Source: Bilabrum cf. latius | Lineage: Eukaryota | Length of the DNA: 64,000 nt | Assembly: GCA_965178125.1 (NCBI GenBank) | Contig: OZ237769.1 | Coordinates: 186,001 to 250,000, forward strand | Reading direction: 5' to 3' | Shown here: piece by piece, positions 1 through 64,000 of the stretch | Layout of the letters: every line of letters begins with the position of its first letter | How positions within the stretch are numbered: the stretch's first letter is position 1 | Program-made: the position numbers and the translations under genes | Notes under the pieces: generated by a model | Told to the model about the DNA's origin: nothing | Database searches by the model: none | The model's input: the letters and a program-made list of their open reading frames with translations, nothing else

Positions 1-1045
1 CCGAAGCGCCCCGTTGGTCTTGAGCGCCTCCGCCAGGCCGCACGCCCCCTCGTCCCCTACCTTGGTGCCATTGAGAAACAGTACCCGAAGCGCCCCGTTG
101 GTCTTGAGCGCCTCCGCCAGGTCGCACGCCCCCTCGTCCCCCACCTGGGTGCTACCGAGATGCATCTCCCGAAGCGCCCCGTTGGTCTTGAGCGCCTCCG
201 CCAGGCCGCACGCCCCATTGTCCCCCACCTGGGTGCCATTGAGATCCAGCACCCGAAGCGTCCCGTTGGTCTTGAGTGCCTCCGCCAGGCCGCACGCGCC
301 TTCGTCCCCCACCTGGGTGCGACCGAGATCCAGCTCCCGAAGCGCCCCGTTGGTCTTGAGCGCCTCCGCCAGGCCGCACGCCCCATTGTCCCCCACATTA
401 GTGCCATTGAGAAACAGTACCCGAAGCGTCCCGTTGGTCTTGAGCGCCTCCGCCAGGTCGCACGCCCCCTCGTCCCCCACCTTGGAGTCACCGAAATGCA
501 TCTCCCGAAGCGCCCCGTTGGTCTTGAGCGCCTCCGCCAGGCCGCACGCCCCCTCGTCCCCCACCTGGGTGCCATTGAGATCCAGCACCCGAAGCGTCCC
601 GTTGGTCTTGAGCGCCTCCGCCAGGCCGCACGCCCCCTCGTCCCCCACAATGGTACCACTGAGATCCAGCTCCCGAAGCGCCCCGTTGGTCTTGAGCGCC
701 TCCGCCAGGCCGCACGCCCCATTGTCCCCCACATTAGTGCCATTGAGAAACAGTACCCGAAGCGTCCCGTTGGTCTTGAGCGCCTCCGCCAGGTCGCACG
801 CCACATCGTCCCCCACATTGGTGTAATACAGATGCAGCTGCCGAAGCGCCCCGTTGGTCTTGAGCGCCTCCGCCAGGCCGCACGCACCCTCGTCCCCCAC
901 CTGGGTGCCAAAGAGAGTCAGCACCCGAAGCGCCCCGTTGGTCTTGAGCGCCTCCGCCAGACCGCACGCCCCCTCGTCACCCACCGTGGTGTAATTGAGA
1001 CTCAGCTTCCGAAGCGCCCTGTTGGTCTTGAGCGCCTCCGCCAAA
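1..1045. repeat. 84-bp tandem repeat (~12 units) with a 336-bp higher-order period, coding for the LRRs
   Basis: The core CCGAAGCGYCCCGTTGGTCTTGAGCGCCTCCGCCAGG recurs at 1, 85, 169, 253 and onward. The variable part cycles every 4 units. Confidence 0.95.
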
Positions 1046-1308
1046 GCTAATACGCCCCGATCACTAACGGATCCAGAGCAAGACAGTGTAGCGCAAGTCG
1101 TGTTGTCGGCAAGCAACTCTGCCACAGCTATGGCTTTATCATCGGATACAATGTTCACTTCATTTGTCCCGCTCAGAAGATGGTGGCAAGCCTGCAGAAG
1201 TGCAGAGGGCGGTGAACGGCATAGGATGGAGCCACTCAATGGACGCAGCGGATGCGTTCGGTTGGTACACCCATGACTCACATTTTGGTCTCGCCCCCTT
1301 CCCGACAT
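1..1308 (-). CDS. RNI-like (28-aa) leucine-rich repeat protein, 3' end runs off the window
   Basis: A minus frame missing from the ORF track reads ...VSDRGVLALAEALKTNRALRKLSLNYTTVGDEGACGLAEALKTN..., repeated every 84 bp. The ATG is at 1308, with a probable phase-0 intron at 1281-1192 (GTGAGT...CTGCAG). Confidence 0.88.
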   Translation of the reverse strand, partial: MSGRGRDQNVSHGCTNRTHPLRPLSGSILCRSPPSALLQACHHLLSGTNEVNIVSDDKAIAVAELLADNTTCATLSCSGSVSDRGVLALAEALKTNRALRKLSLNYTTVGDEGACGLAEALKTNGALRVLTLFGTQVGDEGACGLAEALKTNGALRQLHLYYTNVGDDVACDLAEALKTNGTLRVLFLNGTNVGDNGACGLAEALKTNGALRELDLSGTIVGDEGACGLAEALKTNGTLRVLDLNGTQVGDEGACGLAEALKTNGALREMHFGDSKVGDEGACDLAEALKTNGTLRVLFLNGTNVGDNGACGLAEALKTNGALRELDLGRTQVGDEGACGLAEALKTNGTLRVLDLNGTQVGDNGACGLAEALKTNGALREMHLGSTQVGDEGACDLAEALKTNGALRVLFLNGTKVGDEGACGLAEALKTNGALR

Positions 1309-3392
1309 GTAGCTAATGATACAGAAACGGGTAGTCGAATGGTGCTGCAGAATCTGATCGTAGGCATATGCAGTTTAAAGTAGCGAACGAACGAACGAAC
1401 GAATCTTGATTTTCGAGCAATCATCACACTCAGAATGATCCTAACACCTAACAAATATCAGATGATGAAACCATTCCTTTGGCCATGCCCACCCAGAAGG
1501 CAAAAACAAAAGAAAATCCTTTGTAGCCCGTGTGCGCGATCCGGGGATCCGGAGTCCGGATGGAAGCTTCGAGTGGCCGAACACAGCTGCACTGCACTCC
1601 GGTTCCGCTAGTCGCCGCCACCTCATTCATCCCATTGCAGTCCCACACCCCTCTGCAATCCCACTTCCCCCTATCACTCTCTTCCCCATCTGCGTCTCCT
1701 TACTCGATCTGGCACAGAGGTTCCAGGTGTCTACAGCGCTAGTGGATTTGGGCGGGGGCCACGTGCTGGCGCAGTTCCGCTGCGCCCGCCGCCTAGTTCC
1801 GCACATGCTCCGCTCGTGGGGTAACCCCGCGGAGCCGCTCGGAACAAAGGTGCACGTAACCCCGCTGGGACCCCCCGGGGTCGCTTGCGCCCCCGGATAG
1901 CCCCATCGCCGCAGGCCCGACCTAGGGCGGCATCTGTAGCACTAGTAATACTCTGTACCTGAGCAGGTGACACCTTCTGGATCCTCCTCCATCCGCCGCA
2001 TGGACGAGGTCCGATCCAGTCGGCACCACCAGGCATGGTCGCCCCCGGCTTCAATCGATGGGGATCCCCGCAGGTCTCCCACCACACCGACGACTTGAAG
2101 TTGCTGTGGGCCCTACGTCCTCGCAGGGTGATCCGCAGCCCGGTGTGCCATCGCAGGATTCGCCCCGCTCCTTCCAGACGGATGGGTGGCCAGACTGCCC
2201 GCCCCGGCAATCCTCTACATCGCTGTCCGCCTGAACCGGGCCCTGCTCTCTGCTGTGCAGGAACCACCAGAAAATGGGCAGTGCATGCAGACCCACCCGC
2301 ATGCACTCCCCACCTCCGATGTCCTGGGCCGGGGTGAGCTATCCACACCTTTGAGGCAAGTCAGTGAGTGCGTAGCTCTTCCGACTCGCGTCTATGCCGA
2401 CGTGCCCGAGGGTGTCTTTCGACCCCACGGGACCCAGCCGACGTGGTGTTTCCTGCCCAACCATCACCGAGCCACCGCTCTGGTGGGGTTATCACCCCCC
2501 ACCGCGGCCGTGGCTCACGCCGTGGACTCAGCATTTACCTTCCTTCGCGGCGACCAGACCCGACTGACCAAGGGTGCCCTACGCACCAGGTGGCACTTAC
2601 GTCACACCCGGAGCTGACTAGTCCCCTACCACGGGGATCATCATCAGCACCGCCAGAGCCCGGCAAGTCTACTAGTACGTGCGAGCTACCGGGGTGGGCG
2701 ATGGTAGGATCGCCCCTTGGCGCGTCACCCACTGAGAGCGTGGACGCCGCCGTGCATGAGCGACGTGCACGGGCCCAATGGGTTGGTCTGGCCACCACTA
2801 GGGAAGGGCACGGTCCGAGATGTAATAGCACCTCGCGTCTGCGATCCTGGATGTTTATCTGGGAGGTGGGCTGGGTGGCACCCTCCCAGTTGCTAGTCGG
2901 GGGCTGTTGTTGTGCTGCAATCAACCTGTCGCAAAACAATCATAGGAAAAAGAAAAGGAAAGAAAGGAAAGGAAAGCACCCTGAGCTCTTCGGTGGTATA
3001 CACCTTGAACCTCTGTGGAAGTGAGGTGAACTGCTCGCCGCGCACCCTACGTTCCGTTTCGCTGCGTCGGGCCACTCTTCCGTGGCCTAGGTCGCTTGTG
3101 AACCCAGTCTAGTCGGCCAGTGCACTATGGAAGGGGTCTACTTGATAGACCGGCTGGATAAACCACGGAATATTGGACCTGCAATGTAGAAATTGACCTG
3201 GTAACTGTCACGTCGCTGTCCATTTGGTTTGGCCTTTGGTTGAAGTCGCCTCAATGGCACTCAATCTCCATCTAAGCTTTTTGTGACCGCACGGTGCACT
3301 GTATAGTTGCAGCAACAATGCGTTCGCGAAAACTTCAGCTATTCATGCGAATTATATATACATATGTTTGGAGATTTACGTTGTACGTACTG

Positions 3393-5249
3393 TCAGGCCA
3401 TGCACGGACAGCCGTATCCCTCCGCATCGACGCACGTGCAGTTGCTCACATGCAGCCCCGGCGCCAGCATGTCCACCGTCCTCAGCGGGGCCCTGCCACA
3501 GGCCCTCAGCTGGTTGTCCACGAAGCTCATGTTGGGCGCCCGCATGGGTCCCTCCAGCCAGGCGGGGGCAGGTGTCATCAGTAGCGCGTGGATGCAGGTC
3601 CTCTCGAATAGGTTGCCTTTCACCACTCCTCCCGGGCTCTTGATGCGTCCTGCCGTGCAGAAACCGTCGTGGAAGTGCCCGCCTTCGATGATTGCACCTC
3701 CCGCGCCCCATCCGTCCATGTCCACCACAGTGCCGGGACTCAGCACGAGTCCCAGATCGATGCCCTGCCCTGCCTCCTCCTCCCCCTGCTCTCCCTGTCC
3801 TGCATTCTGTACCCCACTCCCCGCTCTGGCCCCGCTGAACGGCGCCTCGATCGTCACGTTCCAGACCACCACTCCGAACTCCCGTGCCACGCTCAGGCCC
3901 CGTGCGCTCAGCACCTTGTACAGCTGCTTGGCCTTCTCTTGCACGGCCGGGTCTGTGACCTTGACCGGGTCCCTTGCAATCGTCACACCTCCAGCGAGCA
4001 AGGTCGAGTCCTCCGGCTTGTAGAAGCTGAGCGAGCTGCCCCGCTTGGCGTGTTCGAATTGCACAGCGGTGCCGTAATACGTGTTGAGCGGGGGATCGAG
4101 CTGCCACATGTGCGCCAGCAGCGGCTCCACCACGACCACGCTGTACGACTGGCTTGCAGACTGGTGTGACGAGTGAGATGCGTCGCCGTTGGTGCTGCCC
4201 ATGCTGGACAGGGGCCCCGCTTCCAGCACGACCTGCAGGGTGTTGTGCACGTTGAAGTAGTCGTCCCCCGAGTAGCTCAGCTCGCAGTCGGTCAGCCTTG
4301 GCCCCGCCCTGCATCCCGAGGAGTGGAAGGCATCCGAGTTGGCGGCCAAGAGCCTGTCGGATCCAGGCTTCCGGATCAAATTGACCCGCTCGTAGACGTG
4401 CCCGCCCTCCCCGTCAAACTCCGTGATGGCCTTGTTGGAGGCAGCGAAGACCGAGAGGTCGTGGGTCGTGACCCGGCTCGAGTTGGCCACGTTGTACGTG
4501 TAGCCCACCAGCGGGGATAGGGTGAGGAAATCCCCCGCATTGGGGACCTGCCAGCTGGGCTCCCAGCCAGAGACCGTGCTGCATCCCCCTGCGGCGGCCC
4601 CAGAGGCCCGGGCCTAGGCGCACCATGGCGTGCTGCTTGCGTTGCTCACCTAGCCGGGCTCAAACTGCCACGAGTGGACCCCTCCCGCGGTCTGGATGGA
4701 CATCTTCCGCGATGGACCGTGCCACATGATTGCGATCACCTCGCTCAGGGTCGTGTTGCTCCTTTTGGGCCACCATTCGTGAAGCGGAGGCATGCCGGCG
4801 GATGCAACCATCCGCAGCTCGTGCTCCTCTCCAGGATTCGTGAGCGCGACCGAATGGATCTGCCCCTGCCACCATGGGAGCGGGTCGTAATCAATCATAA
4901 GCTGCCGGGAATTGCCCTGGCTGCCGCCGAATCGGACGTTGCTGCAGCTTTTCAGCATTACGCCACCGCTATCAAACACTGTATTGCCTGCTTCAAACAG
5001 AAGCGTGGCTCCAGCCCCAGCAATCGTCATGTTAACTGCTCCATTGATAATGAATGGGACTTTTCCAAAGTTCCAAGCGACTGGCTCGATTGTGAACTGG
5101 CTGTCGCCTCGTTGGATGGCGGCGTCGATGGCCATCTGCAACTGAGATCCTGGTTTGGCTGTTGAACCGGGTGATTCCACTGAGAGCTGGGCGTTTGCAT
5201 GCGAATACTATATACAGAATGCCAAGCTAAGTGATAGGCTCAATGCCAT
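3393..5249 (-). CDS. Secreted right-handed beta-helix glycoside hydrolase, GH110 (alpha-1,3-galactosidase)-like
   Basis: One frame runs from ATG 5249 (MALSLSLSLAFCI*YSHA, signal-peptide-like) through TAGs at 5208, 4650 and 4614 to TGA 3393. The motif NSDAFHSSGCRAGPRLTDCELSYSGDDYFNVH resembles the GH110 catalytic region (D..H..GC...GDD..NVH). Family assignment is from motif recall. Confidence 0.7.
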
Positions 5250-5747
5250 GGTTTCACGCTCTCTGAATGAATACAGAGTGATTCTGACGCGCACCGCAAG
5301 TAGATCCTGATTGCTTCTCCTCCTCCGAGATGCAGCAAAGGAAGCAAAACCGAGCAAAAGCTGCCACATATCTTGCATTTGGCGTACTGATCTTCCTCGC
5401 CCTAGCCTGCATACACCGTCATCCATTCGATATTGGTCTGCGAGTCCCAAGCAGGCAGCTGTCAATAGTAGCCGACCTTCCGCTCGCCTCATTGCGCAGG
5501 TGCCCGCCCCAACGCTGTCCATCGGCAAGAGCGCATTCAGCTCTGACGAATCTCCCTGCCTCACTTTGGCAAGCACGTCTCTAACCCCTACATGCGAGCG
5601 TCTGAACCCATGCTTTGCCACAATACCTTGCCCTTTCGTACGGGTGCAGCACTACTACTACTAGTGCCCAGAGCCCAGAGCCCTCCTCCGGGCCATGCTA
5701 TCCTGTCCCACACCGGGCCCCTGCCTCAATGACCACGACCACTTGCC

Positions 5748-6497
5748 TCAATAACCACCCCTGCCTCGGCCCCGACCCCCGCGCCCCCTACCCCCACCTC
5801 CGCCTCTATACCCCCCACCACCGCCCCGGTAACCCCCCCGGAATCCCCCCCCACCGCCCCTGCCCCTCCCCCTCCCACGTGGTGCCCCCCTGCCCCTACC
5901 CCTCCCCCTGCCTCGTCCTCGGGGAACAACATACCCACCCCCCATGGCACCGCCCGGTGGACCTCCTCTCCCTCGACCCCTTGGAGCGCCAAACCCCCCG
6001 CCGCGGCCCCGCCCTCTTCCGCCTCGAAAGGAGCCGACGTCGGTACCGCCAGCCGCTCCGCCGCCCGCTGCAACACGCTTGCGGGCCACCTGAATGGCTC
6101 GCGATTTCAAGAAGGTCTCGTTGAGTACGGTAGCATTCTAGGCACTATCTTCGTCCGCAAATTCAACGTATGCCTAGCCTCTGGGTTTTCGTGTAAACCT
6201 ATCATAGAGAATCGTGATTCGGGTAATTGTACCAGCGGAAGCAAAGTGGCTTCGGATATCCTCTTCCGAGGCGTTAAAGTCAACATTATTTACATATACC
6301 GATCTAGCATCAGCAGCGGCTTGCTCCTTCCTGGCAGCCTCTACTGCATCCGAATAATCCTTTGCGAGCCGGATGCCATCCTGAGCGGCCGTCCTGGCGT
6401 CGTCAAACTATTTTGATATATCACTATCAAGCGCTTCAAGCGCAGAAATATCAACATCCAAACTGACTAGCGCATCTGCCAAGCTCGACGAAGCCAT
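5748..6497 (-). CDS. PABPN1: Nuclear poly(A)-binding protein (PABPN1/PABP2): RRM plus RGG tail
   Basis: ADARSVYVNNVDFNASEEDIRSHFASAGTITRITILYDRFTRKPRG*AYVEFADEDSA*NATVLNETFLKSRAIQVARKR matches the PABPN1 RRM. In-frame TAGs at 6408, 6174 and 6138, an RG-rich C-terminus, and TGA at 5748. Confidence 0.9.
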
Positions 6498-6672
6498 TAT
6501 GATGAGGTGTATGTAAATCTAGATCAATCGAACGAAATTCTGCCGTCTAATGCATGTGACGAGTGCAAGTCCTTACTGTAGCGTTCGAAGTGTGGTATAA
6601 TTAGTACTCGGCGAACCATGGCAACTGCCATCACAATTGCGCTTGTATCAAGGCGTGTTTTAGGTCTAAAAC

Positions 6673-9070
6673 ATGCCTAAGAAAGATGCAGGTATGGCAA
6701 GAAAGGGAGGAAAGAAGGAAGGCGACGACAAGGTTCGTGTTGCCATTGTGAAGGACGACAAGGTGAGATTATATGAACTTTTGATTGGGTGTCCTGGCAT
6801 CCGCTGCAGTGCCAATATGTTTCCCGCAGACTGCAAGCAAAACTATATTGTTTTGATGAATGCAAAGCTTGTGGTCCCACCTCCGTGGCGTATTCTCTCT
6901 GGTAGGCCGCGGGGCGAGCCGCAGTTGCCGTAGGCTGCGGACCAGCCTGTTCCTCTTCCCATGGATGAGTCTCTTCTGGCATCGTGCCCGCCAATTGGGG
7001 ACCCAGACTGTTATTTTATAGTAAATGATACTTCCATCCCGTTCGTTTCCCACCTTTTAGCCTCAAGGTTGCTGCCATGCGTGCTGTCTTCTTCCTCGTC
7101 GATCGCAGTGCAAGCCCAAGAAGTGCAAGCAGGAGTGCAGGAAGCACTGCCCGGTCGTGCGCATGGGAAAGCAGTGCATCGAAGTCACACCGGCCGACAA
7201 GCTGGCCCGGATCAGCGAGGTGCTGTGCATCGGTTGCGGCATCTGCGTGAAGCGGTGCCCCTTCGGAGCCATCCAGATCATCAACATGCCCTCCACACTG
7301 CAGTCGGAGGTGACCCACAGGTACGGGCAGAACACCTTCAAGCTCCACAGGCTGCCCTCTCCCCGCCCCAACGAAGTCCTCGGCCTCGTTGGCCGGAACG
7401 GGATCGGCAAGTCCACCGCTCTCAAGATCCTGGCTAACCGCCTCACCCCAAACCTGGGCAAGTACGACAGCCCTCCGACCTGGAAGGAAATCATCAAGTA
7501 CTACAGGGGAAGCGACCTGCAGGGCTACTTCAACAACCTGGTGGGCGACAAGTTCCGCGCCCTCCTGAAGATCCAGTACGTGGACATGATCGCCGAGATG
7601 ATGAAGGGGAAAGGGTCCGTCGGGAGGGTCCTTCGGAAGAGGGACAACACGGGGCAGCTGGAGTACATGACAAAGGAGCTGCAGCTCGACCACCTTCTGG
7701 ACCGCGACGTGTCGGTGCTGTCCGGCGGGGAGCTGCAGCGCTTCGCGTGCTGCGTGCTGGCAGTCCAAGAAGGAGACGTCTACATGTTCGACGAACCTTC
7801 CTCCTACCTGGATGTCAAGCAGAGGCTGAAAGTGGCGCAGGTCATCCGTGAGATCGCCACGCAGAACCAGAAGAAGGAGTCGGAGAAGGCGAGCTCAAGG
7901 TACGTCATATGCGTGGAGCACGACCTGGCCGTGCTGGACTACCTCTCAGATTTTATCTGCTGCCTGTACGGCGTGCCGGGCGCGTACGGTGTGGTGACGA
8001 AGCCATTCGGCGTGCGAGAAGGCATCAACATCTTCCTCGCGGGGTACATCCCCACGGAGAACCTTCGATTCAGGGACGAGGAGCTCGATTTCCACATGTC
8101 GGCGCACGTGGACGACACCACCGGTGGGGGCGCAGCCACGGGAGGCGCGGCAGCAGACGGCAAGGAGGGGACCGATGGCAAGGGCAAGTCGGATGCGGCA
8201 AAGGCCTCGCCCGCCAGCGGTGGCACCGGAGGCGGCAAATCAAAGGCCAAGACCAAGATCAGGGCGGATCGGTACCACTACCCCTCCATGACCAAGACCA
8301 TGACGAGCCCGAAGAAGAAGAGCAAGTTCATTCTGCACGTGGAGGCCGGAGGGTTCAACGACTCTCAGATCGTGGTGATGCTGGGCGAGAACGGGACCGG
8401 CAAGACGACCTTCATCAAGCTGCTCGCGGGAATCCTCGAGGCGGACCCCCCGAGCAAGGGCGCCAAGCCCCCCAAGCTCGAGGGCATGTCCATGTCTCTC
8501 AAGCCGCAGAAGATCAACCCCAAGTTCGAGGGCACCGTCCGCTCCTTGCTGCTCAAGAAGATCCCCAAGGCCATGGCGCACCCCCACTTCCAGAGCGTGG
8601 TGGCCAAGCCCCTAGAGGTGGAGGCCATCATCGACAACAGGGTCAAGGACCTTTCCGGTGGCGAGCTGCAGAGAGTCGCCATCTGCCTGTCGCTCGGCAA
8701 GCCCGCGCAGATCTACCTCATCGACGAGCCCTCCGCCTACTTGGACTCGGAGCAGCGGGTGCAGGCTGCCAAGGTCATCAAGCGGTACATCCTGGGAGCC
8801 AAGCGGACTGCATTCGTGGTGGAGCACGACTTCATCATGGCGACGTACCTGGCAGACAAGGTCATCGTGTACGAGGGCGAGCCGGGGGTGGAGGCAACCG
8901 CAACCACGCCCAAGGGACTGCTCGATGGCATGAACCAGTTCCTGCAGCAGCTCAACATCACCTTCAGAAGGGATCCCACGAATTTCCGGCCCAGGATCAA
9001 CAAGAGCAACTCGGACAAGGACAAGGCGCAGAAGATGGCTGGCACGTACTTCTTCATGGAAGAGGACTGA
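6673..9070 (+). CDS. ABCE1: ABCE1/RLI1 ribosome recycling ATPase (Fe-S domain plus two ABC NBDs)
   Basis: Exon 1 is 6673-6762, the intron is 6763-7108 (GTGAG...CGCAG) and exon 2 is 7109-9070. Motifs: [44 protein letters not shown] (twice), [24 protein letters not shown]. Ends in TGA. Confidence 0.98.
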
Positions 9071-9596
9071 GGAAACACGCACGCGAGGGGGGGGGGGGAG
9101 AGTGCAAGTGCAAGTGCAAGGAGACAGACTGCAAGGGTGACTGCACCAGGTGCACATACATGGGACCGGTGGATCGGGTTCAGGTTCAGGTTCAGAGCGG
9201 TATGGCAGGCTGTCCGGCTTGCCTGTGCGGGTGTCCCGAGACGAGTCCGGGTGTGACAATGAGGTCGACAGATCGGATGGGAGTAGTGCAGTGCAGTGCA
9301 GTGCAGTGCAATGCATATGCCTTCACCCGTTCGGAAGTACACGCCAGACCCCGGGAGGCAGACGGTGAGGGGGGTGGCAAAGGCCATCGCCGGGTGGGTG
9401 CTGCCGGAAGTGCCTGGTCTGGCTGGGCCTTGCTGTACCGTTGGCCCGCTGCGCTGCCCAGCGCTGGCCGGCCAACTGACCGCAATAAGAGCCCGGGCGT
9501 TGTGCTGCGTGGTGCCTTCCTTCCTTCCTGCCTTTCTTTGCATGGAACATGGAGCATGACTTTCGCTCGATGGGAGGCGACGGTGCCCCGGCTGTG

Positions 9597-9632
<36 letters not shown>

Positions 9633-10050
9633 TGGTTAGTCGCAGCTTCGACGGTTTAGGAGCTAGGGATTAAGGATTGGATTGGATTGGAGGCACCGTC
9701 TTCAGCAGGCAGTTGTTCAGCTCAATCCTGTCGCCCAGTGCAAAGCATCCCAGTGCCTCTTCTGCGGTGCGCAGCGCTGACCCGCGCCAGACCTTCGCCG
9801 CTGGGCAGGACGGCAGGTCGGTGGGGATGAACCATATACGAAGCATTGGAGAAACAATGCCAGTCTAATTTAGTATGTACATTGGTTGCGCGTCAGTACT
9901 GCCTGCCGTCCAGGTGGCCGGCGGCCGCCGTGGCCGGTAAAACAGCTCGTTACTGCTGGCCAGAAAACCAGTTTCTGCTTGCCGCGAAAGTGTAACAAGA
10001 ACGATCGCCCAGCTGGTGGATCGCAGTTCAGTTGCAGTAACTATAGTTAA

Positions 10051-13048
10051 ATGTCGGTCAACTACAGTGATCTCAGTCGTGCCGTCACCGACGATGACAA
10101 GGTGCCCCCTGGCTACATATACAATGATATTGCAAGTGAGGCTGAGACGCGGCCTGCCTTTTGCGTTTGCTCGTCCTGCGCTTAGCTGCGCGAGGGCATC
10201 TGCGTGCTAATTATTTAATACAATGAACGCCGGGAATCAAGCTAGGGGCAAGTGCGATCCAGTGTTGAGTTTTATCCAGCCGCACCGTCATCGCAGAAGC
10301 GACGCACGCGAGCATCACAAACTGCAAGCCTCTTGCGGATTGGCTTGGGCGAAACCTTGGTAACTCTAGCCCGAACGTTAAGCGAAAGACGCTGATCGTG
10401 ATTCGATAGGTATCTCGAGGTGGCTCGCAGGAGTTCAGGCGGTGCATGCAGAAATGGCGTGACACCATCAAGAAGGAAACCGGTAAGTCCCTGAGCTGCA
10501 TACCTCTAGAAAAATACCATACTACTACTAATTAAACTTATGAGACGGCCCAACACCAGCTGTGCGCACAGCCCTCCTCGTGTGCGGCCGTTCCTGACTT
10601 GCAGCCCGTGCTTTGCTGGTCGCCCACACACCCTTCCATGAATGTATCCCCCTTCGCATCCTCTTGAATTGCGCAGAATTCCGCGGCAAGATGCATCCTC
10701 TGAAAGGCGACGCCCCCAACCGAGCCGTGCGGGATGCGGCCACTGGCGCCCTGCAGGCCATCTTCAGCGCGGGGCAGACAGCTTCCTCGGGGATGGCGGG
10801 GCGGATCGGGGGCCACGGGGGGTCGGGGGGGGCGGGGTCTAGTTCCGGGATGGGGGGGCGGTCCGGAGGGGGCGCGGCAGCGGGAGCCAGGGGCGGCGCG
10901 GGGCCGTATGCGGGCGGCTCCTCGGTGCCTCCTTCCATGCTTCACGAGGCGCCCATCAGCACAGGGACCATGGGCGGGGTGGGTTCGGGCCCTGCCAGGA
11001 AGGGCGGGGCCGGTGGGGGCATCTTTGGGGCGATCGCGGGGGCGTTTGCGACCAAGCCGGGGGCCCCGCAGCCCAACGGTGGGGGCGGAATCCGGAGGCA
11101 GCCCCCCAGGAGGGGGGGTGGCGGTGTCCCCGTAGCGGGGGGTGGCGGGGTCAGGGTACCCACGTACGGTGCGGGGAGCCCCCGACAGACGGGACCCCGC
11201 CTCGACGCCTTTGGGAGGCCCATCGGCGGGGGAACAACGGGCGGCGGATCGTCGGCCTTCGGGGGGTAGAGCCGCGGGGGAACAACGGGGGGTGGGGCCT
11301 TCGGGGGGGCGGTGGCGGCGCCCGGCCGCGGGCCCGCCTCCTCCCCGGTGCGCTCGTCACACACAGGCACCGGCCGGGCGGGGTCAGCCGTCTCGGGGGG
11401 CACGTACGAGAGGGGTCTGATTGCCGACCTGACGGCTGCCGGGGGCGTCCGGGGGCGGCTGGACCCATCCAAGCTGCAGAGCTTCCTGTCGGCTGCCAAG
11501 GGACTCTCCGCCGAAGTGGTTGCAACCGCGATCGACGATCGGCTGCAAGAGGAGAACCTGCAGGTGGTGGGCAAAGCGCTCGCCCTCCTTGAGCAGGTGG
11601 GCAAAGCCGGCAGCTCGGACCCCGCCCTCGCTCCTCTGAGGCAGCACCTCGCCGATCACTGCGATGAGGTGCTGGAGCTCCTAGAAAACCCGCCGAAGCC
11701 CGCCATCAAGCGGGCGGCCACAAAGGCGCTGGTGGCACTAGGCGTGGAGGAGGCGCTGCAGCACGCTGCACCCGCGCCCGCACCGGTTCCTGCGCCCGCA
11801 CCGTCTCAAGCACCTGCACCAGCGCCGGCCACAACGCCGGCCCCGGCCCCCGCTCCAGCCCCAGTGGAGGAGGAGGAGGATGAGGTGGATCTGTTCGGCG
11901 AGCCGACCCCGGCGCCGGCCCAGGTGGCTGGGGCAGCGACCGCCAACCCCGCCGCTGGCGACGATGATGGCGACGATATGTTCGGCGGGATGGAGCCGGT
12001 GTCTGCCGCTCCTGCTGCTGTGTCCGCCCCGGCGCCCGCCCCCAGTGGGTTCGCGTTCGGTGGGGGTGCACCGGCACCCGCCCCTGCACCTGCGCCATCG
12101 ACAGGCGGATTTTCGTTCATGGGGGGAGGTGGTGGTGCCCCCGCAGCCCCGGTGGCTGCACCTGCACCTGCACCCGCGCCGGTGACGTCGCACGCGCGGA
12201 GCGGTTCCGGTATCTCCTCGGGGATCGGATCAGGGATCGGATCAGGGGTGTCCAGCGGAAGCGGAGTGGCACCGTCCGCTGGAGGTGCATCCAACGGTTT
12301 CGGTTTCGCCGAAGCACCTGCGCCGTCCCAGGCCCCGGCTCCGGGTCCTTCTGCCGAAGAAGAGGACTTCTTCGGCTCGCTTTCCGCGCCTGCTCCTGCC
12401 CCTGCCCCTGCCCCGGTACCCGCCCCCGCCCCTGCCCCATCAAAGGCCCTCGATCTCAACGCCCTCTACAAGCAGAGCGCGCAGGGGCCCGGGCTGGGCG
12501 GGGTGGGTGGCGCGCCCGTGGCACCGGGGGCGGGGGGCGGCATGGGGTTCGGAATCGCTCCTGGGGCGCCGCAGGGGATGCAGCAGCAGCAGCCTGCTGG
12601 CCAAACTGGGCCTGGCATGGGTGGCATGGGAGGCGGGTTCGGTGGTGGGATGGGCATGGGAGGGGGCATGGGGGGGGGCATGCAGTCCACTGCGCCTGCA
12701 CCTGCTCCCACCGCCCCTAGCATGCCTTGGATGCAGTAGGGGCAGGCATAGGCACAGCCCCAGCCACAGGCCCAGTCCGGTGGGTTTGGGTTCATGGGCG
12801 CGCCTGCCCCCGCGCCTGCCCCCGCTCCGGCTGCGCCAGCGATGCCCTGGATGCAGCAGCAGCAGCAGCAGCCGCAGAGCGGCATGCCGAGCGCGATTTT
12901 GGGGAACTCTGGGCCCATGGCGGGCGGTGGGTCCGGGGGATTGACGAGTGCAGTTGGCATGCCGGGGATGGGACAGGGGCAGTCGGCTGGGCAGCAGCCG
13001 GCCTCGCCCAAGCCAGATCCCATGGACTTGCTGGACGCGGGCTTCTGA
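10051..13048 (+). CDS. TEPSIN: Tepsin (AP-4 accessory protein; ENTH plus VHS-like domain, Pro/Ala/Gly-rich tail)
   Basis: Exons are 10051-10135, 10297-10482 and 10677-13048, joined by GT-AG introns. Motifs: AVTDDDKVPPGYIYNDIA, VKRKTLIVIR*V, EFRGKMHPLKGDAPNRAVRDAA and YERGLIADLTAAGGVR. In-frame TAGs at 10407, 11267, 12737 and 12749. Ends in TGA. Confidence 0.85.
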
Positions 13049-13237
13049 GGCCAATGATGCCGTATCGTGTCGTGCATTGAAGTATTATCTGGTCGTTTGC
13101 ATGTGCGCACGCCATAGAGAGCCGAGGTTCGCGATCCCCCCACCTAATCCGGATTGTTCTGAAGCTGCACCAAGACGTTGCAACCGGGCCGCGATCAAGT
13201 GTTCGTTTGCTGCTCGCTCGCCCGCCCTCCCACAACG

Positions 13238-15368
13238 ATGAACGGCTATGAGGTCGAGAAGGTGATAGGTGATGGGGCCTTTGGTACTGTTTATAGATGC
13301 ATCGACAAGAAGTCGGGCGAGCGAGTTGCTGTGAAGAAAATTAAGCAAAAATACAGCAGCTGGCATGAGGCCCTTGCACTCAAGGAAGTAGCAGCTCTGC
13401 GGTCCCTCCCAAAATTTAGGTACTTAGTTAGGCTTAAGAAATTAATCATGGAGAATAATATCCTGTATTTCGTCTTTGAATACGCGGAATCGAACTTGAT
13501 AGCGGTGAGATATGTCTGGGGATGCGAAGGACTGCTTCCCATCGAGACAAGTAACGGATGCGCTCGAATACGCCCTGCACTAGCCGAAGCTTTGATTGGA
13601 TGAGAGTCGGTGTAGCAAGAGCTCGGGCCGAGGGTCCTTGGAAAGTTGCACCACCCGTTGGCTGTCTGCAGTGCCACATCGGTGGACCTCTTCCGATGCC
13701 CGCTTTCCACTCCCGCAGTTATTAGAATCGGTCGCATCGTCAGCACCGGCAACTCTCGCTTCCCCGGGTGCGGGTGGAAGCAGCATGGCTGGCTCCCGTC
13801 GGATGCACTCCTCGCTCGCTCCCAGCGGCCTCCCCCACGCCGTGGTGCGCAGGATAGGGTACCAGGTCATCGCTGCGCTTGCCCACATGCATCTGAATGG
13901 ATACTTTCATAGGGACGTTAAGCCCGATAACGTGCTCATCCGCAGGCGAGCAACTGCTCGGGCGAGCAGAGCAGCCGAAGCCATGGCCTCCGTGGGTGGC
14001 TCCAGCGGAACCGGGACCGCCAGCAGCGCCGCGCAGTAGGATGTTCCGCTAGAGCAGGTGCACTGCCTGCTGGCGGACCTGGGCCAGGCACGGGAGACCC
14101 GCTCAAGGCCCCCCTACACGCACTACGTCGCGACCAGGTGGTACCGGGCCCCTGAGATCATCCTGCGAGCGACCATCTACAACAGCCCCTGCGACATGTT
14201 TGCCGCCGGCTGCCTCATCGCCGAGCTGCACAACGGAAGGCCCTTGTTCTCTGGCAAGAGCGAGACGGACCAGATGCACCTCTACGTCAACGCGCTGGGC
14301 TCCATCACGCCGGCCTCGTGGCCAGAGGGGGCCCGCCGGGTCAAGGAACTCGGAGCCAGATTGCCGCAGGGCATAGCCGGAAGTGGGATCGGATCGTTGT
14401 GCCCTGGCATGCCGGAGGAGGGGCAGGCCCTCGTCGGCGCCCTGCTGGCTCTGAACCCGCAGAAGCGGATGAGCGCTGCGCAGGCACTGGACCACGGCTA
14501 CTTTGCGACCAACAGGGCCGAGGAACAAGAGTTGAGGGCCAGGGAACAACGGGAGGGGGGAAGCGGGTCACCATCGAGCATGGACGGGCGCTCGCCGACC
14601 GCCATCACCGGCCTTGACGCTGGTGGGGGAACAGCCGCGGCGGGCGGAGCCAGGGCGGGGACATCCGCGGCGACAGGGACAGGGGCAGGGACAGGGACAG
14701 CGAGGGCAGGGGCAGGGGCTTAGTATCAGCACCATGCCAGGGCAGGCAGCGAGGTACCGGGGGGGTCAGGGGGGGCGGGCGGGGGTAGTCGGGGCTTCGC
14801 GGCGTTCGCAGCTCAATCGTCACACGCCCGCAGCAGCAGCACCCCAGTGGGCGGTGGCAGCAGGCCGGGTGCATCGCACGGTGGTGCCAAGGACCACGAG
14901 ATGGACGCGCTGAACGACCTGCTAGCCGAGGCCCAGGCCATGGTGACCGAGTCAGAGTCGAGGCCGGCAGGGGCAGGGGCCGGCGCTGGACACGGATCGG
15001 GGTCCGGGGTGGGGAGCGGTGTGACGAGTGCGATGGGGGACCCGATTCTGACACCGGCGGCAGACTCGCCCCGGGGTGCGAGCCGGGCTGTTGGTGCTGT
15101 AGGTGTGACGAGTGGTGGGGCCTCGCGGGCAGCGGCGGCTGCGGCGGGACAGGGAACCCCCAGCGGTGTGACGAGTGCAAATCGAGGCGCGGAGTCCCCC
15201 GGAGACACCCCACTGTCTCCTCTGGGTGGTTCTGGCTCCGGGTCCTTCCGGCTGGGGGACTCGCTGGGCGATTTGGACGCGTTGCTTGCTCAGGTGAAGG
15301 GCAAAGGCAGCGGGGTGGCGGGGCCGGGCGCAGGCAGCAGCGGTCAGGGCCAGGCAGGCGTGTCCTGA
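13238..15368 (+). CDS. MAK/ICK (RCK family) Ser/Thr kinase with low-complexity insertions and tail
   Basis: Exon 1 is 13238-13504 (IGDGAFGTVY, VAVKK), with a probable intron at 13505-13718. Then come HRDVKPDN, LADLGQARETRSRPPYTHYVATRWYRAPE (TxY loop) and DMFAAGC. In-frame TAGs at 14037 and 14721, TGA at 15366-15368. Confidence 0.88.
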
Positions 15369-15541
15369 ATCCAGAATCATCATGGACTCCTGATGGGATC
15401 GCCCGGGGTTTGATTTGGTTTGGCTGTGGCGGTGTTGGCGATTGTTGAAGTTGCTTGGATCGGAAATTTCCAACCTAGCTCCAGGTGCTAGCAACACTCG
15501 AGGGGCAGGTGCCATCCGAATCGAATCGAATCGAATCGATC

Positions 15542-17725
15542 TCATTTAGTCACCTGCAGAGCCACAAACTCGGGGGTATACCCGTCACTCGTCACAATGC
15601 AGCTGCGAGTGCACGTGAACACGGCGAGGCAGTCGAAATCGATCGTGTCCCGCAACCGGCGCGACTTCACTGCTGCCTCCAGGATCTGCATCCTTCCTCT
15701 GGATCCAACCGCCTTCCCCTTCTCCTTCCTGCCGCCTGTCGCATCCCTCTGGCTCCCAGCCGGCCCCAGGCCACCATCCCCGGGTGCTTCTTCCCCACCA
15801 GACCCGGTTGCAACCGCGCTCCCACTACTCCCCCCAGTTGCAACCACCAGTGAGCTCTCCTCCGGCAGCAGGTGTGCGAGCATCTGGGGCATGACCTGAA
15901 ACTCGAACCGGCGGGGGGCGCCGCACCTCGGGCATGGGGGTGCGTACGATCGCGAGGATGAAGATGAAGATGAAGATGAAGATGAAGATGAAGATGAAGA
16001 TGAAGATGAAGATGGGGCTGACGTCGATGATCCAGCAGCACCTGCGCCATCGTGCGATGCACCCGACGAGGCTCCGGTGCTAGCGAGAGGAAGCAGCGCG
16101 CTGCTGGCATGGAAAGAGCCACCGGGGGCGGGGTCGCCCTCCAGCGCGACTGCTTCAAACGGGGGGGCTCCCGGGTTCGATCCCCATAGCACGTCCTCAT
16201 CGTTCCACCTCGAGTATCTGAGCACCTGCTCGGGGGCAGCTGCCGCCCTCATGCTCATCTTGCGGCTGTGGGCATCACCCGCAAGTGACCCGCCCGTGGC
16301 TGCCGAGAGTTCCGCCTGAGTCAGGCGTGCTACCCCTGACTCATCCTTGATGTCCACGGCCACCTCACCTGACCCACTGGCTGCTACCGATCCGCCGGTT
16401 TGACCACCCCCTCCCCTCTGTCTCCATGCCTCCAGCCGCTCTTGTTCCCCGGGCTCCTCCTCCACCACCAGGTCCATAGGGAGGAAGCACGCGCCCGCGG
16501 TTGCAACCACCGAGGGATCCACCGCAGGGAGTCGGAAAGCCGTCAGGGCACCGCTCTGTTCCTCAGGACCACTCGTCACACCATCGGATGGGATCAGGCT
16601 CCGGATGGATCCGCCGGCGCACAGTGCCGCAGCCTGCCGCATCAGCGCCAGACCACTCCCAGCATGGCTTGTCCCTTCCCCTGATGCCGCCGAGCGTTCC
16701 CCTCCTGGACTCGGAGTCAATAATGAGGCGCCCTGCTTGCCCCTTGCGACCAACAGGCGCACGACGTCCTGCAGTAGCGTGTCTCCAAGCGCGGCGCCGG
16801 CTAGCGGAACCGATTCCGAGACCATTGCCTCCTCACCTTCGCCCGTGCCACCGTGCGATGCACCCAGCACCCGCCTCAGCTCTCCAGAGGCCTCCTTTCC
16901 CAGAGAGGCCTCCAGTGCCTCGATGGACACCGGGGAGGACTTGCAGCCTGTCGGCAGCCCCGTGAGGCAGCAGAGCCGATCGGAGTTGCAGCTCTTGCGC
17001 GCATCGGGGGACTCAGAGGCCGCTGCCGATTCTGGGCTGGGTTCCGGTGACTATGTGCTTGAAGTCCCGAGCAAGTGGATCGGATGGGAGGATGGGTCCA
17101 TGGCCTGGAGTGCGGCCTCTTCCTCCTGCTCGCTCATGGGCCGCGCCACTGCTGCTGCTGCTGCTGCTGCTGGTGATTGCGATGGGGGAACTGGCGACGC
17201 AGGGTCGGATAGTGCTGCACCTGATGATGTTATTGCTAGTTTGCAGTCGCCTCTCTGCGGCAAGTACTTGTTCTGCTTCGGAAGCTAGCACCGTAGGGCG
17301 AGCACACCGGCTCCGCTGCGAAGGCACCTGCCCTGCGTGCAGCAAAACACGTACAGCATCCGGTGAAACGCTTCACTATGGCCAGCCTCTCGTGATGTGA
17401 GGGGTGCATACAGCTAACACATCATGGGCATGGGCCGATTGCACCCGGGACATTCCATCTGCTTCGAAGACGGCAGCATTTCAGGGTTGAGCCAGAACGG
17501 CCTGCCGCCAATCTGCCCGCCATCCCAATCGCTCCAGCCGATGCCGGCAGACTCGAACATCGGCAGCTGTGAATAGCTCTCGCTGGAAACGCTTGCGTCC
17601 TCTGCATCACTCTCTGCCGCTGCACCGCCTAAGGGTTCGGCAAAGCCAAGCTAGACGCTTCGACCTCTCCAAAACGTGTCAAGGACGTCATCGTCGCCTT
17701 CATCGGCACAAAAAGCCTTTGACAT
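15542..17725 (-). CDS. PDCD2: PDCD2/TSR4-like protein (uS5 chaperone family)
   Basis: One frame from ATG 17725 reads V*LGFAEP, GQIGGRPFWL, CPGCNRPMPMMC*LYAPL, AFHRMLYVFCC, LRC*LPKQNKY, PEQVLRYSRW, PPCPRCGAPRRFEFQVMPQML and IDFDCLAVFTCTRSC. TAGs at 17651, 17414, 17285 and 17051, TGA at 15542. Confidence 0.92.
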
Positions 17726-18043
17726 AATACACAAACAAATAGAGACGAATGTATGAACAGCTATTGATGCCGCCTTGCTGCTGCCCTTGGTGTGCCCTTG
17801 CCCACTGGCAGTGTGATGACTGCACACGGCCCGGGGATGGTGGTCACCACGGTGCGCTTGTTTTTCAGCTTGCGTGCTATGCTGGCTTGCAGCTTCGGGC
17901 AATGGAGCGCATGGAAGCAGACGACATACGTGTGTATTCACCACTGCCCCCTGTACAAACCCCATGCAGCCGTCAATAAAGTTCCAAACACCTCGCCCCC
18001 CCCGCCTCGATCCCAACATGATCGCAGCGAAAGGTGAATCGGC

Positions 18044-19138
18044 TCACCCGACCACTCCATCGGTGGTTCCCTCGCTCCCCGCCAGTGCCACCGAGTTGTA
18101 GTGCTCCCCAAGAGCGTAGTACTCGCGGTGGAATGCAAGAAGCAGAGGCCGGGCCCCGGCCCCAGCACTGCAACCGGCCGTATCCACCCCATGGTCGCCA
18201 CCCCCTTCCCCACTCGTAACACCCGTGGCAGCAGCACCTCCAGAAGCAGCCGCGTCCCGCTTCGCATTGAAAGCAGATGCCGCCTTCTCTGCCCCAGGAC
18301 CCACCCCGTACGCATTCCCTTCCGCCTGCACCACCACGATCGGTTTCCCCAGAGCATCTGCTGCCGCCCTCACCTCCGGCTCGCCGCCCCACACAGCGGT
18401 GCTCGCCAAACGGTCGCAGTATCGAGCAAGTGCTCCGGCGGGGTCGGACTCAAACCGGTCTTCGTCTTCGTATGGCAAAAATGGCCCGAATTCGGCCCCG
18501 CGCGCCCTGATGTGTTCCGCAACCATCGTTCGGATGTCCTTGTGGCCGGGGACGGCTTCGCTGGCCGATGCTCGGCTTCGCTTCAGCTGGTGCTCGATGG
18601 AGCGAAACAAGCAATTCCCGTCAGCCGGCACGTCAAATACTGCGAGTCCAAGAGGCTCGAGTTTCTTGTTGATGGCCGCGATCTCTGTCACGCGAGGATC
18701 CACGGTGTTCGCCTTCTCCTCGGCGATCGCAGCTCGTATCGCCTCTTCCTTTGCCTTCTTTCTGTCTCGTCTTGCCTTTGCTCTCGACTTCTTAGATGCT
18801 CCTCCATCATCATCGGGAGTTGCAGCGGCTTCGGCACCGGGGTCAGCTCTACTAGCGGGACCAGTGGGTACATCTGCGGCCGGCGAACTGGTCCCAGCTC
18901 CAGGTTCATCGCCCCCCGCGAGCTAGGATTCCAAGTAAGCAATTTCAGCAGCGTGGCGTTCCTTCATGTCAGATTCTAGCTTAGCAGCTTGCGCTTTAGC
19001 TTCTTTCTTTGGTATCTTCTTGTTCTTGAGCAAAGCCTTCCCTTCCTGCTAGCATTTCTTCAGCTCCATTTTGTGCCTGTGCTTCATCTTTCCCAGCGTT
19101 TCTCCATCGGGAATAGAAAGATCTCCAACTGATGCCAT
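18044..19138 (-). CDS. OTU deubiquitinase, OTUD6B/OTU2-like
   Basis: N-terminal MKHRHKMELKKC*QEG...ERHAAE coiled region. OTU motifs DVPADGNCLFRSI, WGGEPEVRAAA and YHxxY-like FHREYYALGEHYNSV. TAGs at 19049 and 18923, TGA at 18044. Confidence 0.9.
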
Positions 19139-19961
19139 GATAACTTATACTTTTGCGCTTCACTAGTGAACAACTGGCGTTTTTGTTAGATGCTGGCTGC
19201 TTGTGAGAAAGAGATCCAATCTTGCTGCACCAATCATTCCATGACGGCCACCAAAATCTGCAAAGTGATATAGGCTGCTTTTCACGCGCTCACGCTAATC
19301 AATCGTCACCACACTAACACGTGCAGCACCGCCAACCCGCGCTGTATGCAGCGCATCCACATGGACAAGGCAGCGGGCACTACCAGTACACAGCGGAACC
19401 ACTGCGGCAGAAAGCAAGCAGTCCATGACAGCCGTCTCATTCATTTGTCACACGCTGGTATCTGCACCCCAGTGTACCCTCGCAAGGAAATCGGTACGCG
19501 CACACGCTTGCATCGCGGAAGAAGCCACCCCCCCCCACCCCCCCCCACCCCACCCCACCCCACCCCACTGCACTGGCATGTGCCGATGGGTCTCAAGCAA
19601 GCGCCTAATGGGTGATGGACACTCCCGCTCCAACTCCCCGCTGGCTCAGTTTTTCACCCTGACCCCCCTCATACGGACCGGTGGGGGAAGGGGGGGTCCT
19701 AGTACAGATGGGGCTGCATTCGTGTAGACCCAAGCAGTGCCGTTGGGTCGGCCAACAGACTCATGGGGAACAAGTGGGGGCCGTACGACACACGAAGGCA
19801 ATGGATCTCATGCACCTGCTGGCCATGCCTTCCCAGTCGTCGTGTGCCACCCATCCACCCACTGACTGGCAAAGGCTGTCCTTCCTATCGCAGGGTGCCA
19901 TTCCAGCACGATCTCAAAATCCATCCACTCTCTGGCCAGATCCCAAAATCCATCCGCTCTC

Positions 19962-20853
19962 TCAGTGGCCACCGGTGGCAGCCGCACCTCCCTTTGCCTT
20001 GCCTTTGCCCTTGGCTGCCGCAGCCGCCGCCTTGTCGGGTGCAGCCATGCCTGCCAGGTGCTTGTACGTCTCCTGTTTGACCCACTCTCGGGGGAAGGGG
20101 TCGTACTTGCACGAGTCGGGGTCCAGACTGCGGCAGGGGAGGGGAGGGGGTGGTAGGCAAGTGTCATCATCCATTGCGGGGATGCGTTGGCTGGCTGGTT
20201 GGCTGGCTGGTTTGTTTGAGGCACACACAGACGAGCAAGGCATGGGCCTGGGAGGGGGGAGGGAGGCCCGCGTGATGCAGCGCGGTTCGACAGGGTGTGC
20301 CCCCTCTGGCAGCCGTGATATCACAGCAGCGGGCCGGCGGCAACGCCTATTTACTCACAGCAAGATGCAGATATCACCAAGAGAGTCGATGTAGGTGAAC
20401 AGGTCTTTGATCGTGTAGTCAATCTTCTCGATGTCGGGGTTCAGCTCTCTCAGCCGGCGCTCGTACAGAGCAATGATGCCATCCAGAGCCAGGTCAAGGC
20501 GCTCGAAGTCGTGGTAAATCCTCGTTTCGGGCTTGCCCGGGACAATTTGCGTGAGGACAATCGTGTGTCGATCCATTGGAGAGCGACCGTCCATGGCTAC
20601 TTGTGGGCCGGCCCCACCGCCGGACTTGGCTGCGCCAGCGCCACGACCACCACCACGCCTAGAGTCCTGCAATTTCAGGTCAAGTACGGGATTTGGTCCA
20701 CTTGAATAAATATACAAGGCTGGACAGCTCTTCAAGACGTTGTATTGTACAGCTGTAGGCTAGCCGTGAACCTACAAACAAGGACGCCTCAATGATTTCC
20801 CACCGCGAAAACCAGATGCAACAAAGTTATGTTAGGAACAGTTTGCTTACCAT
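19962..20853 (-). CDS. ERH: Enhancer of rudimentary homolog
   Basis: HTIVLTQ...TRIYHDFE...DGIIALYERRLRELNP...IDYTIKDLFTYIDSLGDICIL, then an intron (~20358-20128, GTGAG...CGCAG), then LDPDSCKYDPFPREWVKQETY, TGA at 19962. The 5' end is uncertain: an ATG|GTAAG micro-exon at 20853, or the ATG at 20594. Confidence 0.9.
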
Positions 20854-21016
20854 AGTGCGTTGCTCGGTCTGTCCAGAGAATGGCTGCCACGGTTGGGATT
20901 GTTGCAAAATCAGTGTTTCGGTGTAAGTACAGTGCCATTTACGATAGGCGTGCTCGCCGCCGCTACGCCGCCGCTCTCCTCAGGGAAACAAAACAGAGTT
21001 TCGCAGAATAATTTAC

Positions 21017-24013
21017 ATGAACTCCACGGCGTCGTCGGGGACGTACGGCGCAGATGAGTTCCTGAAGCAGCCACGATTCGGCCAGACATTGACTCATGGG
21101 GCCCCAACAGCAACTGCCGAGCGCAAGGAAGGATGGCTGCGCAAAAAGGCTCTTTCTTCCAGAGAGAAAATGCGATGGGCCACTCGATGGATGGTCCTTC
21201 ATGGAAAGTTCCTGTCGTATTCCAAGCGAAAGGAAGAAGCGGGCAGTCCTATATCCACGCTCGTCCTGGACACCACATCCACGGTGCAACCCACAGAAGA
21301 GCACGCCTCCAGCGGCTACCGACATGAGTTCGTCATCGAATCTTCTGAGTTTGTATTGTATGCGTGCGCGGAAAGCACGGCTGAGCGAGACGACTGGGTG
21401 CGATCCGTGCAGCAGGTGCTCGACCGCCTCACGCGCCACATCCGCCTGGAGCAGCAGGACCGAACGAGGCGATTCGAGAAACAGAAGATGGAAGACGAAA
21501 TTCGATTTAAACAGGAGCAGGAAAAGCTAGAGGAGGACCTTAAGGCGTCCCAGAAAGCCAGGCTTGACATATCGAGCCGGATGGAGCAGCGCAAGAGCGT
21601 CATTCTCAAACGGGAGCAGCTGGCAGCAAAAAGCAAGGCATTGCTGCAGCAACAGAATCCCCAGGCTGGCCCACCACCTGCTTCCGGCCCTGAATCGGCC
21701 GATAGACCCGGCAAGAGCACTGCGGGAGCATCCGAACAACCCGCGGATGCGAGCGAGCAAGCAAGTGCGCCGCAAGGACCGCTCAGCACGTTCGTCTGGG
21801 GCACAGACGATGAGGGACAGGCCGCCAACGGCACCGATTTCCGGGGAACCATCAAATCGCCGCAGCAGGTCCGGATGCTTAGGGGCGCCCGTGCCGCCGC
21901 GCAAATCTGCGCCGGTTCCACACACGTGGCTGCGGTGTGTCCGGGGGGCGAAGTCCTTACCTGGGGCACGGGTTAGGAGGGTCAGCTGGGCGGGGGGCGG
22001 GCCCTTCTTCAGGCAAGCAGGCCGTTCATTGTTCCCTGGTTCAGAGATGTGCCCGCCAGCCAGGTGGCGTGCGGCGGCTCGCACACTCTTGTGCTAGCCA
22101 GAGACGGCAGGGTCTTTGCGTTCGGCTGCAACGAGTAGGGTCAGCTGGGGCTAGGGCACGGGTCAGGCGCCGCGCACTGGGCCCCTGCGGAGGTGAAGGC
22201 GTTGCGACCAGCAGATAGCGACGATGCATGTGACGAGGGATCCAAGGAACAAGAGGACAGCGTTGAGGGCCAGGCAGGAGGCAGCAGCAGCAGCAGCAGC
22301 AGTAGCAGTAGCAGCAGCAGCAGCAGGGGATAGGGTACGAGCAATGCTAGCAGTGCTAGCAGTGGCAGTGGCGCAGGTGAGGGTGCAGGTGAGGGCCGTG
22401 CTGGGCCCACCGTCCCGAGAGGTCGCATCACCTGCGTGCGAGCGGGACACGAGACCTCTGCCTGTGTGACGAGTGAGGGGGAGCTCTGGCTCTGGGGCGC
22501 CACGGGGAGGGGGCGGCTGGGCACCGGGCCCGCCTCGGCAGCGGTGGACTCGGAGCCGATTTGGGAGCCCACGCGTGCCGAAGATGTCTGCCAGGGCGCG
22601 GCAGGCGAGATGAAGACCTAGTCTGCCTCTCAGTGTGACGAGTGCGGTTTGTTCGGCCGCGGCAGCGGGCGCGTGCTGGACGTGTCGCTGGGGGCGTGCT
22701 ACACGCTGGTGCTGCAGCAGCTCGATCGAGAAGATAACGAGAAGGAGGCTACGGATCCAGCGGGGACTGACGAACCTTCGGCTAGGTTCGCTCGAGTGCT
22801 GGTGGCTGGTGCCCTTGGAGCCAGCTCTTCTTCGTTTCACCCTTCGAGCCACTGCCTTTGGAGGGAACTGCCGCTGCCAAGGGAAGGAGCCGAGGCCCAA
22901 AGGGGGACTCAACCGGGGGCAGCACAGGAAGGGGAATCACAGGAAGGGGCAAGCCAAGGTGCCGGCGACAGCTCAACACGCTCTGGGCCATCGGCGCGCT
23001 GCATCGCCGCTGGGCCCGACATGGCCGTGGTGGTAGCAACGGATGGGCGGTGCTTTGTGGCGGGGAGGGGGGTTCTCCCGGTGGCTGCAGCGAGTGAGCT
23101 CCTGGGTTCGAGTCCGAGCACTACCAGCGAAAGTATGAAAAGGGCTTCCAGGGTCACCGGCTTCGAATCGCTGGTGGAAATCCCCGACGCAGTCGGCCAC
23201 GGCGTGACGAGTGCATCGGTTGGCACGGATCACGGCATGCTGCTTTGCGGAGGGAACGCTGGGCAACTGCTGGCTTTCGGTCGCAACAGCTCGGGGTAGC
23301 TTGGTGCGAGCCAGTGGGGCAGGCGGGCGGAGGGTCTGCTGGTGGAGGTGGATGGGCCACGGGAGCAAAAGGGCGCGGGCTTCGTGGAAGTAGCGTGTGG
23401 TTCTGGTTTTACTGTGGGTCTCTGTGCCGCCGGTTTGACCAGGGGATCGGGCGCGGGTGGTATTTCCGGAGAGGCTGGGGAGGGGCCGATCGTCGATGCG
23501 GGGGTCATCGGTGGTGTGACGAGTGCTCGGGGAGCCACGCTGGAGGCTCTGCGCCAGCACGAGCAAGAGACGTTGGTGGGGATATCGCGGGGAACAGCTC
23601 AGGGACAACAAGCCTCCACGGGAGAGTCCGCTGGGCCACCGCACGACGAGCCCACCATTGGCATGGTGGGGTCAGCCCCCCCGCCGCCACCTCAGCTTGA
23701 TATCAAAGCGGCAGCTCCAGCGGTGCATGCATCGGCCTCTCCATCGGAAGCCACCGGTGCCGGTGCTGGGCAGATGGAGCAATCTGGGTCAGGCCCCGGG
23801 GACCCTCTCGCACCGGTCGGCTCGGGGGAAGTGGCAACGGCAGCGGCAGTTGGAGGAAGGGATCATGTGGATGCGGATTCCGGAGCGAACGGCGTGGATG
23901 ATGACGAGTATGATGACGAAGACTCAGACTCTCTCCCGTCCGACGATGAGCTGCCGTCTGATGCCATCAGTGATGACGAGGAAGAGGAGGAATAGGAGGA
24001 CGATGACCGATGA
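21017..24013 (+). CDS. PH-domain plus RCC1-repeat protein with an acidic tail
   Basis: PH domain (KEGWLRKK...WATRWMVL...ERDDWVRSV), a coiled coil, then RCC1 repeats (VACGGSHTL, FGCNE*GQLG, FGRNSSG*LG, VACGSGFTV). A single frame passes TAGs at 21974, 22136, 22331, 22619, 23297 and 23993 to TGA at 24011-24013. Confidence 0.88.
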
Positions 24014-24276
24014 TGGGCCCTTCCTGGGCTTTCACGGAGCTAAGGCCACTCCATGATCATCAAATGGGAGTAATACGGATATTTCATACTCCTAAAGCGA
24101 CCGCTCATGTATTGTTCATTTACTCGAATGCATGGCCACCTCGTCGAACCCAGTCTGGTGGGCACCATGAATGCCCTCTGTCTTCGGTGCACTGCGTTGC
24201 ATTCGGATTAGATATGTGCTTTGCTATCAAATATCATGTTCGGACTTACCCGACACGCAACTGGTACCAAACCCAT

Positions 24277-26152
24277 TCAGATCAAGTGGCCCAAAGCAAG
24301 CGCAACCGCAACCGCAGACAGCAGACCCGCACCCGCCGCCCGCACCCCTGCCCCATCGGTCTTGGTTCCAGGGGGCGGGGGGAAGTAGTTCCCCGCCGTG
24401 GCCAGCTGCACCTGCAGGTACAGCGGCTCCTGGGGTAGAATGAAGGCATCCGCCTTGCTGGGCTCGAGCAGCCTCCGCGTGTCGTGCGGCATGATGGTCC
24501 CGTCGATCGACTGCTGCACCAGCGCCTGGGCCGCCCCGGTCGTGGCATCGTCCGACTCGAGTCTCAGCCTGAAATCGAAGAGGACGCCGTCCTGCATCTG
24601 CTGCCACTGCCACACGCTCGCACTGTCCGAGGGCCCGCCCACCTGCCGCGACAGGTCGTACTGCACCGCACTCGTCACACGGGCCAGCACCGCCACGTCG
24701 GACCGCAGGTAGTCCGCCTTCATGTTGGTCACTTTTGCCTTCATGGACACCGTCTGCGGGCCCTTGCACCTGCTGGGAATGTCGCCCAAAGCCAGGCCCG
24801 GGCAGGTGGCGGTGAGCCCATCGATGAACTGGTCCAGGTTTGGGACCGGGGGCTGGAAGCTGGTGGCTCTGTTCCTCAATGCAGTGGCGAGGAGAGAGCC
24901 CCTCGCGCAGCATCCGTCGTTGGCGGCGGCTGCCCTTATCGCCTCCCCGCATGCGCTGGAGCAGTTGAGCCCGCCGTGCCTGTCGCTGTCGAGGATGTTG
25001 CTGCCGGCGCACCCCGCCTCGATCGCTTGCGCGCTGTCGACAAAGTCGTTCACGCAGTAGTACGTCCCGTTGAAGGCCCGCCCGCGGTCTGCGCACCCGT
25101 ACGCAACGGTGGCGAAAGTGGCGGTTGAGCCGCCCACGGATCGGATCGCGACTGACGTCACTGCCCTTCCGCAAGGGGAGCACCGGAGCCCCATCTGACG
25201 GTCGCTGAACACGTCATCGTCGATCTGCGTGTCGTAGAAACCTCCCGCTGCGAGAGCCCTCACGCAGTAGTCGTCGGGCGTGGCCCGAATGCAGTAAAGC
25301 TCGTCCTGCATCTGGAAGAAATCCGCAAAGTCCACCGTCACAGAGGCGCCCGTGTCGTCGTTCGTCTCCCCGATGAACACCAGGTTGTCCTCGAAGAGCT
25401 CCCTGTACAGTGACTCGAGCTTCAGCGTGCACGAGTCCCGCGCCCCCTCCCCGCTTGCCTTGCACAGCACATCGAGTTTCTGGCCCACGGCGGCAGAGTC
25501 AACCCTGGCTGCATTCAGGTCGTTCTGGACGTCGAAAAGCGTGTCCACGCAGTACTTGGTCGAGTCCTGGGGGGACTTGAGGCAGGACGTGGCTGTGTAC
25601 TCGATGTCCAGGCGCACTGCATTGCAGGCGAGGCTGGAGGTGTTGCGGTTGGTGCCAGCGGGGAGACTCGTCCGGTAGCTCTGGATGGTCGAGAAGCAGG
25701 AGGAGGGGCATAGGCGGTCCAGCCGGCCGTCGTTGTTGTCGTCGTTGTCAATGAAGTCAGTGCACTTGGCAGAGATGTCGTTTACCATGTCGCAGCACGG
25801 GGCGTCCGGCTGGGCCTTGCAGAACTCTGCCGGATCGTCGTCCTGGTCTTGCTGCAAGCTGCCGCTGCTGCTCAAGCTCGATTCAAAGCTCCAGCGAGAT
25901 CGCTCAGCGAATTTCTCGGCTTTAAATAGCAGCTATGAGGTTCGATCGTCGCCGAGCTGGAAGTAGGAGCCCTCGTGCGCCTGCAGTGATGCGATCGGAC
26001 GAAAAGGCAACCGTGGAGTTTCGGTCGAAGCTATGCGACTTTTGTGGCGGCCACAGGTGCAACACATTGCATACGATTTGAAAACATATATTGAGCAACC
26101 ACGCAGTATCGTTTCTCACCTAGACCAGTCTACTTGCAACGAACGCTGCCAT
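24277..26152 (-). CDS. Cys-rich surface protein with a C-terminal hydrophobic (GPI-anchor-like) signal
   Basis: The 532-aa ORF has many Cys and ends in DGAGVRAAGAGLLSAVAVALALGHLI-TGA. It extends upstream through a TAG to an acceptor at 25981. A putative exon 1 at 26152-26120 ends TAG|GTGAG. The 5' model is uncertain. Confidence 0.65.
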
Positions 26153-26915
26153 TTGCTATCCTGCAGATGCCACTAACTCCTCGGGCTCAGACGCATGATT
26201 CCACGAATCAGCGTTTGCACGAGCAAAAATCAATGATGTAGCGAGTAAAGTTGACAGCATAGTGGCAGAATGGGTTCGGTGACGGCAAGTGTAGCAATAG
26301 ACTCCACCCAAGTGAACTGCACGTAACTGACAATCTTAAATCAGAATACCCGAAGTGAGCACTTCGAATGCAGCTCAGGATATTGGAGGTGAAAGTACCA
26401 TAAATTGCAAGTGAAATCGTATAGAGTTCTGAGAACCGAGCCGCTCTCATGGCTGGGTCGACGTGTTGGCACTTGCGTGCTGTGCGACCACAGCCTAGAC
26501 ATTTCGTCGCACCTCCCTCAACACAAGTGCCTTCAATTGAGGTTGACATGATCAAGCGTATTCTCAAACGGGCGTCATTGTTGTCTGCTAGTACCTTTGA
26601 GCGACACTGAAACTTCTGCATGCAGGCAGACATGGTACGATACAGATCGTTCACGCATGCATCAAGCCGTCAGAGGTCCAGGCAAGTTGGAATCGAACGG
26701 CACAGCACACCAAACAAACAACAGCCCCGGGCCGCCACTGGTCGCTTGGTCAGAGTGCATACACCCAGAGCTAGCCCATCGCAGTATGCAGTGCGAGGCG
26801 TCACAAAATGGCCTCTCCAGAATCAGCTTCCACTTACACCACCACCTGCACCTGCACCGTCCACATTTGGCACGACACGTCCCCACTGGCAGATACAACC
26901 CATTATGTACCCCCA

Positions 26916-27209
26916 TTAATCCCCGTCTAGCACATCTCTCTACAACTTCCTCTTCCTCGCCGCTCTCCTCTTCCTCGTCCTCTTATTCGCGCGATGTCTC
27001 CTCTGCACCTCCTCGCCAACCAGCCCCGCGCACTCTTCGTGGCCGTTCTCCACCGCCACATCCACCAGGCCCTGCAGCACACCCACGCTGCACGCCAGCT
27101 TGCCCAGCCTCAGCCGCTTCCCCAGCTCGAGCGGCCTGCCCTTCTCGCAGCATCTGCCCAGCAGGCTGGCATCTCTGTGCGCCTGATGGCCCCGACGACA
27201 GGCCAGCAC
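26916..27209 (-). CDS. Possible small protein (ankyrin-like helix pair plus basic NLS-like tail); start not found
   Basis: LVDVAVENGHEECAGLV...RKRRAARKRKL*RDVLDGD-TAA. No in-frame ATG was found before an upstream TGA. Confidence 0.25.
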
Positions 27210-27428
27210 TGTGCGGGCACGGGGTCTGTTCTCCAGTCGGAGGGTCCAGCGGTCGTATGGAATAAATCCACCAAAGGGCTTGTGCTCATCGTAAAGGGCC
27301 CGGCTTGTCAGCTTGCAGCTTGCTCAGCTGCGCGAGTTGCTGTTAGCACTCGTCACATCAAGTCGCGTCTCTTCCCTGGCCGTCGAATACCTCAGTGCCG
27401 TCACCTTTGAGAACTCGAACGGAAAGCC

Positions 27429-29165
27429 ATGTCTAGCCTTGTAAGTTCGTACTGTGCCATGCAATATGTTGTGCTCTAAGTAACGCGCGTTCACGTTTTG
27501 ATTTAGTGACTGAAACTGCCATGGTAGATGGATTACTGGCTGGGGAATACGAAGATGCAAAGAGCTGTGGGCTGGTTCTGTAGAGCCCAACCCGAGCATC
27601 GACAACCAAATCTAAATCAAAGCATGATTTATTTATAAATACTGCGCAGAAGCTGTACGCGTTCCAGGGTGACTTCCACGCGCTCAAGTGCCGGATCGCG
27701 GCCCAGTACAATGGCATCGCCGTGGACATGCCCAAGTTCGACCGCTCCAAGGACGCCACCGCCAAGTGGTTCCTTGAGAAGAACCCCCTGGGAAAGACCC
27801 CGCTCCTCGACACCCCCGACGGTAAGATGAAAGCCACCGGAACTCGCACCGAGAAAAGTCGCGCGCGCTCGGTTCTCAGCACCAAACGGGCGCAGTGAAT
27901 CCCGATGCGTGCATCTGTACCCATACCAGCACTTTCTTTCTTTTCTTTACGTCACATACCATAATGTCGCAGGGGCTGTGTTCGAGTCGAACGCCATCGC
28001 TCGGTACATCGCGCGCATGCGCAGCGACACTGAGCTCATGGGCCGGTCCTTCTTCGAGCGTGCCCTGGTGGACTCGTGGATGGACTTCGCGCAGCAGGAG
28101 CTGGAGGTGGCCGTCACCCAGTGGATCTACCCCATCCAGGGGTACCTCGAGTACTCTGCCGACGCCGAGGAGCAGGCCGAGGAGGACGTGGCCGAGGCTC
28201 TGTCCGTCCTTAACGCGCACCTCAAGTACCGCACCTTTTTGGTGGGCGACGCCGTCACCCTGGCCGACATCTGCGTCGTGTCTGCCCTCCTGTACCCCAT
28301 GAAGTTCGTGCTCACGGAGAAGGTCCGCGCCGAGTACCCCCACGTGATGCGCTGGTTCCTCACGTGCGTGAACCAGCCCGAGGTGGCCTCGGTGGTGGGC
28401 GACGTGCCCCTGTGCGCCGAGCGCATGTTCGCCCCCGGTGCTTCCGCCAAGGGCGGCAAGGGCAAGGGTAAGGGCAAGGGCGGCAAGGGCAAGGGCGGCG
28501 GCAAGCAGCAGCAGCAGCAGGGCGGCAAGGGCAAGGGCAAGGGTGGCGGGAAGGGAGGCAAGGCCAAGGCCGCTGCCCCCGCCCCGGCCCCGGCCCCAGA
28601 GAAGCCCGTGGACCCCTTCGCGGGCGTGGGCAAGTCTAACCTGAACATGGAGGTGTTCAAGCGCATGGTGGCCAATGCCCCCAACAACCTGATCCGGGCC
28701 AAGGACCCCGAGGACTCCGACGATGAGGACGAGTACAAGCGCGATTACGCCGCGGTGATGCCCAAGTTCTTCGCGGAGATGTACGACCACACCAAGGACT
28801 CGGTGTGGATCATCAAGTACAAGCACCAGCACGAGAACACGGTCGATTTCATGACGTCCAACCTGGTGCGCGGCCTCACGCAGCGCGCCGAGGGCGCCCG
28901 CAAGTACTGCTTCGGCGTGTTCCACATCCTCAAGCAGCCCCAGGGAGACGACAAGTTCATCTTCCCGATCGTGGGCGCCGTCGTGCTCCGCGGCACTTCC
29001 TTCGACCCCTTCCGCGAGGTCTCGGTGGACATCGCCGAGTACGACGTGGAGCGGATCGACCCCGCCGACGAGGCCGCCAAGGCGCGCTTCGTGACCATCT
29101 TCGGCGGCCAGGCCGGGGACCAGGTGGAGGGTCTCGAGTCCATGGACTGCAAGTGGCTCAAGTGA
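27429..29165 (+). CDS. EEF1G: Elongation factor 1B-gamma (GST-like N-terminal domain plus EF1G C-terminal domain)
   Basis: Exons are 27429-27440 (MSSL|GTAAGT), 27650-27821 (KLYAFQG...KNPLGKTPLLDTPDG) and 27973-29165 (AVFESNAIARY, RTFLVGDAVTLADI, YPHVMRWFLTCVNQP, FMTSNLVRG, RKYCFG). Ends in TGA. Confidence 0.95.
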
Positions 29166-29440
29166 GTGCGCGAAGGAGCGTGGCTTCGTGGGAGTGCAAT
29201 TTTCGTGGAAGCGCCGGCGGGTTGATTCGAAGTGCTCTGCTTTGATGGGCCCCACCGCGTGCTTGCCTTTTGCTTGATCACATACGCTGGTCAAATAGAA
29301 TCATACAGTGCGGATCTTCACAAGCTTGAAACACGATGTGAAAGCCTTTGTTAACATCCACAGAAGCAGCGCAGCTCACGCTACTACTGCAGCATCCCGG
29401 TGTGAACAAAGTAGTTTTGATCACAGCAAAATGAACTGTT

Positions 29441-31351
29441 TTAAGACCCCTTGAATCCCTTGCCAGGCACAAACGCGGGCGCATCCACGGAAAGCTTGAA
29501 ACCGCTGCTCGCGCCTTTCGCCCGCGCAGCCGCTCCCCCCGTGTGCGCCTGCGACGCGCCCCCGCCTGCCAGTGCTCCCGCGCGCGCAGCCGCACCCCCG
29601 GTTGTGCCCTAGGCCCGGGCTGCAGCGCCACCAGTGTGGGCCGCAGCCACAGGGGCAGGGGCATCAGAAGCAGAGGCAGAGGCATACGAAGCAGAGGCCG
29701 CGGGACCTGCACCTGCACCGGCAGCAGGCGCAGGAGCCGGGGCAGAGGCCCCCGCCGCTGCCCTCCCACTCCCGCTCGTCACACCCTTGATCCCCCGACC
29801 CCGATCGGCTCCGAGTCCGAGTCCAGGCAGGCCCAGTGCCGCAGCAGGGAGGGAGGCGTGCCTGCCCAGTGCGAAGGAGGAGGCCCCCTCCAGCCCTGGG
29901 CCAGACCCAGCCACCGCCTCGGTCCGGTAGAATCCATCCGGGGCGAAGGGACCCCGTCTGCAGAGGCACACCTGTTCCAGGGAACAAGTACCACCCCCAA
30001 GTGGCGCTGCCCCGCCGCCACCCTCGGCGTTGTAGTGGGCAAGCAGCGGACGAGCGTCTACTGGCAGCCGCGCCGCCATGGACCCGAAGTCGCCGCCACT
30101 TTGACCACCCCCCGAGCCCTTCCCCATGCCCCGGCCCCGCCCCGACCGCCGCAGCCGCGTGTTGATCACGGTGGCGTGCAGCTTGGGGCTGAGGCGCCCG
30201 TCGGACCCCCGCAGCCGCTGCCTCTCTGCCTCGTCCTCCTCCACCACACCGGCCTCGTGCAGAGCCTCGTACAGCACAGAAAATGCCTCGCGCACCGCCC
30301 CCGTGCCGCCGCCCACGGAGCTCGAGCTGGTACTGGCCCCACCTCGAGCCTGCTGGCCACCCGACTGCCCGGTGCGACTTTGACCGCCCCCCGAAGTGGG
30401 GGGCAGCTGGTCGCTCGCCTTGAGGTACAGCACGTGCGTCTCGGACGGGTCGTCGTTCATGTGTTCGAGCCCCTGCAGCCTGACCCTATGCGATCGGAGC
30501 AGATGCCTCACTCGTTCTGCGACCGATCGGATTGCTCCGATCGCGGCTCTCAGTGCCTCAGGAGTGTAGATCCTCAGCATGAGCAGCGTCATGTGCAGCT
30601 GCCGAGGCGACACGAGCACGCTCTCCTCCAGCCCCTTTGCCGGCGCCCCAGATCCGGGGCCGAAGCGGGACAGCACGTCTGCTTGGAATTTCGCCACGCT
30701 CGGCGCTGCGGCACGCAGCGGGATGCACAGAAAGTGCGTGTAGTCGAGCCGGCTCGCCGTGTCGGCGGCGATGACCTCCAGCATCGTCTTGGCGCGCCGC
30801 ACTGCGGAACCGGTAGAGCCGCGCACAACCACTGAGAGGTCTCCCACGGCACCGCCGGAGCCCCCGTGCCCCCCATGGCGCCGTTTGGAGGCAACGTCCA
30901 GCAGGACAGCCGAGCCGAGCGATGGCTGGTGCCGCCGTCCGGCCCCTTTGCCGAGCCGAATCCCGATGGCTGCATCGATGACGCGATTGCTTGGAATCTT
31001 GATTTGTGTACGCGTATCCCGTTCGATTTCTTGCTTGCTTGCACCGCGCTTGCCCACGAGAAACTTGAACTGCTCCGGGGGAATGTGCACGCGAGAAATC
31101 CACTTGTCAGACCGGGAGCCTGCTCTCCCTTCCGGGACGATACCTTCAGCCTCCAAGTCTTCGATATCATCTTCCACGTCGCCGGACCCGACAGCTTCCC
31201 TATCGCTGCGCGATGCCCCCCACATTCCCGCCTCGTGAGAGTGCTCGGCACGGTCGGCCGACCTCGCAGCTGCAGCCAGCGGCAATTCGCCCTCCGCAAG
31301 GTGAGCCCTGCGCTTCCTGTATCGAATTCCCCCAACGTCAATCACGAGCAT
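29441..31351 (-). CDS. ASCC1: ASCC1-like protein (KH domain plus 2H-phosphoesterase/AKAP7-like domain) with a C-terminal PAM2-like motif
   Basis: KH domain: FKFLVGKRGASKQEIERDTRTQIKIP. Also YTHFLCIPL and the HxT motifs LHMTLLML and KLHATVINT. The frame reads through TAG 29609 to KLSVDAPAFVPG and ends at TAA 29441. Confidence 0.88.
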
Positions 31352-31557
31352 CTCGACGTAAACTAGTCTTGCGTCGCAATTGCGCGAATCCGATCGGACC
31401 GGAACGCTTCATCACTTACTGAAAATGGAACGTTCCAATCGGTTCGTTGCCGTACAATCAGCGAACTTTCCGGGACAGCTCGTCAATCCGTGCGGGGAAG
31501 GCACCCTAAATCATTCATATATCAAGACTACAAACTAGCACGAGCTAGTCTACAAGC

Positions 31558-32281
31558 ATGAAAGGGATTCAATCGGCCATTGCTACTTTGATCCCATTCG
31601 TACTAGCCTATGCTGCCTCAGACGACGTAGGCATGAAGCTTGCTAGCGACAGCTTGATGGAGCCGACCATCGATGAGCCATTTACTGGGGATGATGACGG
31701 CGCTGGCGTTGATTGCCCCCCGCAGTCTTTGCTAGATATAATTGTATAGAATGGAAGGGTGGATTGTGGGCCCAAGTGCGTGTACAAGCACTACGACGCA
31801 GAGGTGAAGGTGCAGCCGCTCCCGGCCGGCATCAGCTGGCAAGCGCTGTGGAAAGGGGCCGGCTTCACCCCGGCACTGTCGTTCGCATTGATCAACCATG
31901 GGACCTGCAGCGGCGTGTACAAGACCCCGCAAGGCCAGTGGAACCTGAAGCTCGACAAGCGGAGGACCGTTCGAACCGGGCCAATCGACAAGAGCCACAA
32001 CGGGACCGGGGGCATGCTCGTCACACAGTGCCCGTGGTGTGACCCCACGGGACCGACCGACTGCAGCCAGTGCGGGAACGTTCCCACCGCCAGCTTCGGG
32101 GAGGCCCACGTGTGGCAGATCAACGCCGAGAACACCGCGTACCTCGCCGAGCTGGAGCCGTCCTCCAGCAGGGGGGTGCTCTGCGTGGACCTTGGGGCGA
32201 TCGAGGACCACGGGCGAGAGATGGAGAGGGTGCGAGAGCTGGCGAGGGAGCGGGGCCTGGTGCTGGGCAGGGATGGCCGTG

Positions 32282-32319
<38 letters not shown>

Positions 32320-32640
32320 CGGTTGAGGGGAGATCGTGGGGATGGTGGTGCGAGCCAGCCTATGCTTCTGGTGGGGGATGAAGGGGAAATCGGGGAACGT
32401 GGCTATTCTGGAGATGACATGGTGCTGCGCGGTTTCAGGGTCATGGGTGCGGACCTCTGCACGGGTGGGAAGGCCTGGACCTACTCGTTCGCGGGAGCGC
32501 AGGTGTACACCACGGGGGGGTGCTCAAGGGATGGAGCCAAGTGTCCCGCGGGGCAGGCCTTTTGCTGCCCCGATGGAAGCAAGCCCGGCAACGTGACTAG
32601 CTGCGGTGACTATTGCTTTGATTGCAACGGGTCTTGCTGA
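31558..32640 (+). CDS. Secreted Cys-rich protein of unknown function with an internal polyQ
   Basis: Signal peptide MKGIQSAIATLIPFVLAYA. Three ORF-track fragments share one frame, joined by TAGs at 31747 and 32317; the second directly follows a (CAG)n run. Cys-rich C-terminus, TGA at 32638-32640. Confidence 0.8.
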
Positions 32641-32932
32641 AGCTGAAGCGGTTCAACGAGGTTCGAGAGCACTCCACCGTCGAGGTTTCGGAGCTTTCGA
32701 TGTTGATGGCACGCTCAGCCCGGAGCAAAACTCAAAATGGATATTTCTCGTCTCCGTGTATGCAATCATAAAGTGATGCAATCGGTCGAATCAAGCGAGC
32801 GAGGCGTCACGATCCAGAACGAACGAATTTCGAAGAAGACGGTCAAACTTGGTTCCAGGAACGGAACCGCCGGGCTCTGGGCCAAGCATAATCTTTGGAA
32901 ATCAACGAAAAGGGTATTCTTAGTACGGTACA

Positions 32933-33301
32933 ATGGTTAATGCTGGTATTGCAGTTGGCCTACATGCCCTTGTAGCCGCAGCATCCCTTGGCGTCCTGGC
33001 ATTTGGGCAAAGATTCTCCATGCAACCAGTTTTCGTGGCGATCGCCTTGAACGTAGCCTGCGCGGTAGTACTGGCTACCTTTTACCTGGTTCCTGCTCCA
33101 CAGCACAGTTCTGTCGGAGGGGGGCTGAATATGGACTATGACGGGCCTAGCGTGATCCAGCTGTCAGATGATTAGGATATTGCTGTTTGCGTTAGCAAGC
33201 AAGGCGAGACTGCCAACGGTTTTAAGTTTGGAAGCGGTGTTACTGTCCCTAATGTTGGACGTTGGTAGTTTTACCCAACAAAGATCGTGAAGGTTGAATG
33301 A
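32933..33301 (+). CDS. Small membrane protein (two N-terminal hydrophobic segments), unknown function
   Basis: MVNAGIAVGLHALVAAASLGVLAF...VFVAIALNVACAVVLATFYLV. Reads through TAGs at 33173 and 33266 to TGA at 33299-33301. Confidence 0.55.
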
Positions 33302-33429
33302 ATGGAAATGCCACAAAAGACTGCCAGTGTTACAGATCGCACGCACGATGCAGAGCCTAATAAGCATTGCTGACTTGATGAAGCTGCAAGAATAAACAGT
33401 GTTGTGCATACGCACGAGGTGATACCGAG

Positions 33430-36393
33430 TCATGCTACCCGCCGCCGTTTGCTCGACCTGCTCGCTCTGCGACGACCGCCCGCACCAGCGGCACCAGCCG
33501 CAGTTGTGGCAGAGCCCTCGTGACGCTGCTGATGCTGATGATGCTGGTGGTGCTGCTGGTGTTTCTCTGGCGCCCCCTCCCTCGCGCCTGCTCTACTCCT
33601 GGATCGGCGGCGCCCTATGGTGCGTGATTCACCTGCCTGCTGGCCAGGTCTGCTTGACGTGGTTCCACCAGAACCAGGGAGGATGGAGTTCCTTCCTCGT
33701 GCACCATGATTCGCATCACGGTGGTGCATGGGTGAGCGGGCAACTGCGCTACTACTGCTGTTGCCATCTCCCCCGTCAGCACCACCATCCAATGCATCAC
33801 CATGGTGCATGGGTGAGCGGGCAACTGCGCTACTGCTGCTGTTGCCATGCCCACCATCACCAGGAACTTCATGGCCCGCACCACCAACACGCTCACTCAG
33901 AGCGGTCCATGGAGATTCACCCCTCCCGTCCATGCCGCGGGTCACGCCCGCCTTGCCATTCGCTGCGTGCACGGGTGCTTCGGCTGCATCGGGCGCGACT
34001 CCCCCGACGGCCCACACGCTCCGCTGAAACCGATGCTGAGACCCCCTACCCCCACTCCCCCTCCCCCTTACTCCATTGCCTCGACCCCTATTTCGATTCC
34101 GGGTTCGTCCCCGACCCCGATGTGGGGTCGTACTAACGCCCATCCGCATCGCAGCAGACATAGACAGTGGCATGGATGAAGGCGGAAGCATGCGCGTTTC
34201 CCGCCGCAGCTGCAGCCGTGCAGACGTGGACTAGTCCTGGTTGACCTGCCGCAGCTGCCTAGGAGACGAACCGTCGCTGTGGACCCCCCCCTCATCGCTG
34301 CTAGTACTGGGCGGAGCGATACTACCATCAGAGTGGATCGCACCGCCGTGCAATGCATCTACCCCCGGGGGAAACAAGGGCATGTCCTCATGCGCGGCCA
34401 TCTGCACCAATGCAGCTGGGTGCGACCCAGACCCAGACCCAGACCCAGACCCAGACCCAGACCCAGACCCAGACCCAGACCCAGACCCAGACCCAGACCC
34501 AGACCCAGACCCAGACCCAGGCATAGGCACAGGCCTTTCCCTGCCGATCGGTCCAGTGTTTCCTCCATGTGCACTGCTACTGCTGCTGCTACTGCTGCCT
34601 TGGTGTCTGACGGTTCCTCCGAACCCAACCCCTCCTTCTCCGCTCATGCCGGCACTCGACGCACTAATCCCGTGGTGCCAGACCGCCCAATGGCCTGGGA
34701 CTGCAACCGGAACAGTCTCTCTCCATCCACTGCCTCTGCTGCTGCTGTTGCTACTAGCAAGTGCGGTTGAGGCACCCGGGCCGCCTGAAATGCTTGGAGC
34801 ACTTGTGGCGCGCGGCCTGGGGGGCGGATCCAACGCCCGGTGCGTGTGCACGCCGTTAGCAGCGGATGGCGACGGTGAGTGCTGCTGCATCATCCTCGTG
34901 GGGGAGGGGAGTGCGGGAGCGAGGCCCAATCCACGGGTGGACTGCAATCCACTGGCGGAGGATGACGGCGTCGGGTGGTCCGCAGCTGCAGCACGGGGGA
35001 GTCCCGAGAGTGTCCCCGAGCTGCCTGAAGATGCATTGCTGCAGCTTGATTCTGTGCCTGGGCTGTAGCGAGCTGCATGCGCGGGCGCTACCATGATGCC
35101 GCTGGCCCTGCCTCTGCTGCGGCCGTCCTCTCGGTCCTGGGACTGGACGACCCAAGCCGCACCATCCATCTCATCGGGCAAGTGCCAGTATGCTCGCGGC
35201 GAGGTGTGCGGTGTGCTGCCACCACCGCCGGAGCCACTACTAGCACTGCCATTGCCCCGATCGCTTCCATTGCCCCGATCGCCTCCATTGCCCCGATGGC
35301 CTCGATCGATCGCTGTACTTTCACCCGTCTGCTCGGCTTGAGGCATCAATTGCCCCTGCATCTCAGGGATCTGACCTGCCTGACTGGCACTGCCACTACC
35401 TTTACGAACAATACTGGGGATGGAATCAACGGCATCTGGAATCGGTCGGCTACCAGTGCCAGTGCCCTGTGCGGCAGATGGGCCCAATTCGTCTTCATGA
35501 CCAGAAGCGCTTGCGACAGCGCTCGTATCAGGAATCGAGCCAATTTCCTGCCACAATGGCACAGGTGTCGGACAGTTAGCGCTAGCAAAAGCTGTTGCCG
35601 CGCCCATATCTCTTTCTCCTGATCTCAGGGCTGCTCCGTGGCTGGCCGTTGCGTCCGCCAAACCCAGCTGATAGCCGAGCCAAGCCGCCTGCAGCGGCAT
35701 GATTCCCTGTACGCTCGATCCGAGCTTGTCTCGCTCAAATCTAAAGAGTGCCCTTGCATCTGGAAACCGTAGAAGCGTTCGCGAGCCAGCATTAGGAGCG
35801 GAACGGGTGTGTCTTGCGCTGGATTCGGGGGCCAAATTTGATCGACCGGTTGCTCTGGCAGACGCAGCTGTGCCATCCAGAGCGCGGCCTCTCGATTGGC
35901 GGTGTCCCACCGAATTTGGAAGTGAATGGGCACCATTGTACAATTCAGCTCGGTCTGCTGATGAGAGGATTGCTGGCATTTCGCTGGGATTGCCCGACAG
36001 AATGGCCTCGCCTATCCATTTCGAGTACTGCGACTGGCTGCTCCCGACACAAAGTGCGATTTCCTCCGAGATTGGAGGAAACCATGGAGCTCGGTTTCGT
36101 TTGCTTCTGACCAGGCTTTTCTAGATGGCAGCCAATCGCTGCTTAATTGAAGTCCGCTTAGCCGCTGGTAGCTGACCTTCTTTAGCATCCTAGCACGCTT
36201 TAATGCTTTCTTGAGCGAGTGCACGTACCTTAGTGACATACTACTATACCAGAGATGGCACGCCTCTCTCAAGGATGGCCTCCATCCACATCTGAACATG
36301 TTGTTTGCGATCCCTTTTTGGCACCCGGGCGCCAACGACGGACTTGGACACGCTGCGCTTCAATTGCTGCCCCTCCTACCTTTTACCGGGCAT
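33430..36393 (-). CDS. Unknown tandem-family protein, paralog A (conserved N-terminal helical domain plus low-complexity region)
   Basis: Open frame of 988 codons with TAG read as sense. GARVPKRDRKQHVQMWMEA...YVTKVRALAQESI...LAAI*KSLVRSKRNRAPWFPPISEEI...KWIGEAILSGNPSEMPAIL is shared with paralogs B-F. Ends in TGA. Confidence 0.7.
34424..34520. repeat. (GACCCA)n hexamer microsatellite encoding (GS)n in paralog A
   Basis: About 16 perfect units are visible. Confidence 0.95.
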
Positions 36394-36905
36394 CTAGCCC
36401 CTACACTGTATTTGTTACGTGGGAAAGGGGTCGCAAGATCGGATGAAACGACGCAGATGTGGACTAGGATCTCATGATTCGGTCGCGTTTTCCCACCGTC
36501 AAGTTGTGACCAACGCCTGATGACGCGCAACGCTGCGTCGATCCTAACCTTGTGCGGTACAACAAGCACATGCTGACAGCACTTATTAACTATTTATCAG
36601 AGTGGCATTGCGTCAGACTGCATCCCGCCTTGCTATTTGGCTGAAGCACAATAGTTGCAAGCTTAACTGGTCATGTTCTTGCTACCGATAGACGTGTTGC
36701 TCCGATTAACATTCTATTTTGCAATCAACTAGGTGCCTTGATGTGATTCTTTCGACGTTTTTGCTTCTAGAGACGCCAATAGTCCTTTTGCTCGGCGTAT
36801 TTGTAGCCAAGCGAAGTCATGCTTGCAGGGCCAATCAGGTTCAACGAGCTGCTATAGTTGCTTCGTTGGACTACAAATATGATCATAAATCCATATATGC
36901 ATGAT

Positions 36906-39500
36906 TCACCGAACCCGCCGTCGCTTCCCCAATCGTGCTGTATTCCTGCCGGCCACCGAATCATCGCTGCCCTGTCTCTGCTGCCCAATCTCGTCTACGA
37001 ACACTGCCATGCCTGAACTGGCCCTGGACCGGCGACGCCCTAAGCTTCGAGATTCACTGGGCTGCGTGCCCAGTTTACTCGAGGTTGTGCCGCAAGAAGG
37101 CATGGGGCCGGCGCTGACGTCCCCCTCAGCGAGCCGGACCGCCGGTCTATCTCTCTTCGTGCCCCTGCCCCTGCCTCTGCCCCTGCTGCTATCGGGGACG
37201 CCAGCCCTGGACGTGGTCCTTGCAGAGCTTGGGGGAGTCCAGGGCAATAATCTCAACGGCTACTCTACCCTGACTGGATGCAGCCCAGCCATGCTGGGCT
37301 CGCCATTAACGGCCCCCCCTGCCACAGCACCAGACCCTGTCCCTGCCCCTGCCACAGCACCAGACCCTGTCCCTGCCCCTGCCACAGCACCAGACCCTGT
37401 CCCTGCCCCTGCCACAGCACCAGACCCTGTCCCTGCCCCTGCCACAGCACCAGACCCTGTCCCTGCCCCTGCCACAGCACCAGACCCTGTCCCTGCCCCT
37501 GCCCATGCGCCTGTACCTGTGCCTGTGCCTGCCCCGGCACCAGCGCCCGTGCTTGCGCTGCCGCCAGAGGCTGTGCTCGCGGTAGTCTATTCTGCGGCTT
37601 CAGTACCTGTGGCTGTCAGTACCCCACTGCGAATTACTGCCCCGTTCAGTCCCGAAGGGAGCGAGGCTGCCGAGGCGGAGGAAGAGGAAGACGAGGAGGA
37701 GGAGGCAGAATCGGCGGTTGAAGTCCTAGGTCTCCGTCGATGCTGCTCAAAGGCAGGCTGCAAACCTTCGCCCTGGCACCGGTCCTCACCCTCTTCACCC
37801 TCGCTGTCTGCATCCATGACTTCGCTGTCTGCATCCAAGACTTCGCTCCCGCTGCCGCTGGTCATGCCAGATGCCGCACTGCTGCCACCCGAGTCGATCG
37901 CACCACCCTGGAATGCAGCCACACCCGGGGGGAACAGTGGCTGTCGGATGCTGTCAGATGGCAGAGCGTGTGGGATCGATCCGAGAGCGTTCAGGTGCGC
38001 TGTGCCTCTGCCGCTGCGGATGGCCTGGCGACGGCTAGTTTGACTGCTTTCAGCGCTGGACCCACTGTGCGGAACAAATTCGCTGCTGACTGGGAGGCGA
38101 ATCGTCCACTACCCGTGCGCCCGACCTCGCCGCCCACTAGTACTGCTGATGCTGCCTCCCGCTGTGGCGCTTGCATCGATTGCTGCAGATGATGGTGACA
38201 CTAACGGTGCGCTGCGTGCGAGCCCCCCCGCCTGTGGATCGCCATGCTGTGCCACTTGCACCAGTCGAGTGAGACTCCCGGTTCTTGTCCGAGCCTAGGC
38301 GCGAGCCCCTGCTCTTGAACCTGCTCTCCCCGCCACCCTTCTTCTCAGTCTTGATCCCGGGCTCTCTGTCTCTGAATCCGACCCTGCACCTGTCAATGAT
38401 GGCCCCCATCCTGCGCCTCCTCGTCGCCTGCTCCCACTGGCGCCAACTTCAACAATCCTCATATGGATCGCAGAATCCCACCCGGAGCCGCTGGCGCTGT
38501 GACTGGCGCTCGCGTCGACATTGGCACGGGGACCTGCTTTGGAGCTGGCTTTGGAGCTGGCTTTGGAGCTGGCTTTGGAGCTGGCTTTGCCGCTGTCACG
38601 TGCACGTGCACCGGCACCAGCGATTCCACTCCCTCTCCCTCTACCTCTACCTCTACCTCTACCTCTCTCTCTCTCTCTCTCTCTTCCCTTCGTGGTGATG
38701 AAAGCCCCCGCATCCACCATTGCAGCTGCCATCCCCCGCTGGTAACCCAGCCATGCCGCTTGCAGCGGATGTAGACACCTCACATCCACGCCCAGGCTTG
38801 CTCGCTCAAACTGGAGCAAACCAGGCAAGCGCGGGATACCATATTGCGACTGCAACTATAGCCGTATCTGCAACTGCTACTGCTCGTCAGCTGGGTCGTC
38901 AGCTTGAAGTTGACTGCCGGTCGCTGCTGCCCAAATAACGTCAGGGGCACGTGTCCGGCCCCGTGGCTTTGACCCAGATGCTGATGCCCTCCCACGTCGC
39001 CTGTTGGCCCCCTTTCGACCACGTGGTGGCTCATCAGTATCCTCACTGTTATTTTCAGACACTTCCATCACTTTCTCTGACATCAAGATTGCCGGCATTC
39101 CACTGGGATCCCCCTTCAAGATGGCCGCACCCAGCCATTTTGTGAATTGAGATTGACTGCTACCGACTGAAACCGCGATCGCCTCCGACACAGCTGGGAA
39201 CCATGGTTTATTATCGCGTTTGCTCCGGAAAAGGCTCTTTTGGACGGATGCTAGCCTATCCTTTATGGATTTTAGTCGTTCCGTTTGTTGCTGAGAGCTA
39301 CTGCTAGCCCGACAGCAACTGATGCTCTCCTCCGCAAGCGCTCGCACCTTGCTGATGTATGCTTTCACTACTGTTCGTACCCCTAACCGAAGCATGGCCT
39401 CCATCCACATCTGAACATGCCGTATGCGATCGTCTTTGGGCACCCGGGCGCCCCTGACGGCCTTCGTCTTCTTGCGCTTTACTGGCTGACTTTTCTGCAT
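36906..39500 (-). CDS. Unknown tandem-family protein, paralog B
   Basis: An 865-codon frame joins five ORF-track pieces through TAGs. It shares HVQMWMEA, KPWFP, SQFTKWLG.AIL.GDP, PLQAAWLGYQ.G and PLFPPGV with paralog A. Ends in TGA at 36906. Confidence 0.72.
37318..37503. repeat. 30-bp tandem repeat x6 encoding AGAGTGSGAV in paralog B
   Basis: CCTGCCACAGCACCAGACCCTGTCCCTGCC repeated perfectly. Confidence 0.95.
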
Positions 39501-39900
39501 ACTTAGCGAGCAAAGACTTTGTCAACTACTATACGCTAGCTGATGTAGATGAAAAAAGAGTCGATTTCTTCTGAGTATTCGAGTGATAACAGGACAAAGC
39601 TTCCAGCTTTGCCCACACAAGAGTGGCAGTTCCGGCATTCAAGTTGCGGCTGGCGCGATTGCCCAGGCGTCCAAAACCGGCCCACGCCCTCTAATACTCC
39701 AATTAATCCCACGACGCTTGCAGAGGCCGTACATTTGCTAAGAAACGGTGAGATGCCCTCCAAGAGTGTACGTTGTTCTACTCCTGTTTGCAGGAATCGA
39801 GGGGTGTCACACGTGGGCAGCCGGAGCAGCTGGGGTCCGATTCGAACGCAACGTTCAAAAATCATTCAAGCAGAAAGAAGAAAAGGAGAAACAATTCATG

Positions 39901-40696
39901 TTAGGTACCGCCGTCCCTTCTCCGCTGCTTCCTTGGCCTCTCATCCTCCCCACTCCCATCACAACCCCTCTCTTTATCCCGACCCCCAGCCTAGCGGCTG
40001 CGCACTCGGCCCAGACCCGTCTCACTCCCTGCTGTCCCCCCGACATCCAGACGCCCCGGGATCATGGCAGCTCCCTATCCTTGCCCAACTCCCTGTGCAC
40101 CACTCCATGCCTGCCCCACTTCGGCTGACTGCCCCCACCCGCGGTCGGCATCATCGCCCTGGCCTACCCCTGCCCCATCGTGCATGATTGCATTAGATGA
40201 AGCAGCACCTGCTGACTGCCCCCACCCGCGGTCGGCATCATCGCCATGGCCTACACCTGCCGCATCGTGCATGATTGCATCAGATGAAGCAGCACCGGCT
40301 GACTGGCCCCACCCGCGGTCGGCATCATTGCACTGGCCTACCCCTGCCGCATCGTGCATGATTGCATCAGATGAAGCAGCACCGGCTGACTGGCCCCACC
40401 CGCGGTCGGCATCATCGCACTGGCCTACCCCTGCCGCATCGTGCATGATTGCATCAGATGAAGCAGCACCGGCTGACTGGCCCCACCCGCGGTCGGCATC
40501 ATCGCCATGGCCTACCCCTGCCCCATCGTGCATGATTGCATCAGATGAAGCAGCACCGGCTGACTGCCCCCACCCGCGGTCGGCATCATCGCCATGGCCT
40601 ACCCCTGCCCCATCGTGCTGCTGCTGCTGCTGTGGCTGCTGCTGCTGTGGCTGCTGCTGCTGCTGTGGCTTTGGCTGCTGCTGTGGCTGTGGCTGT

Positions 40697-40750
<54 letters not shown>

Positions 40751-42630
40751 GGCTGCTGCTGCTGTGGCTGCTGCTGCTGTGGCTGCTGCTGCTGTGGCTG
40801 CTGCTGCTGCGGCTGCTGCTGCTGCTGTGGCTTTGGCTGCTGCTGTGGCTGTGGCTGTGGCTGCTGCTGCTCCTGCTCCTGTGGCATCGGGGCACTTTCA
40901 GGCCCAAACTGATTCTCCTACGCTTGACCTGCCACAAGCGCGCCATAAGAGTCAGCAGATCCGACCGAACCAGACTCCCAACAACGCCCCCTCAGCGAGC
41001 CAGGCAGCGACACACCATCTACATCCGTGCCAGACAAAGACCCGAGCTGGCTGCCGGCATCCTCACTCGTCACACTCCTACCACTTTTCATCCTGTAGTC
41101 ATGCATCCGGAGCCATTGCCCAGTCAGCTCCGAGTCCATGCTCCCCGCCACTGACCCGCCATCACGCGCCTCCCCTTCCCGTCCACCGCTTGCCATGGCC
41201 TCCAGCTGTCTGCGCACGACAGTGGTATCGGAGACGCGCAAATGGGCTATGCCGTTGCCAGCCAGGTGGTTCGTCAGGGGTGCAAGGCGTGCTGCTGGCT
41301 GTCGCCTCGATCTGCTCCTGCCCTGCTCCAGCAACTGCTGCTGTGGCTGTGATGCTTGGGGCTAATCGACCCCACCATTGAGCCTTCCGGTCATCGTGCT
41401 CACTGGATCGTGCGACGACTGAAGGCCTCCCGGACCGCCCAGACCCCCTATGCCTAGAGCACTCTCTCCATTTCTTAGGATTCGCCGTGCCATCTGCCCT
41501 ACGCTGTTATCTGAGCCACCACTGCCAACGCTATTTGGAGTGTCTTTACCGCCACCGCCATCCCCACCGTGTACATTTTGGCCGCTCATCTGAAGTGGGT
41601 CTGTGCGGATGCTTGCAGAGGCCAAGGAGGAGGAGACCTAAGGGTTGCGGATGGACGGAGGTAGTACTGCCACACCCGTCCCGAGGGTTGTTCCCTGGCT
41701 TGTTCCCTGGACAGGAAGCTGGATACCACCTTTAGGCTATTGCGCAGCTGCCCTCTGTCGTCCCCTCCTGACCCTGCTGACCCTGCTGAACCGTCCTCCC
41801 TTGCTGGACCCTCCTGACCCTCCTGAATCTCCCTGCTGCCTCATGAGCCTCTGCTCCATCGGAAGCTCCTCCTCCTCCTCGTCCTCGTCCTCCTCATCCT
41901 AGTGCGTATGTCCGTGCGCATCCCCGCCCATGGGAGTCCCTTGGGTGCCCATGGAGCTCCCTCCCACGCTGATCTCACCCTGAGGCTGGCCCGGCTCTTC
42001 GCTCCGCCCCTCCGGCTGCCCCTGTCCCTGCTGCTGCCTCCTCCTTGGGCTCCCCGCGATTAGCACCGTCGCAGCGCCAGCGGCATGGGCAGCAGCCGAG
42101 GGTGCTGTCGCTGCTGCTGCCTGCCCACCCGGCTGAAGACCTGTCTGGATTTCTGCAACAGCTGCCTGCACTTCTCCTGGCGTCGGTCTCAAGATCTCGG
42201 GCATCTGGGATGGATCCCCGGTGAGGATGGCCTAACCCAACCATTTGGTAAATTGGCTCTTGGTTGATTTGATCCTCGCCGTGATCTAAGCAGCTAGTGG
42301 TTCAAACCACGGCTGCTTGTTGATACTGCTCCTGTGTAGAGCCTTCTGCCTGGATGCCAGGTCCCTCTTGGCCGTCTATTGAGCCTCAATTAACTCGGTC
42401 GATCCAGACTAGAATCGTCGAGCCGCTGCGATCATCCTGAGGGAAATCGATTTCAGACTTGTGATGTAGTCTTGTCCTGTACGATTTGCCTCTTCAATGG
42501 TCGAAAGCCACGTTTGCAGGTGACCTGGCCGCACTGGTACAGGAACCCTTGGTCCTATCATGCTGCCGCTGGAACGACCAGAAGCAGGAGCGCCATGATC
42601 GGACGAATCGCCGGGACGTCGGGGATTCAT
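39901..42630 (-). CDS. Unknown tandem-family protein, paralog C (polyQ plus 29-aa repeats)
   Basis: A 910-codon frame from MNPRRPG. HLQTWLSTIEE...LASRQKALHRSSINKQPWFEP...SQFTKWLG*AILTGDPSQMPEIL is homologous to A and B. It ends in TAA at 39901, where copies D-F have TGA. Confidence 0.72.
40124..40616. repeat. 87-bp tandem repeat (~6 units; GQSAGAASSDAIMHDAAGVGHGDDADRGW), adjacent to a CAG/CCA-rich polyQ tract (40616-40880)
   Basis: Unit starts are at 40124, 40211, 40298, 40385, 40472 and 40559. Copy D has 1 unit; copies E and F have 3. Confidence 0.93.
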
Positions 42631-43266
42631 GTTCAAAAGAAGCAACTCGTTTGTCTTAGTGACTATTTATCTGCATGGATGGGCTCGAACGGTAGACTAG
42701 AACATGGATCTGGAACCGGTGGCATAAATTATCATTTCGCCTTTTCAAGCGCTTTTCGGAGTATACTATAGTACTAATATACCAACAAGCTAACCACAAG
42801 ACGTAGAAATGTTGTTCCTAGGGCTGTTGGGGGCGTAGATTCTATTCCATCCATCAGTAATAACAATGCAGAGATCCACTAAGTGCTCGCAACAATGATC
42901 CGATGGTGTCTGAAGATTGAAAAGTATCCCAGAACGACCACTCCTCTCCATGTGGTTCGTAGCACTGCGGGCAATCACGGAAGGGCGGTAGCCTGCCTGC
43001 TAACCATCGGCTGTGTGGAAAATCAGAGTCTGATCTTTGAGCGGGATGTACGGAACATACGTATGAACAGGCTGGGCAACAAGCTGTACTTCGTCTGGGT
43101 GTTTGGTAACCAGCACCTACTAGACCCCGGAGTGATCGCACCTGGCTACTACTATGCCCCAGCTTTGCACAAGGCCGGGTCAGGCACGTACATGTGCGGG
43201 AAGCGCCTATTCTTAGATCTTCTCACAGCGTGAGTCCGCGCCAATTCTTCGTCTATTCTTAGATCT

Positions 43267-43327
43267 TCGTCTGAGTTCACGTGCTTGGCAGAGGGCTCTG
43301 AGGCGCCAAGCACGTGAACTCAGACGA
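43267..43327. repeat. 23-bp perfect inverted repeat (hairpin) in the retrotransposon 5' region
   Basis: TCGTCTGAGTTCACGTGCTTGGC (43267-43289) pairs with GCCAAGCACGTGAACTCAGACGA (43305-43327). Confidence 0.9.
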
Positions 43328-43465
43328 TCGCGTGAGCGTGACCTCAGCCGTCTACGGAGGCGTGCTCGCCAAGCATACGTAAGACCAGAGAGACCTCAAC
43401 ACCATCAGCGAGGACCAGAGAGTGGGTACGGCGGATCGTATCTAGTAGCGACCGCTGTACTCCTT

Positions 43466-44162
43466 ATGATGGTGGGACTCGTCATTTTGTGCGCAACCGG
43501 GACGTGCCCAAAGCTGAAGCAGTACCTAGACTCAAGGGGATGGCCCCAGTACATGCACGCATCGCTGGTGATACCAGCCGCCTGGATTCTTATAGTGACG
43601 CCTACATTGAGAAAACGGAGCAGGATTGGAGTCCTTGCCCTCATGGGGTACCTGTTACCCATGGTAGACGCGACAAGTGACGAAGACCCGCAGAAGGACG
43701 CAGAAGACTGGATCGACAAGCTCAGAAGCATCCCCAAGGAGGTCCTTTTCACTTCGGTAGGGGGACTCGTTACTCTAGTCGGGGTACTATTGATCTCCTC
43801 CTCAATGAGCCGTGTGAACTCATTCTTCTAGCGCGCATATTGGTGGCTCGCGAGTGACGAACTCCGAGAGGGGATAAGACTCATAGTACTATCGTTTCAG
43901 AGGTGCAAGCGGAACAAGCCGAAACCCAAACACGACGGAAAGACGTTCAAGAACCAGGACGCCGACACTACTAGCACCAATCCAACTTCAAGGGGTAGAG
44001 GCCGTGGCCGGGGCCGCGGACGAGGCCGAGGCCGAGGGCAGTGGTGGGGTCGAGGTAGAGGTCGCGGACAAGGCACTGGCACGATGCAGGCCGCGCAAAC
44101 GGGCCAGACCACCCACTAGCGTGACCAAACCGAGCAGCAGCAGTAGCAGCAGCAGCAGCAGT

Positions 44163-44193
<31 letters not shown>

Positions 44194-47100
44194 ACGGCCC
44201 ACTACGGGCGCCACGGACACCCCCCCGACAGCAAGATTGACTGCCCTGGAGCAACCAGGACGGGGAATGGCCCCTCAGACACTTTTCGGACGAATCGCAA
44301 ACGCATTTGGAGGAGACACCACGACGTAGCCTACAGAAGCTCTGTAGTAGACGGTGGCACCTCAACAACAGACGGCGGCATTTCCACCAGGAGCACCAGC
44401 AACGGCAGAAGGTAGCGGCCCAACTCGAGCATCACAGGTTGACCTCCACATCCTCTCGCCGAACAACATAGACAAGAGGGAAGGTGATATAGAGGGCACT
44501 TGGGGAGTCGACAATGCGAGGCTCCACCGATTCAAACTGGGGCAGCCCGTTGGAAGTGGAAACGTAGCCTCCGTTCGAATGACGGAGATTTCGCAGAGCC
44601 CCAGGCAAGCTGATGGATACTGCCTGATAGATTCACTCAGAGCACTGGGGATCCACGTGGACTCAGAGTTCTTCAAAGCCATGGCACGCATGCAAGGCCT
44701 GTATGCCCGCCTGTGTCTTCCACAGCAAATCACCAGGGACTCCTTCCAAGAGCATCCAATCAACAAGGAAATCCTCTCGCAAGCCATCTGGATCATGGAA
44801 GACCACCTCATGTTCCCGGATACGGTGAATGAGTGGATGACCGCCCTGCTAAGAACTCGCATGCGCACAACTTCAACGGCGCAAACGGTGGCTGGGCGAG
44901 TACCGGCGGGAACTCGAATTTGGAGGCAGCCAGGTGAAACCGCAGAGACACACGGAAACAGACTACTACAGATGACCGGGGGCAATAAGCGAGCCCTTGT
45001 CAGGTTTTGTCTCGCCCTCCCTGTCGTTGCAGCCCTGCCGGTGTCGGTGTATGCGAGGCGGTCGAACATGAACACGAGCGGCTTTGATGCAGGGGAGCAA
45101 GCAAGTGCAGAAGCAGCGGCTCTACGGACCGCAGCCTAGCGCCGCACTGATGACCATTTCAAGGTACAAGTAGCCTGGTATATTGAAGAGGCAGTAGAGA
45201 CCTATGCAGCGACAGGAGTCACGGTGGGAGAGTACCCCAGCGCGCTCTCTGTCACGCTCGTAGCAGAGATCACGAGGGTGCCCATCATGAGCATCGCAGT
45301 TGCAGGAGAGAATTTCTCCCTCCAGCGCCACCTGCCGAGCTCGACTCAGACGATGGGATCGATAGGGGCATGCGGATGCCAGGATGTCAGGAGGACATTA
45401 TTCCGCGGTACGGCTAGCGGACCTGCCACTGAGTATGAGAAATGACACGGGGCTGCGCGGCCCCACATTCTCGTCAGGAAGCAAGTCCCTCCAGGAAACC
45501 CTAACATCGATCCCACACAGTGTTGCCGAGTACCTTTGGGGCCCTAGTGGTGGTGGAACTGTGCTATTGACCTCCCCGTATGATGCACTTGAACCACTAG
45601 TAGTAGGAGTCAGCAGTCTCTTTGGACCTCCAGAGCGTGTATCCTGGTAGGGGTGCGCGTAGCTCCCTCTTGCGGTCCTGTCTGGCCTTGACCCAAGCTC
45701 CATCACCATGAACGATCTCCGCACTTTCTTTGGTGAGACAGGGGAAGGTATATAGGGCCTCAGCCTCCGAGGACTTACCCTAGCGGTTATGGCCTTGGCA
45801 CAGCGCCAGGGGGGCTCAGTGCGGTTATACCCAGCAGACAAGGAGGGGAACAGCCTTGCTAAGTGGTGCGAGCGTCTCAGCTCGGAGGCCACCGATGCTC
45901 AACCAATTCAGGGCTTGGTAAACATTGCCATCTCCCGCACACACTGTGAGGTCTTTGTCCCTACTGGACTTAATCCACCGGGTGGGAACAGGGCCAGGGA
46001 GCATGCCTGCATGATGTTACGACCTGAGCAACGCGAGGAGGATGGAGATGCGGATGTCAGAATTGTTCGCACACTGTCGACGAGAGGGGAGCTGAATATG
46101 GAACCGGCCATGGTCCTATCAGTCCGCCTTGGAGATCAGCGGAGAACACCAATGGCTGGGGCGGCACTACTCGGAGACCTCCGAGCTATGCTCACGGATG
46201 AGCAAAGAAACGACAGGTCCTGGGTCCCGGAGTGTTTTCCTATCATCAGCACCAACTCTGCAATGTTGGCAGAGAGAGAATCTGTGTGGTTGGTTCCCCC
46301 AGGGACAAGCACGGCCCATCAGCCACGGGGCAAACAGGACGAAACAGGAGGCTGGGGCCTGCACAGGATTAGGGACACGAGTCTTACCTCCAAGCAGGTC
46401 CGGATTGCAACCAAGAACCTGGGGCGTAAAGGGAACCTGGAGGCGATTGAGGTTGCCCTCACGGAGACCAAGATGCCCGATGTGTTCATTGGCACGGAGA
46501 TTCAGGACGCTAGAGGACGCTACGTCACCGATGTCACAGACCTGTACGCGATGGAGACCAGAGCAGGAGACGGGGCCCCGCACGGGGTATGTATCGCCGT
46601 TAAACGCGACTCAGGTCTTATATTGAGACGGTGGGCAGACATGGAAGACGAAGACCTGGACGCGCCGGACTGCCTTGTATGCGATGTCCTGCACCATGGT
46701 CGATGCATGCTGACTGTGATAGCCTGCTACAGCCCACCACAAGGAGCTGCCCTTGGAGCAGAGACGAGAGGCTCAGTATTGGGCAAGGCTTTCGTGGTCG
46801 ACTCACATCTGACCCTAGGGCAACGACGGAGCCAAGGACCGGCAGGTAACTTTACCAGGGACCGACTCGTGATTGCCGGCGACTTCAACCCGACACAGGA
46901 GCGGGACCAATAGGGAGCTGGCCACATGGACTGGTACCTGGAGAATGACATGGGAATGATCGACATGCGCCGCGCACCCGCAGGAGACGGACCCACGCAT
47001 AGAAGAGGCAACACATTAGATGCCATCTGCATCTCCACATCAGCGCAGCTGCAGCTAGTTTCCAGTGAAGTGGCCCAGGAGCCAGGCACCTACTCAGACC

Positions 47101-50100
47101 ACACGGGAGTAATTACAGACTTGCTGGTCGCTATCCCTGAAGCGGAGGAGGAACAGGCAATCCGGCGAGTGGACGAGGCCCCAATCGCAATGGAGCAAGA
47201 TACTGACGCCTCCTTCAGGGCAGCGTACTCACGGATGTTTGGCATGCAACTGCAGCAGCAACGCCTGGTCTGGGACCACTACGTCAAGGAATTTGAGTTC
47301 GTCACAAGCACAGCCCGTGACATTACGTGCCGCGTGCTCGACACAATCCGCTACTTCAAAAGAACGATGGGTACTCCGGCTGACCGAGAGGCTGCAGGGC
47401 AAGCGGTGACGCAGGCTGTGCCCTCCGTCAAGCTGCTCCTGCAAGGATGCTTCACTGCAGCAGTCGATACGGTGGCAGGCCGACAGACGACGAGGACTGC
47501 ACAGGAGGGGCACGCGGAGGTGTCACGAAAGCGCCACCATAGGATCTGGGCGGCACGGACAAGATGGGCTGAGACCTGGGGAGAAGCCCAAGCTAGCCTG
47601 AAGGCCCTCATAGCGGGACCCGCTACTGAGCAAGCACTCTCAGAGGCCAGAGCACACCTAGCAGCGCATCGCCGAGCCAGCCTACGCCTCCAAGAGCGAC
47701 AGAGGGGGCTCGATGGACGGATGCAGGCAACATTCTGGGGTAGCACGGAGGTGAACCAGCAGGCACAGGAGGGGTAGGAGTACTGGAAGATGCTCCTCTC
47801 CAACCTGGACCACGACCGACGAGCTGTCTTCGAGACCACAGAGAGAGGAGCTCGCAGGACGGGCCAAGCATTACGGAACATGCTGGGAACAGCCAGTCCG
47901 AGGGAAGCCCACCGACGGATTACCGATGCGATCTCTCGGGAGGCAACGGTCTGTACCAGGACTGGAGCCGATCACCAACCCAGAAGGAGAGGTACTCATG
48001 GATATCGAGGACGTCCTGGAGGCACACGCACAGCAGCTCTCTCATGCAGGAGGAGATGGAAGTGCGGATGTGGACGGATTCATGACCAGGGTTGCGCCAC
48101 ACATGCCCAGGGCAGCGGCACCACTCAACCTGTACTGCAGGTCGAATGCAGAGGTGGACCAAGCACTGGACAGGATCAAGCACAACAAAGCTGTGGGACC
48201 GGACGGGATCAGGGCTGAACTGCTGATCAAATGCAAGCCCAGCTCCGAGGAGGACGGGCACATGCGGCGAAGCGATGCGCTGCTGTCCCTACTCAGAGCC
48301 ATCTATAATCTCACCCTCTTCTCGGGAATACAGCCCGAGGCCTTCCAAGAGGGGTTCATGAGGCCGGTCTCCAAGCGCAAGCAAGGCACAGGAGTCCCAG
48401 GAGTCGACGAATTCAGGCCAATATGCTGGACATCGGCGCTTTCGAAAGTGGTGAGTACTATCGCAAACCAGAAGGTCATGTGGTACTGCGAAAAGCACGG
48501 ACTCTTTGGACAGGACCAGGCTGGTTTTCGCATCGGAAAAAACTGTCAGCAGGCCTACTCAGCGGTGATGGAATGGATCACTCAACGAGGAGGGGCTGCA
48601 GGTTTCCTGGTGTTCTTTGATATCAAGTGAGCCTTCGACAGCTGCAAGTGGAACGTCATCGAGGCCATCATGACGGAACAAGGATGGGGACGCCAGACGA
48701 TACGCTTCCTGATGGCCCGCATGCAGGTGGCCATCCGCGTCCGAGACCCACACACCAGAAAGGTCTCTACCAGAGTGCAGAAGACGGCGGGCACCCCACA
48801 AGGGGAGATCCTGTCCCCCACTATCTTCCTGGTACTGATGGGGGTCCTATTGGAGACGCTACGGAAAGAGAGGCTCCAACACGGACACCAACAAAGGATC
48901 ATTACCGCCACTGGACGATATGTGGAATGCGGACAAGTCGGGTATGCGGACGACTACGTGGCACTGACATCGCAATGGAACGAGGCAGTGATGGTCATGA
49001 AGCTAGTCAAGAGCCTGTTTGCACTCGCCGGCATGCAGCTGGGAATCAAACCCCTGACCGCACAGGGCCAGGGGACCAAGACAGCGATGATGGCCTTTGG
49101 CTACGCCCGAGACTCAATTCCTGGGGACATGCCAGACGGCGTCGCATGCAGAGCAGCGGATGCGGGAGATGCTGAAGAGTGGACCATCCCACTTGCCTCA
49201 TCTTACCTCTACCTCGGGCTACTCATCTCAACTCAATCGGTGCGAATCAGCCCAGATGAGACAGTCGGGCTCCCGCAGGCTAGAGACATCTGGGTGATCG
49301 ACATGGTACCACACGTGCGCAGGCGGCTTGCTATGGCGTACCGGGCGGCTAGAGACATCACACGAGCGGCGGTTAACGGAAACTGGGCAGTCTCTCTGCA
49401 CGCTCAGCTGCTGCACGCAGGAGCGATCACGAGTGCATTCTACGGAGCAGAGGCAGCGGCATGCGCAACAGGATGGGACTGCCTGTCAGGAGTAGGACAA
49501 GGTACTGGCATCTTCTACGGGTTAAGCTAAACCTAGAAGTCCTCAGGATGCTGGACAAATTCCTGCTGGACATGCGCTGGATGATTGCCAGCGGATCGAC
49601 GCAGGTAAGGCCATTCTCCATGGGAGGCCGATATGTGCCAAGCCTTGCGATGAACACCGAGCTGCTCACTGCAACAGCAGCGGGACGAGTTGCAGTGAGC
49701 CTGCTAGATCTGATCGAGTGCCCCCTGAAAAAGGGCCTTGACGTAGCAGCCAGGTACATGTACCAGGGCCGACACCTGCAGGGACCACCGCTACAGACGG
49801 GCCCCCTCGGGGCCGCCCTGGCACTGGGATACAGAATCAAGATGCCTGGGCGGATTCTACATTCTGACGACGCGAAGGACTGGCTGGGATATCAAGAGAC
49901 TGCGAAAAGAGTCACGAAATGGAGGCGATCTACGTCCGGAGCTTCGGAACGGGCATTCACAAGCCTTAGCCTGGGATGCTCGCACGATCCAGCACTGTCA
50001 GACCAAGACCGGGAGCGCGCCGCGTGCGGAGTGGTGATGTTTAACCGATTTGCAACGAAAGGACGGAATGCTTTTGGACCAGGAGCCATGGTGACTACAG

Positions 50101-50828
50101 CGGCAATGCAGGAGTACGGTCATCAAGGAAGACGAATCCTGCGCATCCGAGCTGGACAATACCCACAACAGGGAACGCCCAACCTCCAGGTATCGGGCAC
50201 CGCGGTAGAGCAGATGGAGCGGGCTGAGCATGAGCGTCACGCCGAAACGAAGCCGTGGCAACCTGATGCCGGGGATCAGAATAGAGGGAGGTCGCCCGCC
50301 TCTCTTCGGAAGGCATGGGCGAAGACAGCTCTCGCCCTGGATCCCTGGGACGAGAAGCTGGAGCACACCAACAGGGCCAAGCCAATCGTCGAAGACGCGC
50401 TCATTCGGATAGAGCGCACGATTGCACGGTCCTCGGAACGTACAGCTGTCAAGGTGCTGGCCAACCAAGTGGTGCAGGTGCTCAGAAACCAGCTGCGCCA
50501 GCAGGAGCAACTGACATGCAGGCAGTGGATGCGTGGTGATGCGGCGGCTGCCTTAGCCGCCACGGCCACGCAGGAGCTGATAGCGGCAACCAATGCGAAC
50601 GCCCGACTACAGCGACGGATTTTCAAGCCCCACGGCTTGCTAAAGGATATAGAGAGGCAATGGGCCAAAGGCATGAGCGCGTGCATGCTCGCCTCTCTGA
50701 AGGATCGTGAGACGCAGAGACGGTCATGGAGGAGGAAATGGTGGGTCTCGACCGGGGACCCCGATGTGGGACTGGACCGCGCCTTGTGCCGGGCACACGC
50801 TCCGCACCTGTATGCTTTCTCCTTGTGA
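43466..50828 (+). pseudogene. Retrotransposon polyprotein: hydrophobic N-terminus, RG/polyQ, possible OTU-like domain, APE (~46390-47130), RT (~48160-49230)
   Basis: APE motifs: RIATKNL, PDVFIGTE, GVCIAVK, VIACYSPP, VIAGDFN, TLDAI, SDHTGV. RT motifs: KAVGPDGI, FRPICWTSALSK, QAGFR, FFDIK*AFDS, GTPQGEILSP, YADD, YLYLG. Many TAGs read through, but there are frameshifts near 45350-45400, 47935 and 49500, and a TGA at 48628. Confidence 0.85.
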
Positions 50829-51119
50829 AGGCAACAGGCTGGGGGCCTGTGGGGGACCACACTGATGGCGAAGAATGGGAACTCGGCGGCATAGGCTGAG
50901 AACGGGGGGCCTTTGGCCTGAAAGGGTCGGGGGTCTTGTAGTCCTTTGTTTTTAGGGCTCCTCTGGATCTAGGTGATCACCCAAACCCCCTCGGGGGCGA
51001 CGGTGCATCTGGGTGTTTATGGAATCTTTACCCAACAATGTATTTCTGTATTTCTGTATTTCTGTCTGTAGTGACCAGACTAGATGAAGATATGACCTAA
51101 ATCTAGAGTACGGTTGACT

Positions 51120-51990
51120 CGCCATGGATGATTTTAAGGCCTATTCCATTTGTCAGCCACCCCACGAAGAAACCGACCCTTCCCTGGCCTGCTTGCTTGC
51201 TCACATCACGGCTGTTGATTCTCGTGAGGACTCTCCAACGCCGGCTACCCAGGTATGCCGGAGACTACTTGCATGCCGCCAGCCACGGCCTTGCAGTGCA
51301 GGACAAGGTGCAATGGGGCCGCACCTTGCAGTTGCAGCAAATAAGGGAGCAAGGGCTAGCCAAGGCTCATGGTAGCAATACACCACTGGTAGCACTAGCC
51401 ATAACGATGCCCACGTTGGCAATGGCTGGCACTGACATGCCTCATATGACCATGAGACAGCATGGTGTGCAAAATGTAGCTAAATGCTGCATGGATTTCC
51501 GCAGGCGCAATGCTATCCAGCTTGGAGGGGCCTGCAGCATAGGGCCTATGCCCAGGCCGCCAGTGGCCAGACGCAGTTTGAATCAACAGCAAGGCTGCAC
51601 GACTTACCGCATCGGATCCCGGATGTTAAGACCCCATCTAGTTTTTCTAACGAATGTGTTCCGTCGCTTCCTTTCGTACTCCGCTGAATCATGGCTTCCA
51701 TCCACATCGAACATGCCGCATGCCATCGTGTTTTGGCACCACCAGACAGCCACTGCCCGGCTTCGTCTTCCTGCGCTTTCTTGGTCGACTCATTGCATAT
51801 GTAGCGGACAGTGCTTCTGGTTACTGCTATGTGCGAGTTGATAGATGGCAAAATATTCTCAATTTCTACTGAGTAGTCGAGTGATCGCAAAACAAAGTTG
51901 CCGGCTTTGCCCACACATGAGTGCCCCTACCAGTTCCGGTTCCAGCATTGTGGCTCGGGGCGATTGCCCAGGCGTCCACAAACGTCCCAG
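51120..51990 (-). pseudogene. Degenerate relic of a paralog-B-like gene and its upstream region (also at ~54740-55650, ~58640-59550, ~62520-63430)
   Basis: 51700-51990 is clearly similar to 39400-39700 and gives VPKHDGMRHV/MWMEAM split by a frameshift. This copy starts ATG-CAA-TGA. Confidence 0.7.
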
Positions 51991-52241
51991 CTCAGGCGGC
52001 ATCGTTGAGAGTACATCGATTGTATTCCAGTCAGGGAAAGCTGTGGATCTTGCTGAGCTCTAGGCCTAAACTCTAGTGTGACTTTCGCTTTGGTACGCTG
52101 GCAGCAAGATATGTTACATCACAGTGTATCTAGGATACAGTGTACACAGTTGGAACACGAAATGCTCTTGATCCGGGTCATTGAAGTTTAGCTTCCATTA
52201 ACTTAATAGACCATGCGAACCAACTGTGCAACAGAGTGCAG

Positions 52242-52272
<31 letters not shown>

Positions 52273-52279
52273 ACCAGCA

Positions 52280-54394
52280 TCACGTGCCGCCGTCCCTTCT
52301 CCGCTGCTTCCTTGGCCTCTCATCCTCCTCACTCCCATCACCATCCCTCTCTTCATCCTGCTCCCTGTTATTTCGTCTGCGCACTCGGCCCAGATCCGAC
52401 TCACTCCTTACTGAGCCCCCGACATCCAGACGCCCCGGGATCATGGCAGCTCCCTATCCTTGCCCACCTGCCTGTGCCCCCTCCACTGCCTGCCCCACTT
52501 CGGCTGACTGCCCCCACCTGCGGTCGGCATCATCGCCCTGGCCTACCCCTGCCTCATCGTGCATGATTGCATCAGATGAAGTAGCACCTGCACCTGATTC
52601 GCCCGCTGCCCCTGCATGCTGCGGCTGCTACTGCTGCTGCTGCTGCTGCTCCTGTGGCATCGGGGCACTTTCAGGCCCAAACTGATTCTCCTACGCTTGA
52701 CCTGCCACAAGCACGCCATAAGAGTCGGCAGATCCGACCGAACCAGACTCCCAACAACGTCCCCTTAGCGAGCCAGGCAGCGACACACCATCTACATCCG
52801 TGCCAGGCAAAGACTCGCGCTGGCTGCCGGCATCCTCACTCGTCACACTCCTCCCACTTCTCATCCTGTGGTCATGCATCCGGAGCCATTGCCCAGTCAG
52901 CCCAGAGTCCATGCTCCCCGCCACTGACCCGCCATCACGCGCCTCCCCTTCCCGTCCAGCGCTTGCCAAGGCCTCGAGCTGTCTGCGCACGTCGGCGGCA
53001 TCGGAGGCGCGCAATTGGGCTAGGCCGGTGCCAGCCAGATGGTTCGTTAGCGGTGCAAGGCGCGATGCTGGCTTCCGCCTCGGCCTGCTCCTGCCCTGCT
53101 CCAGCAACTGCTGCTGTGGCTGTGATGCTTGGGGCTAATCGACCCCACCATTAAGCCTTCCGGTCATCCTGCTCACTGGATCGTGCGACGACTGAAGGCC
53201 TCCCGGACCGCCCAGACCCCCTATGCCTAGAGCACTCTCTCCATTTCTTAGGATTCGCCGGGCCATGTGCCCCACGCTACTCTCCGACATACCGCTTCCA
53301 ACGCTATTTGGAGTGTCTTTACCGCCATCACCACCCCCACCGTCTACATTTTGGCCGCTCATCTGAAGCGGGTCTGTGCGGATGCCTGCAGAGTCCAAGG
53401 AGGAGACGGCCTGAGGGTTGCGGATGGAAAGGGGGGACACAGCCACACCCGTCCTAAGGGTTGTTCCTCGACTTGTTCCCTGGACAGGAAGCTGATCCCC
53501 ACTTGTAGGCTATTGTGCAGCTGCCCTCCGTCGTACCCTACTGACCCTACTGACCCTACTGACCCTCATGGATCGTCCTGGGCCTGCTCGGCCTCCCTGC
53601 TGCCTCATGAGCCGCTGCTCCATCGGCAGCTCCTCCTCCTCCTCATCCTCCTCCTCCTCATCCTAGTGCGCATGTCCGTGCGCATCCTCGCCCATGGGAG
53701 TCCCTTGGGTGCCCGTGGAGCTCCCGCCCATGCTGATCTCACCCTGTGGCTGGCCCGGCTCTTCGCTCCGCCCCTGCTGCTGCCCCTGCCCCTGCTCCTG
53801 CCTCCTCCGTGGGCTCCCCGCGACTCGCACCGTCGCAGCGCCAGCGGCATGGTCAGCAGCCGAGTGTGCTGTCGCTGCTGCTGCTTGCCCATCCGGCTGA
53901 GAACCTGCCTGCATCGTTGCGACTGCTGCCTCCAATGCTCTGGGCGTCGGTCTCAAGATCTCGGGCATCTGGGATGGATCTCCGGTGAGGATGGCCTCGC
54001 CCAACCATTTGGTAAATTGGCTCTTGGTTGATGAGATCCTCGCCATGATCTAAGCAGCTAGTGGGGCAAACCATGGCTTCTTGTTGATATTGCTCCTGTT
54101 TAGAGCCTTCTGCCTGGATGCCAGGTCCCTCTTGGCCGTCTATTGAGCCTCAATTAACTCGGTCGATCCAGGCTAGAATCGTCGAGCCGCTGCGATCATC
54201 CTGAGGGCAATCGGTTTCAAACTTGTGATGTAATCTTGTCCTGTATGATTCGCACCTTCAATGGTCGAAAGCCACGTTTGCAGGTGACCTGGCCGCTCTG
54301 GTACAGGAACCCTTGGTCCTATCATGCTGCCGCTGGAACGACCAGAAGCAGGAGCGCCATGATCGGGCGAATCGCCAGGACGTCGCGGATTCAT
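52280..54394 (-). CDS. Tandem-family paralog D (C-type)
   Basis: A 705-codon frame colinear with paralog C when TAG is sense. Ends in TGA at 52280. Confidence 0.68.
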
Positions 54395-55932
54395 ATTCAA
54401 AACAAGCAACTCGTTTGGCTTAGTGACTGTTTATCTGCATGGATGGGCTCGAACGGTAGAAAATGGAGCTGGAACCGGTGGCATAAATTATCATTTCGCC
54501 TTTTCAAGCGCTTGTTTGAGGATACTGTAGTACTAATATACCAAACTCACCGCAATACGTAACAATTTTGTTTCTGGTGCTTTATAGCAGGAATGATCCG
54601 AAGTCGGAGCGTAGTAGGCCTATTGCATCCGCCAATCTCCAGATCCGCTAAGTGCTCGCAACAATGATCCGATGGTGTCTGTGGTGGCTTGGTGACCAGA
54701 TGGAAATATGGCCTAAATCTAGAGTACGGTTGACTCGCTATGTATGATTTTAAGGCCTATTCCATTTGTCAGCCACCCCACGAAGAAACCGACCCTTCCC
54801 TGGCCTGCTTGCTTGCTCACATCACGGCTGTTGATTCTCGTGAGGACTCACCTACGCCGGCTACCCAGGTATGCCTGAGACTACTTGAAGGCCGCCAGTC
54901 ACGGCCATGCAGTGTAGGACAGGGTGCAACGGGGCCGCAGCTTCGAGTCGAAGCGCACTAATTGCTCCTTGCAACAAACAAGGGGGAAAGGGGTAGCCAA
55001 GGCTCGTGGTAGCACTACACTACTCCACTGGTAGCACCAGCCTACACGATGCCCACGTCGCCAATGGCTGGCACTGGCATGCCTCATATGACCATGGGGC
55101 AGCATGGTGCGCAAATCATAGCTATAAGCTGCATGGATTTCCGCAGGCGCAATGCTATCCAGGTTGGAGGGGCCTGCAGCATATGCCCAAGCCGCCAGAG
55201 GCCAGACGCAGCTGGAAACAACAGCAAGGCTGTACGACTTACCGCATCGGATCCCGGATATTTAGACCTTATCTCGTTTTCCCAACAAATGTGTTCCTTC
55301 ACCACCTTTCGTATTCCGCTGAAATATGGCTTCCATCCACATCCATGGATCTGAACATGCCACAGAAATTGTCGTCATTGGACCACCAGACAGCCTTTGC
55401 CCCGCTTCGTCTTCCTGCGCTTTCTTGGCTGACTCGTTGCATATTTGCCGACAATGTTTATGGTCACAACTGCTATGCGCGCTTGATAGATGACACACTA
55501 TAGTCAATTTCTACTGAGTAGTCGAGCTATCGCACGACAAAGTTGCCGGCTTTGCCCACACGTGTGTACCCCTACCGGTTCCAGTTCCGGCATTGTGGCT
55601 CAGGGCAATTACCCAGGCGTCCACAAACGGCCCAGCTCAGGCGGAATCGTTGAGAGTCCATCAATTGTATTCCAGTCAGGGAAAGCTGTGTAACTTGCCG
55701 CTCGTTAGGCCTAGTAAAGTGCGACTTTCGCTCCGATACGCTAGCAGTAGGTTAGATCATATCACAATGCATCCATGATAGAGCAAGAAGGGCTTGTGCA
55801 GTGTAGACATCAGTTCGATCACGAACTGTTCTTGATCCGGATTTTGCACGTACAGCTTCCAGTAACGTATTAAACGCACCATCTGAACAACAGGAAGCCG
55901 AGCAACAACAATAGCAACAGCAACAGCCAGCA

Positions 55933-56441
55933 TCACTTCCCGCCATCCCTTCTCCGCTGCTTCCTTGGCCTCTCATCCTCCTCACTCCCATCACCATCCC
56001 TCTCTTTATCCCGACCCCCAGCCTAGCGGCTGCGCACTCGGCCCAGACCCGTCTCACTCCCTGCTGTCCCCCCAACACACAGATCCCCCCGAATCATCGC
56101 AGCTTCCTATCCTTGCCCAACTCCCTGTGCCCCACTCCATGCCTGCCCCACTTCGGCTGACTGCCCCCACCCGCGGTCGGCATCATCGCCCTGGCCTACC
56201 CCTGCCCCATCGTGCATGATTGCATTAGATGAAGCAGCACCTGCTGACTGCCCCCACCCGCGGTCGGCATCATCGCCATGGCCTACACCTGCCGCATCGT
56301 GCATGATTGCATCAGATGAAGCAGCACCGGCTGACTGCCCCCACCCGCGGTCGGCATCATAGCCCTGGCCTACCCTTGCCCCATCGTGCATGATTGCATT
56401 AGATGAAGCAGCACCTGCACCTGATTCATTCATATCATGTG

Positions 56442-56501
<60 letters not shown>

Positions 56502-58296
56502 ATTGCTGCTGCTGCTGCTATTGCTGCTGCTGCTGCTATTGCTGCTGCTGTTCCTGTGGCATCGGGGCACTCTCAGGCCCAAACTGTTCCTCGTCCGCTT
56601 GACCTGCCACAAGCACGCCATAAGAGTCAGCAGATCCGACCGAACCAGACTCCCAACAACGTCCCCTCAGCGAGCCAGGCAGCGACACACCATCTACATC
56701 CGTGCCAGACAAAGACCCGAGCTGGCTGCCGGCATCCTCACTCGTCACACTCCTACCACTTCTCATCCTGTGGTCATGCATCCGGAGCCATTGCCCAGTC
56801 AGCCCCGAGTCCATGCTCCCCGCCACTGACCCGCCATCACGCGCCTCCCCTTCCCGTCCAGCGCTTGCCATGGCCTCCAGCTGTCTGCGCACGTCCGCGG
56901 CATCGGAGGCGCGCAATTGGGCTAGGCCGGTGCCAGCCAGGTGGTTCGTCAGGGGTGCAAGGCGTGCTGCTGGCTGTCGCCTCGATCTGCTCCTGCCCTG
57001 CTCCAGCAACTGCTGCTGTGGCTGTGATGCTTGGGGCTAATCGACCCCACCATTAAGCCTTCCGGTCATCCTGCTCACTGGATCGTGCGACGACTGAAGG
57101 CCTCCCGGACCGCCCAGACCCCCTATGCCTAGAGCACTCTCTCCATTTCTTAGGATTCGCCGGGCCATGTGCCCCACGCTACTCTCCGACATACCGCTTC
57201 CAACGCTATTTGGAGTGTCTTCACCGCCATCACCACCCCCACCGTCTACATTTTGGCCGCTCATCTGAAGCGGGTCTGTGCGGATGCCTGCAGAGTCCAA
57301 GGAGGAGACGGCCTGAGGGTTGCGGATGGAAAGGGGGGACACAGCCACACCCGTCCTAAGGGTTGTTCCTCGACTTGTTCCCTGGACAGGAAGCTGATCC
57401 CCACTTGTAGGCTATTGTGCAGCTGCCCTCCGTCGTACCCTACTGACCCTACTGACCCTACTGACCCTCATGGATCGTCCTGGGCCTGCTCGGCCTCCCT
57501 GCTGCCTCATGAGCCGCTGCTCCATCGGCAGCTCCTCCTCCTCCTCATCCTCCTCCTCCTCATCCTAGTGCGCATGTCCGTGCGCATCCTCGCCCATGGG
57601 AGTCCCTTGGGTGCCCGTGGAGCTCCCGCCCATGCTGATCTCACCCTGTGGCTGGCCCGGCTCTTCGCTCCGCCCCTGCTGCTGCCCCTGCCCCTGCTCC
57701 TGCCTCCTCCGTGGGCTCCCCGCGACTCGCACCGTCGCAGCGCCAGCGGCATGGTCAGCAGCCGAGTGTGCTGTCGCTGCTGCTGCTTGCCCATCCGGCT
57801 GAGAACCTGCCTGCATCGTTGCGACTGCTGCCTCCAATGCTCTGGGCGTCGGTCTCAAGATCTCGGGCATCTGGGATGGATCTCCGGTGAGGATGGCCTC
57901 GCCCAACCATTTGGTAAATTGGCTCTTGGTTGATGAGATCCTCGCCATGATCTAAGCAGCTAGTGGGGCAAACCATGGCTTCTTGTTGATATTGCTCCTG
58001 TTTAGAGCCTTCTGCCTGGATGCCAGGTCCCTCTTGGCCGTCTATTGAGCCTCAATTAACTCGGTCGATCCGGGCTAGAATCGTCGAGCCGCTGCGATCA
58101 TCCTGAGGGCAATCGGTTTCAAACTTGTGATGTAATCTTGTCCTGTATGATTCGCACCTTCAATGGTCGAAAGCCACGTTTGCAGGTGACCTGGCCGCTC
58201 TGGTACAGGAACCCTTGGTCCTATCATGCTGCCGCTGGAACGACCAGAAGCAGGAGCGCCATGATCGGGCGAATCGCCAGGACGTCGCGGATTCAT
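55933..58296 (-). CDS. Tandem-family paralog E (C-type)
   Basis: A 788-codon frame whose polyQ tract contains TAG codons (CAG CAA TAG CAG). Ends in TGA at 55933. Confidence 0.68.
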
Positions 58297-59834
58297 ATTC
58301 AAAACAAGCAACTCGTTTGGCTTAGTGACTGTTTATCTGCATGGATGGGCTCGAACGGTAGAAAATGGAGCTGGAACCGGTGGCATAAATTATCATTTCG
58401 CCTTTTCAAGCGCTTGTTTGAGGATACTGTAGTACTAATATACCAAACTCACCGCAATACGTAACAATTTTGTTTCTGGTGCTTTATAGCAGGAATGATC
58501 CGAAGTCGGAGCGTAGTAGGCCTATTGCATCCGCCAATCTCCAGATCCGCTAAGTGCTCGCAACAATGATCCGATGGTGTCTGTGGTGGCTTGGTGACCA
58601 GATGGAAATATGGCCTAAATCTAGAGTACGGTTGACTCGCTATGTATGATTTTAAGGCCTATTCCATTTGTCAGCCACCCCACGAAGAAACCGACCCTTC
58701 CCTGGCCTGCTTGCTTGCTCACATCACGGCTGTTGATTCTCGTGAGGACTCACCTACGCCGGCTACCCAGGTATGCCTGAGACTACTTGAAGGCCGCCAG
58801 TCACGGCCATGCAGTGTAGGACAGGGTGCAACGGGGCCGCAGCTTCGAGTCGAAGCGCACTAATTGCTCCTTGCAACAAACAAGGGGGAAAGGGGTAGCC
58901 AAGGCTCGTGGTAGCACTACACTACTCCACTGGTAGCACCAGCCTACACGATGCCCACGTCGCCAATGGCTGGCACTGGCATGCCTCATATGACCATGGG
59001 GCAGCATGGTGCGCAAATCATAGCTATAAGCTGCATGGATTTCCGCAGGCGCAATGCTATCCAGGTTGGAGGGGCCTGCAGCATATGCCCAAGCCGCCAG
59101 AGGCCAGACGCAGCTGGAAACAACAGCAAGGCTGTACGACTTACCGCATCGGATCCCGGATATTTAGACCTTATCTCGTTTTCCCAACAAATGTGTTCCT
59201 TCACCACCTTTCGTATTCCGCTGAAATATGGCTTCCATCCACATCCATGGATCTGAACATGCCACAGAAATTGTCGTCATTGGACCACCAGACAGCCTTT
59301 GCCCCGCTTCGTCTTCCTGCGCTTTCTTGGCTGACTCGTTGCATATTTGCCGACAATGTTTATGGTCACAACTGCTATGCGCGCTTGATAGATGACACAC
59401 TATAGTCAATTTCTACTGAGTAGTCGAGCTATCGCACGACAAAGTTGCCGGCTTTGCCCACACGTGTGTACCCCTACCGGTTCCAGTTCCGGCATTGTGG
59501 CTCAGGGCAATTACCCAGGCGTCCACAAACGGCCCAGCTCAGGCGGAATCGTTGAGAGTCCATCAATTGTATTCCAGTCAGGGAAAGCTGTGTAACTTGC
59601 CGCTCGTTAGGCCTAGTAAAGTGCGACTTTCGCTCCGATACGCTAGCAGTAGGTTAGATCATATCACAATGCATCCATGATAGAGCAAGAAGGGCTTGTG
59701 CAGTGTAGACATCAGTTCGATCACGAACTGTTCTTGATCCGGATTTTGCACGTACAGCTTCCAGTAACGTATTAAACGCACCATCTGAACAACAGGAAGC
59801 CGAGCAACAACAATAGCAACAGCAACAGCCAGCA

Positions 59835-60343
59835 TCACTTCCCGCCATCCCTTCTCCGCTGCTTCCTTGGCCTCTCATCCTCCTCACTCCCATCACCATC
59901 CCTCTCTTTATCCCGACCCCCAGCCTAGCGGCTGCGCACTCGGCCCAGACCCGTCTCACTCCCTGCTGTCCCCCCAACACACAGATCCCCCCGAATCATC
60001 GCAGCTTCCTATCCTTGCCCAACTCCCTGTGCCCCACTCCATGCCTGCCCCACTTCGGCTGACTGCCCCCACCCGCGGTCGGCATCATCGCCCTGGCCTA
60101 CCCCTGCCCCATCGTGCATGATTGCATTAGATGAAGCAGCACCTGCTGACTGCCCCCACCCGCGGTCGGCATCATCGCCATGGCCTACACCTGCCGCATC
60201 GTGCATGATTGCATCAGATGAAGCAGCACCGGCTGACTGCCCCCACCCGCGGTCGGCATCATAGCCCTGGCCTACCCTTGCCCCATCGTGCATGATTGCA
60301 TTAGATGAAGCAGCACCTGCACCTGATTCATTCATATCATGTG

Positions 60344-60382
<39 letters not shown>

Positions 60383-62177
60383 ATTGCTGCTGCTGCTGCT
60401 ATTGCTGCTGCTGCTGCTATTGCTGCTGCTGTTCCTGTGGCATCGGGGCACTCTCAGGCCCAAACTGTTCCTCGTCCGCTTGACCTGCCACAAGCACGCC
60501 ATAAGAGTCAGCAGATCCGACCGAACCAGACTCCCAACAACGTCCCCTCAGCGAGCCAGGCAGCGACACACCATCTACATCCGTGCCAGACAAAGACCCG
60601 AGCTGGCTGCCGGCATCCTCACTCGTCACACTCCTACCACTTCTCATCCTGTGGTCATGCATCCGGAGCCATTGCCCAGTCAGCCCCGAGTCCATGCTCC
60701 CCGCCACTGACCCGCCATCACGCGCCTCCCCTTCCCGTCCAGCGCTTGCCAAGGCCTCGAGCTGTCTGCGCACGTCGGCGGCATCGGAGGCGCGCAATTG
60801 GGCTAGGCCGGTGCCAGCCAGATGGTTCGTTAGCGGTGCAAGGCGCGATGCTGGCTTCCGCCTCGGCCTGCTCCTGCCCTGCTCCAGCAACTGCTGCTGT
60901 GGCTGTGATGCTTGGGGCTAATCGACCCCACCATTAAGCCTTCCGGTCATCCTGCTCACTGGATCGTGCGACGACTGAAGGCCTCCCGGACCGCCCAGAC
61001 CCCCTATGCCTAGAGCACTCTCTCCATTTCTTAGGATTCGCCGGGCCATGTGCCCCACGCTACTCTCCGACATACCGCTTCCAACGCTATTTGGAGTGTC
61101 TTTACCGCCATCACCACCCCCACCGTCTACATTTTGGCCGCTCATCTGAAGCGGGTCTGTGCGGATGCCTGCAGAGTCCAAGGAGGAGACGGCCTGAGGG
61201 TTGCGGATGGAAAGGGGGGACACAGCCACACCCGTCCTAAGGGTTGTTCCTCGACTTGTTCCCTGGACAGGAAGCTGATCCCCACTTGTAGGCTATTGTG
61301 CAGCTGCCCTCCGTCGTACCCTACTGACCCTACTGACCCTACTGACCCTCATGGATCGTCCTGGGCCTGCTCGGCCTCCCTGCTGCCTCATGAGCCGCTG
61401 CTCCATCGGCAGCTCCTCCTCCTCCTCATCCTCCTCCTCCTCATCCTAGTGCGCATGTCCGTGCGCATCCTCGCCCATGGGAGTCCCTTGGGTGCCCGTG
61501 GAGCTCCCGCCCATGCTGATCTCACCCTGTGGCTGGCCCGGCTCTTCGCTCCGCCCCTGCTGCTGCCCCTGCCCCTGCTCCTGCCTCCTCCGTGGGCTCC
61601 CCGCGACTCGCACCGTCGCAGCGCCAGCGGCATGGTCAGCAGCCGAGTGTGCTGTCGCTGCTGCTGCTTGCCCATCCGGCTGAGAACCTGCCTGCATCGT
61701 TGCGACTGCTGCCTCCAATGCTCTGGGCGTCGGTCTCAAGATCTCGGGCATCTGGGATGGATCTCCGGTGAGGATGGCCTCGCCCAACCATTTGGTAAAT
61801 TGGCTCTTGGTTGATGAGATCCTCGCCATGATCTAAGCAGCTAGTGGGGCAAACCATGGCTTCTTGTTGATATTGCTCCTGTTTAGAGCCTTCTGCCTGG
61901 ATGCCAGGTCCCTCTTGGCCGTCTATTGAGCCTCAATTAACTCGGTCGATCCGGGCTAGAATCGTCGAGCCGCTGCGATCATCCTGAGGGCAATCGGTTT
62001 CAAACTTGTGATGTAATCTTGTCCTGTATGATTCGCACCTTCAATGGTCGAAAGCCACGTTTGCAGGTGACCTGGCCGCTCTGGTACAGGAACCCTTGGT
62101 CCTATCATGCTGCCGCTGGAACGACCAGAAGCAGGAGCGCCATGATCGGGCGAATCGCCAGGACGTCGCGGATTCAT
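59835..62177 (-). CDS. Tandem-family paralog F (C-type)
   Basis: A 781-codon frame, near-identical to D and E. Ends in TGA at 59835. Confidence 0.68.
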
Positions 62178-63715
62178 ATTCAAAACAAGCAACTCGTTTG
62201 GCTTAGTGACTGTTTATCTGCATGGATGGGCTCGAACGGTAGAAAATGGAGCTGGAACCGGTGGCATAAATTATCATTTCGCCTTTTCAAGCGCTTGTTT
62301 GAGGATACTGTAGTACTAATATACCAAACTCACCGCAATACGTAACAATTTTGTTTCTGGTGCTTTATAGCAGGAATGATCCGAAGTCGGAGCGTAGTAG
62401 GCCTATTGCATCCGCCAATCTCCAGATCCGCTAAGTGCTCGCAACAATGATCCGATGGTGTCTGTGGTGGCTTGGTGACCAGATGGAAATATGGCCTAAA
62501 TCTAGAGTACGGTTGACTCGCTATGTATGATTTTAAGGCCTATTCCATTTGTCAGCCACCCCACGAAGAAACCGACCCTTCCCTGGCCTGCTTGCTTGCT
62601 CACATCACGGCTGTTGATTCTCGTGAGGACTCACCTACGCCGGCTACCCAGGTATGCCTGAGACTACTTGAAGGCCGCCAGTCACGGCCATGCAGTGTAG
62701 GACAGGGTGCAACGGGGCCGCAGCTTCGAGTCGAAGCGCACTAATTGCTCCTTGCAACAAACAAGGGGGAAAGGGGTAGCCAAGGCTCGTGGTAGCACTA
62801 CACTACTCCACTGGTAGCACCAGCCTACACGATGCCCACGTCGCCAATGGCTGGCACTGGCATGCCTCATATGACCATGGGGCAGCATGGTGCGCAAATC
62901 ATAGCTATAAGCTGCATGGATTTCCGCAGGCGCAATGCTATCCAGGTTGGAGGGGCCTGCAGCATATGCCCAAGCCGCCAGAGGCCAGACGCAGCTGGAA
63001 ACAACAGCAAGGCTGTACGACTTACCGCATCGGATCCCGGATATTTAGACCTTATCTCGTTTTCCCAACAAATGTGTTCCTTCACCACCTTTCGTATTCC
63101 GCTGAAATATGGCTTCCATCCACATCCATGGATCTGAACATGCCACAGAAATTGTCGTCATTGGACCACCAGACAGCCTTTGCCCCGCTTCGTCTTCCTG
63201 CGCTTTCTTGGCTGACTCGTTGCATATTTGCCGACAATGTTTATGGTCACAACTGCTATGCGCGCTTGATAGATGACACACTATAGTCAATTTCTACTGA
63301 GTAGTCGAGCTATCGCACGACAAAGTTGCCGGCTTTGCCCACACGTGTGTACCCCTACCGGTTCCAGTTCCGGCATTGTGGCTCAGGGCAATTACCCAGG
63401 CGTCCACAAACGGCCCAGCTCAGGCGGAATCGTTGAGAGTCCATCAATTGTATTCCAGTCAGGGAAAGCTGTGTAACTTGCCGCTCGTTAGGCCTAGTAA
63501 AGTGCGACTTTCGCTCCGATACGCTAGCAGTAGGTTAGATCATATCACAATGCATCCATGATAGAGCAAGAAGGGCTTGTGCAGTGTAGACATCAGTTCG
63601 ATCACGAACTGTTCTTGATCCGGATTTTGCACGTACAGCTTCCAGTAACGTATTAAACGCACCATCTGAACAACAGGAAGCCGAGCAACAACAATAGCAA
63701 CAGCAACAGCCAGCA

Positions 63716-64000
63716 TCACTTCCCGCCATCCCTTCTCCGCTGCTTCCTTGGCCTCTCATCCTCCTCACTCCCATCACCATCCCTCTCTTTATCCCGACCC
63801 CCAGCCTAGCGGCTGCGCACTCGGCCCAGACCCGTCTCACTCCCTGCTGTCCCCCCAACACACAGATCCCCCCGAATCATCGCAGCTTCCTATCCTTGCC
63901 CAACTCCCTGTGCCCCACTCCATGCCTGCCCCACTTCGGCTGACTGCCCCCACCCGCGGTCGGCATCATCGCCCTGGCCTACCCCTGCCCCATCGTGCAT
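63716..64000 (-). CDS. Tandem-family paralog G, 3' end only
   Basis: Matches the 3' ends of E and F; truncated by the window edge. Confidence 0.6.

Follow-up and report, generated by a model that had tools for sequence, protein, structure and literature searches.

Gene content of the window and sites of the word

The window analysed here, a stretch of 64,000 nucleotides from the genome of a GC-rich single-celled eukaryote, carries in its gene-dense first 33 kb genes for a PABPN1-like RRM protein, ABCE1, a protein kinase, a PDCD2-like protein, an OTU protease, a PH/RCC1-repeat protein, a Cys-rich protein, eEF1B-gamma and a KH / AKAP7-type 2',5' RNA ligase-like protein. Further along, a tandem gene family and a reverse-transcriptase region are found. 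The lineage reads TAG as a sense codon (Gln). Superimposed on these genes is a short word with the core TGTGACGAG, whose sites are as follows, given with coordinates, strand, form of the word, peptide and context.

4164..4175, +, exact 12-mer, His-Ser-Ser-His: antisense in the CDS of the minus strand gene 3393-5747, the minus frame having a coding potential of 17-20 on both sides of the site
6554..6565, +, ATGTGACGAGTG: in the 176 bp that separate the divergent RRM (PABPN1-like, ATG 6497, -) and ABCE1 (ATG 6674, +) genes, with the ABCE1 ATG about 110 nt downstream
11351..11362, -, GTGTGACGAGCG, Ser-Ser-His: antisense in the plus strand Gly/Ala/Pro-rich gene 10598-13048, within a transcript-like contig (11311-12628)
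15019..15030, +, exact 12-mer, Gly-Val-Thr-Ser-Ala: sense, C-terminal tail of the protein kinase gene 13596-15368
15103..15114, +, exact 12-mer, Gly-Val-Thr-Ser-Gly: sense, kinase tail, 84 nt past copy 15019
15166..15177, +, exact 12-mer, Gly-Val-Thr-Ser-Ala: sense, kinase tail, 63 nt past copy 15103
15586..15597, -, TTGTGACGAGTG, Ile-Val-Thr-Ser-Asp: sense, PDCD2-like gene (-), stop 15 codons later
16570..16581, -, exact 12-mer, Gly-Val-Thr-Ser-Gly: sense, linker of the PDCD2-like gene
22228..22239, +, ATGTGACGAGGG, Cys-Asp-Glu: sense, second frame, PH/RCC1-repeat gene 20927-24013
22464..22475, +, exact 12-mer, Cys-Val-Thr-Ser-Glu: sense, within an RCC1 repeat strand
22633..22644, +, exact 12-mer, Cys-Asp-Glu-Cys: sense, second frame, RCC1-repeat gene
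23514..23525, +, exact 12-mer, Gly-Val-Thr-Ser-Ala: sense, RCC1-repeat gene
24669..24680, -, exact 12-mer, Arg-Val-Thr-Ser-Ala: sense, Cys-rich protein gene 24277-26115 (-), present in a spliced transcript-like contig
27347..27358, -, ATGTGACGAGTG: non-coding, the eEF1B-gamma transcript start (27420) lying 62-73 nt downstream; antisense to eEF1B-gamma
29773..29784, -, GTGTGACGAGCG, Gly-Val-Thr-Ser-Gly: sense, tail of the KH / AKAP7-type 2',5' RNA ligase-like gene, also seen in a transcript-like contig
32015..32026, -, GTGTGACGAGCA, Leu-Val-Thr: antisense in the plus strand gene 31510-32640, plus frame scores around the site being 15.7/16.6 vs 8.0/-7.1 for the minus frame
41064..41075, -, exact 12-mer, Ser-Val-Thr-Ser-Glu: sense, paralogue 39901-42666 of the tandem gene family
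52837..52848, -, tandem unit 1: paralogous copy of site 41064, not independent
56739..56750, -, tandem unit 2: paralogous copy of site 41064, not independent
60620..60631, -, tandem unit 3: paralogous copy of site 41064, not independent
3977..3988, -, one-mismatch GTGTGACGATTG: sense, gene 3393-5747
14814..14825, -, one-mismatch GTGTGACGATTG: antisense, kinase gene
18211..18222, -, one-mismatch GTGTTACGAGTG, Gly-Val-Thr-Ser-Gly: sense, OTU protease gene
23202..23213, +, one-mismatch GCGTGACGAGTG, Gly-Val-Thr-Ser-Ala: sense, RCC1-repeat gene

Form and abundance of the word

On both strands of the window, TGTGACGAG occurs 20 times, while 0.51 copies are expected from 100 dinucleotide-preserving shuffles (largest shuffle count 3), so that the strong over-representation claimed in the original prediction is confirmed. 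All 17 of its coordinates are correct, comprising nine plus strand starts (4165, 6555, 15020, 15104, 15167, 22229, 22465, 22634, 23515) and eight of the reverse complement (11353, 15588, 16572, 24671, 27349, 29775, 32017, 41066); the further copies it placed in the tandem units lie on the minus strand at 52839, 56741 and 60622, and its near-matches at 3980, 14816 and 23203 are real. As the copies at 41066, 52839, 56741 and 60622 are located in paralogous units with similar flanks, 17 of the 20 sites are independent. From 41074 to 52839, including the reverse-transcriptase region, no copy of TGTGACGAG was found, in agreement with the earlier remark that it had not been noticed in the retrotransposon.

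In full, the word reads G-TGTGACGAG-TG-(C/A). Its information is limited to 12-13 positions: base counts are flat beyond positions -1 to +11 (19 window and 21 related instances), and the surrounding sequence is unrelated between copies. For k = 8 to 12 it ranks first for over-representation (1.1-40 kb of the window). The 12-mer GTGTGACGAGTG is matched exactly 13 times in the window, with one mismatch 9 times and with two mismatches 14 times, thus 36 times with up to two mismatches vs 5.36 expected. Density is about one word per 2-3 kb across the first 33 kb and drops thereafter, the second half of the window contributing one paralogous gene family only.

Codon choice, strand and frame

Within the 10,368 codons of the window, 12 sense and 3 antisense copies were counted. 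A shuffle of synonymous codons with the proteins kept fixed, run 1000 times (largest total 4), yields 0.50 sense and 0.07 antisense copies, i.e. 0.57 vs the 15 observed, and a permutation of codons yields 0.09 and 0.07. The enrichment, whose loss under a codon-preserving shuffle would have counted against the original prediction, therefore persists; it is located at the nucleotide level, not at the protein level. The tripeptide Val-Thr-Ser itself occurs 15 times vs 2.7 expected, and 10 of these 15 are spelled GTG ACG AGT, a spelling expected from codon usage in about 2% of cases (0.56 x 0.32 x 0.11); ACG AGT is found in just 2 of the 41 Thr-Ser lying outside Val-Thr-Ser. The minor Gly codon GGT precedes the exact 9-mer in 6 of 7 Gly-Val-Thr-Ser sites. 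The main coding form is GGT GTG ACG AGT GCN, encoding Gly-Val-Thr-Ser-Ala with fixed and partly rare codons, mainly in Gly/Ser/Ala-rich tails and linkers. The word is placed in genes via bent codon choice and even altered protein sequence. Its position within the RCC1 repeat strand (22464..22475) indicates that it can be written over residues already used by the fold.

The coding copies use four of the five stop-free frames, among them the Gly-Val-Thr-Ser, Cys-Asp-Glu, Ser-Ser-His and Leu-Val-Thr frames described before. Calling the word independent of strand and frame was nevertheless an overstatement, as one sense frame dominates with 13 of the 20 copies. Orientation tracks the coding strand gene by gene and switches between adjacent genes. 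A model based on composition only assigns 59% of embeddable sites to the sense strand and 57% to the frame that dominates here; the sense bias is thus largely expected from amino-acid composition. The two non-coding copies had been correctly assigned to short intergenic regions, and each lies in a promoter region.

Occurrence in a related organism

In 10 contigs of one metagenome the word recurs, again preceded by G, followed by TG(C) and set in unrelated flanks, so it is not confined to the window, which had been named as a possible objection. The organism of these contigs shares the unusual TAG = Gln. The contigs were found through word pairs, and with those pairs left out of the count they contain 5 more copies in 23.3 kb vs 0.17 simulated. 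The pairs are sense in 9 or 10 of 10 cases, somewhat above the predicted 59%, and 8 of 10 are spaced by 75-82 nt. The Gly-Val-Thr-Ser peptide appears here in an endonuclease III homologue, a Rad51 paralogue, a GH32 enzyme and a CEP19-like protein. G-TGTGACGAG-TG-(C/A) is therefore a nucleotide-level word shared by the nuclear genome of this eukaryote and by a related organism. Its survival in the codon shuffles, the shared codons of Val-Thr-Ser, the antisense and promoter copies and the other contigs together uphold the core of the original prediction, a nucleotide-level signal overlaid on coding sequence.

Site 24671, the sole site compared between relatives, is kept in a 94% protein and absent at the protein level from a 63% orthologue, which has other residues at equal length. 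Because of this equal length and of the copy on a normal RCC1 repeat strand, we conclude that the word arose by base substitution, not by insertion, wherever the protein tolerates it. Its absence from the 63% relative fits turnover or neutral drive equally well as selection for density.

Interpretation and alternative explanations

Our leading, still tentative reading is that of a strand-symmetric DNA word which selection maintains and a sequence-specific protein recognises, its closest parallels being the bacterial USS/DUS, Chi and HIP1. A dedicated protein would recognise the word on double-stranded DNA in either orientation; the asymmetric site of 12-13 bp suggests a monomeric, multi-module reader, e.g. 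a zinc-finger array or tandem Myb repeats. A site of this length and asymmetry would be an unusual methyltransferase target. No candidate reader protein is encoded in the 64-kb window. Selection may hold the word at a set density as a genome-wide marking or architectural signal, judged from a sample of one 64-kb window and about 24 kb of related contigs. One sense frame would then dominate because it offers the cheapest place to embed the word, and not owing to a role in protein or mRNA. Tight protein binding within coding regions is expected to impede transcription, as known for yeast roadblock factors, which counts against such a DNA reader.

The ratio of 12 sense to 3 antisense copies, together with 9 or 10 of 10 related pairs above the 59% level, leaves room for a role at the transcript level. 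An RNA element, in which the transcript form GGUGUGACGAGUGC is bound by a sequence-specific RNA-binding protein or a complementary small RNA and affects stability, localisation or translation of mRNAs with one to four copies, is a clearly less probable explanation. Pumilio-family sites start with UGU, as does GGUGUGACGAGUGC. Such an element would agree with the retention of the word in mature transcript-like contigs, with same-strand clusters (the kinase tail with 3 copies and the RCC1-repeat gene with 4), with the location of 7 of the 12 sense copies in the final 170 codons and with the regular pair spacing. Against it, antisense coding copies are also enriched about 40-fold (3 vs 0.07), copy 27347 precedes the mapped start of eEF1B-gamma and is antisense to this gene, and amino-acid tolerance predicts most of the sense bias; an RNA element limited to the transcribed strand is disfavoured by these antisense copies. 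In addition, a local folding preference is absent (n=43; mean unpaired probability 0.41 vs 0.40 in the flanks), and a search of the window for a complementary RNA gene found none. Similarly unlikely is a neutral molecular drive, whereby a sequence-specific bias of repair or gene conversion repeatedly makes the word by substitution without cellular benefit and purifying selection purges it where the protein is intolerant. Copies indeed gather in unconstrained Gly/Ser/Ala-rich tails and are missing from the ABCE1 and eEF1B-gamma coding sequences, the two most conserved; both strands and non-coding DNA are affected, and the 63% orthologue lacks site 24671. Drive is opposed by the fact that non-coding DNA is not richer in the word (2 copies per about 8 kb vs 14 per about 25 kb of coding DNA in the first 33 kb, estimated from the gene map) and that a second organism keeps it identically. 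We know of no eukaryotic repair bias of 12-bp specificity. For HIP1, the same question was decided for selection (PMC5861425).

An ordinary promoter element, bound by a transcription factor that serves genes related to translation (ABCE1, the RRM protein, eEF1B-gamma) and with incidental coding copies, would account for both non-coding copies lying in short promoter regions of such genes. It is improbable, as 15 of the 17 independent copies are coding, several of them at convergent gene ends with no promoter near, the word is missing from most promoters of the window (copy positions vs gene map), and the codon tests contradict incidental coding copies. We regard as very improbable a protein short linear motif, in which a Gly-Val-Thr-Ser-(Ala/Gly/Asp) peptide signal acts in disordered regions and DNA identity is secondary: the peptide does recur in the window and the related contigs, in tails and linkers of proteins that are unrelated to each other, but this class was ruled out by the fixed codons, minor GGT and AGT included, and by the copies in the Cys-Asp-Glu sense frame, in antisense and in non-coding DNA. 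Slightest of all is the chance of a mobile-element or tandem-repeat fragment or a splice signal, even though many tandem arrays in other organisms contain the same 9-mer (metagenome scan) and the word opens with GT after a G. A dispersed repeat, MITE or tandem-repeat family was dismissed because similarity ends beyond 12-13 nt and orthologue length is unchanged. A spliceosomal signal was likewise dismissed, since the transcript-like contigs 24207-25979, 29346-30999 and 11311-12628 retain the word unchanged, the four introns read open with GTAAGT, GTAAGA or GTGAGA, and the coding frame is identical on either side of the word.

Comparison with known systems

Among eukaryotic factors, yeast Reb1, Abf1 and Rap1 as well as CTCF bind asymmetric sites of about 10-13 bp, each by one protein and in either orientation, and the two promoter copies are located where such factors bind. 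Their sites concentrate in nucleosome-free promoters or boundaries without coding enrichment, whereas the present word is predominantly coding. The TGACG core is shared with the ATF/CREB site, to which the M26 recombination hotspot of fission yeast belongs. The CRE consensus has a TGACGT core and is usually palindromic; all 20 copies here read TGACGA, conservation extends asymmetrically to both sides and a second, palindromic half-site is absent, so an ATF/CREB (CRE) site was ruled out.

For the preferred reading of a selected DNA word, the closest likeness lies with bacterial iterated words. USS (Pasteurellaceae) and DUS (Neisseriaceae) are likewise asymmetric words of 9-12 bp, occurring about once per kb to few kb inside as well as outside coding sequence, on either strand, in tolerated reading frames and in common to related genomes. 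They are read by the uptake machinery in natural transformation; the present word does not imply an uptake process, is less dense and belongs to a nuclear genome whose genes have spliceosomal introns and whose transcripts carry poly(A) tails. Bacterial uptake sequences also favour one in-frame orientation and are biased to gene ends (PMC2346458). HIP1 (GCGATCGC) of cyanobacteria resembles the present word in running through open reading frames at about one per gene, although it is bacterial and an 8-bp palindrome instead of an asymmetric eukaryotic word of 12-13 bp. The function of this hyper-abundant word was long obscure, and it has been argued to be selected and structural and not a product of biased repair (PMC5861425). 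The key argument there is site conservation, while the single site checked here, 24671, was not conserved, n=1 being too few to generalise. Over-representation under codon-aware models and occurrence on both strands, in several frames and within as well as beyond coding sequence are shared with the bacterial iterated words as a class. Chi of bacteria is short, asymmetric, over-represented and orientation-biased and is read on DNA by a protein machine; its likeness to the present word extends to these sequence features, but its orientation is set by replication direction and it acts on RecBCD, whereas the present word follows each gene's coding strand. Comparable genome-wide signals are known from bacteria, and here a candidate for such a word is found in a eukaryote.

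Gene content and genetic code of the window

The window has a G+C content of ~60% and carries eukaryotic housekeeping genes, which encode ABCE1, eEF1B-gamma, a PABPN1-type RRM protein, a protein kinase, an OTU protease, a reverse transcriptase, and proteins of PDCD2-like, PH/RCC1-repeat and KH/AKAP7 type. For ABCE1, the best named relatives were from stramenopiles with ~60% identity, and one further sequence reached 88%. Contigs of three sequencing runs guessed to be RNA and of one DNA-like run were available; such contigs give no starts, strands or levels and were used solely for coverage and joins, not for depth. The contigs from the supposed RNA runs show GT..AG joints, and a poly(A) tail is also present. 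Introns are scarce and begin with GTAAGT, GTAAGA or GTGAGA. A search of the whole window for ncRNA and tRNA gave no Rfam match and no tRNA.

TAG is a sense codon read as glutamine in the lineage of this organism. When TAG was taken as sense, fragmentary frames merged into long ones, such as the PH/RCC1-repeat frame (20927–24013) with 1028 codons and 7 TAGs, one of which ('NSSG-TAG-LG') is found at the Gln position of RCC1 repeats (GQLG). The long frames stop at TGA in 17 of 19 cases and at TAA in the other 2; TAA may thus have kept its role as a stop. Genetic codes that split UAG from UAA have reportedly been treated in a paper (PMC5304391). For annotation of these genomes this matters, as standard gene callers truncate genes at each TAG.

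In-frame TAG codons in the window (examples; there are many more)
21974–21976
23297–23299
11267–11269
14721–14723

Several repeats were also observed. An 84-bp tandem repeat (336-bp super-unit, 12.4 copies) at 1–1043 encodes the leucine-rich repeats of a reverse-strand gene at the window start. Perfect hexanucleotide microsatellites lie in coding frames at 34424–34520 (GACCCA x16, Gly-Ser repeats when read on the reverse strand) and at 15957–16014 (GATGAA x9.7). At least six paralogous reverse-strand genes are located at 33430–42666 and 52280–62213, three of them in near-identical 3.9-kb tandem units; their shared N-terminal region has no Pfam match, and behind it come long tails of low complexity (poly-Gln, Gly-Ser, 87-bp repeat).

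Abundance and consensus of the word

The 9-mer TGTGACGAG, called the word in the following and counted on either strand, occurs in 20 copies in the window of 64 kb (forward strand 9, reverse strand 11), compared with 0.51 expected copies and a maximum of 3 in dinucleotide-preserving shuffles (n = 100). As the copies at 41066, 52839, 56741 and 60622 belong to paralogous units with alike flanks, the number of independent sites is 17. All positions of copies listed in the original prediction, which had proposed a dispersed, over-represented DNA-level signal, were correct on recount; the further copies it mentioned in the tandem units turned out to be three (52839, 56741, 60622), and the three near-matches it named were found again among the mismatch matches of the 12-mer.

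The consensus can be extended to G-TGTGACGAG-TG-(C/A): of 19 window copies, 15 have the preceding G, 15 have T and 18 have G as the first and second base behind the 9-mer, and then C or A follows, while base counts are flat outside this extended word. The 12-mer was matched exactly 13 times, with one mismatch 9 times and with two mismatches 14 times, versus 5.36 expected in total. An unbiased k-mer count (1.1–40 kb) ranked the word and its sub-words at the top for k = 8, 9, 10 and 12, with 16 copies of the 9-mer where a third-order Markov model gives 0.25. The sole source of other high-ranking words in this count was a 30-bp tandem repeat.

Six exact copies of CTCTCAGTG (2730, 5178, 19959, 22627, 30547, 30830) were also seen, versus 0.2 under a Markov model, and the copy at 22627 abuts the main word. 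As a second genomic word it was dropped, since with one mismatch allowed 12 matches were found versus 21 expected.

Location of the copies

For placement of the copies, coding potential trained on recognised genes was combined with reading frames. The third sense frame, which contains TGA, is never used.

Placement of the word copies in the window
Sense, frame GGT GTG ACG AGT GCN: 13 copies, read as (Gly)-Val-Thr-Ser-(Ala/Gly/Asp/Glu)
Sense, second frame: 2 copies, read as Cys-Asp-Glu
Antisense within coding sequence: 3 copies, at 4165 (His-Ser-Ser-His), 11353 (Ser-Ser-His) and 32017 (Leu-Val-Thr)
Non-coding: 2 copies, at 6554–6565 and 27347–27358

The majority of coding copies lie in Gly/Ser/Ala-rich tails and linkers, such as the kinase tail (15019–15177) with three copies 84 and 63 nt apart, and one copy falls on an ordinary RCC1 repeat strand. 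Within the last 170 codons, 7 of 12 sense copies are found. The non-coding copy at 6554–6565 is located inside a gap of 176 bp between the RRM-protein and ABCE1 genes, which are divergent, measured from start codon to start codon. The other one precedes the transcript start of eEF1B-gamma by 62–73 nt and is antisense to this gene, with the start (27420) taken as the beginning of a contig behind adapter letters; a small reverse-strand gene that would make this copy sense was sought beside 27349, and no convincing ORF was found. Among the paralogous genes, the word is present in four members only (39901–42666 and the three tandem units).

A retroelement extends from ~43100 to 51800, with a reverse-transcriptase match at 48631–49527 and long frames that require TAG read-through. 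As had been noticed in the original prediction, it is without a copy; at the density of the first 33 kb ~3 copies would be expected there, and the stretch is too short to call depletion.

In three reverse-strand genes, the word lies 427–465 nt upstream of the end of a transcript-like contig (24669/24207, 29773/29346 and 18211/17746, with 18211 being a near-match). This spacing is probably a coincidence, because contig ends are not true RNA ends and the RCC1-repeat gene breaks the pattern.

Codon-aware tests

The test set consisted of 15 coding regions with 10,368 codons, in which 12 sense and 3 antisense copies were observed, and two shuffles were run with 1000 trials each.

Copies of the word in codon-aware shuffles (mean sense; mean antisense; highest total)
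Synonymous shuffle inside every gene, protein sequence unchanged: 0.50; 0.07; 4
Permutation of whole codons: 0.09; 0.07; 3

Thus, the enrichment does not disappear when codons are controlled for (15 copies versus 0.57 in the synonymous shuffle). The tripeptide Val-Thr-Ser occurs 15 times in these regions versus 2.7 expected from amino-acid frequencies, and 10 of the 15 are encoded by GTG ACG AGT, versus ~2% expected from the usage of these codons (0.56 x 0.32 x 0.11). Thr-Ser is encoded by ACG AGT in 11 of 15 cases inside Val-Thr-Ser and in 2 of 41 outside, and the minor codon GGT is used for the preceding Gly in 6 of 7 Gly-Val-Thr-Ser sites with the exact 9-mer. From the shuffles and the fixed codons it follows that the enrichment acts at the nucleotide level and pulled the protein sequences along.

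The word in related metagenome contigs

Metagenome contigs were scanned for two copies 45–75 nt apart, which gave at least 121 loci. Of these, 89 had alike flanks, represent tandem arrays of assorted other organisms and were set aside; the other 32 were 'dispersed' with unrelated flanks (50% flank-identity cut), and by a rough estimate a collection this large could give ~7 dispersed matches by chance alone. Only the 10 dispersed loci with one shared metagenome prefix (L007, L020, L050, L060, L062, L077, L079, L080, L092, L098) were used. In a second metagenome, L028, L078 and L107 look similar at a glance; these three loci are outside the ten. A viral scan gave 2 loci.

These ten related contigs have 52–61% G+C and carry the same 'gg-word-tgc' amid unrelated surroundings. 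Outside the discovery pairs, 5 further copies were found in 23.3 kb versus 0.17 simulated; the word is thus not confined to the window. The contigs carry eukaryotic genes (for a GH32 enzyme, a Rad51 paralogue and a homologue of endonuclease III), and the word reads Gly-Val-Thr-Ser-Ala in protein tails. In L062, the endonuclease III domain has two TAGs, and at both positions the human enzyme has Gln, one of them being that of 'LSSQTKD', which indicates that the contigs come from a relative with the same unusual code. In 8 of the 10 pairs, the copies are 75–82 nt apart (allowed range 57–87) and on the same strand. A distance of 75–82 nt roughly equals a single superhelical turn of DNA on the nucleosome.

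Dense tandem arrays around the same 9-mer with periods of 7 to ~90 bp were also seen in many unrelated metagenome contigs (L009, L037, L046, L064, L073, L088, L100, L114 and others). Such arrays are a phenomenon distinct from the dispersed word.

Identity of the word

Several identities were rejected. A repeat family or mobile-element end does not fit, as flanks are unrelated among copies. A splice signal does not fit either, since the word is retained in transcript-like contigs and the frame is continuous through it. A peptide motif was ruled out by the codon tests. For a frameshift, bypass or stop-codon device, the TGA frame would have to be used, which is the case for 0 of 18 coding-sequence copies, and the coding frame is equal on both sides. 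Nor is the word a folded RNA motif, as its unpaired probability averaged 0.41 versus 0.40 in the flanks (43 instances).

The feature is real and robust: an asymmetric word of 12–13 nt, made by substitution and maintained against codon preference, is present on both strands, in genes and two promoter regions, and in two related organisms. Origin by substitution follows from the Cys-rich protein gene (24277–26115, reverse strand; copy 24669–24680), where LARVTSAVQ in the window corresponds to LGIANTVQ in the 63% orthologue, with other residues and unchanged length. Since the word overrides codon preference and alters protein sequences, something must read or generate it.

An RNA element is an unlikely reading, even though the sense strand is preferred in the window (12 versus 3) and in 9 or 10 of the 10 related-contig pairs. 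When tolerance is modelled in a simple way from amino-acid frequencies, 59% of copies are already expected on the sense strand and 57% in the main frame, and the sense share should be still higher in Gly/Ser/Ala-rich segments. In addition, antisense coding copies are enriched too (3 versus 0.07), and one promoter copy lies upstream of a mapped start and antisense to the gene. Generation by a neutral sequence-specific drive is in our view similarly improbable: the one site tested (24671) is not conserved in the 63% orthologue, which speaks for a drive, but copies are no denser in non-coding than in coding DNA and the identical word was kept in a second organism. We favour, with some reservation, a strand-symmetric DNA word, based on the enriched antisense copies, the antisense promoter copy, the sense bias predicted by tolerance, and the likeness to uptake sequences.

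Such a DNA word would be read on the duplex by a monomeric multi-module protein, with chromosome architecture, repair or recombination partner choice, and self-marking against invading elements as candidate roles. It is conceivable, if rather doubtful, that this eukaryotic nuclear genome has its own signature word, related in function to the uptake, Chi or HIP1 signals of bacteria, which a dedicated protein reads on DNA so as to mark the cell's own chromosomes (for architecture or the choice of a repair partner) or to distinguish host genes from elements that invade; the word would then have reshaped codon use and raised Val-Thr-Ser about five-fold in the proteome.

Comparison with bacterial genome-wide words

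Hyper-abundant words in genomes are a theme of bacteria, with uptake sequences, Chi and HIP1 as examples. Our literature search on such words gave only bacterial topical matches and no case in a eukaryotic nuclear genome, and the matches listed for the word or its complement look, by their titles, like primer lists. With the word, a new sequence-specific reader could be sought in a protist lineage that is poorly known, e.g. by pull-down with the 12-mer, and it could be tested whether self-marking across the genome is open to eukaryotes.

By its behaviour, the word appears to be a eukaryotic counterpart of the bacterial words. It has the over-representation and the spread over strands and frames of this class, and site conservation, a further property of the class, was absent at the single site tested (24671). 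For HIP1, density rather than the individual site is proposed to matter (PMC5861425), and the same would apply here. Bacterial uptake sequences favour one in-frame orientation (PMC2346458) and are biased to gene ends, and both properties are shared by the word in the window.

What the first reader, a model, noticed from the sequence alone, without database searches (positions are those of the whole stretch)
15542..24013. TAG is reassigned to a sense codon, most likely glutamine, in this nuclear genome
Seen in sequence: nearly every gene has in-frame TAGs, and the frame stays open and conserved beyond them. The most diagnostic sites are PDCD2 'MC*LYAPL' (17414; family motif L.Q.YAPL), PDCD2 'LRC*LPKQNKY' (17285; family motif R.QLP..N.FY), RCC1 'FGRNSSG*LG' (23297; GQLG) and PABPN1 'DSA*NA' (6138). 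TAGs also interrupt poly-CAG runs (32317, 44142-44173, ~56500-56540). Paralog comparisons agree: 'LAAI*KSL' (36121) matches 'LASVQKSL' in B, and 'NP*VSS' (41638) matches CAG in 'NPQAVSS' (53411). Inference: so many housekeeping genes cannot all be pseudogenes, so the code itself differs. The supplied standard-code ORF track is misleading throughout.
Basis: partly seen in the sequence, partly recalled or inferred. Interest (0 to 1): 0.96.

Follow-up and report, generated by a model that had tools for sequence, protein, structure and literature searches.

The report
TAG codon read as glutamine
In this GC-rich eukaryotic nuclear DNA the stop codon TAG sits inside conserved, expressed genes and is most likely read as glutamine, while TGA and probably TAA still end genes; this is a rare kind of genetic code.

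Summary

- **Only TAG interrupts genes.** Homology-supported stretches of 8 cellular genes (3,489 codons) hold 14 in-frame TAG, 0 TAA and 0 TGA. Out of frame, TGA is three times as common as TAG.
- **The best sites point to Gln.** Two PDCD2 TAGs fall on near-invariant glutamine columns: Q in 146 of 151 and 129 of 135 homologs. An 87%-identical ortholog has Q at both.
- **TAG stays in the RNA.** Spliced contigs from three runs of two studies carry TAGs unedited and unspliced in OTU, PDCD2 and a kinase.
- **Other stops still work.** Eleven cellular genes end in TGA (10) or TAA (1).

- ABCE1, EF1G and ERH have no exonic TAG, and some "in-frame" TAGs are intronic or upstream of the start.
- One PABPN1 TAG lies where 9 of 9 homologs have Phe or Tyr.

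This is the UAG=Gln, UAA=stop code type already described for Iotanema and some ciliates. Here it occurs in a 60% GC genome that terminates mainly with TGA. The lineage is unresolved. The decoding tRNA and eRF1 could not be examined.

The parts
15545..17725 (-). PDCD2 coding sequence (727 codons, no intron seen), ending in TGA at 15542-15544. In-frame TAG at 17651, 17414, 17285 and 17051.
   Evidence: Pfam PDCD2_C, E=2.4e-15. 958 homologs at E<=0.001. The TAGs at 17414 and 17285 lie on Gln columns, 146/151 and 129/135. An RNA contig covering 16025-17138 holds the TAG at 17051 with 0 differences.
18047..19138 (-). OTU2/OTUD6-like deubiquitinase gene, ending in TGA. In-frame TAG at 19049 and 18923, both upstream of the catalytic OTU domain.
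   Evidence: Pfam OTU, E=8e-19. PDB yeast Otu2 8c83 aligns to residues 22-273, with the first TAG opposite Q and the second opposite K in a weakly conserved region. RNA contigs covering 17746-19155 (X5), 18276-19155 (X7) and 18431-19122 (X8) show 0 differences and no gap.
21017..24010 (+). PH + RCC1-repeat protein gene, ending in TGA at 24011. In-frame TAG at 21974, 22136, 22331, 22619, 23297 and 23993.
   Evidence: Pfam PH, RCC1 and WD40_RLD hits, all in one frame. PDB UVR8/RCC1 alignments place 21974 and 22136 at variable positions. 23297 lies at the Q of the G-Q-L-G motif, read from the sequence. The blade containing it gave no PDB hit on its own.
5751..6497 (-). PABPN1-like gene (RRM plus RGG tail), ending in TGA. 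In-frame TAG at 6408, 6174 and 6138.
   Evidence: Pfam RRM_1. In the PDB and homolog alignments, 6174 lies on the RNP1 aromatic column, F or Y in 9 of 9. 6138 lies on a variable column: Q 1, E 3, D 2, R 2, K 1.
13596..15365 (+). Protein kinase gene, C-terminal exon (the N-terminal half of the kinase domain is not in this ORF), ending in TGA. In-frame TAG at 14037 and 14721.
   Evidence: Pfam Pkinase, profile positions 94-263. An RNA contig covering 13718-14631 holds the TAG at 14037 with 0 differences.
10676..13045 (+). Last exon of a low-complexity Gly/Ala/Pro/Gln-rich protein gene. TAG at 11267, 12737 and 12749; the last two lie in 'PWMQ-TAG-GQA-TAG-AQPQPQ'.
   Evidence: Spliced RNA joints 10135>10297 and 10481>10676 (GT..AG) in X5, X7 and X8. 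TAG contexts.
7107..9067 (+). ABCE1/RLI1 main exon with no TAG, ending in TGA. The intron 6761-7106 holds the only TAG of the long ORF.
   Evidence: Pfam ABC_tran and Fer4. Joint 6760>7107 (GT..AG) in three runs. CAG 25, CAA 1, TAG 0.
27831..29162 (+). EF-1-gamma exon with no TAG, ending in TGA.
   Evidence: Pfam EF1G and GST_C. CAG 14, CAA 0, TAG 0.
29444..31408 (-). KH + AKAP7/2H-phosphoesterase (ASCC1-like) gene, ending in TAA at 29441-29443. One TAG at 29609 in the low-complexity tail.
   Evidence: Pfam AKAP7_NLS and KH_1. Terminal codon.
20359..20665 (-). ERH (enhancer of rudimentary) exon without TAG. The flanking introns are 20128-20358 and 20666-20849; the second holds the TAGs at 20760 and 20772.
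   Evidence: Joints 20127>20359 and 20665>20850, CT..AC on the + strand and so GT..AG on the - strand. The ERH name comes from reading the translation and recall. This ORF was not sent to a family search.
39904..62213 (-). Four paralogous poly-Gln protein genes (39904-42666, 52283-54430, 55936-58332, 59838-62213). The last three form a 3.9-kb tandem array at 99% identity. Each carries 9-11 in-frame TAG, 7 of them at identical positions in all four, and several inside CAG runs.
   Evidence: Codon alignment, self-BLAST, dN/dS 0.41-0.48 downstream of the TAGs. 39904 ends in TAA where the other three end in TGA.
33433..39521 (-). Two more distant paralogs of the same N-terminal domain (33433-36414, 36909-39521). 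TAG at 36121 aligns with CAA.
   Evidence: dN/dS 0.22 over alignment columns 20-170.
45291..50825 (+). Decayed non-LTR retrotransposon, used as an internal control. It has a frame change between the endonuclease-like part and the reverse transcriptase, and an in-frame TGA at 48628-48630 inside the RT 'FFDIK-TGA-AFDS' motif.
   Evidence: Pfam RVT_1 on 48631-49527. Sequence read. The endonuclease label rests only on motifs read by eye.

Best explanation
The window is nuclear DNA of a GC-rich (about 60%) eukaryote with few introns. In it UAG is a sense codon read as glutamine. UGA is the main terminator and UAA probably a rarer one.

In-frame TAG makes up about 10% of glutamine codons in the ORFs examined (68 TAG against 614 CAG+CAA). 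It is absent from the most conserved and best-covered genes, ABCE1 and EF1G.

Inferred mechanism, by analogy with described UAG-only codes and not shown here: a tRNA-Gln with anticodon CUA, which pairs with UAG but not UAA, together with an eRF1 that has lost affinity for UAG.
For: **Shown here**
1. In homology-supported coding spans of 8 genes (3,489 codons), the in-frame 'stops' are 14 TAG, 0 TAA and 0 TGA. Off frame the counts are 34, 17 and 101. No frame shift is needed to join the domain hits.
2. The PDCD2 TAGs at 17414 and 17285 align to columns with Q in 146 of 151 and 129 of 135 homologs. The query carried X at those sites during alignment.
3. P0003, an 87%-identical ortholog, has Q at both sites and the same C-terminus. 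It starts at the first Met after our upstream TAG.
4. Three RNA-like runs from two studies show GT..AG joints, so they hold spliced cDNA. Their contigs cover the TAGs at 19049, 18923, 17051 and 14037 with 0 differences and no joint. No 'other letters' row was reported over the 20 kb.
5. In the paralogs, TAG is kept in all four copies at 7 columns. TAG lies against CAG at 41638 and inside poly-CAG runs, and against CAA at 36121. dN/dS is 0.41-0.48 downstream of the TAGs.
6. TAG's neighbouring codons are Gln 11% of the time. CAG scores 22.5% and CAA 7.5%; the 12 other codons tabulated score 2.8-7.4%.
7. Terminal codons of 11 cellular genes are 10 TGA and 1 TAA. One paralog ends in TAA exactly where three others have TGA.
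8. The base after in-frame TAG shows no readthrough-type bias: G 20, C 19, T 13, A 10 of 62.
9. A decayed retroelement in the same window does carry an in-frame TGA and a frame change. Real decay here is therefore not TAG-only.

**From the literature**
- The CUA-anticodon argument and the eRF1 changes are described for Iotanema spirale (PMC5304391, section 9, read in full).
Against: - One TAG (6174, PABPN1 RNP1 'RG-TAG-AYVEF') lies where 9 of 9 homologs have Phe (7) or Tyr (2). Gln there would be unusual.
- Only three TAG sites in the window fall on strongly Gln-conserved positions.
- A crude six-column log-odds score puts Q first (1.1), but Glu (0.12) is not far behind.
- One paralog column shows TAG against GAG. 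The RCC1 tail reads EEEEE-TAG-EDDDR.
- In the distant paralog pair, TAG aligns with AAA, GCA and CGG.
- The absence of in-frame TAA is weak evidence. TAA is rare at 60% GC. If TAA were Gln, only about 3 in-frame TAA would be expected (my estimate: 14 in-frame TAG scaled by the CAA:CAG ratio of 23:109).
- No tRNA gene lies in the window. No whole genome is held. The decoding tRNA and eRF1 are therefore unseen.
- The listed RNA pieces do not include the two most diagnostic PDCD2 TAGs (17414, 17285). Only bin depth is given there.
- Whether TAG ever terminates a gene cannot be excluded. The TAG at 23993 lies 5 codons before the TGA.
Confidence: 0.8

Rival explanations
1. Both UAG and UAA mean glutamine (the common UAR=Gln code, NCBI table 6). 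UGA would be the only stop, and TAA is simply too rare at 60% GC to show up in this window.
For: 10 of 11 cellular genes end in TGA. TAA is the rarest of the three triplets, 236 against 474 TAG and 833 TGA in the window. At most a handful of in-frame TAA would be expected in the 3,489 codons checked.
Against: There is no in-frame TAA in the 3,489 homology-supported codons. The paralog at 39904 ends in TAA at the exact codon where three paralogs have TGA, and the downstream sequence differs after it. The ASCC1-like ORF ends in TAA.
Confidence: 0.08
2. UAG is no longer recognised by the release factor, but it is decoded ambiguously by near-cognate tRNAs (mainly Gln, sometimes Tyr or Lys) rather than by a dedicated tRNA-Gln(CUA). 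TAG then persists mainly at tolerant sites and in weakly expressed genes.
For: One TAG sits on an invariant Phe/Tyr column. TAG is absent from ABCE1, EF1G and the ASCC1 core. That near-cognate tRNA-Gln reads stop codons in standard-code organisms is stated in the abstract of PMC13192750 (search listing only). That Tyr and Lys are also inserted at UAG is recalled, not from a call.
Against: Two TAGs sit on near-invariant Gln columns of an essential-looking domain. About one Gln codon in ten is TAG, which is a heavy load for inefficient decoding. In I. spirale only 22 of 28 hyperconserved UAG positions were Gln, so a single discordant site is normal for a clean reassignment (PMC5304391, section 7).
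Confidence: 0.06
3. UAG is a sense codon for another amino acid. Glutamate is the strongest alternative, as in some ciliates and Blastocrithidia.
For: TAG lies against GAG in one paralog column and sits in an acidic run (EEEEE-TAG-EDDD). Glu is the commonest residue at three weakly conserved columns (PABPN1 X30 and X120) and second at PDCD2 X25.
Against: Glu occurs in 2 of 151 and 0 of 135 homologs at the two hyperconserved PDCD2 columns, and the 87% relative has Q there. TAG sits inside pure CAG runs and lies against CAG or CAA in paralogs. Tyr, Leu, Ser and Lys score far lower.
Confidence: 0.03
4. The code is standard and the TAGs are not translated. They would be pseudogene lesions, assembly or base-calling errors, unannotated introns, or sites edited in the RNA.
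For: Some TAGs of the naive ORF track really are intronic (ABCE1 codon 12; ERH 20760 and 20772) or upstream of the start.
Against: All 14 interruptions are TAG, with no TGA, TAA or frame shift. Contigs from independent runs of two further studies are identical across the TAGs, which rules out assembly error and editing at those sites. They are unspliced there although spliced elsewhere. Conserved motifs run straight through the TAG codon, as in MMC-x-LYAPL. A truly decayed element in the window shows a TGA and a frame change.
Confidence: 0.02

Closest known systems
Iotanema spirale (Fornicata) nuclear code: UAG=Gln, with UAA and UGA as stops (Panek et al. 2017, PMC5304391; abstract and sections 7 and 9 read)
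   Same: UAG is the only reassigned stop and its meaning is glutamine. UAG is not needed as a terminator in any gene examined. Not every conserved UAG position is Gln; 22 of 28 were in I. spirale.
   Different: I. spirale terminates mostly with UAA (104 UAA against 15 UGA). Here it is 10 TGA against 1 TAA. This genome is 60% GC with LINE-like repeats. The ABCE1 search and quick tree showed no named fornicate among the listed hits, so there is no sign it is that lineage. The tRNA and eRF1 are unseen in both.
UAG=Gln (UAA retained) in two phyllopharyngean ciliate lineages and in Protocruzia tuzeti (McGowan et al. 2024, PMC11687900; passages read)
   Same: The same code table.
   Different: Those genomes have 27.4-53.6% GC, with UAA the most used stop and UGA the least used. 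Here GC is about 60% and TGA dominates. A 64-kb stretch with 160-350-nt GT-AG introns, retroelement relics and tandem gene arrays does not look like a ciliate macronucleus (inference).
UAR=Gln code (NCBI table 6: many ciliates, hexamitin diplomonads, some ulvophycean green algae, Amoeboaphelidium, Streblomastix)
   Same: Stop-to-glutamine reassignment of UAG. TAG is interchangeable with CAG and enriched in Gln-rich tracts.
   Different: In-frame TAA was looked for and not found. TAA closes two ORFs.
Codes without a dedicated stop (Condylostoma, Parduczia, Blastocrithidia, Amoebophrya sp. ex Karlodinium)
   Same: In-frame standard stop codons occur in ordinary genes.
   Different: Here only TAG is in frame. 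TGA and TAA are absent from coding spans and mark gene ends. These papers were seen only as search listings.

Membership tests
UAG-only stop-to-Gln nuclear code (Iotanema type; formerly listed as NCBI table 15) | In-frame UAG in conserved protein-coding genes, present in the mature mRNA | tested here: met
   14 TAG in 3,489 homology-supported codons. Spliced RNA contigs cover four TAGs with 0 differences.
UAG-only stop-to-Gln nuclear code (Iotanema type; formerly listed as NCBI table 15) | UAG positions correspond to conserved glutamine in homologs | tested here: met
   PDCD2 columns: Q in 146/151 and 129/135. Q in the 87% relative. A TAG at the GQLG motif Q. One discordant site at 6174 (F or Y in 9/9). 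Few informative columns overall.
UAG-only stop-to-Gln nuclear code (Iotanema type; formerly listed as NCBI table 15) | UAA and UGA remain terminators and are absent in frame | tested here: met
   0 in-frame TAA or TGA. 10 TGA and 1 TAA at the ends of 11 genes. TAA and TGA at the same codon among paralogs. For TAA the sample is small.
UAG-only stop-to-Gln nuclear code (Iotanema type; formerly listed as NCBI table 15) | UAG is not used as a terminator | tested here: inconclusive
   None of the 11 genes needs TAG as its stop. ORFs were defined with TAA and TGA as stops, however, and the TAG at 23993 lies 5 codons before the TGA.
UAG-only stop-to-Gln nuclear code (Iotanema type; formerly listed as NCBI table 15) | A tRNA-Gln with anticodon CUA | not testable with these tools
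   ARAGORN finds no tRNA and Rfam no RNA family in the window. No whole genome is held.
UAG-only stop-to-Gln nuclear code (Iotanema type; formerly listed as NCBI table 15) | eRF1 N-domain changes that weaken UAG recognition | not testable with these tools
UAR=Gln code (NCBI table 6) | In-frame UAA as well as UAG on Gln positions | tested here: not met
   0 in-frame TAA in 3,489 codons. Two ORFs end in TAA. Statistical power is low because TAA is rare.
Ambiguous codes with all three stops as sense codons | In-frame UGA (and UAA) in conserved genes | tested here: not met
   0 in-frame TGA, although TGA is the commonest stop triplet off frame, 101 against 34 TAG.

The most novel reading that the evidence does not exclude
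This would be an independent origin of the rare 'UAG=Gln, UAA=stop' code in a lineage that is neither a ciliate nor a fornicate. A weak single-gene signal places it near bicosoecid stramenopiles, and no paper reporting a stramenopile nuclear code change turned up in my searches.

It sits in a 60% GC genome that terminates almost only with UGA. At that GC content UAG would not have been a rare stop before the change, so this case would argue against simple codon capture.

The TAG on an invariant Phe/Tyr site leaves room for partly ambiguous decoding.
Probability: 0.4. Interest if true: 0.82.

Novelty: new member of a known kind. Interest (0 to 1): 0.7.

Why it matters
- **Rarity.** Nuclear genetic-code changes are rare. 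Cases where UAG and UAA have different meanings are rarer still. The passages I read name Iotanema, a rhizarian (UAG=Leu), Scotinosphaera (UAG=Ser) and a few ciliate lineages (PMC11687900).
- **Annotation.** Standard-code gene calling will truncate or split a large share of this organism's genes. In this window PDCD2, OTU, RCC1/PH, PABPN1, the kinase and all the poly-Gln paralogs would be affected. The 87%-identical PDCD2 in the public protein set already looks N-terminally truncated at the position of our upstream TAG.
- **Evolution.** A GC-rich, UGA-terminating genome with UAG=Gln is an unusual background for this change. It would be a useful test of the codon-capture and ambiguous-intermediate models, and of how eRF1 can drop UAG while keeping UAA.

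Tried and rejected
- No whole genome is held. A genome-wide column analysis and searches for tRNA-Gln(CUA), eRF1 and rDNA were therefore impossible.
- ARAGORN and Rfam found nothing in the window.
I dropped that protein from all further outside searches, so its three TAG sites stay unassessed.

**Searches that gave little**
- The first PDCD2 word-index search found 1 hit.
- The PABPN1 word-index search found only 5 hits and not the close relative.
- The metagenome scan with the relative's PDCD2 returned only 35-41%-identical loci, apart from one 25-residue fragment at 72%. It gave no DNA of a close relative.
- The RCC1 blade around 23297 alone gave no PDB hit.

**Organism identity**
- The Atlas search on ABCE1 gave only generic eukaryote clusters.
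- ABCE1's best non-relative hits are only 53-66% identical.
- The ABCE1 tree is the quick version; the careful search did not finish. It puts the query plus relative on a 0.88 stem next to Cafeteria, with SH-aLRT 92. I treat this as a lead only.

**Sequencing runs**
- No listed holder is on record as RNA. The RNA nature of X5, X7 and X8 rests on their GT..AG joints.
- No listed RNA piece covers 17139-17745, where the two PDCD2 Gln-column TAGs lie, or most of RCC1.

**Literature**
- Searches found no paper describing UAG=Gln in a GC-rich or stramenopile lineage. The library misses most subscription journals.
- Supplementary files (the eRF1 alignment of PMC5304391, the per-species table of PMC11687900) were not seen.

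**Readings rejected**
- TAG as a readthrough signal: there is no context bias after TAG.

Full report
**What the window is.**
- The 64 kb are about 60% GC and carry ordinary eukaryotic nuclear genes on both strands.
- Read with TAG as a residue, single open frames give clear family matches:
  - PDCD2 (15545-17725, -)
  - an OTU2-like deubiquitinase (18047-19138, -)
  - a PH + RCC1-repeat protein (21017-24010, +)
  - ABCE1 (7107-9067, +)
  - a protein kinase exon (13596-15365, +)
  - EF-1-gamma (27831-29162, +)
  - a KH + AKAP7-type ASCC1-like protein (29444-31408, -)
  - a PABPN1-like RRM protein (5751-6497, -)
  - an LRR protein (1-1374, -)
- The right half holds a family of poly-Gln proteins and a decayed non-LTR retroelement.
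- No tRNA or Rfam family lies in the window, and no whole genome is held.

**Checking the observation.**
- I restricted the count to stretches supported by a family or structure match. In 8 genes (3,489 codons) these hold 14 in-frame TAG, 0 TAA and 0 TGA.
- The two other frames of the same stretches hold 34 TAG, 17 TAA and 101 TGA.
- If the interruptions were random nonsense lesions, the chance that all 14 were TAG is about 8e-10.
- One caveat: I first picked frames that are open for TAA and TGA. Even so, the domain hits on either side of the TAGs lie in one frame with no shift, and no gene showed its domains split over frames.
- The window also offers a control. The retroelement relic has a frame change and an in-frame TGA inside the reverse-transcriptase motif 'FFDIK-TGA-AFDS' (48628-48630). 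Real decay in this genome is therefore not TAG-only.

**Is TAG in the mRNA?**
- Runs X5, X7 and X8 (two studies, different organism labels from the best DNA holder) show GT..AG joints at 6760>7107, 10135>10297 and 10481>10676. They also show CT..AC joints, the minus-strand equivalent, at 20127>20359 and 20665>20850. They therefore contain spliced cDNA.
- Their contigs cover the whole OTU gene with 0 differences and no gap: 17746-19155, 18276-19155 and 18431-19122. That includes both TAGs.
- A contig covering 16025-17138 holds the PDCD2 TAG at 17051. A contig covering 13718-14631 holds the kinase TAG at 14037.
- No 'other letters' row was reported for the 20 kb laid. At these four sites, assembly error, RNA editing and splicing-out are excluded.
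- The listed pieces do not include the two most diagnostic PDCD2 TAGs. Only a bin depth of 30 is reported there.
- The same joints show that some 'in-frame' TAGs of a naive ORF track are intronic: ABCE1 ORF codon 12, and ERH 20760 and 20772.

**Which amino acid?**
- *Method.* I searched the PDCD2 N-terminal domain against 1.84 billion representatives. This gave 958 hits at E<=0.001. I re-aligned the best 150, plus one hit already among them, to the query carrying X at the TAG sites.
- *PDCD2.*

| TAG site | Context | Homolog residues |
|---|---|---|
| 17414 | MMC-x-LYAPL | Q 146 of 151 (H 3, E 2) |
| 17285 | LRC-x-LPKQN | Q 129 of 135 |
| 17651 | V-x-LGF | Q 6, E 4 of 14 aligned |

- *The close relative.* The best hit, P0003, is an 87%-identical ortholog from another source. 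It has Q at both conserved sites and ends at the same residue as ours. It begins at the first Met after our upstream TAG, which is what a standard-code gene caller would produce if that relative also had a TAG there. That last step is inference.
- *RCC1.* The TAG at 23297 lies at the Q of the repeat signature G-Q-L-G. In the UVR8 alignments the motif reads Q in most blades. TAGs at 21974 and 22136 are at variable positions.
- *OTU.* The TAGs align to Q and K of yeast Otu2 in a weakly conserved helix.
- *Paralogs.*
  - TAG is kept in all four copies at 7 columns.
  - It lies against CAG at 41638 and within CAG runs, against CAA at 36121, and once each against GAG, GAC and AAT.
  - dN/dS is 0.41-0.48 both upstream and downstream of the TAGs.
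- *Neighbouring codons.* TAG's neighbours are Gln 11% of the time, between CAA (7.5%) and CAG (22.5%). The 12 other codons tabulated score 2.8-7.4%.

**Evidence against Gln.**
- The TAG at 6174 in PABPN1 sits at the RNP1 aromatic position. Nine of nine homologs have Phe (7) or Tyr (2) there.
- A crude log-odds score over the six columns with at least four aligned residues ranks Q first (1.1) and E second (0.12). All other residues score below -3.5.
- Glu is made unlikely by the two PDCD2 columns (E in 2 of 286 cells), by the relative's Q, and by the poly-CAG context.
- For comparison, in Iotanema spirale only 22 of 28 hyperconserved UAG positions were Gln (PMC5304391, section 7). One discordant site does not overturn the assignment, but it is recorded as unexplained.

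**TAA and TGA.**
- Eleven cellular genes end in TGA (10) or TAA (1). Of the 19 long ORFs, 17 end in TGA and 2 in TAA.
- The paralog at 39904 ends in TAA at exactly the codon where its three relatives have TGA.
- No in-frame TAA was seen. TAA is rare at this GC content, however, and only about 3 would be expected if it were Gln (my estimate from the CAA:CAG ratio). 'TAG only' is therefore likely but not proven.
- The base after in-frame TAG shows no readthrough-type bias.
- TAG is absent from ABCE1, EF1G and the ASCC1-like core, which use CAG almost exclusively. That fits a minor, perhaps less efficient, Gln codon.

**Mechanism.**
- Shown: TAG is transcribed, retained and lies in constrained coding sequence. 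Its best-supported meaning is Gln.
- Inferred: a tRNA-Gln(CUA), the only anticodon that reads UAG but not UAA, plus an eRF1 with weakened UAG recognition. This is the argument made for I. spirale and the rhizarian exLh (PMC5304391, section 9).
- Neither component could be looked for here.

**Comparison with what is known.**
- The code table matches the UAG=Gln, UAA=stop variant described for I. spirale, for two phyllopharyngean ciliate lineages and for Protocruzia (PMC5304391; PMC11687900 passages).
- It differs in its genomic setting. Those organisms terminate mainly with UAA (I. spirale: 104 UAA against 15 UGA). Phyllopharyngean genomes have 27-54% GC, with UGA the least used stop.
- Here GC is about 60% and TGA is the terminator in 10 of 11 genes.

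**Lineage.**
- It is unresolved.
- ABCE1 has one 88%-identical relative of unknown name. Otherwise identity is only 53-66%, with stramenopiles prominent among the named hits.
- A quick tree (the careful search did not finish) puts the pair on a long stem next to Cafeteria, with SH-aLRT 92. This is a lead, not a placement.
- Six literature searches found no description of such a code in a stramenopile or GC-rich lineage. The library lacks most subscription journals, and supplements were not seen.

**Verdict.**
The interpretation (TAG is sense, most likely Gln, in a nuclear genome) is supported.
- Three corrections apply: not nearly every gene carries exonic TAGs, several cited sites are uninformative, and one site contradicts Gln.
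- It is best filed as a new member of a known kind of code change. Whether the lineage is already described could not be settled with the tools at hand.

Noticed in passing
window 6174-6176 (- strand): The PABPN1-like RRM has a TAG codon at the RNP1 position, where 9 of 9 homologs carry Phe or Tyr (RG-TAG-AYVEF). Read as Gln, it would remove an RNA-stacking aromatic. This is unexplained.
   Followed up: partly
window 52620-64000, and 39904-42816: A tandem array with a 3.9-kb period and 99% identity, holding three copies of a poly-Gln protein gene, plus a 90%-identical fourth copy about 10 kb upstream. Two more distant paralogs lie at 33433-39521. The shared N-terminal domain (…KWLGEAILTGDPSQMPEIL…) has no Pfam match.
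   Followed up: partly
window 45291-50825 (+): A non-LTR retrotransposon relic. It has an endonuclease-like part (GDFN and SDH motifs read by eye), then reverse transcriptase in another frame. An in-frame TGA at 48628 lies inside the RT motif.
   Followed up: partly
window 7107-9067 (+): ABCE1 is unusually divergent for this very conserved protein. Apart from one 88%-identical relative, the best listed hits are 53-66% identical. Read by eye, it also carries a Gly/Lys-rich insertion of roughly 60 residues between its two ATPase halves.
   Followed up: partly
window 5652-5663 (- strand): Four consecutive TAG triplets lie upstream of the likely signal-peptide start of the 3396-5252 ORF. This is probably 5' UTR.
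   Followed up: no
window 43136-45442 (+): A long ORF with a poly-Gln run interrupted by three TAGs and a 'DGYCLIDSL' motif reminiscent of OTU-type cysteine proteases. It has no Pfam match.
   Followed up: no
window 15500-15545 and 15900-16010: Microsatellites lie next to and inside genes: a GATTC repeat directly after the PDCD2 stop, and a long poly-Ser run inside PDCD2. Long low-complexity insertions are typical of the proteins here.
   Followed up: no
runs X5-X8: The same sequence, with 0 differences, turns up in runs filed under four different coded organism labels. One is a low-depth DNA run. This suggests the organism travels with other organisms' samples or cultures. I did not pursue this.
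   Followed up: no

Follow-up and report, generated by a model that had tools for sequence, protein, structure and literature searches.

Gene content of the window

The window, by which we mean the whole stretch of 64 kb that was analysed, is eukaryotic nuclear DNA with a GC content of about 60%. Its introns have GT..AG borders and measure 139-209 bases. The following genes and elements were delineated, with the coordinates of the Pfam listing in brackets where these differ.

1-1374, minus strand: RNI-type LRR protein (Pfam)
7163-9070, plus strand (7025-9070): ABCE1 (Pfam)
13596-15368, plus strand: protein kinase (Pfam)
15542-17725, minus strand (15542-18043): PDCD2/TSR4-like gene (Pfam)
18044-19144, minus strand: OTU protease (Pfam)
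21017-24013, plus strand (20927-24013): gene with a PH domain and RCC1 repeats (Pfam)
24277-25977, minus strand: g24277, no Pfam family
27831-29165, plus strand: EF1-gamma (Pfam), with its last exon at 27972-29165
29441-31351, minus strand (29441-31408): ASCC1-like gene with a KH_1 and an AKAP7 2'5' RNA ligase-like domain (Pfam)
about 43.1-50.8 kb: decayed LINE-like element

Neither tRNA genes (ARAGORN) nor Rfam families were found in the 64-kb window. In addition, the window holds a family of lineage-specific paralogs, A to F, together with part of a further copy that is the fifth when counted with C to F. Coordinates of the paralog listing are given in brackets where these differ.

33430-36414, minus strand: paralog A
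36906-39521, minus strand: paralog B
39901-42630, minus strand (39901-42666): paralog C from its first ATG to TAA, 909 codons with 11 in-frame TAG and no TAA
39901-39903, minus strand: stop codon TAA of paralog C, which aligns with the TGA of D, E, F and the fifth copy
52280-54394, minus strand (52280-54430): paralog D, nine in-frame TAG, ending in ...DGGT TGA
55933-58296, minus strand (55933-58332): paralog E, 11 in-frame TAG, ending in ...DGGK TGA
59835-62177, minus strand (59835-62213): paralog F, 11 in-frame TAG, ending in ...DGGK TGA
63716-64000, minus strand: C-terminal part of the fifth tandem copy, cut by the window end, with TGA at 63716-63718

Paralogs D, E and F and the truncated copy form a tandem array on the minus strand (52280-64000) with spacings of 3653, 3902 and 3881 bases. 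No Pfam family was matched by paralogs A to F. Their proteins have a common N-terminal domain, repeats rich in Q, G and S, and a basic ...KQRRRDGG tail.

The LINE-like element contains a reverse transcriptase ORF that is split by an in-frame TGA at 48628-48630 (plus strand), inside ...FFDIK*AFDS..., with Pfam RVT_1 downstream. Because the neighbouring ORFs of the element lie in shifted frames, this TGA seems to reflect the decay of a LINE-like copy and not a sense use of UGA.

Cafeteria roenbergensis supplies the nearest named proteins; its ABCE1 is 62% identical to that of the window. A search with PDCD2 yielded five matches, among which Cafeteria is the sole named one. In a tree of 25 ABCE1 rows, comprising no alveolate, rhizarian, haptophyte or fungal sequences, the window protein and its 88%-identical relative P0005 stand beside Cafeteria with support of 98/94, on long branches and with narrow sampling. 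Sequence similarity thus offers a lead, not a placement, towards a host that may be a Cafeteria-related stramenopile. In the same tree, ABCE1 of the window and of P0005 sits on a long stem branch of 0.8 changes per column, and ABCE1 has a G/A/K-rich insertion that separates its two ATPase halves. To tie this branch or insertion to altered termination would be pure speculation. Scanning metagenome contigs with ABCE1 returned 18 loci, the best segment being 71% identical, and the 88%-identical relative was not among them; a scan of genome contigs returned three bacterial ABC proteins only.

TAG as a sense codon

When TAG is opened, the number of ORFs of at least 500 amino acids rises from 6 with standard stops to 17, and that of ORFs of at least 700 amino acids from 0 to 12. 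We trimmed 21 genes to their first ATG or to a start backed by homology or RNA; these comprise 14,317 codons, 93 of which are in-frame TAG. The use of TAG is uneven. ABCE1 (635 codons, with TGA immediately after ...YFFMEED) and the last exon of EF1-gamma (397 codons, stop TGA at 29163-29165) contain neither TAG nor TAA, while TAG accounts for 11 of the 909 codons of paralog C.

In this window TAG is translated, and it is translated as glutamine, an assignment read from a small sample of conserved TAG columns. The PDCD2 homologs compared, with Cafeteria roenbergensis and a 92%-identical relative among them, have Q in five out of five cases at both 17414-17416 and 17285-17287. A third TAG in PDCD2 (17651-17653) falls in a column with E, E, H and E. 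The PH and RCC1-repeat gene has six in-frame TAG, of which the one at 23297-23299 stands for the Q of the repeat motif G-Q-L-G, as known from the other RCC1 repeats of the protein itself and from solved homologs. Two TAG columns aligned to RCC1 structures in the PDB are variable (E/N/R/K and N/F/Y) and hence uninformative, and a PDB sequence search with PDCD2 gave no matches. Among paralogs C to F, seven TAG columns are common to all four copies. Where the copies are mixed, CAG or CAA is the alternative in eight out of 11 columns, the others having GAG, GAC or AAT. TAG also occurs within polyglutamine runs of CAG and CAA in paralogs E and F and in g43136; the run in paralog E holds three (56500-56502, 56518-56520 and 56536-56538).

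In-frame TAG occurs at distances of 6, 30, 30, 30, 56 and 58 codons upstream of stop codons. Gene ends are thus not free of TAG, and the code does not appear to depend on position. The nearest case lies at 23996-23998 on the plus strand (computed by hand), six codons before the TGA of the RCC1 gene, in ...EEEEE-TAG-EDDDR-TGA. Four consecutive in-frame TAG (5652-5663, minus strand, computed by hand) precede the likely signal-peptide start of g3393, and are probably part of a 5' leader rather than coding.

TAA as a probable stop codon

TAA is absent from coding sequence within the window. Neither TAA nor TGA occurs in frame in the 14,317 codons of the 21 genes. An earlier claim, made in the first-pass annotation, that no in-frame TAA lies inside conserved domains therefore holds over all 21 genes, with 0 TAA against 93 TAG. 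If TAA were used like TAG, the number expected would be 14.0 by the ratio of TTA to TTG, 22.8 by CAA to CAG, 30.6 by AAA to AAG, 34.3 by GAA to GAG and 40.8 by off-frame TAA to TAG, so that the Poisson probability of finding none is at most 8e-7. Leaving out transposon ORFs and the near-identical paralogs E and F, 55 TAG and no TAA remain in 10,523 codons; in this reduced set, CAA and CAG occur 83 and 450 times, from which about 10 TAA are expected (calculated by hand).

The ORF set was itself delimited with TAA as a boundary, and the count of zero is partly built in. Since the ORFs are bounded by TAA and TGA, two checks were run that do not assume TAA to be a stop. With TAA alone opened, the number of ORFs of at least 500 amino acids does not grow (6 versus 6). 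Among the frames of at least 300 codons that are bounded by TGA and contain TAA, none out of 45 scores positive for codon usage both before and after a TAA, and each known gene appears in them as a single positive block between negative pieces. The codon-usage model behind these frames and behind the flank test is weak, with a sensitivity of 53% at 2.3% false positives. With this weak model and a threshold of 2, the flank test scored 58 of 1028 TAG (about 23 expected), five of 482 TAA (about 11 expected) and 25 of 1694 TGA (about 38 expected), figures that agree in direction with the two checks. Going upstream from the ORF, the first stop met in frame is TAA in nine of 19 genes. Over all frames, the density of TAA is 13.6 per kb outside genes compared to 4.6 per kb inside. 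Of the three triplets, TAA is the least frequent, with 236 on the plus and 246 on the minus strand against 474 and 557 for TAG.

Twenty genes are complete, and one runs off the window. Of the complete genes, 18 end in TGA, two in TAA and none in TAG. UGA is hence the usual stop in the window genes and UAA a minor one. As noted before, only two TAA sites lend support, and they are still those of ASCC1 and paralog C. Both of these expressed or conserved frames end at TAA at the point where base composition and paralog similarity change.

In paralog C, the plus strand at 39901-39918 is TTAGGTACCGCCGTCCCT, corresponding on the minus strand to ...AGG GAC GGC GGT ACC TAA. It had been remarked that this TAA stands where D, E and F have TGA. 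The alignment bears this out, as does a pattern of 30 bases (the stop codon and the nine codons before it), which has five matches in the window versus none expected from 100 shuffles, with TAA at 39901 and TGA at 52280, 55933, 59835 and 63716, the last being the added fifth copy. In the DNA alignment, C, D, E and F are near-identical up to the stop column; past it, similarity decays and the indels are not multiples of three. Across this stop the GC content falls from 0.66 to 0.497. The four TGA copies, being tandem duplicates, count for roughly a single independent TAA/TGA difference and not for three or four. Reading through the TAA of paralog C would add 12 codons before TGA at 39862-39864, and the TAA could be a recent mutant of TGA that is tolerated with a 12-codon extension.

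The second site is that of ASCC1, a gene of 636 codons with a single in-frame TAG at 29609-29611.

29441-29443, minus strand: TAA stop of ASCC1, at the end of ...SVDAPAFVPGKGFKGS
29318-29353, minus strand: read-through region of ASCC1, with a second in-frame TAA at 29351-29353 and then TGA at 29318-29320

The GC content is 0.727 in the last 150 coding bases and 0.453 in the 3' flank. Of the ending described earlier for ASCC1, the TAA and the drop in GC content stand; for the C-terminal motif described as PAM2-like, no Pfam PAM2 family is matched by this protein at E <= 0.01. Reading on from the TAA gives 29 codons, the second TAA, 10 codons and the TGA.

Two readings of UAA compete with its role as a stop. 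In the first, UAA would be ambiguous or in transition, being mostly avoided, a weak terminator and occasionally sense by context. Such a state would fit with TAA closing just two of the 20 complete genes, and the second in-frame TAA of ASCC1, 30 codons past the first, could serve as a back-up stop. We consider it improbable given the complete lack of in-frame TAA in the 14,317 codons; the presence of TAG 6 to 58 codons before the stop also speaks against it, with the reservation that this concerns TAG, not TAA. In the second, both UAA and UAG would encode glutamine (UAR=Gln), with UGA as sole stop and TAA scarce merely because of GC-richness. TAA is indeed the rarest triplet and would be rare anyway at 60% GC, TGA terminates 18 of the 20 complete genes, and reading both TAA through adds just 12 and 40 residues before TGA. 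Yet none is found of the 14-41 TAA expected by the A/G third-base ratios of the same genes, no coding segments are joined when TAA is opened, and the extensions lie in sequence of GC 0.45-0.50 with negative codon scores (-9.0, -5.0 and -4.1). This makes the second reading very unlikely.

RNA contigs and the proteins of close relatives

In assembled contigs from three sequencing runs, X6, X7 and X8, two GT..AG introns (25980-26118 and 27821-27971) are spliced out; X6 and X8 also lack the intron at 27441-27649. In EF1-gamma, contigs of X6 and X7 have a tail of non-templated A after 29303. Being spliced and ending in such a tail, the X6 and X7 contigs are RNA-derived. The kinds of the runs were guessed, and X6 is labelled 'RNA? 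(probably DNA)', yet its contigs lack the introns that X7 and X8 also skip, and have the A tail. The TAG of g24277 (about 25933-25935, computed from the place of the residue in the ORF) shows no differences in the contigs that splice 25980-26118. As these spliced contigs keep the TAG unchanged, editing of the g24277 TAG is ruled out. Likewise unchanged in contigs are the TAG (29609-29611) and the TAA (29441-29443) of ASCC1 and several TAG of paralog A. Over 20901-40120 the contig cover is incomplete, with most of paralogs B and C uncovered.

For ASCC1, record 11 of X6 spans 29346-31373 with no differences, and record 18 of X7 spans 29396-30095. The longest of the ASCC1 contigs ends at 29346, short of the TGA at 29318-29320. 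Since contig ends are not transcript ends and the X7 contig stops at 29396, the end at 29346 is a weak hint only. EF1-gamma (plus strand) and ASCC1 (minus strand) are convergent, the poly(A) site of the former lying at 29303 and the contig end of the latter at 29346; the 42 bases in between (29304-29345) are without cover by the listed X6 contigs.

Database proteins of close relatives break off where the window has TAG or Q. P0130, an ASCC1 protein that is 89% identical, ends in ...HTGGAAARA, exactly at the window TAG, and so this one close ASCC1 relative breaks off before the C-terminus. P0005, the ABCE1 protein that is 88% identical, ends in ...NQFL, where the window continues with QQLNITF... 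for 41 more conserved residues. Both were presumably predicted under the standard code. Taken with P0125, these relatives (88-92% identical) have predicted proteins that start or stop exactly at a TAG or Q of the window. Judged from these sequences, the close relatives seem to share the UAG code, and the pattern suggests that public gene calls for the lineage are truncated by use of the standard code.

The notion that the in-frame TAG are not glutamine at all and result from pseudogenes, assembly errors, RNA editing or leaky read-through, without a code change, can draw on the transposon-like or multi-copy nature of some TAG-rich ORFs (g43136, g45291 and paralogs A to F) and on the in-frame TGA of the decayed reverse transcriptase ORF, but is highly implausible in view of TAG at glutamine columns in single-copy conserved genes (PDCD2, RCC1, ASCC1, OTU and kinase), the seven TAG columns kept across all four paralogs C to F, the unaltered TAG in spliced, RNA-derived contigs and the standard-code proteins of close relatives that break off where the window has TAG or Q.

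A probable nuclear code with UAG alone reassigned

On the scale of this window, the evidence makes it very probable that the nuclear code of the organism reads UAG as glutamine and uses both UAA and UGA for termination. This assignment corresponds to NCBI table 15. The decoupling of UAA from UAG that was proposed in the first-pass annotation is upheld by the rise from 6 to 17 ORFs with TAG open, by 0 TAA where 14-41 are expected, and by two genes that end in TAA with a drop in GC content.

Mechanistically, as proposed in the first-pass annotation, a tRNA with anticodon CUA, here a tRNA-Gln, would read UAG, and a tRNA(UUA) would be lacking. Such a tRNA would be a single base away from tRNA-Gln(CUG) and would be unable to pair with UAA. 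In line with this, an anticodon CUA is described to read UAG and not UAA, and an anticodon UUA to read both (PMC5304391, PMC11687900, available text). At the same time, eRF1, the single release factor of eukaryotes, would have lost or weakened its recognition of UAG while keeping that of UAA and UGA.

Comparison with known codes

According to the available text of two papers, it is rare for one of UAA and UAG to change its meaning without the other (PMC5304391, PMC11687900). The precedents named earlier for a change of UAG only, Iotanema and a rhizarian, stand, but form too short a list, to which three ciliates and Scotinosphaera have to be added (PMC11687900, in the part available). UAG alone is reassigned to glutamine, with UAA as a stop, in Protocruzia tuzeti, Hartmannula sinica and Trochilia petrani, and to serine in Scotinosphaera (available text of PMC11687900). 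Reassignment to leucine is recorded for the rhizarian exLh and for TARA phyllopharyngean ciliates (PMC5304391, PMC11687900, as far as available). Amoeboaphelidium, a candidate source of the window that was set aside because sequence similarity points to Cafeteria, is listed as UAR=Gln in the accessible part of PMC11687900.

The closest counterpart in codon assignment is the fornicate Iotanema spirale, in which, as in the window, UAG alone has become glutamine and UAA and UGA terminate, with a predicted tRNA-Gln(CUA) as the decoder of UAG (PMC5304391, available text). It differs in belonging to an unrelated lineage and in having UAA as the dominant stop, in both taxa studied (PMC5304391, same text), compared to TGA in 18 out of 20 genes here. 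A T32G change in the GTS motif of eRF1 is described, in the text available, as a feature of Iotanema.

Hartmannula, Trochilia and Protocruzia equally resemble the window in reading UAG alone as glutamine and in keeping UAA as a stop (PMC11687900, available text). However, these are ciliates, and UAA is 'the preferred stop codon' there (PMC11687900, available text), whereas the window prefers TGA. The window further differs from UAG-only ciliates by its GC content of 60%, its spliceosomal GT..AG introns and Cafeteria as the nearest named relative.

In exLh, the TARA ciliates and Scotinosphaera, UAG and UAA are decoupled as well, but the available descriptions give a different amino acid, namely leucine or serine instead of glutamine. 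UAG is scarce in the ribosomal-protein genes of exLh (PMC5304391, available text); the window has none in ABCE1 or the last exon of EF1-gamma, and UAG makes up about 1.2% of the paralog codons.

The UAR=Gln codes (many ciliates, hexamitids, ulvophytes, oxymonads and an aphelid) share TAG as glutamine and the interchange of TAG with CAG. They use TAA as glutamine too, while TAA is absent from coding sequence in the window and ends two genes. Of their hallmark, both UAA and UAG in frame at glutamine positions, the window genes show the TAG part, and no TAA.

Like the window, the context-dependent codes of Condylostoma, karyorelicts and Blastocrithidia have a standard stop inside genes. Unlike in those codes, there is no sign of TAG terminating in the 64 kb, and conserved C-termini run into TGA. 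In PDCD2, for example, the C-terminus ...ALQVTK passes straight into TGA, and that of the relative ends in ...ALQVTR.

The literature searched, with subscription journals and supplements lying outside of it, does not report any stramenopile or bicosoecid with a reassigned nuclear UAG, and no code change is recorded in it for Cafeteria. PMC10888605 had surfaced as a candidate report of UAG reassignment and was rejected, as it was gene names of the form 'UaG...' that had matched.

Significance

A code in which UAG alone means glutamine is already known from Iotanema and some ciliates, and what differs here is the lineage, the GC content and the stop preference. We see about an even chance that this code arose independently, in an event not reported before, in a GC-rich Cafeteria-related (stramenopile) lineage in which UGA dominates termination and UAA is rare. 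In practical terms, gene prediction with the standard code truncates the proteins of this organism, and a UAR=Gln table would wrongly run through its TAA stops.

Each lineage that splits UAA from UAG demonstrates that release factor and tRNA pool are able to tell the two codons apart (PMC5304391, PMC11687900, available text). A further case would be an independent data point for comparisons of eRF1 sequences. If the reading is true, this lineage, for which DNA and RNA sequencing runs already exist, would lend itself to studying how UAG and UAA are told apart by eRF1 where UAA is little used.
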